Source of the DNA: a virus
Taxonomy: Duplodnaviria > Heunggongvirae > Uroviricota > Caudoviricetes
Virus record (IMG/VR): IMGVR_UViG_3300022218_000001
Span: 71,179-108,753 of that record
DNA: 37,575 bases
Strand: one strand, 5' to 3'
The notes beneath the pieces are model-generated. The model saw only the letters and a program-made list of their open reading frames with translations, had not been told where the DNA came from and ran no database searches. The translations under genes and the position numbers were made by a program. Positions 1 through 37,575 of the stretch are shown here, piece by piece (position 1 is the first letter of the stretch; every line of letters begins with the position of its first letter).

Positions 1-63
1 ACAGGCTTTCTGCGCAAGTCAAATAGGCCTTTTGCGTGGGACGTTCATGGAGAGGTATATTTT

Positions 64-1047
64 ATGAAGATTCTCTACACTTCCAAAACTCCGCTCGCCG
101 GTGTTTGCGAGAAGATGTGCAGAACCATCAACAAATACTTTGGCGGCGAGCATGAAGCTCGGGTCCTCAATAAGGGGCCTGGGAAGCATCGGTGGTACTG
201 TCGAGATCCAAAGAAGCTTGTTCCTGCGTACAGGGTAGACAACAAGGACCACGTCTCAGAATGCCTGGAATGGGCTGATGTGATTCACTGCATGGCGAAC
301 GTTGGTGTGGTCTTCTTTGGTCGAGAGGATCTCCTCCGCAAAAAAACTTGGGTCTACCAATGGCACGGGGCTCAGATATGGCCTTTTGAGAGAGTGTGGC
401 TACCTCGGCACTACCCGCATGTCCGGTTCCTCCACATAGGGCAGGGCTGGGTTGAAAGTGCACAAGATCAATCGAAGTTCTTCAAACCATTCTTTGAGCA
501 ACACGGCGCCATTGTTGTCCCTAATGTTATCACTGGCGATGATCCCCTTCACACTCCGCTCCCGTGGTCGAAGAGGCATCGCTGCCCTGTTGTTGGGTTT
601 GCTCCATCGCAGCGCAACGACGGGGCTGTGAACAAAAAAGGTGTTGGTCTTGTGAAGAGGGAGAGCGGAGGGGTCCGGGTGGATTTGATTTGTGGTTTAG
701 CGTTTGAGGATTGCCTCAAGCGAAAGCAGAAGTGCAAGCTCGGGATCGACGAGGTCGTCACCCCGATGTACCATCTATCCGGCTTGGAGTTTCTTGCTCA
801 GGGGACGCCGTGTATTTGCAGCTATACAAGTGAGACAGAGCGTATCTTGAAGGATGCTACCGGGTCGGATAGGATGCCATTCATCAATGCCAAGGGCAAA
901 ACTTTGAATGGAAAACTGCGAGCTTGGGCTGACTTGGGGACAGCCGACAGGGAGTTGATGGGGAAGGAGGCCAGGGAGTGGTTTGATGAGTTTTACCACC
1001 CACGCCTCATCATCGAGAAGTACCTCGACGTGTATTGCAGGGGATAA
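64..1047 (+). CDS. Glycosyltransferase, GT-B/GT4-like (paralog of 3395-4420)
   Basis: 327 aa. The C-terminal half (GIDEVVTPMYHLSGLEFLAQGTPCICS...GKEAREWFDEFY) fits the GT-B donor-binding domain. It aligns by eye with 3395-4420. Confidence 0.7.
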   Translation: MKILYTSKTPLAGVCEKMCRTINKYFGGEHEARVLNKGPGKHRWYCRDPKKLVPAYRVDNKDHVSECLEWADVIHCMANVGVVFFGREDLLRKKTWVYQWHGAQIWPFERVWLPRHYPHVRFLHIGQGWVESAQDQSKFFKPFFEQHGAIVVPNVITGDDPLHTPLPWSKRHRCPVVGFAPSQRNDGAVNKKGVGLVKRESGGVRVDLICGLAFEDCLKRKQKCKLGIDEVVTPMYHLSGLEFLAQGTPCICSYTSETERILKDATGSDRMPFINAKGKTLNGKLRAWADLGTADRELMGKEAREWFDEFYHPRLIIEKYLDVYCRG

Positions 1048-1059
1048 GGAGGAAGAGAC

Positions 1060-1464
1060 ATGGCAAGGGGAATTCTTCAAAATTTAAGTCGCCCTCGGCC
1101 TGGGGAGGAAAACACAATAGTCTTGGCGACTGGGATCCGGTTCGCAAAGATCATTTCACGTAAATTCATTTGTCCTGCATGCAATACTTTTTGTGGTGAG
1201 TTGGTGCCCGTCATAGATGGGAAAACTCGGCGGTGGATGAGAGCGAACAGGAAAACCTTGTTTTCTCCTGAGCTTCAGGTCAAGGTCTTTTGCTATTCAG
1301 GGTGCCATGACAGATCTGGGTGGGGATGGAAAGAATTCAATTGGTCTCAATCGGAGATTGACAGCATCAAGGCATGGCCGACTCAATGGATTACAGATAA
1401 GGGTGCACTTGAGACGGAACGTGTTGTCAGGGAAGAACAAGATAAACGAAAGCGTGGCAGGTAA
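1060..1464 (+). CDS. Hypothetical protein with putative Zn-binding Cys motifs
   Basis: 134 aa with an AGGAGG RBS. Contains CPAC and CYSGCH, ends in a basic tail, and its stop overlaps the next ATG (TAATG). Confidence 0.6.
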   Translation: MARGILQNLSRPRPGEENTIVLATGIRFAKIISRKFICPACNTFCGELVPVIDGKTRRWMRANRKTLFSPELQVKVFCYSGCHDRSGWGWKEFNWSQSEIDSIKAWPTQWITDKGALETERVVREEQDKRKRGR

Positions 1465-2153
1465 TGCACAAACTCAATCGGCTTTTTTGGGAAAAGTGCG
1501 AGGCCAAATATCCTGAATTTTTTCATGGTGTTGGCCGCGTCCTGGAGGTTGGCAGTTGCAACGTCAACGGATCTGTGCGTGATCACTTCAGTGATGTGGG
1601 GACGTACATTGGCGTGGACTGGAGGGCTGGGCTGGATGTAGATCTGGTTTGCCTTGCCTCACGGATGTCATTTGATGAGCGTTTCGATGTTGTTATCTCT
1701 GCATCGATGCTTGAGCATGATCCAGAGTGGCGCCTGTCGCTCGTCAATATGGTGTCGCAGTTAAAGCCGGATGGTATTTTGATGCTTTCATGGGGAGCTG
1801 CTCGAAACGCCCCGCATTCACATAGCACCGCAGTCGATGGTGAGTTCCATCCGAGGCCAGCCGGCCAGGTGATTAGCTTTCTGCAAAGCATCGGAGTGTA
1901 CGTTCATTTTTTTCGTTATGAGGCAAAGCTGCGGGTGAAAGATAAGGCAAAGCCTGTAGAAGAAGTTCACAGCAAGGGCATGGGTGAGGTTTGTCTCATT
2001 GCTTTCAAGAATCCAGATATCGCTAAAGGCCCTATAGAAGTAGACGAGCTTCTCTCTGAGGACAACATTGGATGGGAGGCCGATCCTGTCTTGCCGCAGG
2101 CTGGCCCGAAGAAGCCGCGTAGGCACCCAGCAAGGAGACGAGGAAGGAAATGA
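1464..2153 (+). CDS. Class I SAM-dependent methyltransferase
   Basis: Motif I VLEVGS, then YIGVDW, FDVVISASMLEHD and LKPDGIL. Ends in an Arg/Lys-rich tail. Confidence 0.8.
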   Translation: MHKLNRLFWEKCEAKYPEFFHGVGRVLEVGSCNVNGSVRDHFSDVGTYIGVDWRAGLDVDLVCLASRMSFDERFDVVISASMLEHDPEWRLSLVNMVSQLKPDGILMLSWGAARNAPHSHSTAVDGEFHPRPAGQVISFLQSIGVYVHFFRYEAKLRVKDKAKPVEEVHSKGMGEVCLIAFKNPDIAKGPIEVDELLSEDNIGWEADPVLPQAGPKKPRRHPARRRGRK

Positions 2154-2875
2154 CAGCACAGTTCAGGGAAATGATTGGACCCCTCCAGGGGTCATGCAGA
2201 GGGCTTCGTTGTTATATCGTGGGGACAGGGCCAACGATGGATGACGTGAATCTCTCGAAGCTAAGGGGTCAATACATCATGGCTCTTAATGGGGCTGTGT
2301 TGAAATTTACCAACCTTCGTTCTTATCCAGATGCTTGGTGGGTTTGGTATGACGCTCGAGCCTATCGTGAATTGTGGAGCCGTGTAAAAGACCAATGGCG
2401 GCGTATCCAATGTATCATCCATAAGAAGGGGATGGAGGATATGCGCTCGCATCTTGGTGCTGGTCGTTATGTGGAGTACGTCAAGGATAATTTTAGAGCC
2501 TCGAGGACTGTGGCGGAGACCGCGATTCTCCTCTGCCAGTTTCTTGGTTTCAGCGAAGTGGTGCTTGTCGGGATTGACGGGATGCAGGCGCGCGACGGGA
2601 TCCCTTATGCCTCTGGCTTTGAATGGAAGCATTGCCGGTTCATGACAGCCGGACAGCAAGAGAGCTGTCAGAAATCAAGCGCGCAGATGGTCCAAGCCTT
2701 CGAAGATCTAAAAGAGAAGCTCGCAGATCGTGGTAGGGTGCCACGAATAATTCAAACGTCGGTGGCTTATCCTGTACGCGACCAATTTGAATTCGTACCG
2801 TTTGATAAAATCGTAGAAGAAGAGGTCGTGAAAGTTGGCCCGACCAAGCCTGCAAAATCACATCCGAAGTTTTGA
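2150..2875 (+). CDS. Maf/DUF115 (MptE-like) protein, putative CMP-nonulosonate transferase #1
   Basis: CYIVGTGPTM, IMALNGAV and FLGFSEVVLVGIDG match the GxGP[ST]...N...GxD pattern of this family. ATGA overlap with the previous gene. Confidence 0.7.
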   Translation: MTAQFREMIGPLQGSCRGLRCYIVGTGPTMDDVNLSKLRGQYIMALNGAVLKFTNLRSYPDAWWVWYDARAYRELWSRVKDQWRRIQCIIHKKGMEDMRSHLGAGRYVEYVKDNFRASRTVAETAILLCQFLGFSEVVLVGIDGMQARDGIPYASGFEWKHCRFMTAGQQESCQKSSAQMVQAFEDLKEKLADRGRVPRIIQTSVAYPVRDQFEFVPFDKIVEEEVVKVGPTKPAKSHPKF

Positions 2876-3398
2876 GAAAGCTTATGCCAGTGGGTGGCGC
2901 AGTGATCCAACAGGGCATCACCGGACTATCTTTCGGCTTTCTCCGTTTTTTCGTGACCATGGTGTAGAGAGGATCCTTGACATCGGTTGTGGCCGTGGCC
3001 TTGTACTGAAGCAGCTTGCAATGGATGGTTTTGATGTTCTTGGAACGGAAGTCGTTCCTTGCCTCCTTGCAAAGGATCTAAAATGGATGTCCGCTGCTCC
3101 GACCCCAGTTCATGATATGGATATTTTTGTCGACAATACATTCGACCTTGTGCTCATGACCGATTTTTTAGACCACCTTCGTGACGAGCAGGAGGTCGAC
3201 GATGCGCTTAGCCAGGCGAGCCGCTTGGCCTCGAATGGAATTATTGTGACCTTGGGAGGGCCTTCATCTCTAAGGACCATCGATCAGCCGCGCGATTGGT
3301 GGCGTGAAAAAATCTGTGCATTCATTAAGTTTCCGGTGCGTACGAACATGACCTATGAGAGCATTGACGGGTACGCATTTTGGGAGGGAGATGAATGA
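2835..3398 (+). CDS. Class I SAM-dependent methyltransferase (paralog of 8676-9326)
   Basis: ILDIGCGRG, FDVLGTE and FDLVLMTDFLDHL. TTG start with AGAGG upstream; the start is uncertain. Confidence 0.8.
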   Translation: MARPSLQNHIRSFEKAYASGWRSDPTGHHRTIFRLSPFFRDHGVERILDIGCGRGLVLKQLAMDGFDVLGTEVVPCLLAKDLKWMSAAPTPVHDMDIFVDNTFDLVLMTDFLDHLRDEQEVDDALSQASRLASNGIIVTLGGPSSLRTIDQPRDWWREKICAFIKFPVRTNMTYESIDGYAFWEGDE

Positions 3399-4420
3399 AG
3401 ATTTGTCACTTCGTTGGTCACAGCCTTGTACGCTACACCCCAGGGCGCATTGCGACTCTCTGGGGCCGCTTCACCGAACACGAAGGACGAGCTTTTGCCT
3501 GTCGGCGCACAGGCGGTTGGCTTTTTCACGAGCCTCTCAACCCCTATGGTTTTTACTGTCCAAAACAAATGCACAAGGGGCCTCTTAAAGATTGGGTCGA
3601 AGCCGCCGATGTGCTTCACTTCCACGATGACAGCTACCCCTCAGTGCTCGAGGGGTGGCGGTGTGACCTGCGTGGCAAAGTAAAAATCTACCATGCTCAC
3701 ATTGGCAATATCCCCGATCGTTTTTTTAAGCCTCGAAGTGGGCGCCTGAAGTGGCGAGAGGATGTTAGCTACGCGGGCATTACAAATGGGTATGGGCACC
3801 TGTTCGATGAAGACGAGCGCCGAAACCCAGGAAGAAAGTGGGGCCGCTTGCCGGATGTCTTAGATCTCGACAGCCCCGTGTTTCGTCAGAGCCCGACCCT
3901 CTACCCAGACCCAAATGACAAAACGCTACGTGTGGTCTATACCTACTCAAACAACAGAGAAGATGGGAAGATTAACGCCAAAAGGCCAAAGGCGCATGCA
4001 CGTCTCTTAGTTGGTATCCCGGGGGTCCAATACATAGCTGTCTGTAATAGACCGTTCGAGGAAGCGCAGGCAATCAAGGCCTCTGCTCATGTCGTCCTTG
4101 AGGAATGCTTTACTCAATACCTCCACCTTTCGGCGCTGGAGGGGGCCGCAATGGGGAAGCCAGTTGTTACAAGCTTCAACCAAGCAACAAAGCTTGAGAC
4201 TTCAGGCGCCGTTGGCGCCCCGCTCAGTGAATGGCCATTCATCGAGGCAGGGCCAAGGACGCTGCGTAGGGTCATTGAGAAGTTGAGAGATAACCGTGAG
4301 CTACTTGAAGAATGGGGAAAGAAAGGCCAGCGGTGGATGGAAACCTATTATACTGCCCCAAGCCTTCTGGCCCGATATGAGGAGTTCTATGAGCGAGCGA
4401 GAAAAGATCAAGGCCTTTGA
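3395..4420 (+). CDS. Glycosyltransferase, GT-B/GT4-like (paralog of 64-1047)
   Basis: 341 aa. Contains AHVVLEECFTQYLHLSALEGAAMGKPVVTS...GKKGQRWMETYY. Confidence 0.7.
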   Translation: MKICHFVGHSLVRYTPGRIATLWGRFTEHEGRAFACRRTGGWLFHEPLNPYGFYCPKQMHKGPLKDWVEAADVLHFHDDSYPSVLEGWRCDLRGKVKIYHAHIGNIPDRFFKPRSGRLKWREDVSYAGITNGYGHLFDEDERRNPGRKWGRLPDVLDLDSPVFRQSPTLYPDPNDKTLRVVYTYSNNREDGKINAKRPKAHARLLVGIPGVQYIAVCNRPFEEAQAIKASAHVVLEECFTQYLHLSALEGAAMGKPVVTSFNQATKLETSGAVGAPLSEWPFIEAGPRTLRRVIEKLRDNRELLEEWGKKGQRWMETYYTAPSLLARYEEFYERARKDQGL

Positions 4421-4622
4421 TTGGTCGAAGTTAGATGAAGCGTTCAAGGCCATGCCCCCTGAAATTCGCAGTCGAATTGAAGTACCACTGAGAGCATCGA
4501 GCCCTCGTGTATTCCTTCTAACATTAAGGAATCTTCGAGACACACTCGATAATGCCATCAAGCATATGGAGGAGGTGGTTGGTGACAATCCCAGCACTGA
4601 TCTTAGCACGGGGCGGAAGTAA
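4389..4622 (+). CDS. Small hypothetical protein (77 aa, MSEREKIKAFDW...)
   Basis: ATG at 4389 follows GAGGAG and is in frame with track ORF 4296-4622. The sequence looks helical. Confidence 0.5.
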   Translation: MSEREKIKAFDWSKLDEAFKAMPPEIRSRIEVPLRASSPRVFLLTLRNLRDTLDNAIKHMEEVVGDNPSTDLSTGRK

Positions 4623-5304
4623 AGGGATCCCTGGCAAAAACCTCAAGGAGGTTGGCGGGCAAACGCTGCTCGCCCATTGTGTCAGCGTAGCCACTGCAAG
4701 CCGGCTATCTCCTGTCTTTGTGTGGAGCGACAGCCCGGACATCCGAGCCGAGGGCACAAGGATGGGAGCCAAGTGTCCACCTCGAGATGGGCGTTTCGCT
4801 ACAGATACAATTACGTCTGAAGAAAGCGTTGCGGCGTTTTTGGAAGAGCATGACCCTGGAGAAAAGTGGAAGGCCGTGGCTCTGCTTCAATGTACGACGC
4901 CGTTTCTAACTACGAAGGCGTTGGATTTGTGCGTTGAGAAATTCGAGGAGGGTGGGCGAGATGCTGTTATTACTGTAGTCGATGCTACGCAGAGATATCT
5001 TGGGTACCCACAGCGCGGAAATGGCGGCTCTGAGTTTGTTCCAATGCGTCCCTATCGCGCTCTTCGGCAAGAAGAAGCAATGTCGATGTACATGGAAAAT
5101 GGTGGGTGCTATTTAGCCAAGCGGGAGCTTTGGGTCTCTGGTCGCCGCATGGGGCGAAATAACGGAGTTGTCGTAATGCCATGGTGGGATGGTTTGGAGA
5201 TAGATGAAAAGGATGACCTTGAGGTCGCGAGGGTCTTGGCACCGCTGAGACGGGTGAGTAAGACCACGGCCGTTCGCTTCATCGATACGGAGGTGCGACC
5301 ATGA
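4582..5304 (+). CDS. neuA: CMP-N-acylneuraminate (nonulosonate) cytidylyltransferase
   Basis: Canonical ILARGGSKGIPGKN, plus LLQCTTPF, ENGGCY and EIDEKDDL. GTG at 4582 follows GGAGGAGG. Confidence 0.9.
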   Translation: MTIPALILARGGSKGIPGKNLKEVGGQTLLAHCVSVATASRLSPVFVWSDSPDIRAEGTRMGAKCPPRDGRFATDTITSEESVAAFLEEHDPGEKWKAVALLQCTTPFLTTKALDLCVEKFEEGGRDAVITVVDATQRYLGYPQRGNGGSEFVPMRPYRALRQEEAMSMYMENGGCYLAKRELWVSGRRMGRNNGVVVMPWWDGLEIDEKDDLEVARVLAPLRRVSKTTAVRFIDTEVRP

Positions 5305-5852
5305 CACATGTTGCCAGCACGCGCTATCTCGAGCTTGGGCCAGAAAAGAACAATCATACGAGGAACCGTGATCGATTCTCTCATTCTTGGCAAACAGCAG
5401 GGCTGTCTGAGAAGACACCATCGGACTGTCCGTTAGATCTCAACGGAGAATTCCCATGGCCAGACGGCCGCTTTGAGGTTGTGTACTCTTCGCACGTTTT
5501 AGAACACCTCGCCGCCCCTCGTTCTTTTCTGAAAAATTGTTTTCGAGTACTTGAGCCGCATGGGCTTATACGGATCGTTGTTCCGTCAATGCCGTTCGTT
5601 ATTGACCGATATGTCAAGGGCAAGGCCTCTCTCGATCAAGTCCTTGAGTGGGCACGGGACTATCGTCCAATGAAGCATCGGGATGGCTATGATGAAATAA
5701 AGATCGTATCTCTGCTTGAGTCGGCTGGGTTTGAGTGGGTTCGCACACTCAAGCCGAACAAGTCGATAATGCCAGAGATGAGAGATCCTTATTTTTCTAC
5801 AAGGCCAAACAAGAGCATTAGGTGTGAAGGGAGGAAGCCATGCCTAAAGTGA
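5301..5852 (+). CDS. Methyltransferase type 11-like protein
   Basis: DLNGEFPWPDGRFEVVYSSHVLEHL...CFRVLEPHGLIRIVVP. Motif I is degenerate (LELGPE). Confidence 0.75.
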   Translation: MTHVASTRYLELGPEKNNHTRNRDRFSHSWQTAGLSEKTPSDCPLDLNGEFPWPDGRFEVVYSSHVLEHLAAPRSFLKNCFRVLEPHGLIRIVVPSMPFVIDRYVKGKASLDQVLEWARDYRPMKHRDGYDEIKIVSLLESAGFEWVRTLKPNKSIMPEMRDPYFSTRPNKSIRCEGRKPCLK

Positions 5853-6697
5853 TTGCTGATATCGGAATCAACCATAACGGCGATATTTCAAAAGTCCTTG
5901 AAATGATTGATGCGGTGAAACATTGTGGTGCGGATTATGTAAAGCTCCAGAAGCGTGACATTGAGAGCTGCTACACTGAAGAAGATCTCTCCAAGCCATG
6001 CAGCTCTCCATGGGGGGCTACAGTTGGCGACAAGGTTTATGGGAGAGAGCTGGCATGGAGCGATTTTCATCTCATCGCAAATAGGTGCGACGAGCGGTCA
6101 TTGGGCTGGTCCGCTTCTTGCTTTGACTTGAAAAGCCTTGAAGAGCTTGAAACTTTATACGGTGAACGCATAGCATTTCACAAGGTCCCAAGCGCAATGG
6201 CGAAGCATGAGGCATTCCTCAAACAGGTGGCATCTTATGGCCGCCTTACTTTCATTAGCGTTGGCCTTGCGTCCAATCTTCATGAGGTCAAGACCGTTTG
6301 TCGCATATTTGAAGAGTTGTCCTGTAAGTATGTTCTAAACATCACCACTGCCCTGTACCCAACATCTCTTGCCCGCTGCAACATTGCGCGAATAGAGACG
6401 ATCAGGAATTTTCGATTTTGTGAGCTTCACCACTGTGTCGGTGTTGGGTACTCCGGGCATGAGGTCGGTCTACTTCCATCTATCGTCGCGGTTTGTTTCG
6501 GCGCAACTCATATCGAGCGGCACTTTACGTTAGATCGATCTTGGTACGGAGCAGATCAGGCCTCCAGCCTTGAGCCAGAAGGCCTTCGTCGCCTATGCCG
6601 TGACGTCTCACAGATTGAAGATATTGCTGGCAGTCCAAAGATTCAGCTCATGGGCGATGAAAAAAACCCTGTGACTTTCTTTAAGGGCACACAATGA
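5840..6697 (+). CDS. neuB: N-acetylneuraminate/nonulosonate synthase (short form, no C-terminal AFP-like domain)
   Basis: IADIGINHNGD, GADYVKLQK, GYSGHE, GATHIERHFT and DQASSLEP. 285 aa. Confidence 0.9.
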   Translation: MPKVIADIGINHNGDISKVLEMIDAVKHCGADYVKLQKRDIESCYTEEDLSKPCSSPWGATVGDKVYGRELAWSDFHLIANRCDERSLGWSASCFDLKSLEELETLYGERIAFHKVPSAMAKHEAFLKQVASYGRLTFISVGLASNLHEVKTVCRIFEELSCKYVLNITTALYPTSLARCNIARIETIRNFRFCELHHCVGVGYSGHEVGLLPSIVAVCFGATHIERHFTLDRSWYGADQASSLEPEGLRRLCRDVSQIEDIAGSPKIQLMGDEKNPVTFFKGTQ

Positions 6698-7131
6698 AGA
6701 AAAAACCTTCTTCACCTCTTGGGAATGTCTATTCAACCGCCGAGCTTAAAACAAAGCACAAGCGAGTGAGGTTTTTTCAAGTGGGGGATGAGTATCTCAT
6801 TAAGCAGGCGTGCGCTATTGCAAATAGGAGGCCTGGGTTCCAAATTCTTGGGCTACCAGAAGATATCGAAATCCTTGGTGTCTGGTATGAGCACTTCTGG
6901 AGAGCGTTCTCTTTCAAGGCGTGCTCGATGGAGTGGCCAGAGCACGACGCCTCGCTCAAGATAATCGACAGACATGAAATTGAGGTCATCGAAGCGCCAA
7001 CAGAAGAAGCGGAATTTGTACTTTGGCGCAAAATGGCAGACGCGGTCACTGCAAATCAGAAGTTAGTCCCAGCCACCGAAGCCATTGACCTTCTTAGGGG
7101 TAAGCAAGATGACAAGAAACGTACTTCTTGA
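6694..7131 (+). CDS. Hypothetical protein
   Basis: 145 aa with an ATGA overlap to neuB. No recognised motif. Confidence 0.55.
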   Translation: MKKKPSSPLGNVYSTAELKTKHKRVRFFQVGDEYLIKQACAIANRRPGFQILGLPEDIEILGVWYEHFWRAFSFKACSMEWPEHDASLKIIDRHEIEVIEAPTEEAEFVLWRKMADAVTANQKLVPATEAIDLLRGKQDDKKRTS

Positions 7132-7825
7132 AGCTCATAACTTCTGGGCTTCAAGTTCGAAGCGAACAAGAGACTTCGCTCATATCCGTGGCACTGGACG
7201 ATGGAGAGACGAAGAGGCATGGCTTCGCATCGGTCGCGGGCACCTTGAGCAGTTCTGTAGTTACTACGATGATGGCATGCAGCCGCTTCGATCTCTCCTT
7301 GAATGGGGGCCAGGAGGAGGATCTAACATCGTCGCTTTCTCCAGGGTTTTTGAGGAGGCCACAGTCGTAGACATTTCCATCGACGCTCTTCGGTCAGCGG
7401 TTATGGCTGTGAAAGATCTTTGCCCAGGGTTTGAAACAAACGCATTCCCACTCACGATCGATGCTCCGAGCGCAGCATTAAAGCTCGGTGCTAATTCATT
7501 CGATTTTTTGATCTGCACTGCTGTTATCCAACACATGCCATCTGTCGAACATTTTATTGAGACCGCAGGCATTTGGAACAAGCTTTTGCGTCCAGGTGCG
7601 TATGGTCTTGTTCAGTTCCGAACCAGGGTCGGCTGCCAAGCGTACCGAAAAAAGAAAAAAGAGAACGGAGGTGCATACAAACACAATGTCAGTCGTTGGA
7701 TGATGCTTCGACAAAAAGAATTCATTCCGATCGTAGAAGGCGCTGGGTTTGAAGTCTTGGATATCGTGAACGGAGAAGAGAGGACAGCGACAGGGTATGC
7801 TTATGCCTGGCTGAAGAACAAATGA
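7109..7825 (+). CDS. Class I SAM-dependent methyltransferase
   Basis: LLEWGPGGGS, VVDIS, FDFLICTAVIQHM and LLRPGAYG. ATG at 7109 preferred over TTG at 7085. Confidence 0.8.
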   Translation: MTRNVLLEAHNFWASSSKRTRDFAHIRGTGRWRDEEAWLRIGRGHLEQFCSYYDDGMQPLRSLLEWGPGGGSNIVAFSRVFEEATVVDISIDALRSAVMAVKDLCPGFETNAFPLTIDAPSAALKLGANSFDFLICTAVIQHMPSVEHFIETAGIWNKLLRPGAYGLVQFRTRVGCQAYRKKKKENGGAYKHNVSRWMMLRQKEFIPIVEGAGFEVLDIVNGEERTATGYAYAWLKNK

Positions 7826-8679
7826 AGCTGCACCGCATGGCGTTTGAGTACTGGGAAGATGAACACACGGCCCTGCTACGCAGCGAACGTCGCGCTGGGT
7901 CTGGGTTCGCACAGGAAGATGACCGATGGGCCAATGACCCAGAGTGGTATTGTCGCCAGCATTTTCACTACGACAAAGATGGTAAAGGACCGTACTTTCT
8001 CAATCGCAGATGCAAAGCCCTCCTGAAACAGCATGGGCCTTTTCGTGGTCGTTACCGAGACGCAGATGAACTGGAGGACACGGCCATCGGCCGAACGGTC
8101 TATCTCTTCTGCCCAGGGCCATCGCTGTCTTGCGTTCCGCCAGATGCCTTTCGCGACGAGATCTCCATGGCAGTTAATTCTGCCGGGCTCCGCATGACAC
8201 CGACCTTCTGGGTGATGGCTGAGAGTGCCTACGCCTTATGGCTCATGAGCGAGCCACAAAAACACCAGCCAGACTGCTGTGTTATTTCGACAGCTCGAGT
8301 CGCTGTTGTGCTCAGGGCGAAAGAACGCGCAGCTCGCCGAGATTTTTTTCGTCGTGTCTTTGTTGCCCGGTGGGAGGAAGAGCTGATCGTCCCAGCTCGG
8401 GTACCGGCGGTGTCTGTCTTTAATGCTCTTGTCGGAGCATGGCAGATGGGCGCTACCAAGTGCGTTGTTTTTGGCTTAGATCTTTCTCGCCCTGACGGAC
8501 AGCCATATGTGGACGGTGTCCAGTTTACGAAAGCGGGGGCTACGAACCCTTTCGATGACCAGGTCAAAGCGTTGCGCCAATTCAAACTCCCAGGCTTCGA
8601 GGTAGTTAACTGCTCCCCTTACAGCAGAGAACTTCTACCAAACTTCACAGCGGTCGATGCATCGGAGTTTTTATCATGA
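7822..8679 (+). CDS. Maf/DUF115 (MptE-like) protein, putative CMP-nonulosonate transferase #2
   Basis: VYLFCPGPSL, SMAVNSAG and WQMGATKCVVFGLDL, with an extra ~85-aa N-terminal region. Confidence 0.65.
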   Translation: MKLHRMAFEYWEDEHTALLRSERRAGSGFAQEDDRWANDPEWYCRQHFHYDKDGKGPYFLNRRCKALLKQHGPFRGRYRDADELEDTAIGRTVYLFCPGPSLSCVPPDAFRDEISMAVNSAGLRMTPTFWVMAESAYALWLMSEPQKHQPDCCVISTARVAVVLRAKERAARRDFFRRVFVARWEEELIVPARVPAVSVFNALVGAWQMGATKCVVFGLDLSRPDGQPYVDGVQFTKAGATNPFDDQVKALRQFKLPGFEVVNCSPYSRELLPNFTAVDASEFLS

Positions 8680-9326
8680 AGGAGCATACAGCCAAGAGCC
8701 TTGTTGATATTTATGACAAGCTCTACGGGATGCGGGGCGAATGGAAGCATCCGACAAAACGCAGCAATGGCAAGCCCATCACCATTGGCCGTTACGGTGG
8801 TCCGACAACAAGGAATGCACGATTTGTCAATTTTATTGAAGCTAACATTCCGAAGGAGGCCAGTGTCCATGATGCAGGATGCGGTCGTGGACATCTCATC
8901 TGTAAGCTTGGCGAGCTTGGATACAATGTCTCTGGCTCTGACTGTGCGCCTTCACTCTTTTTCCAGGAATTGCGAGATCTCCCGGCACAGCTTGTAACCT
9001 ATGAGGATCTCAGGGTATTCGGTCAGGACAGATTCAATGTCGTTGTCTCCAATGATGTTTTAGAGCACCTTGTTAATGAAGATGCCGTTGACAAAGCCAT
9101 CGCAGATTTGGCTTTCATTGCAAAGGACTGGCTTTTGGTATCTGTCGGGACTAAGCCAGCAAAGAACTTCCCATCAGTGAATAGAAGTCTTGGTATTGAT
9201 GACCTTCACAGAGTGAAGAGGGCCGGTGGCTGGTGGAGAGATAGACTCAATAAGCATATGGAAGAAATCGAACATCATCGGTCGAGAAATAATTGGTTCC
9301 AATTTGGAAGGGTACGCCGGTCATGA
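8676..9326 (+). CDS. Class I SAM-dependent methyltransferase (paralog of 2835-3398)
   Basis: VHDAGCGRG, VSGSD and FNVVVSNDVLEHL. Confidence 0.8.
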   Translation: MKEHTAKSLVDIYDKLYGMRGEWKHPTKRSNGKPITIGRYGGPTTRNARFVNFIEANIPKEASVHDAGCGRGHLICKLGELGYNVSGSDCAPSLFFQELRDLPAQLVTYEDLRVFGQDRFNVVVSNDVLEHLVNEDAVDKAIADLAFIAKDWLLVSVGTKPAKNFPSVNRSLGIDDLHRVKRAGGWWRDRLNKHMEEIEHHRSRNNWFQFGRVRRS

Positions 9327-10225
9327 AAAGCGTAATTTTTGGTGTTGGATTTATCGGAACTGCGACTGGGCGGAAGCTCAAAGAGGAAGGGCATGAGGTC
9401 GTGGGGGCTGACAATTTTGCGGTCAGACCTGAGAAGGAACCAGGTTTTCCCACATGGAAGATTGACATTTGCGACCTAAACAGAATCGAGGACTTTCTTC
9501 GCTACCACAGGCCTGGTGTGATTTATTGGTTCCCCGCTCGCCAGGGCTACAGTTTAGATCATTCAGAGTTTGCACGAGTGCAGGTTCTTGGATCTTACAC
9601 GCTCTTTGAAGCTATCGATAAGATTAAGGACTACCTGCCGGGGATGATCGTCCTTGCTTCATCGCAGGCGATCTATAGGCCGATGGTCAATGTGACAGAG
9701 GAGGGCGTAAAAGACCCACCGTCAGTCTACGGGTTCTCAAAGCTTCAACAGGAACGAGCTTTCCGTTGGTTCTGCGACAAGCGCAACATCCCGATAGTGG
9801 CCATGCGGTATTCCATCGTCCTCGGCCCTGGCCAGGCGCTTCAGTCAACTGAAAGCGGGCTGATTCGTAATTGGTACCATAAATGGAAGGCCGGTGAAGC
9901 GCCTGAGATTTATGGGAACGGAAAGCAGGCCAGGGACTTTGTTCATGTCGATGATGTGGTGGTTGCGAACCTCAAAGCAGCGGCATTTTGCAGATCTTGC
10001 GAGTTCAATATTGGAGGCGCCACGAGGAAAATTAGCGAGATGGCGAAGGCCTTCCATGAGATGACTGGCTGTAGCGAGCCAGTTGTCACCGGGGAAGAGA
10101 AAAGGCCGGGTGGTGAGTATTCTATGACTTCCAGCTCTAAGAGGGCTGAGAGGCTTCTTGGCTGGGTGGCCGTCAAGAGCCCCGCATGTTGTATTCGGGA
10201 GTTTCTTGACAATACGGGGATTTAA
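9323..10225 (+). CDS. NAD-dependent nucleotide-sugar epimerase/dehydratase (extended SDR)
   Basis: Rossmann IFGVGFIG, ASSQAIY, catalytic YGFSK (YxxxK) and GKQARDFVHVDDVV. ATG at 9323 overlaps the upstream stop. Confidence 0.85.
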   Translation: MKSVIFGVGFIGTATGRKLKEEGHEVVGADNFAVRPEKEPGFPTWKIDICDLNRIEDFLRYHRPGVIYWFPARQGYSLDHSEFARVQVLGSYTLFEAIDKIKDYLPGMIVLASSQAIYRPMVNVTEEGVKDPPSVYGFSKLQQERAFRWFCDKRNIPIVAMRYSIVLGPGQALQSTESGLIRNWYHKWKAGEAPEIYGNGKQARDFVHVDDVVVANLKAAAFCRSCEFNIGGATRKISEMAKAFHEMTGCSEPVVTGEEKRPGGEYSMTSSSKRAERLLGWVAVKSPACCIREFLDNTGI

Positions 10226-10285
10226 GACGAAACTGGGGGCGACTGATACGTTGGCTCCCGGGTAATCTTCGATCGTTTCAGCTTT

Positions 10286-10350
10286 GGTCGCATCGACCCC
10301 CCGCCTGACTACCCGGGAAGGTGACGTGTCGTGTCGGTGCGACCTTTTTT
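10286..10350 (+). terminator. Putative intrinsic terminator/attenuator with a large loop
   Basis: 12-bp stem 10286-10297/10333-10344 (one G-U pair) followed directly by T6 at 10345-10350. The loop is 35 nt. Confidence 0.5.
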
Positions 10351-10373
10351 GTTTCTCAATAGGAGTGAAGACC

Positions 10374-10703
10374 ATGAAGCGAAGAGACATGATCAAGTCC
10401 GGGCTCTTGGGTCTTGTTGGCTGTCTTCTACCAAAGCGCCAGGTGACATCGATGGAGGTAACTGCATCGCCGGAAGCCTCAGCCACACGTTCAACAACCC
10501 CACCGCCAAGGGAGATAAATACCCAGGACTACACTGGCTGGCGAAGAACAGAGATTATCCGGGCTGACGGCACTCACTCAATTTCTTACGATGAGGTTCC
10601 GGAGCTGGAGCCAAGTATGAATGAAGTGTTTGGCGATCTTGACGAGATGATTGAGCGCAACCGTGCGCGCTGGACAAGTCGGATTGTAGGCCGTCAGTCA
10701 TGA
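10374..10703 (+). CDS. Small protein with twin-arginine-like signal and lipobox
   Basis: AGGAG RBS at 10361. MKRRDMIKSGLLGLVGC gives an RR motif, a hydrophobic stretch and LVGC. Confidence 0.6.
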   Translation: MKRRDMIKSGLLGLVGCLLPKRQVTSMEVTASPEASATRSTTPPPREINTQDYTGWRRTEIIRADGTHSISYDEVPELEPSMNEVFGDLDEMIERNRARWTSRIVGRQS

Positions 10704-11434
10704 AGAAGTGGCAGCCGGCGATGAGGGACGGTCTCTGCGCAGCTTGTCCGAAGCATTCAACAATCGCGGGTGGTACGGTGGGTGGCGATTGTCCTTATTG
10801 TGGAGCTGCTCTCTACCTTTCAGATACGCTTGGAGCGCCAGTAAAAAACGACCCCTTTGATTTCTCTCGGCTTCCTACGTACCGAGACCCCATGTTCGAT
10901 CTTGCACCGAAGGCAAAGGTGTTCGTGGAGCTTGGCACCCAGAGGGGATTCACCGCCTATCGCGCAGCTCTCCATTTGCCTAACGCAACAATCCATTGCG
11001 TAGATCCATGGGCGAACTATGACGGCAAGCCGAACTATGTCGGCGACATGATTCTATGCTGGGAGATTTTCAAGGAACTCCACAAAGACAATCTCGCCAG
11101 TGGGAAGGTAGTCTCGCACAAGGGGTTCTCGTGGGATGTATCTGAAGAGTTCCACGAGCCAGTCGATCTTCTTTGGATCGATGGTGACCATACCTTTATT
11201 GGGGCTTTCCGAGATCTTTGTTTGTGGTTCCCAAAGGTCTCGGTTGGAGGAGTTGTCGTTGGCGATAATTATGAAATGCACGATGTGAGATTGGCCGTTG
11301 ACCGTTTCTGCCAGGTGCGTGGGATTATGCCAACAATTGGTAGGGCGCTCGGGAAATCTACGAAGAGAGAACAGTTCTGGTTCACGAAAAGGAGTGAGGA
11401 CGATGGTGAAGAAAAAACCCCTCTCGATTTATAA
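10700..11434 (+). CDS. Methyltransferase (Methyltransf_24-like) with N-terminal Zn ribbon
   Basis: CAAC-x14-CPYC, then VFVELGTQRG, HCVDPW, LLWIDGDHT and GGVVVGDNY. Confidence 0.8.
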   Translation: MKKWQPAMRDGLCAACPKHSTIAGGTVGGDCPYCGAALYLSDTLGAPVKNDPFDFSRLPTYRDPMFDLAPKAKVFVELGTQRGFTAYRAALHLPNATIHCVDPWANYDGKPNYVGDMILCWEIFKELHKDNLASGKVVSHKGFSWDVSEEFHEPVDLLWIDGDHTFIGAFRDLCLWFPKVSVGGVVVGDNYEMHDVRLAVDRFCQVRGIMPTIGRALGKSTKREQFWFTKRSEDDGEEKTPLDL

Positions 11435-13157
11435 GCCAAAGGTAGCGATCCTGACATCCCTGGTTGACTTTTCCCCTGCATACAGCCTCAGTGGGATAAT
11501 ACTTGACCAGGCTCGAGCACTGAAGCGGCACGGGTACGATTACGATCTCCTGTGTCTGAAAAGTTTCAATTCGAATGACAAGGATTTGATCGAGCGAGAG
11601 GGGCTCAGCATCAAATACATACTTCCGCAAACCCTCCTGGTTGATTATGGGGCAGAGCAAAAAGCGGATGAAGACCACGTAGATAAAAAGACTGGGAAAA
11701 AGATCGCTGGCTTTGAAACGCAGGTCGCCGTCCACTTCGAAGGAGACAAAGAAAAAGGCTGGGTGGGGTACAGAGAAGCCCTTGAGCCTTACGATACGAT
11801 CATCGACCATGACTTGATGTTCTTATCTTGGCACCTCCCTCAGAATGCTGCTATCCGAAGGTGTATCGATCTGTGGCCGGAGAAGAACTGGCTTCACTGG
11901 GTCCACTCTGGTCCATCCAATGCGCCTCGTAATTTATGCTATCCCTCAACACTCAGGTTCTCCGCTGCGCAGCACTCTACCTATGTTTACCTGAATTGCG
12001 CCCAGGCTCATGAGTATGCGCTGATGATCTCAGCTCAGAACACAGCCGTGCGAACAGTGTATAATCCAAAGGACGTCCGTGATGTTTGGAATTTCTCGGA
12101 ACTGGCGCAAGATCTTATCAGTCGTTACGGGCTCATGGATCATCAAATCCTCGAGGTGTACCCATTCTCAACTCCCCGATGGCATGACAAAGGAGTCCGC
12201 CATCTTATGCGGATCTTTGGTTTTTGGAAAAAGATGAAAATTAGGGCGAAGCTTGTGCTTGTCAATGCCCATTGCAACAGCCCTCGTGACCAGGCGGACA
12301 TTGACGGGATTGAAGCTTACGCCAAAGTCTGTGGGCTGGAGCTTGATCACGATGTCATTTTAACATCACGATTCGCAGATGAGACTGACCAGAAAACTCT
12401 CCGCTACACCGTCCCATTCAGGGCTGTCCGAGAGCTTGTGATGCTTTCAAACATATTTATTTTCCCATCGGTATCTGAGTGCTGCTCCTTGATTCAAGCC
12501 GAGGCGAGCATGAGCGGGAAGTTCATGGTTCTTAATCGTGACTTCAGCCCGATGCTTGAGTTCTGCACAGAGGGGGTGATGACTTACGAGTTCACCATCA
12601 ACGATCCAAATGCGAACCCTGAATACTACCAATGCTTGGCTCGCGAGATTTGGGCAAACTTCCAAGCGGAATCCTCCATCATGAACCGGACGAATGCAAT
12701 CACCCGTGTCTACAACCGAGACTGGATCTTCGAGAACCAATTTGAGCCGTTACTTTATATCGGGTTCGATAAAAGAAAAAAGCCAGCCGCCAAACCGGCA
12801 CCTCGAGAAGTTCTCAGGCCAGAGTTCGTCAATGACGAAATGGGGCACAAAACAGCGCCCCAGCCAGACCTATCAATTGAGACCCCTGACGGTACGACCA
12901 TTCCGCTAAAGCTTGTCATGGCGACAGAGACGACGCCACCTGAATCAATCATCGCCGAAGAATCTCCCCCTGGGGCGGACGGTGAAGAGCCAAACTACGA
13001 AGACCCATGGGACGGGATGGAATGCTCGATATTTGGGTCATGCACGTCTGAGCAGAAAGTCCAATGCTATGAGCAGGCTGGGCACTGTCTCGTCCTTGAT
13101 GAGATCGACCATCGCGAGCGTGTCGCAGAGGCCCGGGCGAACGCTGGGAAAAAATGA
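11403..13157 (+). CDS. Large GT-B/GT4-like glycosyltransferase with acidic, Cys-containing C-terminal extension
   Basis: ATG at 11403 follows GAGGA. Contains VYNPKD, KGVRHL, ELVMLSNIFIFPSVSECCSLIQAEASMSGK (GT4 ExxxxxxxE-type motif). Confidence 0.75.
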   Translation: MVKKKPLSIYKPKVAILTSLVDFSPAYSLSGIILDQARALKRHGYDYDLLCLKSFNSNDKDLIEREGLSIKYILPQTLLVDYGAEQKADEDHVDKKTGKKIAGFETQVAVHFEGDKEKGWVGYREALEPYDTIIDHDLMFLSWHLPQNAAIRRCIDLWPEKNWLHWVHSGPSNAPRNLCYPSTLRFSAAQHSTYVYLNCAQAHEYALMISAQNTAVRTVYNPKDVRDVWNFSELAQDLISRYGLMDHQILEVYPFSTPRWHDKGVRHLMRIFGFWKKMKIRAKLVLVNAHCNSPRDQADIDGIEAYAKVCGLELDHDVILTSRFADETDQKTLRYTVPFRAVRELVMLSNIFIFPSVSECCSLIQAEASMSGKFMVLNRDFSPMLEFCTEGVMTYEFTINDPNANPEYYQCLAREIWANFQAESSIMNRTNAITRVYNRDWIFENQFEPLLYIGFDKRKKPAAKPAPREVLRPEFVNDEMGHKTAPQPDLSIETPDGTTIPLKLVMATETTPPESIIAEESPPGADGEEPNYEDPWDGMECSIFGSCTSEQKVQCYEQAGHCLVLDEIDHRERVAEARANAGKK

Positions 13158-13225
13158 AAAAAAAGAAGGTTGCCGCTCGGGAAGCGGCCAACATCCGAAA
13201 ATTTGGCAAAGGAGCCATGCGCTGA
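13154..13225 (+). CDS. Possible 23-aa basic micro-ORF (MKKKKVAAREAANIRKFGKGAMR)
   Basis: ATGA-coupled to the upstream stop and fills the gap before the next RBS. It is below the ORF-track cutoff. Confidence 0.3.
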   Translation: MKKKKVAAREAANIRKFGKGAMR

Positions 13226-13248
13226 GTCAAAACATAGGAGATAGGACC

Positions 13249-13851
13249 ATGAAGAAGACTGTATTTTTTGATCTTGAGACTGGAGGACTAACGCCAGGCG
13301 TTCATCCGATCATTCAGTTTGCAGGCATCGCTGTAGACGAGAAGTTCAAGGTACAAGAAGAGCTTGAGATAAAGCTTCAATTCGACATTGGTGAATGCAC
13401 CGCTGAGGCCTTGGCTGTAAATTCATTCGACCCTGAAGTCTGGGAGAAAGAATCCTTTTCTCAGATCAGTGGCATGAAGGTGATTTCTGCATTTCTAAAG
13501 CGTCATGCCACCGTAAAGTTAATCAGCAAGCGTGGGAGTCCGTACTACGTTGCTCTTATGGCTGGTCACAATGCGTCGAACTTTGATGGTCCCATGCTCC
13601 AGGCGTGGTACAAGAAAGCCGACGAGTTCCTGCCTGGCTACTTCAGGGTGCTTTGCACGTCGCAGCTTGCTCAGTGGCATTTCTACAATCATCCGAATCC
13701 GCCGGAAAATATGAAGCTTGGGACGTTATGCAGGTACTTTGGCGTTCATCTTTCAGAGCAAGCGGCTCATGACGCTCTGGCGGATGTGCGAGCGAACGTC
13801 AAGCTTGCGCGCGTGCTTCTGGAGGGACGTACAATTTCGGAGCCTGTCTAA
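13249..13851 (+). CDS. DEDDh 3'-5' exonuclease (DnaQ-like)
   Basis: ExoI FFDLETGG, ExoII GHNASNFDGPML and ExoIII AHDALADV. AGGAG RBS precedes ATG 13249. Confidence 0.9.
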   Translation: MKKTVFFDLETGGLTPGVHPIIQFAGIAVDEKFKVQEELEIKLQFDIGECTAEALAVNSFDPEVWEKESFSQISGMKVISAFLKRHATVKLISKRGSPYYVALMAGHNASNFDGPMLQAWYKKADEFLPGYFRVLCTSQLAQWHFYNHPNPPENMKLGTLCRYFGVHLSEQAAHDALADVRANVKLARVLLEGRTISEPV

Positions 13852-14480
13852 TGAGTAGTGAATTCAATGCGGTTTACCACCACAGGCTGCGTTATTTCTT
13901 AACGCCGCAGTTTGATATATATCGAAACATTCGGAGATTCGTTGCGTCAAAAGAGCCGGACTGGGCGATCGACGAATTTCTCTCTGTGCTTGATTATGGG
14001 TGTGGGAATGGAGTCGGCAGTCTGCTGTTAAAACATGACGGCTGGGAGATCGTAGGCATCGACTCCGACGAAGAGGCCATCGCGTTTGCTGCCGATTCTT
14101 GGGGGCACTTGGTTGAATTCAAGCATGAAGACTGGACCGCCCGTTCACACTTAGAATCATCGGACGCAGCCCGCTACCAGAGGCGTTACGACGTGGTTGT
14201 CTGCCTTGAAGTTATTGAGCATGTTGCGGATCCGCTCTTACTTCTTCAGTCTCTTCAGAATGCTTGCAAGACAAAGGCTAATGTTTTTATTTCAACGCTA
14301 AACCATAACAGCCAATACCGAAAGAACAGAGGGCATGTTGGTAAGTTCCATGTTCAAGATTTCCGGTTCCTGGTCGAAAAAGTCTTCGGCGATGTTCGAA
14401 TCTTCAATTATGACTTCAGTGAAGAACTCAGCGACGATTCGACTTTAACCCCAATGCTTGCTATCTGCCAAGGAGGCTGA
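13851..14480 (+). CDS. Class I SAM-dependent methyltransferase
   Basis: VLDYGCGNG, IVGIDSD and YDVVVCLEVIEHV. Confidence 0.85.
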   Translation: MSSEFNAVYHHRLRYFLTPQFDIYRNIRRFVASKEPDWAIDEFLSVLDYGCGNGVGSLLLKHDGWEIVGIDSDEEAIAFAADSWGHLVEFKHEDWTARSHLESSDAARYQRRYDVVVCLEVIEHVADPLLLLQSLQNACKTKANVFISTLNHNSQYRKNRGHVGKFHVQDFRFLVEKVFGDVRIFNYDFSEELSDDSTLTPMLAICQGG

Positions 14481-14482
14481 GT

Positions 14483-15406
14483 GTGAGGACTGGGTTCATC
14501 AGGCTTACAGATGAGGATGTCTCCTTTGCCCGCAAGGTCGCAGGCCGCCGACACAACGAGGCAATTGATCAAGGGCGTGAAGACAAGCATGGACTCAAGG
14601 CCAGGGGCCGAGGTGAGATGCAGGAGCATGACTTAGGGGCACTTGGGGAATTGGCTGTTGCTCGCCTCTGGGGCGTTGAGTGGCCTGCACACATCAATAC
14701 ATTCAAGTCTATTCCGGACCTTGCAGAATGGGAAATAAGAACGCGGAGCCGTCTTTATTACGAGCTTCTCATTCGGCCAGACGATCCGGACGATCGGCCC
14801 TTCGTTCTTGTCCACCTTGTCTCGTACCCCCATGCCTTTAATGTAACTGGATGGATGACTGCTGGTGATGCAAAGCAAAAGGAGTGGAAGAAAGAACATG
14901 GAGGTAGGCCTCCTGCCTACTTCCCTCCAAACTCCGAGCTACGTGACTTCGATCCGTATGATGCAAGCCACGCCATTGGACAGGCGATCAGTGACGCCTA
15001 TATCTTGAGCTATGAAGAACGCAAAGACTTGGACGACGAAGAACGTGAGCGTGATGAGCATGAAAAGTTCGCAATATCGCTTAGGGTCCAGGAAGAAGAT
15101 GATGCTCGTCGCTGGAAAGAATTTATCGACAAGCATGGCCCACTTCTTGCCCGAACAAAAGTGGAGTATTTTTCTGAAGGACATCCCTACGCAGGTTTTT
15201 CCAAGACCACTCATACAACTCCTGACCCGCTTCGAGCACAGAAGTGTATTGAGGAGGCTGAGGAATTTTGCAGAAAGCGAGATGCTTGGATTGAGCAATT
15301 TGTCGGGCCTATTCATCCAAAGCGTCGAAAGTGGCGTTCACAGAGGCAGAAGGCTGCACTTATGGACCAAGAGGCGCAGCTCTCCGGAAAGCGCAAAAGT
15401 AGATGA
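14483..15406 (+). CDS. Phage protein, putative PD-(D/E)XK-like nuclease N-terminal domain plus charged C-terminal extension
   Basis: GALGELAV...PDLAEWEIRT pattern (helix-Glu, PD, ExR). GTG start. Confidence 0.45.
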   Translation: MRTGFIRLTDEDVSFARKVAGRRHNEAIDQGREDKHGLKARGRGEMQEHDLGALGELAVARLWGVEWPAHINTFKSIPDLAEWEIRTRSRLYYELLIRPDDPDDRPFVLVHLVSYPHAFNVTGWMTAGDAKQKEWKKEHGGRPPAYFPPNSELRDFDPYDASHAIGQAISDAYILSYEERKDLDDEERERDEHEKFAISLRVQEEDDARRWKEFIDKHGPLLARTKVEYFSEGHPYAGFSKTTHTTPDPLRAQKCIEEAEEFCRKRDAWIEQFVGPIHPKRRKWRSQRQKAALMDQEAQLSGKRKSR

Positions 15407-16149
15407 CACATGAGGTTCGAAACGTTTACGACCTTGAGGGCTTGGAAAAAGACCGGCGTCTCTGGATCGTAGCTCCTGGGCCAACTTCTTTAGCTTTAAA
15501 GAAATGGGCGCATCTCATGGTTGGGGAGACTGTCATTGCGCTGAATAGTGCGCTTGAAATTATTCCAAAGCCCACTTACTGGCTTTATGCAGACAAGCGG
15601 TTTTCTTGGCTTTATGGCCATGAGCTTCATGGCGATAAGGGCAGGATGAAGCCAGGGCTTTCAACTCCGCATCGAGTCATTGTCCCTCACCATCAGACAA
15701 AAAAGATGCAGCATTACTATGCTGGAGGGGAATTATATTCATTTCATTTTCAGATGGAAATTTCTCGCAGACTGCCGGTAAAGGACCGCGAGGGAAAACC
15801 GTTTTGGTATGCTCCAACCTACCGTTTTATTCCAGGCCATGCTTCTGTAGCCTCAACTGCCTGCAGCATAGCTTGCTTGATGCGTCCACGGGTCGCGGTG
15901 CTTGTCGGGGTCGATTTTGCCATGCCAGACGATGTTTACTACCATCCAGAGGTGAAAAAAAACTTAGGTCCAACAATGAAGACACGCGCTCTTGATAGTG
16001 GTTTATCTTGGTTTCGAGGGGCTTTGACTAAGCGCGGTGGAATCTGGCCTGGGCTAAGGCTTATTACCACATCTGTACATTTGGCAAGTAGGGCACCTGT
16101 TGTTCATCGGAATTGGGAAGAAATAGAGAATGGAGATGACATGCCATGA
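15403..16149 (+). CDS. Maf/DUF115 (MptE-like) protein, putative CMP-nonulosonate transferase #3
   Basis: LWIVAPGPTS, VIALNSAL, YWLYADKRF and AVLVGVDF. Confidence 0.65.
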   Translation: MTHEVRNVYDLEGLEKDRRLWIVAPGPTSLALKKWAHLMVGETVIALNSALEIIPKPTYWLYADKRFSWLYGHELHGDKGRMKPGLSTPHRVIVPHHQTKKMQHYYAGGELYSFHFQMEISRRLPVKDREGKPFWYAPTYRFIPGHASVASTACSIACLMRPRVAVLVGVDFAMPDDVYYHPEVKKNLGPTMKTRALDSGLSWFRGALTKRGGIWPGLRLITTSVHLASRAPVVHRNWEEIENGDDMP

Positions 16150-16334
16150 ATGTAGAACGAGCAATCGAGCAGCTTAGGGAGCTTCCGGATCTTTACGACT
16201 TGGAGATGGACTGCCCGGAGTCTCCAGATAAATGCGTGCCTGTGGACCTTGTCAATATCTCTCTGGCTGGCAACCTTAGAGTCTTGTTGACATTTGAGCC
16301 GTTCGAGCATGATCGAGATTGCCCTTTAGGATGA
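16146..16334 (+). CDS. Small acidic hypothetical protein
   Basis: 62 aa with ATGA overlaps at both ends. Confidence 0.5.
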   Translation: MNVERAIEQLRELPDLYDLEMDCPESPDKCVPVDLVNISLAGNLRVLLTFEPFEHDRDCPLG

Positions 16335-17047
16335 AAGCGAAGATACCAAACTGGGAAGGTTGGATGAAAAGCCACTCTTTCGATGATGGGCCAGTTGATC
16401 CTGACATCGTCGAGCTGCAAGAGCACATCCGTAGAAGGGTGCATTCGCGCAAGCGACAGTTTACCAGTTGGATTCGTCAAGGGGTCCTGGCTGATAGTCC
16501 CATTGCCACTTACGCATTTGGGCCGATCAACCTTCCATGCGAGCCGAAGCTTTTTACTTCGTCCAGGTGGAATGAGCGCAGAACGAATATCCCCCTTCCG
16601 CACGACAGGGAATCCTGGATGCTCGTTCACCGCTACTGGAAGGGCTCCAATAGCTATAGGGGCATCAAAACTCATATTGAGCAATATGGGATGCGTCGTC
16701 CAATTTTTGCTGACATGTTTGTCAATTACGATCCATCGAACAAAAAATTAATGCATCGTTGCTTTGCCTGGCAGGGCGAGAACTGGCCCTGGCCTGTCCT
16801 CATCCTTCGGACAGGTAACGAACGAATCATGATGGCAATGTTTGAGTGGGACTGGATCACAGTCCCGATCATCATACTTGCGAGGGACTGTGGCTTTGAT
16901 CCTGCGATGACTGCTGTATGGAAACTCATCCATGAGCGCAGCAAAATTGGCGGAGTATCGCGCGATATTTGCCGCCTCGCTGATGATAAAGGGGATTTGG
17001 ATATTGGGCTGAACTCTATTTTAGAAGGAATGAACCATGACGGATAG
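16331..17047 (+). CDS. Hypothetical protein with possible ParB/Srx-like domain
   Basis: IKTHIEQYGMRRPI...LILRTGNERIMMA...ITVPIII resembles the ParB N-terminal pattern (GxxxPI...GxxR...VP). Confidence 0.45.
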   Translation: MKAKIPNWEGWMKSHSFDDGPVDPDIVELQEHIRRRVHSRKRQFTSWIRQGVLADSPIATYAFGPINLPCEPKLFTSSRWNERRTNIPLPHDRESWMLVHRYWKGSNSYRGIKTHIEQYGMRRPIFADMFVNYDPSNKKLMHRCFAWQGENWPWPVLILRTGNERIMMAMFEWDWITVPIIILARDCGFDPAMTAVWKLIHERSKIGGVSRDICRLADDKGDLDIGLNSILEGMNHDG

Positions 17048-18398
17048 ACTAAAAGCCGGGGCTGGCCACATAGACATGCTGATCGACGATACAGGGCAGC
17101 GGCCAAAAGTCTCTGTTGTCCTTGGTGTTCGAAATGAGTACCCAGTCATTCTCGGGACAATGTTCAGCTTTATTGATGAGCTTGAATTCTGGGGTTATCC
17201 GTGGGAACTTATCGTAGTCGACAACATGGGGACTGATGACACTCGGCATATTCTTCGGGACAAGTTTCGACGCTGGATCCGAGAGGACCGGCTGAAAGTC
17301 CTCGAGTACGATGACAGAGGTGCTAATGTAACAGTCAGGAATATCGGAGCGCGAGCAGCTACCGGGGATGTTGTCTTCCTCTCAGATGGGCATAACGCCG
17401 TGGCTACAGGCACTTGTCATGGGATGATCCAGGGCTGGCTGAAGCGTGGCGGCCTGTGGCATTCAGCCATCCATATTTGGGGTGACACCAGAGATATCCG
17501 TTGCTATGGGTATACCTTGAGACTCAAGGAACGCTTTTGGGGGAATCTTTCTAGGGGTGTGCCAAAGGAGATCGCCGTCCAGCCAGATGCCACGTATTCA
17601 GCGCCTCGTGTCCCTTTCTATCGAGTCCCAATGGCAAGCCATTGCGCCCTCATGGCCGGGCGTGAAGAATATCTTGATTTCAGGGGCTATTGCGAAGAAT
17701 TCAAGTGCTACGGGGGTGGTGAGCCATACCTCGATATGCTCTGGTGGCTGTTGGGCAAGGAAGTCTGGATCTTCGGCCAAGGGCTCATACGGCATGCCTT
17801 TGGCGTAAACCCGCGCTGGGATGAGCAAAAGAGGCCAGCGCGCATCGAGGATTGGCCAAAGCGCGGTTCGAAGCAGGTGCTCCCTGCCATCGAGGAGCTG
17901 TTCAATAATCCAGAAAAAAGCAAGGTTCGGGGACTTTTGAAAAAATGTCCGGAAAGATGTCACCCGTTGATCCGTGGCTTGATGAAAGACGACAACCTCG
18001 AAATAGACGAAAAAATAGAAGAAGTAAAAAAACAAATCCCAAAGCGAGTCCGCTCCCATGTCTACCACCGCGACGGACACACGAGTGCCGACCTTCATCC
18101 GGGAGATGAGTACCTGCGCTATTCTCGTGGGTACAGTTGGACAAATGACCAATTTCAATTCAACTTCATGCTTTCAGCCTACTGCATAGGGGGCTACGAC
18201 TGGCTCCAGCAAAGATACGAAGTCTATTACCAGGACCGCAAAGGCAACAAAAAGTACGTAGAGGACTTACAGAAGATGCGTCAAGAGGTTTTGCGAGTTG
18301 GGGCTCCTTGGCGAAAATTCATCCAAGAACGACAAATTATGACGCTTGATGAACTTCTGGAACGTAAGCCCTGGGAGAAGTACGACGATCTGGTATAA
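17037..18398 (+). CDS. GT-A glycosyltransferase (GT2/GT27-like) with polypeptide GalNAc-transferase-like motifs
   Basis: VSVVLGVRNE, LIVVDN, RNIGARAATGDVVFLSDGH (DxH), PMASHCALMAGREEY, YGGGEPYLDMLWW and IRHAF. Confidence 0.8.
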   Translation: MTDRLKAGAGHIDMLIDDTGQRPKVSVVLGVRNEYPVILGTMFSFIDELEFWGYPWELIVVDNMGTDDTRHILRDKFRRWIREDRLKVLEYDDRGANVTVRNIGARAATGDVVFLSDGHNAVATGTCHGMIQGWLKRGGLWHSAIHIWGDTRDIRCYGYTLRLKERFWGNLSRGVPKEIAVQPDATYSAPRVPFYRVPMASHCALMAGREEYLDFRGYCEEFKCYGGGEPYLDMLWWLLGKEVWIFGQGLIRHAFGVNPRWDEQKRPARIEDWPKRGSKQVLPAIEELFNNPEKSKVRGLLKKCPERCHPLIRGLMKDDNLEIDEKIEEVKKQIPKRVRSHVYHRDGHTSADLHPGDEYLRYSRGYSWTNDQFQFNFMLSAYCIGGYDWLQQRYEVYYQDRKGNKKYVEDLQKMRQEVLRVGAPWRKFIQERQIMTLDELLERKPWEKYDDLV

Positions 18399-18500
18399 TC
18401 ACGGCCATCTCCGGCAAGGCGGGATAGAAGGACCCGACCAGAAGAAGTAGAAGAGATCGGGCCTCCCATGTGCCCCGCCTAACTGAAACGGGAGGCTTAA

Positions 18501-18848
18501 ATGGCTAGTATATATTCCATCGTTGGGTGGCGTGCCTGGTATTCAGGCGGCCGAAAGTTTGATAGTGCGACAACGGCCTGGAAGTCTCTGCCCGAGAAGG
18601 GGGTGATAGGGTTCGTCCTCTACCAGAGAGAGAAGCAGCGTCGGCGCATAATGACCGGCGTTACGCTTTACTGGCAGAGCGACGACCTATTCTGCTGCGA
18701 CAACACCGAAGACGCAGACATCCCGGAAGGGCTCGACTCCAGTCGCATCAAGCGTGGCAAGTGGGTCTCCGACGAGGAGTACGGGGCGGCTCAAGAAGAG
18801 ATGCGGGATGCCATGGTCTCCCCAACGAACGAAGAGACCAGAATTTAA
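18501..18848 (+). CDS. Hypothetical Trp/Tyr-rich protein
   Basis: 115 aa with a GGAGG RBS at 18491-18495. Confidence 0.6.
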   Translation: MASIYSIVGWRAWYSGGRKFDSATTAWKSLPEKGVIGFVLYQREKQRRRIMTGVTLYWQSDDLFCCDNTEDADIPEGLDSSRIKRGKWVSDEEYGAAQEEMRDAMVSPTNEETRI

Positions 18849-18860
18849 GGGGAGGCTCTG

Positions 18861-21800
18861 ATGGCAAATCGTCAATTTTACCTTGAGGACGATTATCATC
18901 CAGGATGGGCGCCGGGAACTAACTGGACATACTCCCTCAACCAGTCGCCCGTAGCTGAAAATCCGATTGGCGCGCCTATCACTGGGACTCAGACAGAAAC
19001 AGATTACGCAATCGACACGGCGGCGTGCGGTGAGTCGGACTGGGACGGAACGTGGACAGGGCAAATTGACATCTCGACCGGCGTCAACAAGGTTTACTGC
19101 CGAGTCGGGCTCGTTGCCTTTAATTCAAGCATAACAGAAGGGCCGTTCTGGTCCGACGAGGGGCAATTCGAGATTGAGATTGCGCAAGCGTACAGCTTGA
19201 CGTGGACGGGCCTCAACTGGTCGGTCGCCGGCTCGAGCGACTATGTCGCGATGGTCTTCGAGTGGTTTAACGATAACCATGGCGATATGACGATCTATGT
19301 CGACTCGAACGCAACCTATATCATAAGTCCGTGGGCAGGGCCGACAACATCTGCGTCGACTTCGAAGTCTACGACGAGATCAACGACGAAATCGACATCG
19401 CGCTCGACATCGAGATCTTCTTCGGCTTCTTCGACAAGGTCGACATCGGACTCGACGACAAAATCAACGACGAAATCGACATCGAAGTCCACAACCCGGT
19501 CTTCGTCAGCGTCGACGACTCGTTCAACTTCGATGTCTTCGACGAGGTCGACATCAGCAACTACGACACCTGGCCCTTCAGAAGAATTCATCCTTATTCG
19601 TGACAGCCAGTCTATCTCTACGATTGACGGTGACGGGGCAGAAGTTACAGTCACGCTGTCCGGTACATACCCGAACTCGAACCTGAAAGTCGGGCAGCGA
19701 ATCCGCATTTCCGGGACGACGAACTACAATGGTGTTCACGTCATTACTCAGGTTGACAGCCAGTCCCAGTTTCGTTATGCGGACACTCCTACCCCACTCG
19801 AAAATGTCGGGACCGCTGGTGGGCACTATACCAACCTCTATGACTTTGAGGTTAGTGAGCGCGAAGATCTGACATCGTCAAACAAGATCAAAGTTGCTGA
19901 GATCTATGACGATTTCCCAGGCGGCATCAGGCATTTGGCGCAGGTCGAATTTGACGATGCAAACTGGACAACGGACGCAACTCGATACATCAAAATTGAT
20001 GTTCCAAGAGCAGAGCGAGGTCAACTTGGCCGAGCATACAACACTGGCCCATGGATGTTCTGGGAGGGGGTAACTTTTCCCGGTGGGCATGAAAACGGTT
20101 GCATCCAGCTTTCATCCGCTCTTGATTTTGAGGCCTATGGGATTGAGATTGACGGTTCTGCGAGAACTGATGCAAACAACGCGAAGCGCCTCTTCCAGGT
20201 CTGGAGCACAACGGCTGGCGGGGGGTCCTGTTATCTTCGAGATTGTGTCTTTCATTCAAACGATGAAGATGCAGGGAACGCCGGCGACGGGGTAGACATC
20301 GACGCTGGAACAGCGGCTGGCTATGTCTTCATCGCAGAGAACTGCATTTCCGCATCTGGTACCGATGACGCCTGGAGCTTCTCTGTAGACAACGGCGGGA
20401 CTTTCGACTCTTCATCCTATTGCCACAATTGCATTGCTTACGATTATAATGGCAATGCAACGCCTCAAGGCTGGCATGGGATAACAGATGAAAACGTTAT
20501 TGACATCCGGAACTGCTACTCTGGTAGCAATGGCGGTGCAGACTATGAGGGCAGTGGGACTATGTGGGGGACGGCGGAGAATAATATCTCGGCCGACACC
20601 ACCGCTACGAACATTGGGTCAGGGACGAACAGTATCGCAGCAGCGGATGTTTTTACCGATCCTGCGAATGGCGATTTCACTCCGCTTGCTTACACAGATG
20701 GCCCCAGTGCGAATCCACTTTTTAACGCTGGTACGCCCAATGGTGATACGTTAACAGACATCGATGGAACACCGTGGGGGACCGACATTGATGTTGGAGT
20801 TTTTGCTACACCGGAGTTCCAAGGAACCTCTGCCTCCACTACACGCTCATCCTCTGCATCTACGACGCGCTCGACATCAGCTTCGGCCACAGCCTCAAGT
20901 GCATCATCTTCTCAGTCCACGACACGTTCATCTTCTGCGTCTTCAACGAGATCGACATCTGCCAGTACGACTATTACAGATCCTCCGTTCTTCGAAGATA
21001 CCGATTGGAATATGGAGGAGATCGACAATGGCGATCTCTCTAGTGGTGGGACTCAGCACACAGAAAGCTCTGGCCTCTGTTACGCCAGAGACCGTGATTG
21101 CATTGTCAGTGTTTCTGACGATCTATCAATCCGGGAGTTTGAACGCATTGGATTCACTCCCGTAGGTGATGCTGTCGCCCTTGGAAATGGGATGCTGGAC
21201 ACCGAGGGTATTGTTTATATCGGAGATTGGTTTACAGACTTCGATTTTGCAATACTCGACGAGGGCGCGAACGGAGGGGCCTTTACTCGCATCCATTTAG
21301 TTCCATTTGCACCTGGCCAGACAACCACCCCAACTGGCGTCGTTACGCATGTCCTCAGAAAGATTCCAAGGCACTCTGGGACCTATGGTGGGGAGGGCTG
21401 TGAAGGGCTGGCCTATGACCCTGAACGCGATCTGTTCTATGTCTCCAATCAGGCAGACACAGAAGCGGACGCTGGGATGTGGGAAGTTGATCTCAATACT
21501 ACAGACACCGATGGCGACCCAACGCAGACGTTTCTTTACTCATGGACGGGTGCTGGGGTTGTAAACGGGGGTGCCCCATCGCCAGCAAGTCCAGTGGCGC
21601 TTTCTGACCTGTTTCATGGCTCGCAGCTTGGCGATGCACATCCACGGTCTCCGTTTAATCGGTCGCTCTTTCTTCTGACACGAGACGGCAGTGCATCTCA
21701 GCGCATTGTGATGCAGCTCGATGTTCTTTCAGGTATCATCCTTTCTGTCTTTCAGCATGGAGAAGCGGATCAGGTCGAGGGTCTTTGCTTCGATAATTTG

Positions 21801-23600
21801 TCGACTCGTGGCGACATGTTCCTTTCCAAGGAGCAGCTATCTGGCGGCACCCCTAATGTTTTTAGGTATTCTGTTCTTGGTGGAGCAGCGACAAGCTCAA
21901 TGTCGACTTCTCGTTCCACCTCTAACTCTACTACCAGGTCCACCAGTGCCACCCAGGTAACGTCAGCATCAACGACGAGGTCTACATCTATGTCCTCGTC
22001 GGCTTCGACGACCAGATCTTCGTCGGTTTCGACGACTCGGTCCTCGTCGGTTTCGACCACCAGGTCGACCACAAAATCAACGACTCGAAGCTCGTCCGTT
22101 TCGACCACAAAGTCGACCACAAAATCGACGACTCGCAGTTCCTCTGTCTCAACGACAAAATCGACGACTCGGTCCTCGTCGGTTTCGACCACCAGGTCGA
22201 CCACCAAATCGACGACTCGGTCCTCGTCGGTTTCGACCACAAAATCGACTACGAAGTCGACGACTCGCAGTTCCTCTGTCTCAACGACAAAATCGACGAC
22301 TCGGTCCTCGTCGGTTTCGACCACCAGGTCGACCACCAAATCGACGACTCGAAGCTCGTCCGTTTCGACCACAAAGTCGACCACAAAGTCGACGACTCGC
22401 AGTTCCTCTGTCTCAACGACAAAATCGACGACTCGGTCCTCGTCGGTTTCAACCACCAGGTCGACCACGAAGTCAACTACTCGCAGCTCGTCTGTTTCGA
22501 CGACTCGCTCTACGTCTAAATCGACGACTCGCAGTTCGTCAGTTTCAACAACAAAGAGTACATCTCATTCGAGTTCTGTCTCGACTACCCGCAGCACATC
22601 TGCCACGGCATCCGCCTCATCTGCTTCATCGTCGCTTTCAACTACTCGCAGCTCATCGGTTTCAACAACCCGATCCAGCTCGGTTTCGACAACAAAGTCA
22701 ACTACGAAGAGCACTACGAAATCGACAACGAAGTCGACCACACGTAGCTCAAGTGCTTCAACAACAAGGTCAACATCTGCGTCGTCTACCCGCAGCTCCT
22801 CCGTCTCAACGACAAAGTCTACGAGCAAAAGCACGACGAAAAGCTCCTCTGTTTCCACAACACGAAGCTCTTCAGTCTCGACCACCAAATCAACGACGAA
22901 ATCAACGACGCGGTCCTCGTCAGCTTCCACCACCCGTAGCTCTTCTGCTTCAACAACAAAGACAACAACGAAGAGTACGACTCGGTCCAGCTCGGCCTCG
23001 ACGACCCGCAGCTCCAGCGTGTCTACGACTAGGAGCAGTTCTGTCACAAGGTCTGCATCATCGGCCTCTTCATCGCTATCGACAACGAGATCTTCGTCTG
23101 TTTCGACCACTCGCAGCTCATCTGTATCGACAACAAAGTCAACAACGAAGAGCACAACCCGGTCAACATCGAAATCGACGACCCGCAGCTCCAGCGTTTC
23201 TACGACCAAATCAAGCTCGGTTTCATCGACTCGTTCATCGTCCGTCTCTACAACTCGATCTTCGTCAGTTTCCACAACGAAATCGACAACTGCAAGCACG
23301 ACGAGGTCGTCATCTCTATCGTCTACAAAGTCCAGCTCTGTTTCCTCGACAAAGTCTACGACCAAGTCCACAACACGCAGCTCGTCGCTGTCATCTACAA
23401 AGTCAACGACACGCAGCTCCTCTGTATCTACAACAAAGTCCTCCTCTCTTTCCTCGACTCGATCAACATCGATGTCTACTCCGATACCACCAGAGGGGGC
23501 GTTTTCTTTAATCCTCGATGACATTTCAAATGAACTGACGCTTGAGGATGTGTCAGTCGAACTAACCCTTGACGTTATTTCCTCAACGGAGGTGAATTGA
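18861..23600 (+). CDS. Giant multidomain Ser/Thr-rich (mucin-like) protein, putative virion fibre or decoration protein
   Basis: 1579 aa with a GGAGG RBS and no signal peptide. Layout: beta-rich N-domain, S/T linker, beta-helix-like domain ending TDIDGTPW..DVGVF, S/T linker, SdiA-regulated/YjiK-like propeller, 530-aa S/T tract, 39-aa acidic tail. Confidence 0.8.
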   Translation: MANRQFYLEDDYHPGWAPGTNWTYSLNQSPVAENPIGAPITGTQTETDYAIDTAACGESDWDGTWTGQIDISTGVNKVYCRVGLVAFNSSITEGPFWSDEGQFEIEIAQAYSLTWTGLNWSVAGSSDYVAMVFEWFNDNHGDMTIYVDSNATYIISPWAGPTTSASTSKSTTRSTTKSTSRSTSRSSSASSTRSTSDSTTKSTTKSTSKSTTRSSSASTTRSTSMSSTRSTSATTTPGPSEEFILIRDSQSISTIDGDGAEVTVTLSGTYPNSNLKVGQRIRISGTTNYNGVHVITQVDSQSQFRYADTPTPLENVGTAGGHYTNLYDFEVSEREDLTSSNKIKVAEIYDDFPGGIRHLAQVEFDDANWTTDATRYIKIDVPRAERGQLGRAYNTGPWMFWEGVTFPGGHENGCIQLSSALDFEAYGIEIDGSARTDANNAKRLFQVWSTTAGGGSCYLRDCVFHSNDEDAGNAGDGVDIDAGTAAGYVFIAENCISASGTDDAWSFSVDNGGTFDSSSYCHNCIAYDYNGNATPQGWHGITDENVIDIRNCYSGSNGGADYEGSGTMWGTAENNISADTTATNIGSGTNSIAAADVFTDPANGDFTPLAYTDGPSANPLFNAGTPNGDTLTDIDGTPWGTDIDVGVFATPEFQGTSASTTRSSSASTTRSTSASATASSASSSQSTTRSSSASSTRSTSASTTITDPPFFEDTDWNMEEIDNGDLSSGGTQHTESSGLCYARDRDCIVSVSDDLSIREFERIGFTPVGDAVALGNGMLDTEGIVYIGDWFTDFDFAILDEGANGGAFTRIHLVPFAPGQTTTPTGVVTHVLRKIPRHSGTYGGEGCEGLAYDPERDLFYVSNQADTEADAGMWEVDLNTTDTDGDPTQTFLYSWTGAGVVNGGAPSPASPVALSDLFHGSQLGDAHPRSPFNRSLFLLTRDGSASQRIVMQLDVLSGIILSVFQHGEADQVEGLCFDNLSTRGDMFLSKEQLSGGTPNVFRYSVLGGAATSSMSTSRSTSNSTTRSTSATQVTSASTTRSTSMSSSASTTRSSSVSTTRSSSVSTTRSTTKSTTRSSSVSTTKSTTKSTTRSSSVSTTKSTTRSSSVSTTRSTTKSTTRSSSVSTTKSTTKSTTRSSSVSTTKSTTRSSSVSTTRSTTKSTTRSSSVSTTKSTTKSTTRSSSVSTTKSTTRSSSVSTTRSTTKSTTRSSSVSTTRSTSKSTTRSSSVSTTKSTSHSSSVSTTRSTSATASASSASSSLSTTRSSSVSTTRSSSVSTTKSTTKSTTKSTTKSTTRSSSASTTRSTSASSTRSSSVSTTKSTSKSTTKSSSVSTTRSSSVSTTKSTTKSTTRSSSASTTRSSSASTTKTTTKSTTRSSSASTTRSSSVSTTRSSSVTRSASSASSSLSTTRSSSVSTTRSSSVSTTKSTTKSTTRSTSKSTTRSSSVSTTKSSSVSSTRSSSVSTTRSSSVSTTKSTTASTTRSSSLSSTKSSSVSSTKSTTKSTTRSSSLSSTKSTTRSSSVSTTKSSSLSSTRSTSMSTPIPPEGAFSLILDDISNELTLEDVSVELTLDVISSTEVN
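19341..19580 (+). repeat. Ser/Thr low-complexity tract 1 (80 aa)
   Basis: STTKSTTRSS-type tetrapeptide modules. Confidence 0.9.
20826..20978 (+). repeat. Ser/Thr low-complexity tract 2 (51 aa)
   Basis: TSASTTRSSSASTTRSTS... Confidence 0.9.
21891..23480 (+). repeat. Ser/Thr low-complexity tract 3 (530 aa), including a 132-bp tandem repeat
   Basis: Modules STTK/STTR/SSSV/SSSA. Near-identical 132-bp units start at 22038, 22170 and 22302, with a partial copy at 22434. Confidence 0.95.
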
Positions 23601-23962
23601 TGAGTAGAGAGATCAAGCAATGCTTGAAGTTCAACGTTGACACGATCGTCATTCGAAAGTTTCGTGTCAGAGACTTAAACAAATCGACGGCTTTCGTATT
23701 GGCGTCTGGCACCTGGAGTCTAAAGCGGCGCCCTACTGGAATTGAAATTGGTACAGGCTCCGTTGCTGTGAACAATGCCGATGTCGATCAGTATGGGAAT
23801 ACAATTTCGACGGTCTCAATGACCATTAATCTGCGCAACACTGATACTTTCGAGAAGGGCTCGTACTATCTGGTTATCGAAACGGTGCTTGCGACTCAAC
23901 AAACAGACTACTTCCGCATTCCGGTTGAGTTGGTTGATTATAGAGAGAAGGAGGCTGCCTAA
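23600..23962 (+). CDS. Hypothetical beta-rich structural protein (possible Ig-like/BppU-like adaptor)
   Basis: TGATG-coupled to the giant gene, with an alternating beta-strand pattern. The fold call is a guess. Confidence 0.45.
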   Translation: MSREIKQCLKFNVDTIVIRKFRVRDLNKSTAFVLASGTWSLKRRPTGIEIGTGSVAVNNADVDQYGNTISTVSMTINLRNTDTFEKGSYYLVIETVLATQQTDYFRIPVELVDYREKEAA

Positions 23963-23963
23963 A

Positions 23964-24362
23964 ATGGGAGTGTTTATTGATGCTGAAAAACTGAAGGCTC
24001 GCTGTCGTCTCGATGAAATTAAGGAGATGGACAGTGAAGATATCGAGGATCTCCTTATCCGGGTGGCAGAAGCTCGGTTGGAGGAAGCTTTCGATCTTGA
24101 TTTAAATACAGACGCAGACCCCCGGAACTGGGCAGCTCACTTTGAGTCGTATCCAAACAAACGAACCGAGTTCCAAAGGGATATGGCGATCTGCGTCATT
24201 CTCATGGCAGACCGGATTGAATCAAACCCGCATCAACATGGGATGCAAGCTGTCAGAGGCTCCACGGTTACATTCGGACCAAGAATGCCGCAAGGGGTGA
24301 CATCGATCATGAGAAGATGGGGCGGAAGCGCAGGGAAGACTGGACGAATTGTTCGTACGTAG
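23964..24362 (+). CDS. Putative head-tail connector (adaptor, gp15/gp6-like)
   Basis: AGGAGG RBS and ~132 aa, helical (DAEKLK...IEDLLIRVAEARLE...ICVILMA). It lies just before the neck genes. Confidence 0.55.
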   Translation: MGVFIDAEKLKARCRLDEIKEMDSEDIEDLLIRVAEARLEEAFDLDLNTDADPRNWAAHFESYPNKRTEFQRDMAICVILMADRIESNPHQHGMQAVRGSTVTFGPRMPQGVTSIMRRWGGSAGKTGRIVRT

Positions 24363-24376
24363 AAAGAAGGTAGCCG

Positions 24377-25573
24377 GTGGCAATCTCTATACGAGAAGAG
24401 GAGATCCAACGACTCGTCCGGTTCTACAGGACCGCAATTGAGGACATCGCCAAGATCGTCGCGACCGTCGATTTTGAGCGGCCAAGAATGTTCCAACAGG
24501 TCCAGGCGGCACTTCTGATCTTAGAGGAGCTGGACGAACGCACAGCGCGATGGGCAAGGAGAAACATCGCCGCTCTCTACCGTTCTGCCTCCGAAGAGGC
24601 TCAGAGGGATATTCGCCTTCTTGGGCTGGCGATAAGAGACCCGAGCCGGACTGCTACATACGGGCTCATCAATGACCAGGCCATTCGAGTTTTACTTTTG
24701 GACCCACAAGTTGGCTTTCTGTCGAACATGGGTGAGGTGACGCAGCAAATAAGAAATAGATGGCGAAGCATCCAATCCATGGCGAAGCGTTTAATCCAGC
24801 ATCAAAGATTCTTTGATGAAGGGATCGCCCGCATTGGCTTCCTTGAGGGTCGAGGCGTGTCTGAGATCCGAGATCGCATTGTGGATGAAATGTCCAGCTT
24901 GAAGAATGTCTCAGATCTTGAATTTACTCCCAGGGCTCGGCGATTACCGCCGACAGAAATCATACGACAAGTCGCCGATTTACCTGTGGTCAAGGTCCCT
25001 GCCCCCAACACCGCAGCCGGAGTCCGAAACATCCGTGCCGACGTCTATGCTGAGATGCTAGCCAGGACAAAGACATCGCAAGCGGCCAATCTTGCTCGGA
25101 GGAACCGGGCTCTCCAGCATGGTCAATCTCTCATGCAGGTATCTAAGAATCTACCACTCCAAAATGATGCCTGTTCTCTGTACCTTGGGAAGGCGTTTGC
25201 CCTTACAGAAGAGGCCAAGGTAGAATGGGGTATTCCACTTGTGAGTGAGCTGCCAAATGGCGGAGCCCCATTTCATCCAAATTGTACGCACCAGGAGATT
25301 TTATTTGTGCCAGAGTTCAGACATGAAGTGGAGGTTGAGCTTGCAATCGTTCCGCCGCCGGCTTGGGCTTTGAACCGTCCCTGGGGGGCAATCCAAAAGG
25401 AGTACAGAAAACGTGGTGGGTTTGCCAATTTTGCTAAATTCAACGCTGCTGGAGCTGCTATGGCTCGAGGCACTGGTGGCAGAGTGAGGCGAGGAAATGT
25501 TGAAGGTGACGAATTTACAGCAATCGAACCAAATGAGCCACAAACTCCACGTAAACGGAGACGCCGCAGATAA
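24377..25573 (+). CDS. Phage minor capsid/head morphogenesis protein (SPP1 gp7/Mu gpF-like)
   Basis: YAEMLARTKTSQAAN...QVS...DACSLYLGK...PFHPNCTH (HPNC motif). Confidence 0.8.
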   Translation: MAISIREEEIQRLVRFYRTAIEDIAKIVATVDFERPRMFQQVQAALLILEELDERTARWARRNIAALYRSASEEAQRDIRLLGLAIRDPSRTATYGLINDQAIRVLLLDPQVGFLSNMGEVTQQIRNRWRSIQSMAKRLIQHQRFFDEGIARIGFLEGRGVSEIRDRIVDEMSSLKNVSDLEFTPRARRLPPTEIIRQVADLPVVKVPAPNTAAGVRNIRADVYAEMLARTKTSQAANLARRNRALQHGQSLMQVSKNLPLQNDACSLYLGKAFALTEEAKVEWGIPLVSELPNGGAPFHPNCTHQEILFVPEFRHEVEVELAIVPPPAWALNRPWGAIQKEYRKRGGFANFAKFNAAGAAMARGTGGRVRRGNVEGDEFTAIEPNEPQTPRKRRRRR

Positions 25574-25608
25574 AATCGGGTAGAATGCTTCTCAAGGAGT
25601 CAAGCAAA

Positions 25609-25956
25609 ATGTCGTCTGCTTTGTTCAAAAATAATGCCACCGTGTCCTGTGTCCTTCGGGCTCAAGGTGTAAACCGGTACGGATTTGAGCAGCGTGGCGC
25701 CGTTCCGGGGCTCTCAGAATTTCGCATTTACCTTGAGCGCGGGACGGTTAGGGTCACTGGTATAAACGGCGTAACGTCGACAGCGGATGGGACAGCGATG
25801 GTGGCTCGAAGGTTTGATCTTCAGGAAGGAGACTTGCTGGAAATGAAAGACGGTTCAAAGTGGATTATTTTCAGTGAGAGTGAGGCCCTGGATGTAGTGA
25901 ATGCAAAGGCAATTCATCGTATCTACAATTTAACAAAGCAGCGGAAAAGCGACTGA
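25609..25956 (+). CDS. Putative head closure (stopper) protein
   Basis: ~115 aa, beta-rich, with DLQEGDLL. Neck position. ATG 25609 follows AAGGAG (the track start is 25585). Confidence 0.55.
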   Translation: MSSALFKNNATVSCVLRAQGVNRYGFEQRGAVPGLSEFRIYLERGTVRVTGINGVTSTADGTAMVARRFDLQEGDLLEMKDGSKWIIFSESEALDVVNAKAIHRIYNLTKQRKSD

Positions 25957-26543
25957 TGGCGGTATCAGTAAGAATATCAATCGATGACAAGGATCTTCGA
26001 GAGGGGCTGCATACCATGTTCCGGCAGCTTTCCCCAGAAGTCGTCGTTGATGATGTAGAATTGGTGGCTGAAGAGCTGATTCGTAGAGCCATCGATTCTC
26101 CTATACCATCCGATCGCCGCTTTCTTGCAAACTCCGATGTTGTGGTCAAGCGGAAAGATCATGTCACGTTTGGGTTTAATAGAATCTATGCAGCATTCCA
26201 AGATGCTCCAGGCCGATCGACGCCATACACTATTCGGCCACGAACTAAGAAAATTTTATACGTACCAATCTCCCCGAGGGGGAGCCGGCTTCATCGACGT
26301 GGCAACAATCCAAGAGACGAGGGTTTGGTGAGGGGTGAGGACTACGTTCTTATGCCCCGCGTGGTTATCCCTATTAAGTCATACGGATCTGCTGTCGGAC
26401 CAAACCATTATTTCAGCGAGACACTAAAGAGGAACCAAGAGTTTGTCATTAATACGATTGCAGACTTGGGGTCTCGCAGGCTCAGTAAACGCTTCAAGCC
26501 GTCAAGGAAAAAACCTGGTGGTGGCAAGCGGGGGAGGCCCTGA
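25956..26543 (+). CDS. Putative neck/tail-completion protein (HK97 gp10-like)
   Basis: PIPSDRRFLANS...FGFNRIYAAFQ...PNHYFSETL pattern and position. Confidence 0.55.
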   Translation: MAVSVRISIDDKDLREGLHTMFRQLSPEVVVDDVELVAEELIRRAIDSPIPSDRRFLANSDVVVKRKDHVTFGFNRIYAAFQDAPGRSTPYTIRPRTKKILYVPISPRGSRLHRRGNNPRDEGLVRGEDYVLMPRVVIPIKSYGSAVGPNHYFSETLKRNQEFVINTIADLGSRRLSKRFKPSRKKPGGGKRGRP

Positions 26544-26992
26544 TGCCCTTAGTAGCTGCCGGCTGGATTGAAGAACTACAAGATTACATTGCCCAGAATT
26601 CCGGCCTGGGATTAATAGTGCCGGGAGCAGGCCCCGTTGGAAACTTCACTGCGGGTGACCTGCTAAATGTGGACAATTTAGACCAGCTCCTTGGGAGTGG
26701 GATCGTTTGCACGATTTACGAGGAGGGTGGAAACCTGGTTCGAACTGGGCGAAGGCACAGGCAAGTGCGTACGCTTCGGTTCGTATACAAGGGAGATATT
26801 GAGCAGCTTGCGGTGAACTCATGTTGGTCGCTTATCGAATTTTTAGAGAATAAGCTAACGTTTACGACTTTAACGTTCAAGACATGGGTTGCGCGCGTCG
26901 ACAAGCTGCCAACGGTCATTGCGAAGGATCAGGCCGGAACGCATCTGGCTGACTTTGTAGTGACCTTCTTCGTTTACAACCGCACTGGATAG
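26543..26992 (+). CDS. Putative tail terminator protein
   Basis: 149 aa, immediately before the tail tube gene. Ends ...ADFVVTFFVY. Confidence 0.55.
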   Translation: MPLVAAGWIEELQDYIAQNSGLGLIVPGAGPVGNFTAGDLLNVDNLDQLLGSGIVCTIYEEGGNLVRTGRRHRQVRTLRFVYKGDIEQLAVNSCWSLIEFLENKLTFTTLTFKTWVARVDKLPTVIAKDQAGTHLADFVVTFFVYNRTG

Positions 26993-27024
26993 GGTGCGAG
27001 GCTTCGAAGTAGTGGAGAGACATC

Positions 27025-27810
27025 ATGGCCCAACAGGCTTTTAATTCTACTGAGAACATCAACATCGCGCACAATGTGTCGATGTGGTTCCAGCGGGATT
27101 TCGCAGGAGACTTCGTCGAGCTTGGCGACTTGCTCGTTGATGGCGTTAGTTTGGCGCCTGAGTTTGCGGAGTTCCGCTCGTACAGAAACGGCATCAACGC
27201 TCTCCGGAAACGGCTTCTTACTAGCCGAACGGCGAGCATCACGGCGACTCTGAACGAACCCAGTATTAGGAACTTGGAGCGTGTCCTCTTCGGCTCGACT
27301 CCGGTGACTGGGGCCTCAGTGACCGCCCTTGAAGGGAAGCATCTAACCGTCAAGTCTGGTGGATCCGGACTTTATGTAGACTTGGCCGACGCTGGTGAGT
27401 CTGATTTTTCGGCGATTACAGTCAAAGCTGTCTACGATTCGGATGACGCGCTTGAGGCCACCAACCTCATCGCATCGGACATTCTGCCTGGCACGGACGG
27501 GGATGTCATTTTGAGCGATACAGACACCGGGCTGGCAGTCGATGACAGTGTCTACGTGCGTTACGAAATCTCCGTTGACTCTCTGTTTTCGACTGAGATT
27601 TACGGTGCAAGCAACACGACCGTAGAGGGGTCTGCACGCCTTCAAGCGCGCAACCTCCAGGGTGGCGTTGTCCAGCTTTGGGCGCTTTCGTCTGTGAACC
27701 TTGCGCCAAACGGTGATCTGACATACCCGCTGGACGCTGTCCAAACGGTACCTATTCTCGCAACTCTTCAGGAGCGAAGTGGAACGTTCGGAACAGTCTA
27801 CACGAAGTAG
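27025..27810 (+). CDS. Major tail tube protein
   Basis: 261 aa, acidic and beta-rich (ELGDL..., ASITATLNE, NLERVLFG, NLAPNGDL). It lies between the terminator and chaperone genes. Confidence 0.7.
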   Translation: MAQQAFNSTENINIAHNVSMWFQRDFAGDFVELGDLLVDGVSLAPEFAEFRSYRNGINALRKRLLTSRTASITATLNEPSIRNLERVLFGSTPVTGASVTALEGKHLTVKSGGSGLYVDLADAGESDFSAITVKAVYDSDDALEATNLIASDILPGTDGDVILSDTDTGLAVDDSVYVRYEISVDSLFSTEIYGASNTTVEGSARLQARNLQGGVVQLWALSSVNLAPNGDLTYPLDAVQTVPILATLQERSGTFGTVYTK

Positions 27811-27845
27811 CGCCAAGGGCGGAGTCGTCCCGCCCTTGTAGCGTT
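27809..27845 (+). promoter_or_regulatory. Stable intergenic stem-loop after the tail tube gene
   Basis: Perfect 9-bp stem 27814-27822/27830-27838, extendable with a bulge. No U-tract. Confidence 0.55.
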
Positions 27846-27861
27846 CTGAAGTGAGGAGTAC

Positions 27862-28350
27862 ATGGCAAAGGTTACACGACACCAGACCTTCACGCTCGAA
27901 GGTGGTGAGGGAGAGCAGATCCGGCTCAAAAAGTGGAGCGCGGGGAAGCTCTTCCTCATCGTCCGAGAGTTCTGGGGGTTACTGGAAAAAAGCCTTGATG
28001 GCGTTGATCTTCGGCAACTTGACGAGGTTAGGCTTGTCAAGCAACTCGTGGCTACGTTTATTGAGTCTGACTCAATGGCTGCAAGTCTCATTGGGCGATC
28101 TGTAGATAAGCCTGCGGACTTGGAGCCAGAGGCGATCCTCGAATGGGACGCGGACGATTTCATCTGCGTGCTTACGGCGATTGTCCAAATGAACATTCAC
28201 GAGGAACTCGTAAAAAACTTCCGAAACCTCCTGGAGAGCTTCGCACTGAAATCGATGACGAAGAAGACCCAGGAGGAGACGGAGAGCGAGGACCGGCCGG
28301 AGGAGAAGACGGAGAACGAGGAGGACTCTGTGGCCGAATCGAGCGGCTAA
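27862..28350 (+). CDS. Tail assembly chaperone (G)
   Basis: 162 aa acidic ORF between the tail tube and tape measure genes. Contains slippery A-AAA-AAC. Confidence 0.75.
   Translation: MAKVTRHQTFTLEGGEGEQIRLKKWSAGKLFLIVREFWGLLEKSLDGVDLRQLDEVRLVKQLVATFIESDSMAASLIGRSVDKPADLEPEAILEWDADDFICVLTAIVQMNIHEELVKNFRNLLESFALKSMTKKTQEETESEDRPEEKTENEEDSVAESSG
28212..28276 (+). promoter_or_regulatory. -1 programmed ribosomal frameshift signal
   Basis: A AAA AAC at 28212-28218 in the G frame. After an 8-nt spacer comes a stem CCTCCTGG 28227-28234/CCAGGAGG 28269-28276, with an inner stem 28239-28243/28259-28263. The -1 frame is open to 28787. Confidence 0.75.
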
Positions 28351-28787
28351 GAGCGCACCTTGATCGTACAGAGGCTTCCCTTTTTGGGATTGTCACCTTT
28401 CTTGCATCGGAAAGCGCCGGAACTTTCCAGGAGCTAACCGACCTTGAAGATGGTCCAACCTTATCTCAGCTCCTTACCCTGAACGTTGAAGTGGGGCGCC
28501 TCTCTCTGGCGCGGGAGAAAGCGCAAGTGAACGCGATCGTTATCGCGCTAACGGCCACCCTCAATTCGAAGGTGTTGGATTCCTTCAATAAGAATATTGA
28601 CAATGCCCTCGCCTCTACCGATGTGCTCGGAGAGAAAAAGGGGAAGAGCAGTATTCGTTCAGCTCGCTATTCCGCTGGGAATGAGCGAGCTACTTCTATG
28701 TCGAGGAGAAAGCCGGCGAACCGAAAAGCTGCTGTTGCGCATACAATGACGGAACTAAATAAGCTCAACGAGCTGCTTGGAGGGTGA
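28218..28787 (+). CDS. Frameshifted T portion of the tail chaperone GT fusion (~308 aa in total)
   Basis: This is the -1 frame of G (track ORF 28143-28787). It has no convincing RBS of its own and ends just before the TMP start. Confidence 0.7.
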   Translation, partial: LPKPPGELRTEIDDEEDPGGDGERGPAGGEDGERGGLCGRIERLRAHLDRTEASLFGIVTFLASESAGTFQELTDLEDGPTLSQLLTLNVEVGRLSLAREKAQVNAIVIALTATLNSKVLDSFNKNIDNALASTDVLGEKKGKSSIRSARYSAGNERATSMSRRKPANRKAAVAHTMTELNKLNELLGG

Positions 28788-28788
28788 C

Positions 28789-31700
28789 ATGGGTGGAAGT
28801 TTTGAAGTAGGAAGTATCATCGCTCGTATTGCGATTGATGATGCACCCTTCGTCAAACAAGGCCGAGCCCTTCTTACAAAAGCTAAGAAGCTTGGGAAGG
28901 ATCTTAATGCAGCCCTGAAATCAACGGGCCTGGGTGCGGTGGCCTCTGGGGCGGCTGGGGCGGCCACTGGAGCGGCTTCTGCCGCAGTGGGCGTAGGCCT
29001 CGGGGCGGCCGGCGGAACTGCTGGAGGGGCTGGTGTAGCGGGCGTAGCGCGGAACCTTCAGGCCCCAAGAGCCTTTGAAGGTGGAGACGCTATTGTAAGG
29101 AAGGCGGAAGAACTTGGACGGAGAATCCGTGAGGCCTTGGAGCGTGGCTTTCTTGGTGGCGTTGGCGGTGGGAGAAGCGGCGTCATACCGTCAGATGTTC
29201 CACTTCTTGAAGGTGGTGGCAATGAGCTTGTTCGCCAGGCTCGAGTCTTTGGGGCACAGGTCAAGGATGCAATTCGGGATGCAGAGTTCCGAGTTATCAA
29301 TCCGGAGCCAACCATCCAATCCTTCAGAAGGATTCGGGGCGCCGCGAAAGCTCTTGCCCGGTTTATGCGAGGGACGGTCCGGCTTGCATTCAAGCTTGCT
29401 TTTAAAATCCCCGTACGGTTGACCTTACTATCGTTCAAGGCTATTAGGGGGGCAGCAAGACTTACGGCTCGAGCTGTTAGTGGAGTGGGGAGTGGTGTCG
29501 GTAGGGCTTTTCGTGGGCTCCGTCGTGCCCTGTTCGGGCTGCCACAGCTCATTGCGGCGGTTGGTTCAGGGCTCATAGCGGCAGGGCTTGTGAGGCGAGC
29601 GAAGGAGATTGAGAGTACCCGCATCGCCTTTGAAAATCTGACAGGGGCAGTCGGAGAGAATGCCGACTCCTTTATCAAGGATCTGCGCAAGGCCACAAGG
29701 GGGGCTGTTTCAGACCTTGAACTTTTTCGTGTGACCAACAATGCGGCCCTCCTCGGTGTTGTCCAGAGCAAAGAACAGTACGTTCGCTTGGCCTCTGCTG
29801 CACGCCGGCTTGGCCGCGCAGTGGGGCGAACTACAGTCGATGCTATCAATGACCTTTCGGTCGGTATCGGGCGCCAATCGAGATTGATTCTTGATAACCT
29901 CGGTATTGTGGTTCGTGTCGATGAAGCGAATGAGAAGTACGCTCAGACGCTCGGAGTTGCTAGGAACAAGCTTACGGTTTTTGATAAGCAGCAAGCGTTC
30001 CTCAATGCGGCATTGGACGCAGCCGATGAGAAGGTAAAGCGCCTTGGCCCGGATGTTCTTACCCTCAATGATGCGGTTGGTCGTTTTGGCGCGGTGATTT
30101 CGAACACTGCGACTATCGTAGCTGAGGCATTTATTGGGCCTGGCCCATTTAATGCAATCAGTGATTTTCTTGAAAGAAATGCGGCAAACATCCAAGCTTT
30201 TGCAACCCTTGTCGCTGACACTTTCTCTGCGATTATTCGGGTCGGTGGGAGGATCATCAATCGCATCTTCAGTGGTGGTTCGGCGCGTACGCTTGGGAAT
30301 CGCATTTCAAATGTGTTAAATGGCCTGGCGCGTTTCACATTCCGGGTGATATCACTCCTCCTTTCAAACATCTTTGGCGAGCTTGGGTTTTTAATTTTAG
30401 GGCTTTTCACTGGCCTTCTAGCTTCAATTGGCAATGCGATTATTGTTGAAATTGGATCTTTCTTTTTAAGTATCGGAGCTGAGATTGACAAACTTATTGT
30501 CAAGATCGCATCAAAGATCCCTGGGCTGTCCGGCCTCCTTGGGCTTGATGAGCCAGGGGCCGTTGAAGAGATTAACCGTGAGTTGGATGCTGCTGCTGGA
30601 GCATTCACTGATGAACTGAAGGCGTTCGGGAATGAGAACCAAAAATTTATTGATCAGTTCGTCGGTGAAGCTACCGAGCAAGTAGCGAAGAAGGGTGCGG
30701 AGGCAGTAGAGGAAGCCAAGGCGTCTCTGGCTGATTTGACAAAAGAGACCAAGAGAAAGGGAAGTATCTTCGCCGAAGAAATCGTCAAAGGCTTCGATGA
30801 GATTGAGGTTGCAAGTAAGCGATTCAAGGAAGCCACGGAAAAGAACGTAGTCACTCCGCTTCGGGATCTGTCAGCTCAGTCACAGAAAAGCCAAAAGAAA
30901 CTGGCTGCAATCTCTGACCAGTTTGCTCAGCTTATCCAACCATTTGAGTCTAGGGTGAGGAACCTTCAGCTTGAGGTCCAGACTATTGGGCTTGAAGAAT
31001 CAGCGGCCGAGCTGAAAAAATTCGATCTTGAGTTCGAAGGCTTTGACAGGACACTGGAGGAGTTCGACCTTAAAAAGTTAAAAAGCATACGTGAGAATTT
31101 ACGCAAGCTTCTCGAGCAGCGTGACGCAAAGGAGCTTGCTGCTGAGTTCGTTGAGGATTTAGAAAAGATCGAGGAGCGTGTTGTCTCTTTTGCGGACGCT
31201 ATCGACAAAGCTCGCGTTGGAGATTTGGCCATTGAGTTCCGGGAGCTGAACCGCGAGTTTGAAAGGACGCTAAAAACAGCCCCAGTGGAACGAGTTGACG
31301 AGCTGCGAGAAAAGTTTGACAAGTTGAAAGAGGGCCTTGCAAGAGCAGAGGTTACTCGTGTTTCCGCCGACCTTGCACAGCTAAGCCTTCAGCTTCAGGA
31401 CGTAGAAGCGTCTGGTGCTGAAATCAAGATTCGTGAATTGGAAGCGGGCTTCAAGCAATTCGAGGCTGCCCTGCGTGAGTCTGGCCTCGCGGCTGAGAAG
31501 GTCAATGACATTCTGAGAAGTATGCGAGGGTCTGTCGATGACCTTCAAGAAGCAGAAGTTTTCGGTGATCTGAAACGGTCGACAGCCGATTTAAAGCAGG
31601 CCACCGCAGACGCACGTTTTGAACTTGAACAAATTGGTAAGACTGAAATTAAGCAAGAGATCGCTGGGATCAGCCGAGAATTTGACGAGCAAATAAAGAA

Positions 31701-32397
31701 GGCTCGTGGTGCTGCGGACGCTCTCTTGGAGCTGAGACGTGAGCAAGGGGCGAGTGCAGGACAGATTGCTGTCCTTGAGGGGAAAACGAAGAAGTTCATT
31801 CAAACGCTCGAGGAGCTTCGTGCCAAGCAGATCAAAACGGCGAAGGCTTCAGAGGAGTCTCGCCGAACGACTCAAATAATAGAAGACATTTCGCTGAGCA
31901 TTGAGAAGAATGTTGGCAGAGGCCTCATCAACGCCTTTAGCAAGGGCGAAGATCTCGGGAAACAATGGGCGAGCATCCTGGGCGGCTTCGTAGAAGATGC
32001 TATGGAGAAGGCTATCAAGAACCTTACGAAGCTGCTCAAAGAAAACCTTACGGAGTTGTTCCAAAATATGAGTGGAGGCTCTGCCATTGGAGGCTTGGCC
32101 CTTGGTCTCATTGGTGTTGGCGCTGCCATCCTTCAAAATCTTGATTCTAAAAGTCAAAGCACAATCGAAGACTTCGATGATGCAATCAATAGTTCCGAAG
32201 CTGTTCGCGGTGTCGTCGCCGGCCCAACTAACGTGGCGATCAGCAAGATAGGCGACTCTCTTAAGCAAGCAATGAGAACAACTGAGATCTTGCTTTCTGA
32301 GATCCTTGCCACGTTGCAATCTAGCGGTGGTGGAATTGGCGGGGCTACGCTTGAGAGTAATGCGGCGCTTCCACTTTCTACAAGTTCTACGAGTTAG
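28789..32397 (+). CDS. Tail tape measure protein
   Basis: ~1200 aa, Ala/Gly/Leu-rich and helical (FENLTGAVG...LRKATRGAVSDLEL...GIGRQSRLILDNLGI). It follows the chaperones. ATG 28789 follows GGAGG. Confidence 0.9.
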   Translation: MGGSFEVGSIIARIAIDDAPFVKQGRALLTKAKKLGKDLNAALKSTGLGAVASGAAGAATGAASAAVGVGLGAAGGTAGGAGVAGVARNLQAPRAFEGGDAIVRKAEELGRRIREALERGFLGGVGGGRSGVIPSDVPLLEGGGNELVRQARVFGAQVKDAIRDAEFRVINPEPTIQSFRRIRGAAKALARFMRGTVRLAFKLAFKIPVRLTLLSFKAIRGAARLTARAVSGVGSGVGRAFRGLRRALFGLPQLIAAVGSGLIAAGLVRRAKEIESTRIAFENLTGAVGENADSFIKDLRKATRGAVSDLELFRVTNNAALLGVVQSKEQYVRLASAARRLGRAVGRTTVDAINDLSVGIGRQSRLILDNLGIVVRVDEANEKYAQTLGVARNKLTVFDKQQAFLNAALDAADEKVKRLGPDVLTLNDAVGRFGAVISNTATIVAEAFIGPGPFNAISDFLERNAANIQAFATLVADTFSAIIRVGGRIINRIFSGGSARTLGNRISNVLNGLARFTFRVISLLLSNIFGELGFLILGLFTGLLASIGNAIIVEIGSFFLSIGAEIDKLIVKIASKIPGLSGLLGLDEPGAVEEINRELDAAAGAFTDELKAFGNENQKFIDQFVGEATEQVAKKGAEAVEEAKASLADLTKETKRKGSIFAEEIVKGFDEIEVASKRFKEATEKNVVTPLRDLSAQSQKSQKKLAAISDQFAQLIQPFESRVRNLQLEVQTIGLEESAAELKKFDLEFEGFDRTLEEFDLKKLKSIRENLRKLLEQRDAKELAAEFVEDLEKIEERVVSFADAIDKARVGDLAIEFRELNREFERTLKTAPVERVDELREKFDKLKEGLARAEVTRVSADLAQLSLQLQDVEASGAEIKIRELEAGFKQFEAALRESGLAAEKVNDILRSMRGSVDDLQEAEVFGDLKRSTADLKQATADARFELEQIGKTEIKQEIAGISREFDEQIKKARGAADALLELRREQGASAGQIAVLEGKTKKFIQTLEELRAKQIKTAKASEESRRTTQIIEDISLSIEKNVGRGLINAFSKGEDLGKQWASILGGFVEDAMEKAIKNLTKLLKENLTELFQNMSGGSAIGGLALGLIGVGAAILQNLDSKSQSTIEDFDDAINSSEAVRGVVAGPTNVAISKIGDSLKQAMRTTEILLSEILATLQSSGGGIGGATLESNAALPLSTSSTS

Positions 32398-32408
32398 GAG
32401 TTTTTCCA

Positions 32409-33329
32409 ATGGCACAAGTTCCAGCTTTCCTCGGCGATGTGAGAAAGGGTGACTGGATCCGGTTCGCCGTCGATAATTTCGGTCCGAGCTGGGCGCCAGC
32501 CGTCTTCGACGTATTTGACAATGAGTCTATGGTGCCAGTCGTTTCAGACAGGGATCTTGTCACCAAGACTGACACACCGCCGTTCATGTACTTCGTTGAG
32601 TTCAAGCTCGATGACGACTTCAGCACTGACGGCCTTCGCCTACAGACATTCAGGGAAGGCGCCATGTACTCTATTCGCGTGAAGAGTGCCCCTGGGAATC
32701 CTCCCACAGACGGAGAGGCGTTCATGGTGAACTTCCGGGTGCATCCGGAGGACCGCAGGGCGTTCCTTGGCTTCGTCGAAAAGGGAAAGGTTCTGCGCTT
32801 TATGCACCGTGAGGAGGACAGAGATACGATGTTCTTCGATGTGTGGGACTCGAAGGATAATGTGCAGCTCCTCGGGAACGTTCCAATGACGAAAACTGGG
32901 CAGCCTGGAAACAACCTGTGGAAGGGGGAGATTGATAGCGAAGGAACTGACGATCTTGTAATTGGGCAGACGTACTGGGTCCGTGTAAAAGATCTCGCGG
33001 CTGACGATCCAAATCTATCGGCTCTTTATTCATTTACGGTTCTCCCCCGGCTTGAGTATGAGCTTCGCCGGCTCCTTGCTTTCGCCGGAGAAAACATCGT
33101 CATGGATAATTTTTCCTACGATCAGGCCGGCAACATTCTTGCTTTGAGGGTACGCCTCTTTACAAACGCAGAGGATGCTGCTAACGCCACGCATGGTGTA
33201 ACGGAGCCGGAGCCTGGTGAGATTGCCGACTATCTGATCACGCAAGAACACAACGTCGCAAAAAATGTGCGTACATTTCATAAATCTGTGTTGGAGTTCC
33301 TGAGCGGGGATTTCCCACTGCCGAAGTGA
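32409..33329 (+). CDS. Hypothetical virion/tail protein
   Basis: 306 aa, beta-rich, directly after the TMP, with an AGGAG RBS. Confidence 0.5.
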   Translation: MAQVPAFLGDVRKGDWIRFAVDNFGPSWAPAVFDVFDNESMVPVVSDRDLVTKTDTPPFMYFVEFKLDDDFSTDGLRLQTFREGAMYSIRVKSAPGNPPTDGEAFMVNFRVHPEDRRAFLGFVEKGKVLRFMHREEDRDTMFFDVWDSKDNVQLLGNVPMTKTGQPGNNLWKGEIDSEGTDDLVIGQTYWVRVKDLAADDPNLSALYSFTVLPRLEYELRRLLAFAGENIVMDNFSYDQAGNILALRVRLFTNAEDAANATHGVTEPEPGEIADYLITQEHNVAKNVRTFHKSVLEFLSGDFPLPK

Positions 33330-33334
33330 GGTGA

Positions 33335-33718
33335 ATGATGCCGGAAGGATTTCAAAGTTTACTGGTTACGATCGGGGTGATGGCTTCATGCATCGTTTTT
33401 CTCTCGAAGCAAGCTGTTGAGGCTTACCGCAAAAGTAAAATGCGAAATGGAAAAGCGGGCTTGTATTCTGATAGTTGCGCAGCCCTTGAGTGCAACCGCC
33501 TTGTCAAAGATCTGCATAACTGGCATTGCCCAATAAAAGACAACGAAACAGGTCAGCCGAAATTTCCATGGTACGAAAACAATGCGGAGCTGCTCAGAGA
33601 GCTTTGCTTAAATCGAGAGGCGATGGAGGAGCTACGTGACTGCATGCGAAAAATCAGAAGCAGCATTGACAAACTGACTGCTGCTTTGGAGCGGGAGAGG
33701 AAGAGGGAGCAAGTGTAG
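33335..33718 (+). CDS. Single-TM protein with C-terminal coiled coil (holin-like?)
   Basis: LLVTIGVMASCIVFLS is a hydrophobic segment followed by basic residues. The C-terminus has a heptad pattern. Confidence 0.4.
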   Translation: MMPEGFQSLLVTIGVMASCIVFLSKQAVEAYRKSKMRNGKAGLYSDSCAALECNRLVKDLHNWHCPIKDNETGQPKFPWYENNAELLRELCLNREAMEELRDCMRKIRSSIDKLTAALERERKREQV

Positions 33719-34735
33719 ATGTCGGTCTTTGGCGTTCTGAACAGAGCAGACCACAACAATAAAGGGTCGATCCCATATGACCACGGGACGGGTCTGTTCC
33801 CGACGAACAAAGTTCTCTTAAGCCCATATCAAGCTGTCGCTCGAATAAAGACAGCTACAAAATTCCGGTTTGGTGTTTCTTCAGGTCGGCTCTGCCTTGC
33901 TGTCCTTGAAAACCATCCATTCCCGCCTGGAGCAGACGAGTCTAACGATACGGCATCTGAACAAAACCCACTTGGGCTTTCAGAGTTTGGAGTTTACAGC
34001 TCGCCTACCGGCCTCTCAGATGTCATTTCAATCTCTGGCACAGACAATTTCAACGGGGAGCATGAAATCATCGCCCTGGATGGCATACCAGGCAGAAAAG
34101 ACGGCAAGGCTCTAATCTTCCTTGACTTCATCAACCCCCCGAATGAGACCGCCTCCGCATTCTCTGAGGAGGATGTCGGCTGGCTATACCTTGCACCACG
34201 CTCAGTAGTAGGAGAAAAGCTTATGACACCCGCTCGTGTGATGAGTCACCCGAGCTTTCCGCAGCGAGAAGGCGAGGGTGTCTACACATACCCATACCCA
34301 CCTGATGTTACTCGGAATTTTGTATTTGGGCCAGCTCGGAAGCTCGATGGTTCTGTGCAGCGAACGCTTGGGACTTCGGTCCTAATAGCACAACCACAAC
34401 TCGACGATGATGTCATCATTACAGAGGCGTGGCTTGGCGGGAATCGTGAACTATCGACGCTCACTGAAATGTTTCGAGTCCTGTGGCAGTACTGGACAAC
34501 CCTTCCTGCTCCCGGCCAGGTTCTTGGCTGGGAGCCACGCGATAGAACAGGTGATCGCTATCATATCCAAATTGTTCAAGTACAGCTTGGTGGACTTGAC
34601 TTTGAATATGAAGAAGTGCGTGAATTCGCAGACCGATCCGAGGGCTCGTACTTGGATACGCAATTGACAGTAAAATTCAAATTTGCGCGGATTACCAGGC
34701 CTCCAACTCCAAGAATTACACTGGTGGGAAGATGA
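33719..34735 (+). CDS. Putative distal tail (Dit-like) protein with N-terminal accessory domain
   Basis: Located after the TMP. The C-terminal half is beta-rich and the N-terminal half carries an ISGTDNFNG module. The Dit call rests on position. Confidence 0.35.
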   Translation: MSVFGVLNRADHNNKGSIPYDHGTGLFPTNKVLLSPYQAVARIKTATKFRFGVSSGRLCLAVLENHPFPPGADESNDTASEQNPLGLSEFGVYSSPTGLSDVISISGTDNFNGEHEIIALDGIPGRKDGKALIFLDFINPPNETASAFSEEDVGWLYLAPRSVVGEKLMTPARVMSHPSFPQREGEGVYTYPYPPDVTRNFVFGPARKLDGSVQRTLGTSVLIAQPQLDDDVIITEAWLGGNRELSTLTEMFRVLWQYWTTLPAPGQVLGWEPRDRTGDRYHIQIVQVQLGGLDFEYEEVREFADRSEGSYLDTQLTVKFKFARITRPPTPRITLVGR

Positions 34736-36561
34736 CGCGACAAGCCCAAGGGAACACAACGCATGACAAAATGTCTGCCCGCCTGGCTCTGGCTGGCGCA
34801 GATGTTTTGGGTCCAATTCTGCGAGGCCTTGGAGGCCGCATAGAAATTGAGATCCAGCGTGGTGAAGTCCTGGAGGATGTCCGCATCTTTAGTCTTGGCT
34901 CAAACGAATTCTCAAAGGAGCTTTTGCCCCTTGGTTCTTTTACGAACTTTGATGATGGCCGGCGTCTTTTCACGGTAGACATTGTCTACGGGATAGACAC
35001 TGATTATGGAGTCACCGGTGCTCCAGCAATCCGGAACTATCTCCAGTGGAAAGTAAAGCGGAAGGTCCCAGCGAACCCAGAAGGCAATCGCTTTGTTGAG
35101 AAGGCCTACTCAAATGATACTGAGGCGCAAAAGAACATATCGGACGCTGAGATGCGGCGTGATCGTAGCTGGTTTGCACCACGGGATTATACGCAGGCTT
35201 TCGTCGGTTCAGCTATTCCGCCAGGCGCAGAAGCGTCCGGGCTTACTTGGAGAGAAGACAACCAGACCCTTTATGTCCTCGGCGACAATCTCCACATGCG
35301 AGTCATGACAAGGGAGGGCGTTGTTGTGCAAGACGACATCAGCCTTGAGGGCCTTGGCATGGCGGACACTGAAGCCTTGGTCTACATGGGCTCCGATCGC
35401 TTCGCAGTGCTGGATGAGGGCGCGTCTGGCATAAGGCCGGTCCGCCTTCATCTTTTTCATCTTAAAAAGGGTGGAGACACTGTGACGCCATCTTTCGTTA
35501 AGACCTACACGCTATCTAAGATTGAAGAATCGCCAGGCGGCTATGGCGCAGAAGGCCTCGCCCATGACCGTATTACAGGCAAGTTCTATGTCGGCACGCA
35601 GCCAACCGGCGACGGAGAAGGCGGGCTGTGGGAGGTGGATATCCATGCAAAGGATACTGACGGAGAGGCGACACAAACGCTCCTTTACCGTTGGTACGAT
35701 TCCCTCATTGAGCCTGGTCATTTAGGCGCTGGTGCGATCCTTGGAGATCTTTATTTCTCTCACGACCTTGGTACAGGGGCGGCCAACCAGAGTCTCCTGT
35801 GCCACTTCAGGACGCCAGACGTTGGTGGTCCAGAGGCTATGCGCCAGGTTATTCAAATTGATAGAGAAACAGGGGTCTTTATTTCGAAGTACCACCACAA
35901 CCTTGGGGGTAAGTGGGAGGGCTTTACCCTTGATTACGATTCTGAAAGCATGTTCTTCGTACGCGAAGGCGGTGGTGCTAACCTTTCGCGTCACGACCAT
36001 ACGCAGTTCGAGGATGTTGAAATCTTCAGACGGCAATTCTTTGTGAAGGAGAGACCGGCTCGAGGCGGCATCTATATCAACAGCCAGGAAGCGCAGCAGG
36101 GCGAGGCTCGTGTCTTTGTTAACCCTTTGGATATAAATCGGTTCTCGAAAGACGCAACCATCGGCATTGGCATCTTACCTATCTTTAGCGACGAGCTATT
36201 TCTTGGGGGAGAATACGAAGGGACACTTGGGAAAAACATCGAGCTAAGACGGTTCATCGCACCCGAGACCCTCTTCGCTGAAAAAGGAAAGAAGCGCCCA
36301 AACCGCTATGCGACAACAGTACGAAACCACGGAGGAGCAAAGACAGTCGAGATATTCACCGACAGTCTCTACACCCCACCGGCTATCCCTGAGATGCTGA
36401 TTGAAGATCTCGGTGGCTACTACTGGCCGAGCCCATCCTTTGGTCTCCACTCTGTAACAGCACGGCTACGCGCCGAATGGGGGTCGCCAAACTATGTGGA
36501 TATCACTGGGTATGTTCGGTTTAAACAATTCAAGTGCCCTGAGCCAGAGGAGGAGGCCTAA
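34732..36561 (+). CDS. Tail-tip-associated protein with SdiA-regulated/YjiK-like beta-propeller
   Basis: AEASGLTW, DTEALVYMG, FAVLDEG, GAEGLAHD and KWEGFT. Homologous to the propeller in 18861-23600. Confidence 0.6.
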   Translation: MTRQAQGNTTHDKMSARLALAGADVLGPILRGLGGRIEIEIQRGEVLEDVRIFSLGSNEFSKELLPLGSFTNFDDGRRLFTVDIVYGIDTDYGVTGAPAIRNYLQWKVKRKVPANPEGNRFVEKAYSNDTEAQKNISDAEMRRDRSWFAPRDYTQAFVGSAIPPGAEASGLTWREDNQTLYVLGDNLHMRVMTREGVVVQDDISLEGLGMADTEALVYMGSDRFAVLDEGASGIRPVRLHLFHLKKGGDTVTPSFVKTYTLSKIEESPGGYGAEGLAHDRITGKFYVGTQPTGDGEGGLWEVDIHAKDTDGEATQTLLYRWYDSLIEPGHLGAGAILGDLYFSHDLGTGAANQSLLCHFRTPDVGGPEAMRQVIQIDRETGVFISKYHHNLGGKWEGFTLDYDSESMFFVREGGGANLSRHDHTQFEDVEIFRRQFFVKERPARGGIYINSQEAQQGEARVFVNPLDINRFSKDATIGIGILPIFSDELFLGGEYEGTLGKNIELRRFIAPETLFAEKGKKRPNRYATTVRNHGGAKTVEIFTDSLYTPPAIPEMLIEDLGGYYWPSPSFGLHSVTARLRAEWGSPNYVDITGYVRFKQFKCPEPEEEA

Positions 36562-36968
36562 TGCCTGATGAGCGCCCCTGGCTAAACCATGGAGGAACGT
36601 CGCAGGACAACCCTATCGTCTTTGGTGCTGCGTTAACGCTCAAGCTGAACAAGCAAGATGCGACAGAGACCCTTCGCAAGGTGTGGGTCAATGTCGGCAA
36701 GGCGGTATTTTTGAACCTGACACCGATGGCTACAGTCGGGGCGTACGACATCACAGTCCCAGTCATTGCTGGCTCGCACCTTCAGGCTGGCTTCCCACCG
36801 GTGAAGAATGTCGTCCATTTCACAACGTCTCAGCACCGACATGCTCGTGCGGTGATCTGGGTTGCAGCCCGTCCGCCAGTAATGATCACCCTGGACGGCT
36901 ATAATGGAGAAGACTCAGACAAGCCGCTCATTTACCCCCTCTTTGATCCAGCACAGGGGGCAATATAG
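36561..36968 (+). CDS. Hypothetical beta-rich structural protein
   Basis: 135 aa, TAATG-coupled. Confidence 0.5.
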   Translation: MPDERPWLNHGGTSQDNPIVFGAALTLKLNKQDATETLRKVWVNVGKAVFLNLTPMATVGAYDITVPVIAGSHLQAGFPPVKNVVHFTTSQHRHARAVIWVAARPPVMITLDGYNGEDSDKPLIYPLFDPAQGAI

Positions 36969-37575
36969 ATGGCAACTGATCAGAAAATTGTCAGTGTCCG
37001 TGCTTCAGTAGCTATTGAGTGGATCGATGGCACTGAGAACGGCAACGCAGATGCTCGAGTCTACTTAGCATCAAGCTGGCCAAACAACAACCTCAAGGCC
37101 GGGCAGACAATTGTCATCTCCGGTACGTCAGACTTCAATGGGACCTTTGAGATTAAGTCTGTCGCATCGCAGAGTGAGTTTGTCATTGTCCATTCCGAGA
37201 ATAACCAAGAGGCGACGACAGACGGAACTGCCGGGGGCGACTACTCAAGCCTTGAGGATGCAGAGTCGAATGAACGCGCAAACCTGGTAACCTCCGATCA
37301 AGATATCATTTTTGAGATCTACAATGATTGGCAGGACGGCCTAACAGAGACGACGCAGATTCGATTCGATACGGCCAATTGGACGACCGATCGTGATCAC
37401 TGGATCATTATTCGCTCACCGGCAACAGATGTTGGCAGGCCTTGGATTGAGCATGACGGCCCAACGCTCCGCATGAATGGGGTGACGTTCCCCATTGGTG
37501 GCGAAGAGCATGGGTTTCTTCATTTTGATGATGATCTCGATTTCTTCCTCCAAGACTTTGAAATTGACGGCGATG
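36969..37575 (+). CDS. Partial ORF (runs off the window end), paralog of the second domain of the giant S/T protein; putative tail fibre/receptor-binding protein
   Basis: Not in the track. My translation is MATDQKIVSVRASVAIEWIDG...NNNLKAGQTIVISGTSDFNG...TAGGDYSSLEDAESNERANL...EIYNDW...FDTANWTTD...GVTFP, open to 37575. Confidence 0.75.
   Translation, partial: MATDQKIVSVRASVAIEWIDGTENGNADARVYLASSWPNNNLKAGQTIVISGTSDFNGTFEIKSVASQSEFVIVHSENNQEATTDGTAGGDYSSLEDAESNERANLVTSDQDIIFEIYNDWQDGLTETTQIRFDTANWTTDRDHWIIIRSPATDVGRPWIEHDGPTLRMNGVTFPIGGEEHGFLHFDDDLDFFLQDFEIDGD

Follow-up and report, generated by a model that had tools for sequence, protein, structure and literature searches.

A phage gene island combining a GT27-like glycosyltransferase with nonulosonate genes beside Ser/Thr-tract fibre genes: a candidate system for fibre O-glycosylation

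The stretch of DNA analyzed here (37,575 nucleotides, hereafter the window) comes from the 108.7-kb circularly permuted genome of an uncultured siphovirus and carries the last two thirds of a ~30-kb glycosylation island in the late operon. A first-pass annotation had placed at positions 64–23600 a co-directional run of overlapping genes encoding a polypeptide GalNAc-transferase (ppGalNAc-T)-like GT-A enzyme, three GT-B enzymes, an epimerase, NeuB, NeuA, three Maf/DUF115 proteins, and seven methyltransferases. Matches in Pfam, the PDB, and the ESM Atlas and to a paralogue HMM recovered every one of these classes where it had been placed, and the ORF list agrees with the layout: all listed window genes lie on the + strand, most with overlapping stop and start codons. 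The island is larger than the run first described, however: it opens at genome 59.2 kb, immediately behind a P22-type coat gene, which puts its start some 12 kb before the window. It is bounded by this coat gene and by head-completion genes on the same strand, and in its entirety holds 14 methyltransferases, six Maf-like genes, a GHMP kinase/nucleotidyltransferase/HAD set, and a sulfotransferase encoded in the part that precedes the window. Altogether, the sugar-making and sugar-attaching enzymes, all of them soluble, make up about 28% of the 109-kb phage genome.

Nonulosonate synthesis and activation are represented by a NeuA-type CMP-nonulosonate synthetase (4552–5304; PF02348, E 8e-17; PDB CMP-Neu5Ac synthetases, E 5e-18) and a 285-aa NeuB-family nonulosonate synthase without the C-terminal SAF domain (5840–6697; PF03102, E 9e-48), which matches sialic acid and pseudaminic acid synthases in the PDB; the precursor route is incomplete among the annotated genes. 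A GalE-type UDP-hexose 4-epimerase is encoded at 9293–10225 (PF01370, E 3e-33), with UDP-glucose 4-epimerases as its best PDB matches (E 1e-23). The three mini-Maf/DUF115 (GT42-like) proteins are encoded at 2150–2875 (241 aa; PF01973, E 3e-4; paralogue HMM), 7822–8679 (285 aa; E 3e-10 in the first iteration of the genome paralogue HMM), and 15403–16149 (248 aa; PF01973, E 5e-3; paralogue HMM, E 1e-11). All three score under the Pfam gathering threshold, and the domains that flank the catalytic part of full-length Maf proteins are missing from them; the set is defined by an HMM iterated over eight paralogues in the genome. These paralogues (210–405 aa, most <310 aa) align with Maf over its central catalytic domain alone, and their profile matches the CstII sialyltransferase (E 5e-6) and the Magnetospirillum Maf 5mu5 (E 3e-5). 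By these matches, the Maf-like proteins are relatives of CMP-nonulosonate transferases.

Two of the GT-B enzymes are GT1-type paralogues, encoded at 64–1047 (327 aa; ESM Atlas features 0.98 to GT1 clusters; weak PDB profile match to PglA) and 3395–4420 (341 aa; paralogy by BLAST, GT1-type by ESM Atlas). The third (11403–13157) is a GT4-type enzyme with a C-terminal extension, assigned from the ESM Atlas and from an AlphaFold model (pLDDT 80) for which GT4 enzymes rank top in the PDB. It is the best-conserved protein of the island, with 80% identity in related locus L002, and a homologue lies upstream of the GT-A gene in nearly all related loci. Its conserved partner in those loci, judged from synteny, is a SAM methyltransferase (13851–14480; Pfam E 9e-21). 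The remaining methyltransferases comprise a Methyltransf_24 protein resembling TylF/CmcI-type sugar O-methyltransferases (10700–11434; Pfam E 4e-15) and SAM methyltransferases at 1464–2153 (Pfam Methyltransf_11/23), 2835–3398, 5301–5852, 7085–7825, and 8676–9326 (all by Pfam). A DnaQ-like 3′–5′ exonuclease gene (12913–13851; PF00929; phrog_192, E 1e-30) also lies within the island and, given the well-known DNA-glycosylating glycosyltransferases of phages (PMC12619734), could be read as a sign of sugar hypermodification of the phage DNA by the island enzymes. Such a role is very unlikely: NeuB, NeuA, Maf, the GT27-like enzyme described below, sugar O-methyltransferases, and a sulfotransferase belong to protein and glycan chemistry rather than base modification, and the exonuclease gene is an insertion not common to the relatives, being absent from L002 and L011. 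The exonuclease itself probably stands outside the glycosylation system.

The GT-A enzyme, encoded by the last of the island's enzyme genes (17037–18398) as a soluble protein of 453 aa that lacks a lectin domain, falls under GT2 in Pfam, yet its predicted fold and its profile both match GT27, the family of the animal enzymes that initiate mucin glycosylation. Specifically, the best 50 Foldseek matches in the PDB to its AlphaFold model (pLDDT 92.6) are all polypeptide GalNAc-transferases, at E about 1e-13. In a profile search of the PDB (best E 9e-16), the top 15 matches were all ppGalNAc-T sequences, at E 9e-16 to 1e-9 across the whole catalytic domain, whereas generic GT2 enzymes matched over the first ~100–130 positions only. 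In addition, the DxH and GGE motifs and the third His (D117, H119, G227, G228, E229, H253) show little or no variation among 53 homologues. A generic GT2 identity was ruled out by the GT27-only top matches in fold and profile together with these motifs, and the model and profile thus mark the enzyme as specifically ppGalNAc-T-like, as had been proposed from the sequence. The C-terminal half is a helical/beta domain unlike that of ppGalNAc-Ts. Directly 5′ of the GT27-like gene lies the gene for a conserved 242-aa protein (16319–17047), whose counterpart in L014 occupies the equivalent position with 46% identity; Pfam and further family searches gave no family match for it.

Downstream, the gap between the end of the GT27-like gene (18398) and the start of a 1579-aa modular fibre protein (18861–23600) is 462 bp and contains one 115-aa ORF (18501–18848), for which L015 has a weak homologue in the matching position. 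The first-pass annotation had described this spacing with a single small gene, ~660 Ser/Thr-rich residues in the giant protein, and neck and tail genes beyond it; the ORF coordinates agree, the count within three Ser/Thr tracts came to 695 residues, and minor head, major tail, and tape measure genes do follow. From its N-terminus, the giant protein consists of an N-terminal domain (residues 1–153), a Ser/Thr tract (154–244), a beta-helix-like domain (245–649; a lead from the ESM Atlas), a second tract (650–712), an SdiA-regulated-type propeller (713–1005), a third tract (1006–1546), and a conserved tail of ~35 aa. Ser and Thr make up 41% of the whole protein, and the composition of the three tracts taken together is 41% S, 29% T, 8% R, 6% K, and 1% P. 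The longest tract (21876–23498) contains 4-aa units, and TRF also found a 132-bp unit repeated four times at 90% identity. Tracts of this kind can serve simply as flexible linkers.

The structural genes that follow encode a 121-aa Ig-like protein conserved in all relatives (23597–23962; Pfam Ig_SibA, E 1e-5; synteny), an SPP1 gp7-like minor head protein (24377–25573; PF06152; phrog_4611, E 7e-21), the major tail protein (27025–27810; phrog_807), the tape measure protein (28777–32397; phrog_3779, phrog_167), and a tail-tip protein with an SdiA-regulated-type propeller (34732–36561; PF06977, E 2e-10), to which residues 735–1003 of the giant protein are homologous (36% identity by BLAST). The last ORF of the window (36969–37575) stays open through the circular junction; read on from the genome start, it gives a tail fibre of 2170 aa, so that the window holds only the 5′ part of this gene. 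The protein has five Ser/Thr tracts, and L009 and L010 carry its orthologue (P0003) in the corresponding position. With this second Ser/Thr fibre, the 1579-aa protein is not a unique candidate acceptor.

From its gene position and the domains it has in common with tail genes, we infer that the giant protein is a virion component. Alternatively, it could be glycosylated yet act off the particle, as a soluble or released beta-helix/propeller enzyme such as a depolymerase freed at lysis. A beta-helix is typical of depolymerases, and relatives differ in the N-terminal domain of their giant proteins, which leaves that end without an obvious shared virion anchor. We nevertheless regard a released enzyme as improbable, given that the gene sits among head, neck, and tail genes and that the two central domains recur in the canonical tail fibre and the tail-tip protein. 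Moreover, the C-terminal ~35 aa, kept in L014 and similar by eye in L011, could be an anchor.

Comparison of related loci ties the GT27-like gene to the tracts. Of 14 informative loci, with enzyme identity down to ~27%, 12 have a Ser/Thr-tract ORF within ~2.4 kb downstream of this gene (the window, G001, L014, L011, L015, L016, L017, L019, L021, L022, L027, and, once the circle is closed, G002). Across the same loci, such ORFs account for 12 of the 32 ORFs found in the three positions after the glycosyltransferase gene, compared to 2 of 191 other ORFs (Fisher p 7e-10), a statistic that overstates independence because the loci share ancestry. Among the adjacent proteins there are two orphans and at least three globular families between which no similarity was detected, and the charge of their tracts varies; the conserved feature next to the GT27-like gene is the tract, not a particular protein. 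The co-occurrence asked about at the outset holds for most relatives, while L012 and L020 have the island and the GT27-like gene and no Ser/Thr ORF between the GT27-like and Ig-like genes. As most related phages show this pairing, it is probable that the phage coats its fibres with sugar.

Ser/Thr-dense peptides are the substrates of GT27 enzymes, and no Ser/Thr-rich tails were found on the coat and tail-tube proteins. Both points argue against an alternative in which the island glycosylates other virion proteins (coat, Ig-like, or tail tube), the tracts being linkers and their adjacency chance, and linkers alone do not account for the varied globular families represented among the Ser/Thr ORFs that come after the GT27-like gene in 12 of 14 loci. 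This alternative is unlikely, although it would accommodate the two loci without an adjacent Ser/Thr ORF, the coat gene immediately before the island, and the retention of the Ig-like protein and a 157-aa protein in all relatives. It also has a precedent in mycobacteriophages, where a few phage-encoded enzymes are reported to modify the C-termini of capsid and tail-tube subunits (Freeman et al. 2023, as summarised in PMC12619734).

One relative lies integrated within the chromosome of a Candidatus Latescibacterota bacterium. Flagellin glycosylation is the best-known setting of Maf, NeuB, and NeuA. This setting and the integrated relative, together with the known serotype-changing glycosyltransferases of phages (PMC12619734), could point to enzymes that remodel a host structure (flagellin, an S-layer protein, or a surface polysaccharide) during infection or lysogeny, for example in superinfection exclusion. 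We consider host remodeling a doubtful explanation, as the island lies inside the late structural operon, from coat to head-completion genes, a kind of operon normally silent in a lysogen, and its conserved neighbor is a phage Ser/Thr-tract protein. Furthermore, no multi-pass membrane proteins were found in the island, Wzx/Wzy/WecA-like families gave no match in Pfam scans of the island and its flank, and flippase, polymerase, and lipid-carrier transferase are likewise absent from the island.

The explanation that we favor, with some confidence, is that the island O-glycosylates the Ser/Thr tracts of the phage's own 1579-aa and 2170-aa fibres in the cytoplasm before assembly. Phage-encoded glycosylation beside its acceptor, as first suggested for this DNA, is supported on genomic evidence by the GT27-like identity, the adjacency to tracts, the Maf, NeuB, and NeuA genes, and the lack of membrane machinery. 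The tracts would link globular modules of the fibre proteins and be glycosylated by soluble enzymes. From the genomic data we infer an order of steps in which the GalE-type epimerase would provide a UDP-hexose or UDP-HexNAc epimer, the GT27-like enzyme would place the first sugar on Ser/Thr, and the GT1- and GT4-type enzymes would extend the chain. NeuB and NeuA would then furnish a CMP-nonulosonate for transfer by the mini-Maf paralogues, and the methyltransferases and upstream sulfotransferase would tailor the glycan. If so, the fibres may benefit through shielding, stiffening, or adhesion. We found no description in the literature of a phage system that sugar-coats its own Ser/Thr fibres in this way.

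Parallels nevertheless exist with four known systems. Eukaryotic mucin-type O-glycosylation uses a homologous GT27 catalytic domain (fold, profile, DxH, GGE, and third His), and the presumed phage acceptor is likewise a long Ser/Thr-dense tract, with a GalE-type epimerase that could supply the donor. However, the phage enzyme lacks a membrane anchor and the ricin-type lectin domain, has a different C-terminal domain, and would act in bacterial cytoplasm on tracts that are almost proline-free and, in the window phage, cationic. Serine-rich repeat adhesins of Gram-positive bacteria carry long Ser-rich repeats glycosylated intracellularly by soluble GtfA/GtfB and further enzymes encoded beside the acceptor (PMC7948813), an arrangement that the phage island resembles. 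In contrast, generic GT4 enzymes and no GtfA appear among the best 50 PDB matches of the phage GT4-type model, no accessory Sec component was matched in any Pfam scan of the island and its flanks, and the conserved neighbor is the GT27-like enzyme. As in the mycobacteriophages summarised in PMC12619734, glycosyltransferase genes adjoin structural genes and their products presumably act on the virion of the phage itself, whereas the present island spans ~30 kb, includes nonulosonate genes, and has giant Ser/Thr-tract proteins as presumed acceptors. Finally, the Maf flagellin islands of Campylobacter, Aeromonas, and Magnetospirillum (PDB 5mu5) likewise combine a CMP-nonulosonate pair with Maf/GT42-like transferases, soluble cytoplasmic enzymes whose targets are Ser/Thr residues on a protein later assembled extracellularly. 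The phage differs in its eight short paralogues restricted to the Maf catalytic domain, in a presumed acceptor that is a fibre rather than flagellin, and in the addition of GT27-like, GT1/GT4, sulfo-, and many methyltransferases.

The proposed initiating enzyme of the sugar-enzyme island, a GT-A protein of the GT2 class (17037–18398, + strand; Pfam GT2), had been described in the first-pass annotation as ppGalNAc-T-like, and this description is borne out by its fold, its family profile, and its DxH, GGE, and His253 motifs. The best 50 PDB matches returned by Foldseek for the AlphaFold model (built on 53 homologues; mean pLDDT 92.6) are all ppGalNAc-Ts, with E values of about 1e-13 and about 250 columns aligned to the catalytic domains at an rmsd of 3–4 Å. 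The 53-sequence profile also matches 15 ppGalNAc-T sequences across the whole catalytic domain (E 9e-16 to 1e-9); generic GT2 enzymes align to only the first ~100–130 positions of the family profile. Among the 53 homologues, D117 and H119 of the DxH motif are nearly invariant and G227, G228, E229, and H253 are invariant, and these motifs align to the DAH, WGGEN, and GH of TgGalNAc-T3, which represent the metal and Gal/GalNAc-T motifs of the animal and Toxoplasma enzymes. A hydropathy scan revealed no hydrophobic segment equivalent to the N-terminal membrane anchor of full-length GT27 enzymes, and Pfam gave no match to a ricin-type lectin domain, residues 260–453 being a helical/beta domain. 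The phage enzyme is thus related to the GT27 catalytic domain without being a GT27 member of full architecture. Its family is large: among 1.84 billion representatives, an E threshold of 1e-30 recovers 70 clusters, and a threshold of 1e-10 recovers 1486. The genomic context, with Ser/Thr-tract neighbours and a GalE-type epimerase, supports its assignment as a putative UDP-GalNAc-to-peptide Ser/Thr transferase.

The genes that follow the GT27-like gene were compared among related loci. In a count over 12 loci, 12 of the 32 ORFs located one to three genes past the GT gene contain Ser/Thr tracts, compared to 2 of the 191 other ORFs (odds ratio 57), with a Fisher p of 7e-10 that overstates independence because the loci share ancestry. 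The co-occurrence of the cluster with long Ser/Thr proteins, suggested earlier as a check, holds in the overall counts and fails in L012 and L020, two related loci that have no Ser/Thr-tract ORF in the interval from the GT gene to the Ig-like gene. In the close relatives G001, L011, and L014 (GT identities of 84%, 72%, and 57%, respectively), a homologous giant Ser/Thr protein occurs in the same place. In the more distant loci L015 (48%), L016 (31%), L017 (27%), and L019 (28%), a Ser/Thr-tract ORF is located about 350 bp or less from the GT gene, and BLAST detects no similarity between these proteins and the giant protein. The GT gene of G002 runs to the contig end, and the start of that contig has Ser/Thr ORFs of 1135 and 596 aa. 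Four distant GT homologues were also looked up, three of them on uninformative contigs of 3 kb or less; in L027, a distant representative, the GT gene is followed by a 555-aa Ser/Thr protein. Overall, the Ser/Thr proteins after the GT gene represent at least three globular families without detectable mutual similarity, plus two orphans, and their tracts differ in charge (K+R of 10–20% in some and 0–2% in others). Judged from these comparisons, the tract itself is the element that selection has kept beside the GT27-like enzyme.

Repeats of Ser/Thr codons leave the opposite strand open, and such genes are therefore easily mis-annotated. In the loci with the smallest islands, L021 (13449–18706) and L022 (11456–13192), + strand ORFs of 1094, 658, and 578 aa carry Ser/Thr tracts (two of these ORFs in L021 and one in L022), and the public gene calls in the same regions are minus-strand genes, the callers having chosen the wrong strand. 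The globular parts of both L021 ORFs match their L015 and L019 counterparts, and the L022 ORF matches nothing. This strand error means that the pairing of GT27-like and Ser/Thr genes is easily missed in databases. The minus-strand ORFs at 21770–22468 and 22565–23620 of the window are a product of the same opposite-strand opening, and a 502-aa minus-strand gene call on the contig of P0042 may hide a further Ser/Thr ORF.

In the phage itself, the giant ORF (18861–23600, 1579 aa) begins 462 bp past the GT2 gene, and its product is 41% Ser+Thr, with 695 residues in three tracts. Both the 462-bp gap and the Ser/Thr-rich 1579-aa protein agree with the first-pass annotation, which had noted ~660 tract residues. 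The longest tract contains four copies of a 132-bp (44-aa) unit at 90% identity (22029–22555), nested in periodicities of 12, 24, and 48 bp, and this array points to a recent tandem expansion. GC skew is negative only at 21000–24500 (–0.13, –0.10) and positive elsewhere on the strand; since the Ser/Thr tract covers most of this interval, the shift probably stems from C-rich Ser/Thr codons and not from a strand switch. A promoter scan of the GT/giant junction remained at background level, and a terminator scan of the junction gave no convincing + strand terminator. No tRNA genes were detected in the whole genome, which leaves no Ser/Thr tRNA support.

The giant protein is not the only candidate acceptor. 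The record is circularly permuted, such that the ORF from window 36969 reads in frame and without a stop across the junction into the genome start, yielding a + strand tail fibre of 2170 aa (window 36969–37575 plus genome 1–5906, L004) at the canonical tail-fibre position. This fibre carries five Ser/Thr tracts, which brings the beads-on-a-string Ser/Thr proteins of the phage to two. Beta-helix-like and propeller domains are common to the fibre and the giant protein, and the propeller also occurs in ORF 34732–36561. From the position of its gene and the domains that it shares with tail genes, we infer that the giant protein is probably part of the virion; PDB sequence searches with its two globular domains returned nothing useful. 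Relatives do not share its N-terminal domain. At its C-terminus, a tail of ~35 aa with repeated L-x-L-x-D units (residues 1547–1579, window 23499–23597) is conserved in L014 (E 5e-7), and the L011 sequence resembles it by eye. The anchor of the giant protein may therefore be C-terminal, with this tail possibly serving in anchoring or oligomerisation.

The gene run that supplies the remaining chemistry had been noted, together with the giant gene, at 64–23600. The run itself is confirmed, and its start lies outside the window, at genome 59.2 kb, immediately after the gene of a P22-type coat protein (genome 58135–59079) that is accompanied upstream of the island by genes for the large terminase and a scaffold protein. 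The entire island measures ~30 kb and takes up 28% of the genome. Pfam scans of its upstream part added seven methyltransferases and three Maf-like proteins to those of the window, along with a nucleotidyltransferase, a GT1-like enzyme, a HAD phosphatase, a GHMP kinase, and a sulfotransferase. In the window, Pfam, PHROGs, ESM Atlas, and PDB searches, together with a paralogue HMM, recovered in place every gene class that had been assigned from the sequence. All of these genes lie on the + strand, as do all real genes of the window, and they include seven methyltransferases (Pfam; starts at 1464, 2835, 5301, 7085, 8676, 10700, and 13851) and three GT-B enzymes (64–1047, 3395–4420, and 11403–13157). 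The 285-aa NeuB (5840–6697) is a PF03102 TIM barrel (E 9e-48, 163 bits) that lacks the SAF domain, and its PDB matches are sialic acid and pseudaminic acid synthases. NeuA (4552–5304) contains a PF02348 cytidylyltransferase domain (E 8e-17), and its closest relatives are CMP-Neu5Ac synthetases (PDB 1qwj, E 5e-18). The epimerase (9293–10225) is of the GalE type, as would be suitable for providing UDP-Gal or UDP-GalNAc as a donor; a first-step role as a dehydratase of the PseB/LegB type was considered and is unsupported. A DegT aminotransferase gene belongs to a separate minus-strand operon, apart from the island.

The three Maf-like proteins of the window (2150–2875, 7822–8679, and 15403–16149, + strand) are three of eight paralogues encoded in the genome, all of which are tied together by the paralogue HMM. 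Against PF01973 (cut-off 34.6), two window copies score 21.0 and 17.0 bits, the third gives no match, and one upstream paralogue scores 34.7. A 16-sequence profile of the family matches both the Campylobacter sialyltransferase CstII (E 5e-6) and residues 273–438, the central domain, of the Magnetospirillum Maf 5mu5 (E 3e-5), making the catalytic core homologous to CMP-nonulosonate transferases by profile search. The paralogues (210–405 aa) match the central domain only, without the flanking acceptor-binding domains of full-length Maf proteins (~600 aa or more). The profile matches would fit transfer by the Maf-like proteins of the CMP-nonulosonate made by NeuB and NeuA.

The GT4-type enzyme (11403–13157) is the most conserved protein of the island, and its gene stays together with methyltransferase, Maf-like, and GT27-like genes even in L021 and L022. 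In PDB searches, its model matched generic GT4 enzymes of the retaining type (GlgM, BshA, and MshA), with no GtfA among the top 50, and the idea that it initiates serine-rich repeat glycosylation in the manner of GtfA was dropped. A DnaQ-like 3′–5′ exonuclease gene (12913–13851; phrog_192, E 1e-30) overlaps the end of the GT4-type gene and looks like a recent insertion, as it is missing from this position in the related loci L002 and L011. Two further conserved island proteins of 307 aa (14483–15406) and 242 aa (16319–17047) have no family match beyond phrog_18407, of unknown function, for the 307-aa protein; the gene of the 242-aa protein is always immediately 5′ of the GT27-like gene in close relatives.

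A hydropathy scan found no multi-pass membrane protein in the island, and Pfam scans of the island, both in the window and upstream, gave no match to flippase, polymerase, or lipid-carrier transferase families. The coat and tail-tube (major tail) proteins have no Ser/Thr-rich tails at their C-termini. Taken together, these results argue against a role in host surface polysaccharide and against the mycobacteriophage pattern. As far as gene content can indicate, the evidence points to direct glycosylation of proteins in the cytoplasm.

Four known systems come closest: eukaryotic mucin O-glycosylation, Maf-dependent flagellin glycosylation, mycobacteriophage virion glycosylation, and the glycosylation of serine-rich repeat adhesins. 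In the mycobacteriophage type, the acceptors are C-terminal tails of capsid and tail-tube proteins, whereas the coat and major tail proteins of this phage carry no such tails. Serine-rich repeat adhesins depend on a GtfA/GtfB GT4 pair and accessory Sec; in contrast, no GtfA is found here among the top 50 matches of the GT4-type model, and Pfam scans of the island and its flanks detected no SecA2/SecY2-like genes. In none of the four does a phage combine dedicated Ser/Thr-tract fibre genes with nonulosonate genes and a GT27-like initiator. These systems are partly summarised in PMC12619734 and PMC7948813. Phage self-glycosylation is already known, and literature searches covering nonulosonate, mucin-type, or GT27 systems of phages returned no account of this combination. 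We tentatively propose, with slightly less than even confidence, that mucin biosynthesis has a prokaryotic counterpart in several lineages of tailed phages, in which a soluble GT27-like enzyme has remained linked to genes of fibres with long Ser/Thr tracts, with nonulosonate capping, methylation, and sulfation added in this phage. Such a system would build a bottle-brush glycoprotein coat on the virion without a membrane compartment. If so, GT27-type peptide O-glycosylation, with initiation on Ser/Thr tracts, would exist outside eukaryotes, and phage fibres would constitute a new class of heavily glycosylated proteins. Virions with glycosylated fibres could bear dense, self-made, mucin-like glycan brushes, with effects on adhesion to surfaces or hosts, resistance to proteases and grazing, and recognition. 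Soluble, membrane-free enzymes for peptide O-glycosylation and nonulosonate transfer, encoded adjacent to their acceptor, would also be attractive for glycoengineering.

The record (108,753 bp) is rated complete by CheckV, the window being its final 37.6 kb (71179–108753), and megablast of 25 kb against deposited phages gave no match. L011 corresponds to a prophage-like region (NCBI CP070677.1, 1.97–2.00 Mb) inside a 4.3-Mb Candidatus Latescibacterota contig, with syntenic genes for a methyltransferase, the epimerase, the GT4-type and GT27-like enzymes, the giant Ser/Thr protein, and Ig-like, minor head, and tail proteins. This suggests Latescibacterota as the host phylum and the existence of a temperate relative. 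Downstream of the giant gene, the window encodes an Ig-like and a minor head protein, then the major tail and tape measure proteins. Between the genes of the latter two, ORFs 27862–28350 and 28143–28787 overlap in different frames; tail chaperones made by programmed frameshifting are usually encoded at this position. In L020, the gene at the tape-measure position (16154–21125) is called at 3171 aa, compared to 1206 aa in the window phage.

Follow-up and report, generated by a model that had tools for sequence, protein, structure and literature searches.

Maf-core-fold paralogs beside nonulosonate genes in the glycan island of an uncultured phage, and their probable part in coating the particle

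Why would a phage keep, within its late operon, genes for an activated sialic-acid-like sugar next to proteins that resemble the catalytic core of flagellin glycosyltransferases? The question is raised by the final 37.6 kb of a 108,753-bp IMG/VR virus record, a stretch of 37,575 nucleotides that we call the window. An earlier note on this sequence described three Maf/DUF115 proteins which, together with NeuA and NeuB, would form a flagellin-type kit for nonulosonate transfer in a phage. The source, which is uncultured, is indeed a phage, as the P22-type coat gene and the Phage_min_cap2 gene of the record show. Which parts of the remaining description hold, and what might such a kit be for?

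A diverged family of DUF115 paralogs

The three proteins all carry the sets of motifs that had been described for them:

2150-2875, + strand: paralog 1, DUF115/MptE-like, 241 aa, single domain; GTGPT at residue 25, ALN at about 45-47, GID at 141-143, Tyr153
7822-8679, + strand: paralog 2, DUF115-fold, 285 aa, with an N-terminal extension of about 85 aa; CPGPS at 97, AVN at 117-119, GLD at 218-220, Tyr229
15403-16149, + strand: paralog 3, DUF115-fold, 248 aa; APGPT at 24, ALN at 46-48, GVD at 169-171, Tyr179/180

Applied as a regular expression to stop-to-stop frames of at least 80 aa, the trio GxGP[ST], [AV][LV]N and G[ILV]D matches exactly these proteins (3 of 167 frames) and is found in none of 200 residue shuffles. 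All three copies are real, but three is an undercount: a within-genome jackhmmer search seeded with paralog 1 yields nine DUF115 paralogs genome-wide, three of them in the span first noted, which is part of a larger glycan island.

Pairwise identity among paralogs 1-3 is only about 20%. Direct Pfam support is weak: the MptE-like family (PF01973) matches paralog 1 with 21.0 bits and paralog 3 with 17.0 bits, both below the cut-off of 34.6, and paralog 2 has no Pfam match at all. The claim of homology therefore rests on profile comparisons, on Pfam matches within the orthologue families, and on structure. Using hhalign, the three paralog families align with 97.0-97.7% probability and E-values of 9e-11 to 1.7e-12 (paralog 1 against families 2 and 3: 97%, E 6e-11 and 9e-11). 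PF01973 is carried by four of five paralog 1 orthologues in precomputed tables and matched by 22 of 32 members of the paralog 3 family (best E 4.9e-10), while paralog 2 is tied to the superfamily solely via hhalign and structure. These results support the assignment of all three ORFs to the DUF115/MptE-like (PF01973) superfamily, as originally proposed.

Paralog 2 has 27 homologues; for paralog 3, a set of 1.84 billion representative proteins contains only 46 relatives. Searched against all PDB sequences (E up to 10), a 53-sequence profile finds only MptE, CstII/CstI, Maf 5MU5 and the Pasteurella sialyltransferase 9C08; the CstII match is weak (E 0.004-0.04). Paralog 2 also matches phrog_4603, labelled 'alpha-2,3-sialyltransferase' (E 3.7e-4). 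The PF06002 (CST-I) profile has no match in the genome, and control genomes are likewise silent. The best PDB sequence match of the family profiles is the MptE kinase 8SD5 (E 2e-4 to 1e-3), spanning just two shared motifs. As GxGPS, N, GxD and Tyr are all present in MptE kinase in profile alignments, the motifs do not tell a transferase from a kinase.

Fold and conserved residues

AlphaFold models cover paralogs 2 and 3 (pLDDT 92.4 and 96.2). Both show the Rossmann-like GT-A-variant fold of Maf, MptE, GT42 and GT29, and in the structure comparison that the earlier note had suggested the Maf core comes out highest. For paralog 2 the best solved match is the central domain of Magnetospirillum Maf 5MU5 (Z 14.5, rmsd 3.0, 196 residues, chain 246-511), ahead of MptE 8SD5 (Z 10.3), GT29 (about 9) and CstII (9.0). 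For paralog 3 it is again Maf 5MU5 (Z 16.2, 202 residues, chain 257-513), followed by 8SD5 (11.5), SteA (11.2) and CstI (10.2). In both models Maf leads 8SD5 and the sialyltransferases by 4-5 Z units, and the resemblance to GT42/GT29 folds that had been pointed out is borne out at Z of about 8-10. The top 30-35 solved matches consist of Maf, MptE, SteA, thiamine pyrophosphokinase and GT29/GT42; beyond them Z falls to about 4.

Could the paralogs instead be MptE- or thiamine-pyrophosphokinase-like pyrophosphokinases, or SteA-like regulators, that act on a small molecule? PF01973 takes its name from the MptE kinase, 8SD5 and SteA reach Z 10-11.5, and 8SD5 heads the PDB sequence matches. However, the Maf match is clearly higher, and the sequence match to 8SD5 is limited to the two motifs. 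Pterin/folate-pathway Pfam families are absent from the 42 window ORFs and 20 upstream ORFs, as had been stated for the window; the neighbours are sugar enzymes, with NeuA, NeuB and glycosyltransferases among them, and it is hard to see what substrates nine kinase paralogs would have. Shape neighbours in the ESM Atlas, 92-100% of which are PF01973, include proteins that join DUF115 to GT2, TagF-type glycerophosphotransferase or methyltransferases. Phages encode several of these, and such fusions among relatives are a pointer to glycan work. We give a kinase or regulator hardly any credence.

Four residues are invariant across the 53 sequences: the Asn of its motif, both Gly and Asp in GxD, and a Tyr that follows some 9-10 residues further on. 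The invariant-column lists of the three paralog families hold no His downstream of the GxD Asp, the region of the catalytic His of CstII, His188. The GxD Asp is D143, D220 and D171 in paralogs 1, 2 and 3, and by profile-alignment coordinates (profile 30-173 to chain 273-420) it lies at about Maf D415. An acidic residue past a conserved Trp (D68, E134, D64) is a candidate equivalent of Maf E324, placed by motif spacing alone. Both E324 and D415 are reported to be essential for the activity of M. magneticum Maf (bioRxiv 10.1101/2020.06.03.131540).

Full Maf membership fails on architecture. The paralogs are single-domain proteins of 241-285 aa with no other Pfam domain, the models align to 5MU5 only within residues 246-513 or so, and the N- and C-terminal Maf domains are missing. 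In their action they would nevertheless resemble Maf or WaaZ.

Island, donor and acceptor

The paralogs belong to a glycan island of about 30 kb in the late operon, which begins past the coat gene, ends before the head-completion and tail genes, and is co-directional with the late structural module. Besides DUF115 proteins it holds other glycosyltransferases, about 20 methyltransferases, a sulfotransferase, a sugar kinase and a nucleotidyltransferase. A flagellin-type setting has to be given up: the scans of window and island ORFs yielded no flagellin family, and the genes sit in a phage late operon.

Three genes bear on the supply of the sugar:

4552-5304, + strand: NeuA-type CMP-nonulosonate synthetase, 250 aa; CTP_transf_3 62 bits
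5840-6697, + strand: NeuB-type nonulosonate synthase, short form, 285 aa; Pfam NeuB 163 bits
9293-10225 (start perhaps 9323), + strand: SDR sugar epimerase/dehydratase; Pfam Epimerase 116 bits, GDP_Man_Dehyd 79 bits

NeuA and NeuB, placed between paralogs 1 and 2 in an arrangement that relatives retain, are genuine, and this clustering with nonulosonate/CMP-nonulosonate genes is as for Maf. The best solved matches of NeuA are the CMP-Neu5Ac synthetases 1QWJ (E 5e-18) and 1EYR; those of NeuB, the sole one in the genome, are the sialic/pseudaminic acid synthases 6NCS (E 2e-23) and PseI 8H2C (E 1e-19). The NeuB match covers positions 3-269 of 329 and leaves the C-terminal part of the model unmatched. 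NeuA (79 bits to PseF TIGR03584) and NeuB (156 bits to NeuB_NnaB, 132 bits to PseI) stay under every equivalog cut-off. The phage has no NeuC/LegG-type 2-epimerase, so it must draw on the host for part of the sugar precursor; the SDR shows weak similarity to dTDP-glucose 4,6-dehydratase, GalE and LegB. The likely donor is a CMP-activated nonulosonic (sialic-acid-like) sugar, which the phage would make with its own NeuB synthase and NeuA cytidylyltransferase.

Further genes of the island are:

3395-4420, + strand: candidate GT-B (GT1-like) glycosyltransferase, 341 aa; no Pfam match
11403-13157, + strand: candidate GT4-like GT-B glycosyltransferase, 584 aa; no Pfam match
17037-18398, + strand: GT2 glycosyltransferase, 453 aa; Glycos_transf_2 47 bits
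1464-2153, + strand: SAM methyltransferase; Pfam Methyltransf_11/12/23/24/25 matches
2835-3398, 5301-5852, 7085-7825, 8676-9326, 10700-11434 and 13851-14480: further methyltransferases; Pfam Methyltransf_11/12/23/24/25
13249-13851, + strand: RNase_T/DnaQ-type exonuclease domain; Pfam RNase_T 42.6 bits, start picked by Shine-Dalgarno context

Both GT-B candidates are leads only. The first reaches an ESM Atlas feature score of 0.98 against GT1-like clusters, of which many are viral, and relatives have a gene of comparable length in the corresponding place; the second has Atlas features of 0.98 and an Atlas-model TM of 0.66/0.88 to Glycos_transf_1 clusters, with similar-length genes in the same place in relatives (612-627 aa; 579 aa in a prophage). 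At least seven methyltransferases lie within the noted span.

The gene order NeuA, NeuB, paralog 2, SDR, a 580-630-aa gene, paralog 3 and GT2 is kept, at 38-74% identity, in four relatives, one of them a prophage in the chromosome of a Latescibacterota MAG. The prophage has seven paralogs, with all matches inside about 52 kb adjoining its coat gene.

Do the paralogs attach sugars to protein at all? Among Swiss-Prot models the best match is WaaZ (TM 0.51 for paralog 2, 0.62 for paralog 3), followed by MptE kinases, Treponema DUF115 proteins and sialyltransferases. It can be argued that the paralogs are CMP-ulosonate transferases on glycan acceptors only, which cap, branch or polymerise as WaaZ, CstII and Lst do, while the GT2 and candidate GT-B enzymes initiate on protein, and that nothing here is flagellin-type. 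A single domain of 241-285 aa fits WaaZ (283 aa), the Maf flanking domains are missing, GT2 and two candidate GT-B enzymes share the operon, and a multi-linkage glycan would suit nine paralogs. On the other hand, the Maf core tops the solved matches by its 4-5 Z units, no invariant His was seen past GxD in the three families, and for Maf the direct attachment of Neu5Ac or Kdo to Ser/Thr has been shown (bioRxiv 10.1101/2020.06.03.131540). We regard an exclusive action on glycans as rather unlikely. Capping or extending a glycan as such is as plausible as direct 'flagellin-type' attachment to Ser/Thr, because the single-domain protein that they resemble most is the LPS Kdo transferase WaaZ.

What, then, is the acceptor? 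The GT2 gene stands two genes upstream of a giant Ser/Thr protein, a position conserved in relatives:

18861-23600, + strand: giant protein with three Ser/Thr-Arg/Lys tracts, 1579 aa; proposed acceptor and virion fibre

It consists of 23% Ser and 18% Thr, and its gene contains a 132-bp tandem array of four copies (90% match). Its two globular domains have paralogs in two genes of the distal tail module, 34732-36561 (E 3e-34) and 36969-37574 (E 3e-33). In the three relatives where the sequence was read, giant Ser/Thr-tract proteins follow the island at the same position, with Ala or Tyr in place of the basic residues and Ser and Thr kept. Adjacency and co-conservation, the sole grounds for this choice, make it the likely acceptor.

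An integrated relative in a Latescibacterota chromosome, together with the well-known serotype-changing phage glycosyltransferases (PMC12619734 and its reference 44), might also suggest that the kit alters host structures such as LPS, capsule, S-layer, flagellin or pili, by way of lysogenic conversion or superinfection exclusion, and not the virion. Yet the island lies inside the late structural module, from coat to head-completion and tail genes, its roughly 30 kb far exceed known conversion modules, and the Ser/Thr-tract fibre protein is co-conserved with it. A crude hydropathy scan of 42 island proteins showed no convincing membrane segment and no membrane protein, flippase or polymerase; four of the five flagged peaks lie in DUF115 paralogs, at the core helix-strand preceding GxD. 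We consider host modification quite improbable.

The reading that we lean towards is that Maf-core-fold enzymes transfer CMP-nonulosonate, most likely onto the Ser/Thr tracts of the 1579-aa protein. Taken together, the transferase cores, the activated-sugar genes and the adjoining Ser/Thr-rich fibre gene make it probable that the phage puts a coat of sugar on part of its own virion. Paralogs 1-3 are, on this reading, soluble single-domain enzymes that have the Maf-core fold, a sialyltransferase-like GT-A variant (DUF115/PF01973), and the nine paralogs, old and diverged, may divide the labour. The tracts would be glycosylated in the cytoplasm, ahead of virion assembly. Some paralogs might attach the sugar directly to Ser/Thr in the manner of Maf, and others might act like WaaZ or CstII, capping or extending glycans begun by GT2 and the candidate GT-B enzymes; the methyltransferases and the sulfotransferase would then decorate the glycan.

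Relation to known systems

The Maf proteins (M. magneticum 5MU5, and those of Clostridium botulinum and Geobacillus kaustophilus) have the central DUF115/PF01973 catalytic fold in common with the phage paralogs, including a GxD Asp that falls, by profile coordinates, at about the position of the essential D415. Both are cytoplasmic and free of membrane anchors (predicted on the phage side), cluster with NeuB/NeuA-type genes for donor synthesis, occur as multi-paralog families (C. jejuni likewise has several maf genes) and have a Ser/Thr-rich acceptor, presumed for the phage. In contrast, Maf spans about 600-670 aa and three domains, with the Maf_flag10_N and C-terminal domains that the one-domain phage proteins lack; identity to 5MU5 is 9-17%. 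The phage has no flagellin or flagellar locus, and its presumed acceptor is a fibre whose Ser/Thr tracts are of low complexity.

WaaZ (RfaZ), the probable Kdo III transferase of the E. coli/Salmonella LPS core (GT73), is close in size and layout (one domain, about 270-283 aa), and its annotated donor is a CMP-ulosonic acid. Its acceptor, however, is a lipid-linked glycan, it is only 13-16% identical to the phage proteins, and the synthase next to these is NeuB-type, for nine-carbon sugars, and not a Kdo8P synthase. GT42 CstII/CstI from Campylobacter jejuni (1RO7, 2P2V) share a related fold (Z 8-10) and the motif order GxGPS, N, GxD, then Tyr; they score under Maf, no invariant His was seen past GxD in the phage families, and the phage has no PF06002 match.

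Among phages, mycobacteriophages reportedly apply one or two conventional glycosyltransferases to capsid and tail-tube C-termini. They are said to do so with neither nonulosonate synthesis nor DUF115 enzymes, a methylation/sulfation battery or a mucin-like acceptor. The shared principle, as far as the work cited in PMC12619734 describes it (Freeman et al. 2023, PMC10527164), is that in these phages, as in the autonomous systems of giant viruses, viral glycosyltransferases adjoin structural genes and glycosylate the virus's own virion proteins. A further step, conceivable although we would put it somewhat short of even, is a tailed phage of an uncultured phylum with autonomous cytoplasmic mucin-type O-glycosylation. 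Nine minimal Maf-core paralogs, working alongside GT2 and GT-B enzymes, would there furnish the Ser/Thr tracts of the 1579-aa virion fibre with a glycan that contains nonulosonate and is heavily methylated and sulfated. If true, the particle would carry a glycan brush of a kind not described for phages and comparable to the fibril glycosylation of giant viruses.

Three divergent paralogs and six further copies

Three open reading frames of the window had been described in an earlier note as sharing an ordered trio of motifs, GxGP[ST], [AV][LV]N and G[ILV]D (the last referred to here as GxD), and all three are present with the motifs given there:

2150-2875, + strand: ORF 1, 241 aa; GTGPT, ALN, GID
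7822-8679, + strand: ORF 2, 285 aa; CPGPS, AVN, GLD
15403-16149, + strand: ORF 3, 248 aa; APGPT, ALN, GVD

As a regular expression the trio matches 3 of the 167 long frames in the window, which are ORFs 1-3 only, and it appears in 0 of 200 residue shuffles. Direct sequence similarity is marginal, with pairwise BLASTP E-values of 5e-5 to 1e-3 at about 20-30% identity over partial lengths. The MptE-like Pfam family (PF01973, DUF115), the catalytic core of Maf flagellin glycosyltransferases, scores 21.0 bits on ORF 1 and 17.0 bits on ORF 3 at a cut-off of 34.6. ORF 2 has no family match in a Pfam scan, its sole annotation match being the phrog 'alpha-2,3-sialyltransferase' (E 3.7e-4).

Orthologs from metagenomic phage contigs form families of 6, 28 and 8 members for ORFs 1, 2 and 3 (own ORF counted), and their alignments match each other profile to profile with probabilities of 97.0-97.7% (E 6e-11 to 1.7e-12) over about 190-200 columns, with the motifs in register. 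PF01973 is present in 4 of 5 ORF 1 orthologs in precomputed tables. An exhaustive profile search retrieved only 46 relatives of family 3 among 1.84 billion representative proteins, and 22 of 32 aligned family 3 relatives match PF01973 (best E 4.9e-10). ORFs 1-3 are real, ancient paralogs with the DUF115 (Maf-core) fold.

The count of three copies holds for the window; genome-wide, a jackhmmer search from ORF 1 against all genome ORFs converged on nine, in a source record of 108,753 bp (IMG/VR) that CheckV rates as complete and whose bases 71,179-108,753 form the window. Their genome positions are 9337, 42767 (-), 43980 (-), 64351, 65782, 69621, 73328, 79000 and 86581, the last three being ORFs 1-3. 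A profile of 53 sequences recovers the identical nine, a partly circular result since the nine are among its sequences. The two reverse-strand copies belong to an operon far from the main island described below:

genome 41,647-44,651, - strand (L006:3648-6652): two DUF115 paralogs, a DegT-type aminotransferase and a further ORF that weakly matches a sulfotransferase

Fold comparison: kinase or transferase

AlphaFold2 models were built with the family alignments as input (pLDDT 92.4 for ORF 2 and 96.2 for ORF 3). Both match the central domain of the Magnetospirillum Maf glycosyltransferase (5MU5) better than any other solved structure.

Structural matches of the ORF 2 and ORF 3 models
Maf 5MU5: ORF 2, Z 14.5, rmsd 3.0, 196 residues, chain 246-511; ORF 3, Z 16.2, rmsd 3.5, 202 residues, chain 257-513
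MptE pterin kinase 8SD5: Z 10.3 (ORF 2), 11.5 (ORF 3)
SteA: Z 8.9 (ORF 2), 11.2 (ORF 3)
GT42 CstII / CstI: Z 9.0 / 8.8 (ORF 2), 10.0 / 10.2 (ORF 3)
GT29 sialyltransferases: Z 8.2-9.2 (ORF 2), 7.6-8.3 (ORF 3)
Thiamine pyrophosphokinases: Z 6.7-7.7 (ORF 2), about 7-8 (ORF 3)
Next unrelated folds: Z about 4 (ORF 2), about 4-5 (ORF 3)

The earlier note had proposed a comparison with Maf and CstII and held that a match to MptE kinases with an intact ATP site would speak against transferase function; for ORFs 2 and 3, Maf comes first and stands 4-5 Z units above MptE. The probable Kdo transferase WaaZ leads the matches to Swiss-Prot models (TM 0.51 for ORF 2, 0.62 for ORF 3), ahead of MptE kinases, Treponema DUF115 proteins and eukaryotic sialyltransferases. 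The label Maf does not extend to full family membership, because the phage proteins are single-domain and come without a flagellin.

Can the motifs decide between a pterin kinase and a sugar transferase? In HMM alignments CstII and MptE both have the GxGPS, GxD and Tyr elements, so the motifs do not separate the two activities. In the 53 sequences the motif Asn never varies, nor do the Gly and Asp of GxD or a Tyr located 9-10 residues further on. Searched against PDB sequences, the 53-sequence profile matches 5MU5 with E 0.01 at rank eighth; its positions 30-173 align with 5MU5 residues 273-420, which puts the GxD Asp at about Maf D415. Two long relatives (P0076, P0072), searched in the same way, did not match 5MU5. 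D415 and E324 are reported to be essential for Maf activity in a preprint (bioRxiv 10.1101/2020.06.03.131540, citing Sulzenbacher et al.). By spacing only, a conserved acidic residue past a conserved Trp (D68, E134, D64) is a candidate for the E324 position. No invariant His was seen downstream of GxD in the three families, which would make a CstII-type base unlikely, and the GT42 profile PF06002 has 0 matches in the genome, with control genomes equally silent.

What favors sugar transfer over kinase activity is the genomic context: ORFs 1 and 2 flank NeuA and NeuB, fusions with glycan enzymes occur in relatives of the domain, and pterin-pathway families are absent from the 62 ORFs scanned, as the earlier note had supposed. 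Our best reading is that ORFs 1-3 are predicted soluble CMP-nonulosonate transferases supplied by the phage's own NeuB and NeuA, with a mode of action that on present evidence is predicted to be Maf- or WaaZ-like. We infer that they might attach sugars directly to Ser/Thr or cap glycans, and likewise which acceptor they would choose.

Sugar supply, glycan island and a candidate acceptor

The donor-sugar genes claimed along with the three paralogs are borne out by NeuB-family scoring and by solved CMP-Neu5Ac synthetases matching NeuA. They are listed with the other sugar enzymes present:

4552-5304, + strand: CMP-nonulosonate synthetase (NeuA); 1QWJ (E 5e-18), 1EYR
5840-6697, + strand: NeuB-family synthase, 285 aa; 163 bits
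9293-10225, + strand: SDR epimerase/dehydratase
genome about 41.6-42.8 kb, - strand: DegT aminotransferase

The best solved relatives of the NeuB ORF are 6NCS (E 2e-23), PseI 8H2C and NeuB 1XUZ. Its match covers positions 3-269 of the 329-position NeuB model, leaving the model's C-terminal part without a counterpart, and its score lies under every equivalog cut-off. Relatives also keep a short NeuB (281-297 aa). A 145-aa ORF without family match follows at 6694-7131 and might supply the missing C-terminal part in trans; at least one relative has a 146-aa ORF there, likewise without family match. The NeuA ORF scores 79 bits with PseF, below cut-off. As NeuB is present in one copy only and the genome has no NeuC/LegG-type 2-epimerase, the pathway would make some nonulosonate, probably from precursors that the host provides.

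ORFs 1-3 are a subset not only of the nine paralogs but also of a roughly 30-kb island that runs on the + strand from the coat gene to a giant Ser/Thr-rich gene (genome about 59.2-89.6 kb) and holds six of the nine paralogs. It contains about 20 SAM methyltransferases, 13 of them Pfam-supported upstream of window position 1464 and 7 between 1464 and 14480, together with an NTP-transferase, a GHMP kinase, a sulfotransferase, a Glyco_trans_1_2 protein and a GT2. Two conserved genes, 3395-4420 and 11403-13157, have no Pfam match; ESM Atlas features (0.98) offer leads to GT-B glycosyltransferases (GT1/GT4-like), in line with the Atlas model of the second gene (TM 0.66/0.88). Midway through the sugar island there is a gene with an RNase_T/DnaQ-type exonuclease domain (13249-13851), roughly where two relatives have a GT2 gene of 287-289 aa.

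A Kyte-Doolittle scan with a threshold of at least 1.6 flagged five island proteins, four of them DUF115 paralogs; the flags also include proteins at genome 62979 and 87497. Membrane segments in the flagged paralogs were rejected, the peaks falling on the conserved helix-strand before GxD. By this crude hydropathy scan none of 42 island proteins has a convincing membrane segment, an outcome more in keeping with a soluble pathway in the cytoplasm than with polysaccharide export. That the island would instead serve DNA hypermodification is unlikely, given its place in a late structural region that includes a Ser/Thr-tract protein and given that base-modification families were not encountered. 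All credible genes of the window are on the + strand. A P22-type coat gene lies upstream of the window. Within the window, 2150-16149 is followed by a Phage_min_cap2 gene, a gene the size of a tape measure (1206 aa) and distal tail genes. The structural module has 0 blastn matches in 50,697 deposited phage records, hence no cultured relative is available.

The candidate acceptor is found two genes downstream of the GT2:

18861-23600, + strand: giant ORF, 1579 aa

Its product is 23% Ser and 18% Thr, with three tracts of units such as STTK, STTR and SSSV that include a 132-bp array in 4 copies; on inspection no N-terminal signal sequence is obvious. Of its two globular domains, residues 735-1003 are paralogous to the tail gene 34732-36561 (36% identity, E 3e-34) and residues 241-432 to the tail gene 36969-37574 (40%, E 3e-33). 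As these are the last two genes of the tail module, the giant protein is plausibly a virion fiber. One of the two tail genes bears an SdiA-regulated-type propeller domain.

Relatives carrying the locus (identities are those of the DUF115 ortholog used to find each)
IMG/VR contig, 48.5 kb, 74%: paralog 3 ortholog, with a giant Ser/Thr-tract protein downstream where expected; sole viral contig from the locus search with the family 3 alignment
Logan contig, 42.7 kb, about 50%: methyltransferases, NeuA, NeuB, paralog 2, SDR, 580-630-aa gene, paralog 3, GT2, then a giant Ser/Thr-tract protein
JGI/ENA contig, 90 kb, 48%: gene order as in the Logan contig, plus a giant Ser/Thr-tract protein
'Candidatus Latescibacterota' MAG chromosome CP070677.1, 38%: NeuA, NeuB, paralog 2, SDR, GT2, in order

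Ser/Thr tracts are kept in the giant proteins of relatives at 48-74% identity (L012:14311-18807, L013:13288-19704 and L014:13439-18526). Distant relatives have Ala or Tyr in place of the tract Arg/Lys, as in STTASSSY, and STTASTTA-type units also occur; Ser and Thr persist while Arg/Lys change and are thus the conserved feature. The N-terminal globular domain of the giant protein is swapped among relatives, and by eye the L013 protein starts beta-helix-like. The element on the 4.3-Mb chromosome CP070677.1 (L015, 1,955,943-2,011,909) has a coat gene 69% identical and seven DUF115 matches, all inside about 52 kb. It is likely a prophage, which suggests that a prophage state exists, and it offers a clue to the phage's host.

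The fold in other viruses and in known systems

The nearest shapes in the ESM Atlas are PF01973 clusters, including 'motility associated factor glycosyltransferase' and DUF115 fusions to GT2, TagF-type glycerophosphotransferase and methyltransferases. Several neighbor clusters are all-viral, with methyltransferase or GT2 fusions among them. In BFVD, 23 viral proteins match at E <=0.001. Uncultured tailed phages account for most of them and giant viruses for some; ChoanoV1 and Pyramimonas orientalis virus are among the giant viruses sharing the fold (neighbors of model m63f7a68b3f5f). The domain is thus not unique to the present phage, and by database and Atlas matches many uncultured phages and giant viruses encode proteins of the same fold. 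Named BFVD matches carry the automatic label 'MptE-like' or 'pterin kinase'; given the viral methyltransferase and GT2 fusions, the kinase name is probably misleading for viral copies. Our literature search found no paper discussing the DUF115 domain in phages.

To our knowledge, Maf enzymes are the sole known bacterial route by which sialic-acid-like sugars are placed directly onto protein Ser/Thr. Core-domain-only enzymes of 241-285 aa, nine diverged paralogs and a simple repetitive candidate acceptor would make up a minimal specificity system, which would let donor and acceptor specificity be dissected and could aid glyco-engineering. If the reading is true, coating a fiber takes up over a quarter of this phage's genome. 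In mycobacteriophages, virion glycosylation has reportedly so far been shown with conventional glycosyltransferases; the present system would extend it to nonulosonate, methylated and sulfated glycans.

Follow-up and report, generated by a model that had tools for sequence, protein, structure and literature searches.

A GT27-like glycosyltransferase encoded beside a giant Ser/Thr-rich fibre gene in an uncultured phage: probable glycosylation of the fibre

The Ser/Thr-rich fibre gene and its glycan island

The locus belongs to an uncultured phage whose IMG/VR record of 108,753 bp is complete according to CheckV. We analyzed the final 37.6 kb of this record (37,575 nucleotides), which we refer to as the window; all of its long ORFs are located on the plus strand. 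A gene for a GT27-like enzyme lies in the late structural operon (Table 1), flanked by a glycan island on one side and by head-completion genes on the other, all on the same strand. The island, 5' of the enzyme gene, encodes a CMP-transferase, NeuB, an epimerase/dehydratase, and many SAM methyltransferases, in addition to proteins with weak MptE-like matches. Genes for a minor head protein, the major tail protein, the tape measure protein, and the distal tail follow 3' of the glycosyltransferase and fibre genes. The enzyme gene had been described in an earlier note on this DNA as the last glycan gene before a Ser/Thr-rich protein, and indeed a single 115-aa ORF, for which family searches gave no match, is all that separates the two. 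No terminator-like site was found on the plus strand in the intervals that lead from the enzyme gene via the 115-aa ORF to the fibre gene, and strong ribosome-binding sites precede the latter two. A homolog with 72% identity is present in a 4.3-Mb chromosome of Candidatus Latescibacterota, where the gene order is unchanged. Since this chromosomal copy sits within matching phage gene order, it represents a prophage, and the host of the window phage is probably a member of the same phylum.

Table 1 Features of the glycosyltransferase and fibre region, with positions counted from the first nucleotide of the window.
Feature	Position	Strand	Details
GT4-like GT-B protein	11403..13157	+	Unannotated 585-aa ORF, conserved in the cassette, rival initiator; Atlas feature score 0.98, TM 0.66 to Glycos_transf_1 clusters
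SAM-dependent methyltransferase	13851..14480	+	Part of the conserved cassette; Pfam Methyltransf_23, E 8.8e-21
Mini-Maf protein	15403..16149	+	Maf catalytic-domain fold, rival or capping transferase; two genes upstream of the GT27-like gene
GT27-like soluble GT-A glycosyltransferase	17037..18398	+	453 aa, ATG start
DxH metal-binding motif (predicted), D117-G-H119	17385..17393	+	No substitution in sets of 32 and 10 sequences; aligned to DxH of GalNAc-T4 and TgGalNAc-T3
Y225-GGGEP-230, counterpart of the Gal/GalNAc-T motif WGGEN	17709..17726	+	Y225, G227, G228, and E229 invariant; HMMER alignment
H253, proposed third metal ligand, VGH.F equivalent	17793..17795	+	Invariant; aligned to GH of GalNAc-Ts
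Lineage-specific helical insertion, residues 268-334	17838..18038	+	67 aa; columns filled in <30% of the family; helices 281-331 modelled
Family-conserved C-terminal module	18069..18395	+	Beta-meander and helices; invariant N376, G385, G386, W389, P445, W446
115-aa ORF between the glycosyltransferase and fibre genes	18501..18848	+	GGGAGG ribosome-binding site
Ser/Thr-rich fibre protein, proposed acceptor	18861..23600	+	1579 aa, 643 S+T residues
Ser/Thr tracts of the fibre	19326-19586, 20808-20990, 21876-23492	+	aa 156-242, 650-710, 1006-1544
44-aa repeat in the fibre ORF	22029-22555	+	Four copies, one of them at 22029-22160

Two tail-distal ORFs encode paralogs of the globular domains of the fibre protein, one at 34732-36561 (36% identity, E 3e-34) and the other at 36969-37574 (40%, E 3e-33). 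In view of these common domains, the fibre is very likely part of the virion. The protein carries no signal peptide, so that any glycosylation would take place in the cytoplasm. Prolines are typical of GalNAc-T acceptor sites; they are absent from the tracts of the window, which contain R/K/V spacers and are cationic. The spacers vary among related loci, with none in L004-L006 and L008, A/Q in L012, and Y/A in L003. The density of Ser and Thr is thus the only property conserved among the tracts, which suggests that it is the hydroxyl groups that matter functionally.

In order to examine the neighbourhood of the enzyme gene more broadly, related loci were collected from IMG/VR, public assemblies, and JGI metagenomes. 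In about 20 phage or prophage loci (27-84% identity), a Ser/Thr-rich ORF is located 0-2.5 kb downstream of the enzyme gene on the same strand, spaced by small ORFs only. The best 50-aa window of these downstream ORFs reaches an S+T fraction of 0.76-1.0. The loci in question are L002-L006, L008, L009, L011-L014, L024-L026, L029, L030, L037, L038, L043, and L044, some of which are perhaps close relatives. A maximum-likelihood tree resolved three groups of enzymes, namely subfamily A, which includes the window protein, subfamily B, and a distant clade (L005-L008), and each of the three shows the linkage to a Ser/Thr-rich gene. The members of subfamily B are paralogs that occur in tandem with subfamily A in several phages. 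The sole exception among loci with enough downstream sequence is L010, in which the enzyme is kept but a Ser/Thr-rich ORF is absent within 10 kb on either side. Locus L052 was left uncounted, as merely 1.9 kb of downstream sequence, with no Ser/Thr-rich ORF in it, is available. In public gene calls, Ser/Thr-rich ORFs are often missed, and spurious genes are called on the reverse strand inside the repeats.

Overall, the connection to a Ser/Thr-rich gene, which the earlier note had drawn from the window, is strongly backed by gene order. The position of the enzyme gene just upstream of a giant Ser/Thr-rich fibre gene in about 20 loci suggests that the fibre is probably glycosylated by the enzyme, and for questions of function we regard this gene order as stronger evidence than the fold discussed below. 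A tblastn search against 50,697 phage records returned a single distant relative, gp2 of Tunturiibacter phage Tunturi_4 (31% identity over 158 residues), whose gene is located between the terminase and portal genes without an adjoining Ser/Thr-rich gene.

Sequence and predicted structure of the enzyme

HMMER alignments to GalNAc-T4 and TgGalNAc-T3 reproduced the GT27-like order of motifs listed in the earlier note. VSVV..RNE of the phage enzyme corresponds to TSVII.FHNE, RNIGARAATGDVVFLSDGH to ARLIGATFATGDVLTFLDCH, with DGH as the DxH motif, PMASH to PTMAGG, YGGGEPYLD..WW to WGGENLELS..VW, with Y in place of W and P in place of N, and IRHAF to VGHVF. A single-sequence search of PDB sequences paired residues 23-256 with human GalNAc-T4 and placed DGH on DCH, YGGGEP on WGGEN, and IRHAF on VGHVF. 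With profile A1, which comprises 32 family members, fifteen GT27 chains were found in the PDB sequences (E 6e-16 to 8e-10, positions 5-240), whereas GT2 chains matched only the first ~100-130 positions (4-128) with E-values of 7e-9 or worse. The motif parallels to GT27 are well beyond chance, and the similarity is significant across the whole catalytic domain, at an identity of only 13-19%. D117, H119, E229, and H253 are invariant throughout the family, including members of 27-31% identity, and W168 is likewise an invariant residue. Judged by these alignments, the DxH motif and the distal histidine are predicted Mn2+ ligands, and the GGGE loop is the counterpart of WGGENxE. The stretch 'AGG' of the GalNAc-T sugar pocket corresponds to 'ASH' in the phage family.

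Among Pfam families, only PF00535 was assigned (residues 26-134, E 2.9e-12), and it is present in 32/32 members. Because GT27 enzymes match PF00535 as well, this assignment does not discriminate between GT2 and GT27. Glyco_transf_7C was not significant in the Pfam search (best E 0.072, two of the 32 members). Curated bacterial GT2 families of NCBIfam remained far below their thresholds, the best being TuaG (25 bits, cut-off 400), and PHROGs contained no match to the enzyme. As had been noted before, the enzyme lacks both a membrane anchor and a ricin domain. The maximal 19-residue Kyte-Doolittle mean is 1.11, in a protein of a phage with a bacterial host, which speaks against the type II anchor of GT27 enzymes; Ricin_B_lectin was not found by Pfam, and the helices of the catalytic domain end the protein. 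Regarding the insertion of ~130 aa proposed to precede a C-terminal helical part, the helices were confirmed (residues 370-443), but the insertion proper is shorter than stated. It is K/E-rich and helical, and is confined to six of the 32 members, all of them close relatives. Between insertion and helices lies a beta-meander (336-363) that is conserved in the family.

The AlphaFold model obtained from the family alignment has a pLDDT of 91.6 and a pTM of 0.87, and its structural alignment with the GalNAc-T1 catalytic domain extends to model residue 447 and thus into the C-terminal module. A comparison of GALNT with GT2 structures by Foldseek had been suggested as a check; among solved structures, no clustering with polysaccharide GT2s was seen, and the top 50 matches in the PDB are all GT27 ppGalNAc-Ts (E 3e-14 to 2e-11). 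In the structure comparison, the next chain beyond GT27 is WrtF with a score of 19.0, and classical GT2 structures (chondroitin/heparosan synthases, SpsA, TarP/TarS, cellulose/hyaluronan synthases) score 13-19. This leaves a Z gap of 9-11 units between GT27 and all other solved GT-A families, so that the modelled GT-A domain appears structurally nearest to GT27 among GT-A families. In agreement with this, GALNTs account for 29/30 of the top matches among Swiss-Prot models.

The earlier caveat that bacterial GT2 proteins share these features proved well founded. Predicted proteins of ~300 aa from phages, Bacillota, Actinomycetota, and Pseudomonadota superpose on the model as well as chordate GALNT clusters do (TM by query 0.58-0.62 for both, rmsd 2.1-2.7 for the bacterial and phage models), and many of these look-alikes carry Glyco_transf_7C. 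The best matches among AlphaFold DB clusters are bacterial multidomain proteins. That GT27 ranks first among solved structures may therefore be due in part to which proteins have been crystallised, and, as the ~300-aa bacterial and phage 'GT2' models are equally similar, a peptide acceptor is not established by the fold alone. These models place the enzyme in a larger group of prokaryotic and viral proteins with GT27 catalytic architecture. A complex predicted from the enzyme (alignment A1), fibre residues 140-260, and Mn received a score of 0.00, with a pLDDT of 25 for the partner, values that carry no weight either way as regards binding.

Candidate roles of the enzyme in fibre glycosylation

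The enzyme probably sugar-coats the adjoining Ser/Thr-rich fibre. In the mechanism that we propose, it would act as a soluble, cytoplasmic, metal-dependent GT-A enzyme with the catalytic-domain architecture of GT27 (nucleotide-binding half, DxH, GGGE loop, third His, and C-terminal helices), minus anchor and lectin domain. It would be expressed as a late gene along with those for the virion and, with a UDP-sugar as donor, would attach what is most likely a HexNAc straight to Ser/Thr hydroxyls of the three fibre tracts prior to assembly. Extension, capping, and methylation of the glycan would follow, carried out by the GT-B and mini-Maf proteins, together with NeuA/NeuB and the methyltransferases. 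By analogy with GT27, the donor would be UDP-HexNAc; an island GalE or 4,6-dehydratase-type enzyme and a CE4 deacetylase in L044 are weak hints of HexNAc chemistry. The replacement of 'AGG' by 'ASH' suggests that donor or specificity may differ from those of GalNAc-Ts. This replacement, the lack of prolines in the tracts, and locus L010 with its enzyme gene but no Ser/Thr-rich ORF all count against the proposed mechanism.

That the enzyme attaches the first sugar to the Ser/Thr tracts has, in our estimation, an even chance of being correct. More tentatively, the phage family might consist of true polypeptide HexNAc-transferases, a GT27 branch of prokaryotic viruses in which a minimal, lectin-free domain initiates mucin-type O-glycosylation within the cytoplasm of bacteria. 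Since a GT4-like GT-B and a mini-Maf are also encoded in the island, the role as initiating O-glycosyltransferase is one that we infer, as are the protein acceptor, the donor sugar, and the stereochemistry; what our data show are the fold, the conserved residues of the active site, the lack of both anchor and lectin domain, and the conserved order of genes.

The principal alternative is that the enzyme elongates a glycan on the same fibre, adding sugar onto sugar, and that either the GT-B or the mini-Maf is the initiator. GT4 includes GtfA, which initiates glycosylation on bacterial serine-rich-repeat (SRR) adhesins, and Maf proteins attach nonulosonic acids directly to Ser/Thr of flagellin. 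The GT-B family profile matches the window, L002-L009, L011-L014, and several new loci, yet not L010, the sole locus without a Ser/Thr-rich gene. Furthermore, the GT-B is part of the smallest cassette, that of L008, which comprises GT-B, methyltransferase, a short form of the GT27-like enzyme (298 aa), and the Ser/Thr-rich gene. A counterpart of the conserved methyltransferase adjoins the GT-B or a Maf-like gene in L009 and L011-L014. The occurrence of the fold in many ~300-aa bacterial GT2 proteins also speaks for elongation. Comparing the GT-B profile (A4) with solved structures revealed no relative by sequence.

On the other hand, the whole records of the distant clade, among them a 100% complete genome, contain no Maf-like genes, and the Ser/Thr-rich genes are still there. 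No member of the conserved GT-B family was found in L044 or L035, also when filters were switched off; L044 instead carries another enzyme, of the GT1 type, and a GT-B of the GT1/GT4 class occurs in nearly all related loci. The proposition that the GT27-like protein is the only glycosyltransferase always present is accordingly weakened by the GT4-like GT-B in most loci and the GT1-type enzyme in L044. It is, though, the one orthologous enzyme family that all loci with a Ser/Thr-rich gene have in common, and its gene is always the closest to the Ser/Thr-rich gene. In addition, the GT27 match spans the full catalytic domain, and every characterised GT27 enzyme has, to our knowledge, a polypeptide acceptor. 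Taking both sides into account, we consider elongation possible but rather unlikely, although a GT-B initiator like that of SRR adhesins is a serious contender.

We regard it as improbable that the acceptor is something other than a phage protein, such as a host surface polysaccharide or lipid-linked precursor, with surface conversion or superinfection exclusion as the outcome, or phage DNA. In line with such an acceptor, Pfam and NCBIfam similarities are generic for GT2 (teichuronic acid and EPS enzymes) and far under the cut-offs, the L010 gene has no Ser/Thr-rich gene nearby, and a related copy resides in the Latescibacterota chromosome. However, this copy lies within phage gene order and hence in a prophage, the enzyme has no membrane segment, and its gene is kept next to a Ser/Thr-rich ORF in about 20 loci and placed among late structural genes by the head-completion genes. 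Finally, the idea that the likeness to GT27 is the general GT-A fold of any GT2 enzyme, with coincidental motif parallels, fits the low identity and the GT2 label in Pfam but is very improbable given the Z gap to every other solved GT-A family, a profile match covering DxH, GGGE, and His where GT2 chains match the nucleotide-binding half only, and the invariance of these residues in the family.

If the enzyme initiates glycosylation of the fibre, it would provide a compact, soluble, lectin-free initiator that can be expressed in E. coli and would be useful for glycoengineering and studies of acceptor recognition. It would likewise offer a testable case of densely glycosylated phage fibres, possibly serving in shielding, adhesion, or host recognition, and a data point on the origin of the GT27 lineage. 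If it is a polypeptide HexNAc-transferase, the fibres would amount to phage 'mucins' with hundreds of O-glycans capped by methylated sialic-acid-like sugars, and the family would be relevant to a prokaryotic or viral source of animal GALNTs.

Comparison with known glycosylation systems

Mucin-type O-glycosylation initiated by GT27 enzymes is regarded as eukaryotic and Golgi-based. Experimental proof of phage self-glycosylation comes, as far as we know, from mycobacteriophages only, where it concerns short C-terminal tails. Our search of the literature yielded no paper on a GT27-like enzyme of a phage, on a Ser/Thr-rich glycoprotein fibre of a phage, or on their pairing.

GT27 enzymes use UDP-GalNAc to attach GalNAc to Ser/Thr residues in polypeptides by a retaining reaction, in contrast to GT2 enzymes (PF00535), which are inverting and of the DXD type. 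A few bacterial GT27 candidates are already listed in CAZy (PMC3178493). Compared with the ppGalNAc-Ts (mouse GalNAc-T1, 8v9q; human GalNAc-T2, 2ffu/4d0t; Toxoplasma GalNAc-T3, 8uhv), the phage enzyme has the DxH motif, the distal His, and the order of motifs in common. It differs, besides the low identity, in the GGGE loop that replaces WGGEN, in 'ASH' at the position of 'AGG', and in the helical insertion and beta-meander after the third His. Furthermore, it has neither the type II anchor nor the ricin-type lectin domain, and its location would be cytoplasmic instead of Golgi-based. As for GT27, a candidate substrate with dense Ser/Thr tracts exists, here encoded next door, but these tracts are proline-free and cationic. 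The ~300-aa GT2 proteins (many with Glyco_transf_7C) from the ESM Atlas and AlphaFold DB clusters superpose on residues ~20-446 of the phage enzyme with a TM by hit of 0.86-0.89. Like the phage enzyme, they are soluble and single-domain, and the short form in L008 has the same size; the window enzyme carries extra insertions.

In the Che8-type mycobacteriophages (Freeman et al. 2023, as cited in PMC12619734 and PMC11256854), virion proteins are glycosylated in the cytoplasm of the host by transferases that the phage itself encodes, to which the arrangement found here corresponds at the level of genes. According to the accounts in these two papers, the mycobacteriophage glycans are located on C-terminal extensions of capsid and tail-tube subunits, whereas in the window phage the acceptor would be a giant fibre encoded separately, and the transferase resembles GT27.

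In the SRR adhesin system of Gram-positive bacteria (GtfA/GtfB, GT4) and the Maf-flagellin system, a hyper-Ser/Thr-rich or Ser/Thr-exposed structural protein is O-glycosylated in the cytoplasm by dedicated enzymes whose genes adjoin its own, and the island of the window phage likewise encodes a GT4-like GT-B and Maf-fold proteins. An accessory Sec export system was not seen at this locus. Initiation in the adhesin and flagellin systems falls to a GT-B (GtfA) or a Maf protein, whereas in the phages described here the family that always accompanies the Ser/Thr-rich gene is a GT27-like GT-A enzyme.

Genes within and beside the glycan island

An ORF encoding a GT-B glycosyltransferase, which is kept together with the cassette of the Ser/Thr-rich (S/T) fibre gene, was assigned as GT4-like on the basis of Atlas features and structure; it carries no annotation and gave no match in Pfam. 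The protein has a C-terminal extension of ~120 aa with conserved Cys residues, whereas the GT-B of the distant clade of loci lacks this extension. The gene preceding the GT27-like enzyme overlaps its start by 11 nt and yielded only ParB_N/ParB-CE-like leads (score 0.92, TM 0.3-0.4); a role in glycan synthesis is not obvious. We also observed that an exonuclease-like ORF and a phrog_18407 protein are interspersed, inside the glycan island, among the GT-B, methyltransferase, and mini-Maf genes.

In the public gene calls of four related loci (L011-L014), long S/T-repeat ORFs are displaced by spurious reverse-strand ORFs rich in D, E, and V, and two ORFs of the same kind are present in the window.

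Positions of features in the window and in related loci
Feature	Locus	Position	Remark
GT-B ORF	window	11403-13157	~585 aa
RNase_T/DNA polymerase exonuclease-like ORF and phrog_18407 protein	window	12913-13851 and 14483-15406	
ParB_N/ParB-CE-like leads	window	16319-17047	
Artefact ORFs	window	21770-22468 and 22565-23620	minus strand
Paired GT27-like paralogs	L011	8937-11098	
Paired GT27-like paralogs	L012	8000-11095	
Paired GT27-like paralogs	L013	7184-9405	
Paired GT27-like paralogs	L014	4388-6722	
CE4 polysaccharide deacetylase, UDP-glucose dehydrogenase, epimerase	L044	8734-9264 and 1492-3934	distant-clade cassette
Prophage-like module	L009	1969219-1990316	CP070677.1
Distant relative of the GT27-like enzyme	L020	1567-2565	PP885687.1; 31% identity over 158 aa

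The module in other genomes

The whole module, comprising NeuA, NeuB, GT-B, methyltransferase, Maf-like, and GT27-like genes, a 1503-aa S/T protein, and head genes, is found in a prophage-like copy (L009). Its location in a 4.3-Mb chromosome of Candidatus Latescibacterota suggests this phylum as host. The distant-clade locus L044 encodes a deacetylase, a dehydrogenase, and an epimerase, which hints at HexNAc/HexN and uronic acid in the glycan. L010, a 50.8-kb contig from Logan SRR6242095, is the sole locus in which the GT27-like gene is retained, along with two genes of the Maf-like type, while neither an S/T-rich ORF nor the conserved GT-B lies within 10 kb on either side. In their place, it has acquired genes for DegT, an acetyltransferase, and GT9. 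In the cultured Acidobacteria phage Tunturiibacter phage Tunturi_4 (L020), a distant relative of the enzyme is flanked by terminase and portal genes; this phage could lend itself to work on GT-A enzymes that phages encode in their head module.

Paired GT27-like paralogs

Several relatives encode two GT27-like paralogs per phage, one each of subfamily A, which includes the window enzyme, and subfamily B, arranged in tandem or nearly so. This pairing is reminiscent of the division of labour among GALNT isoforms in animals.
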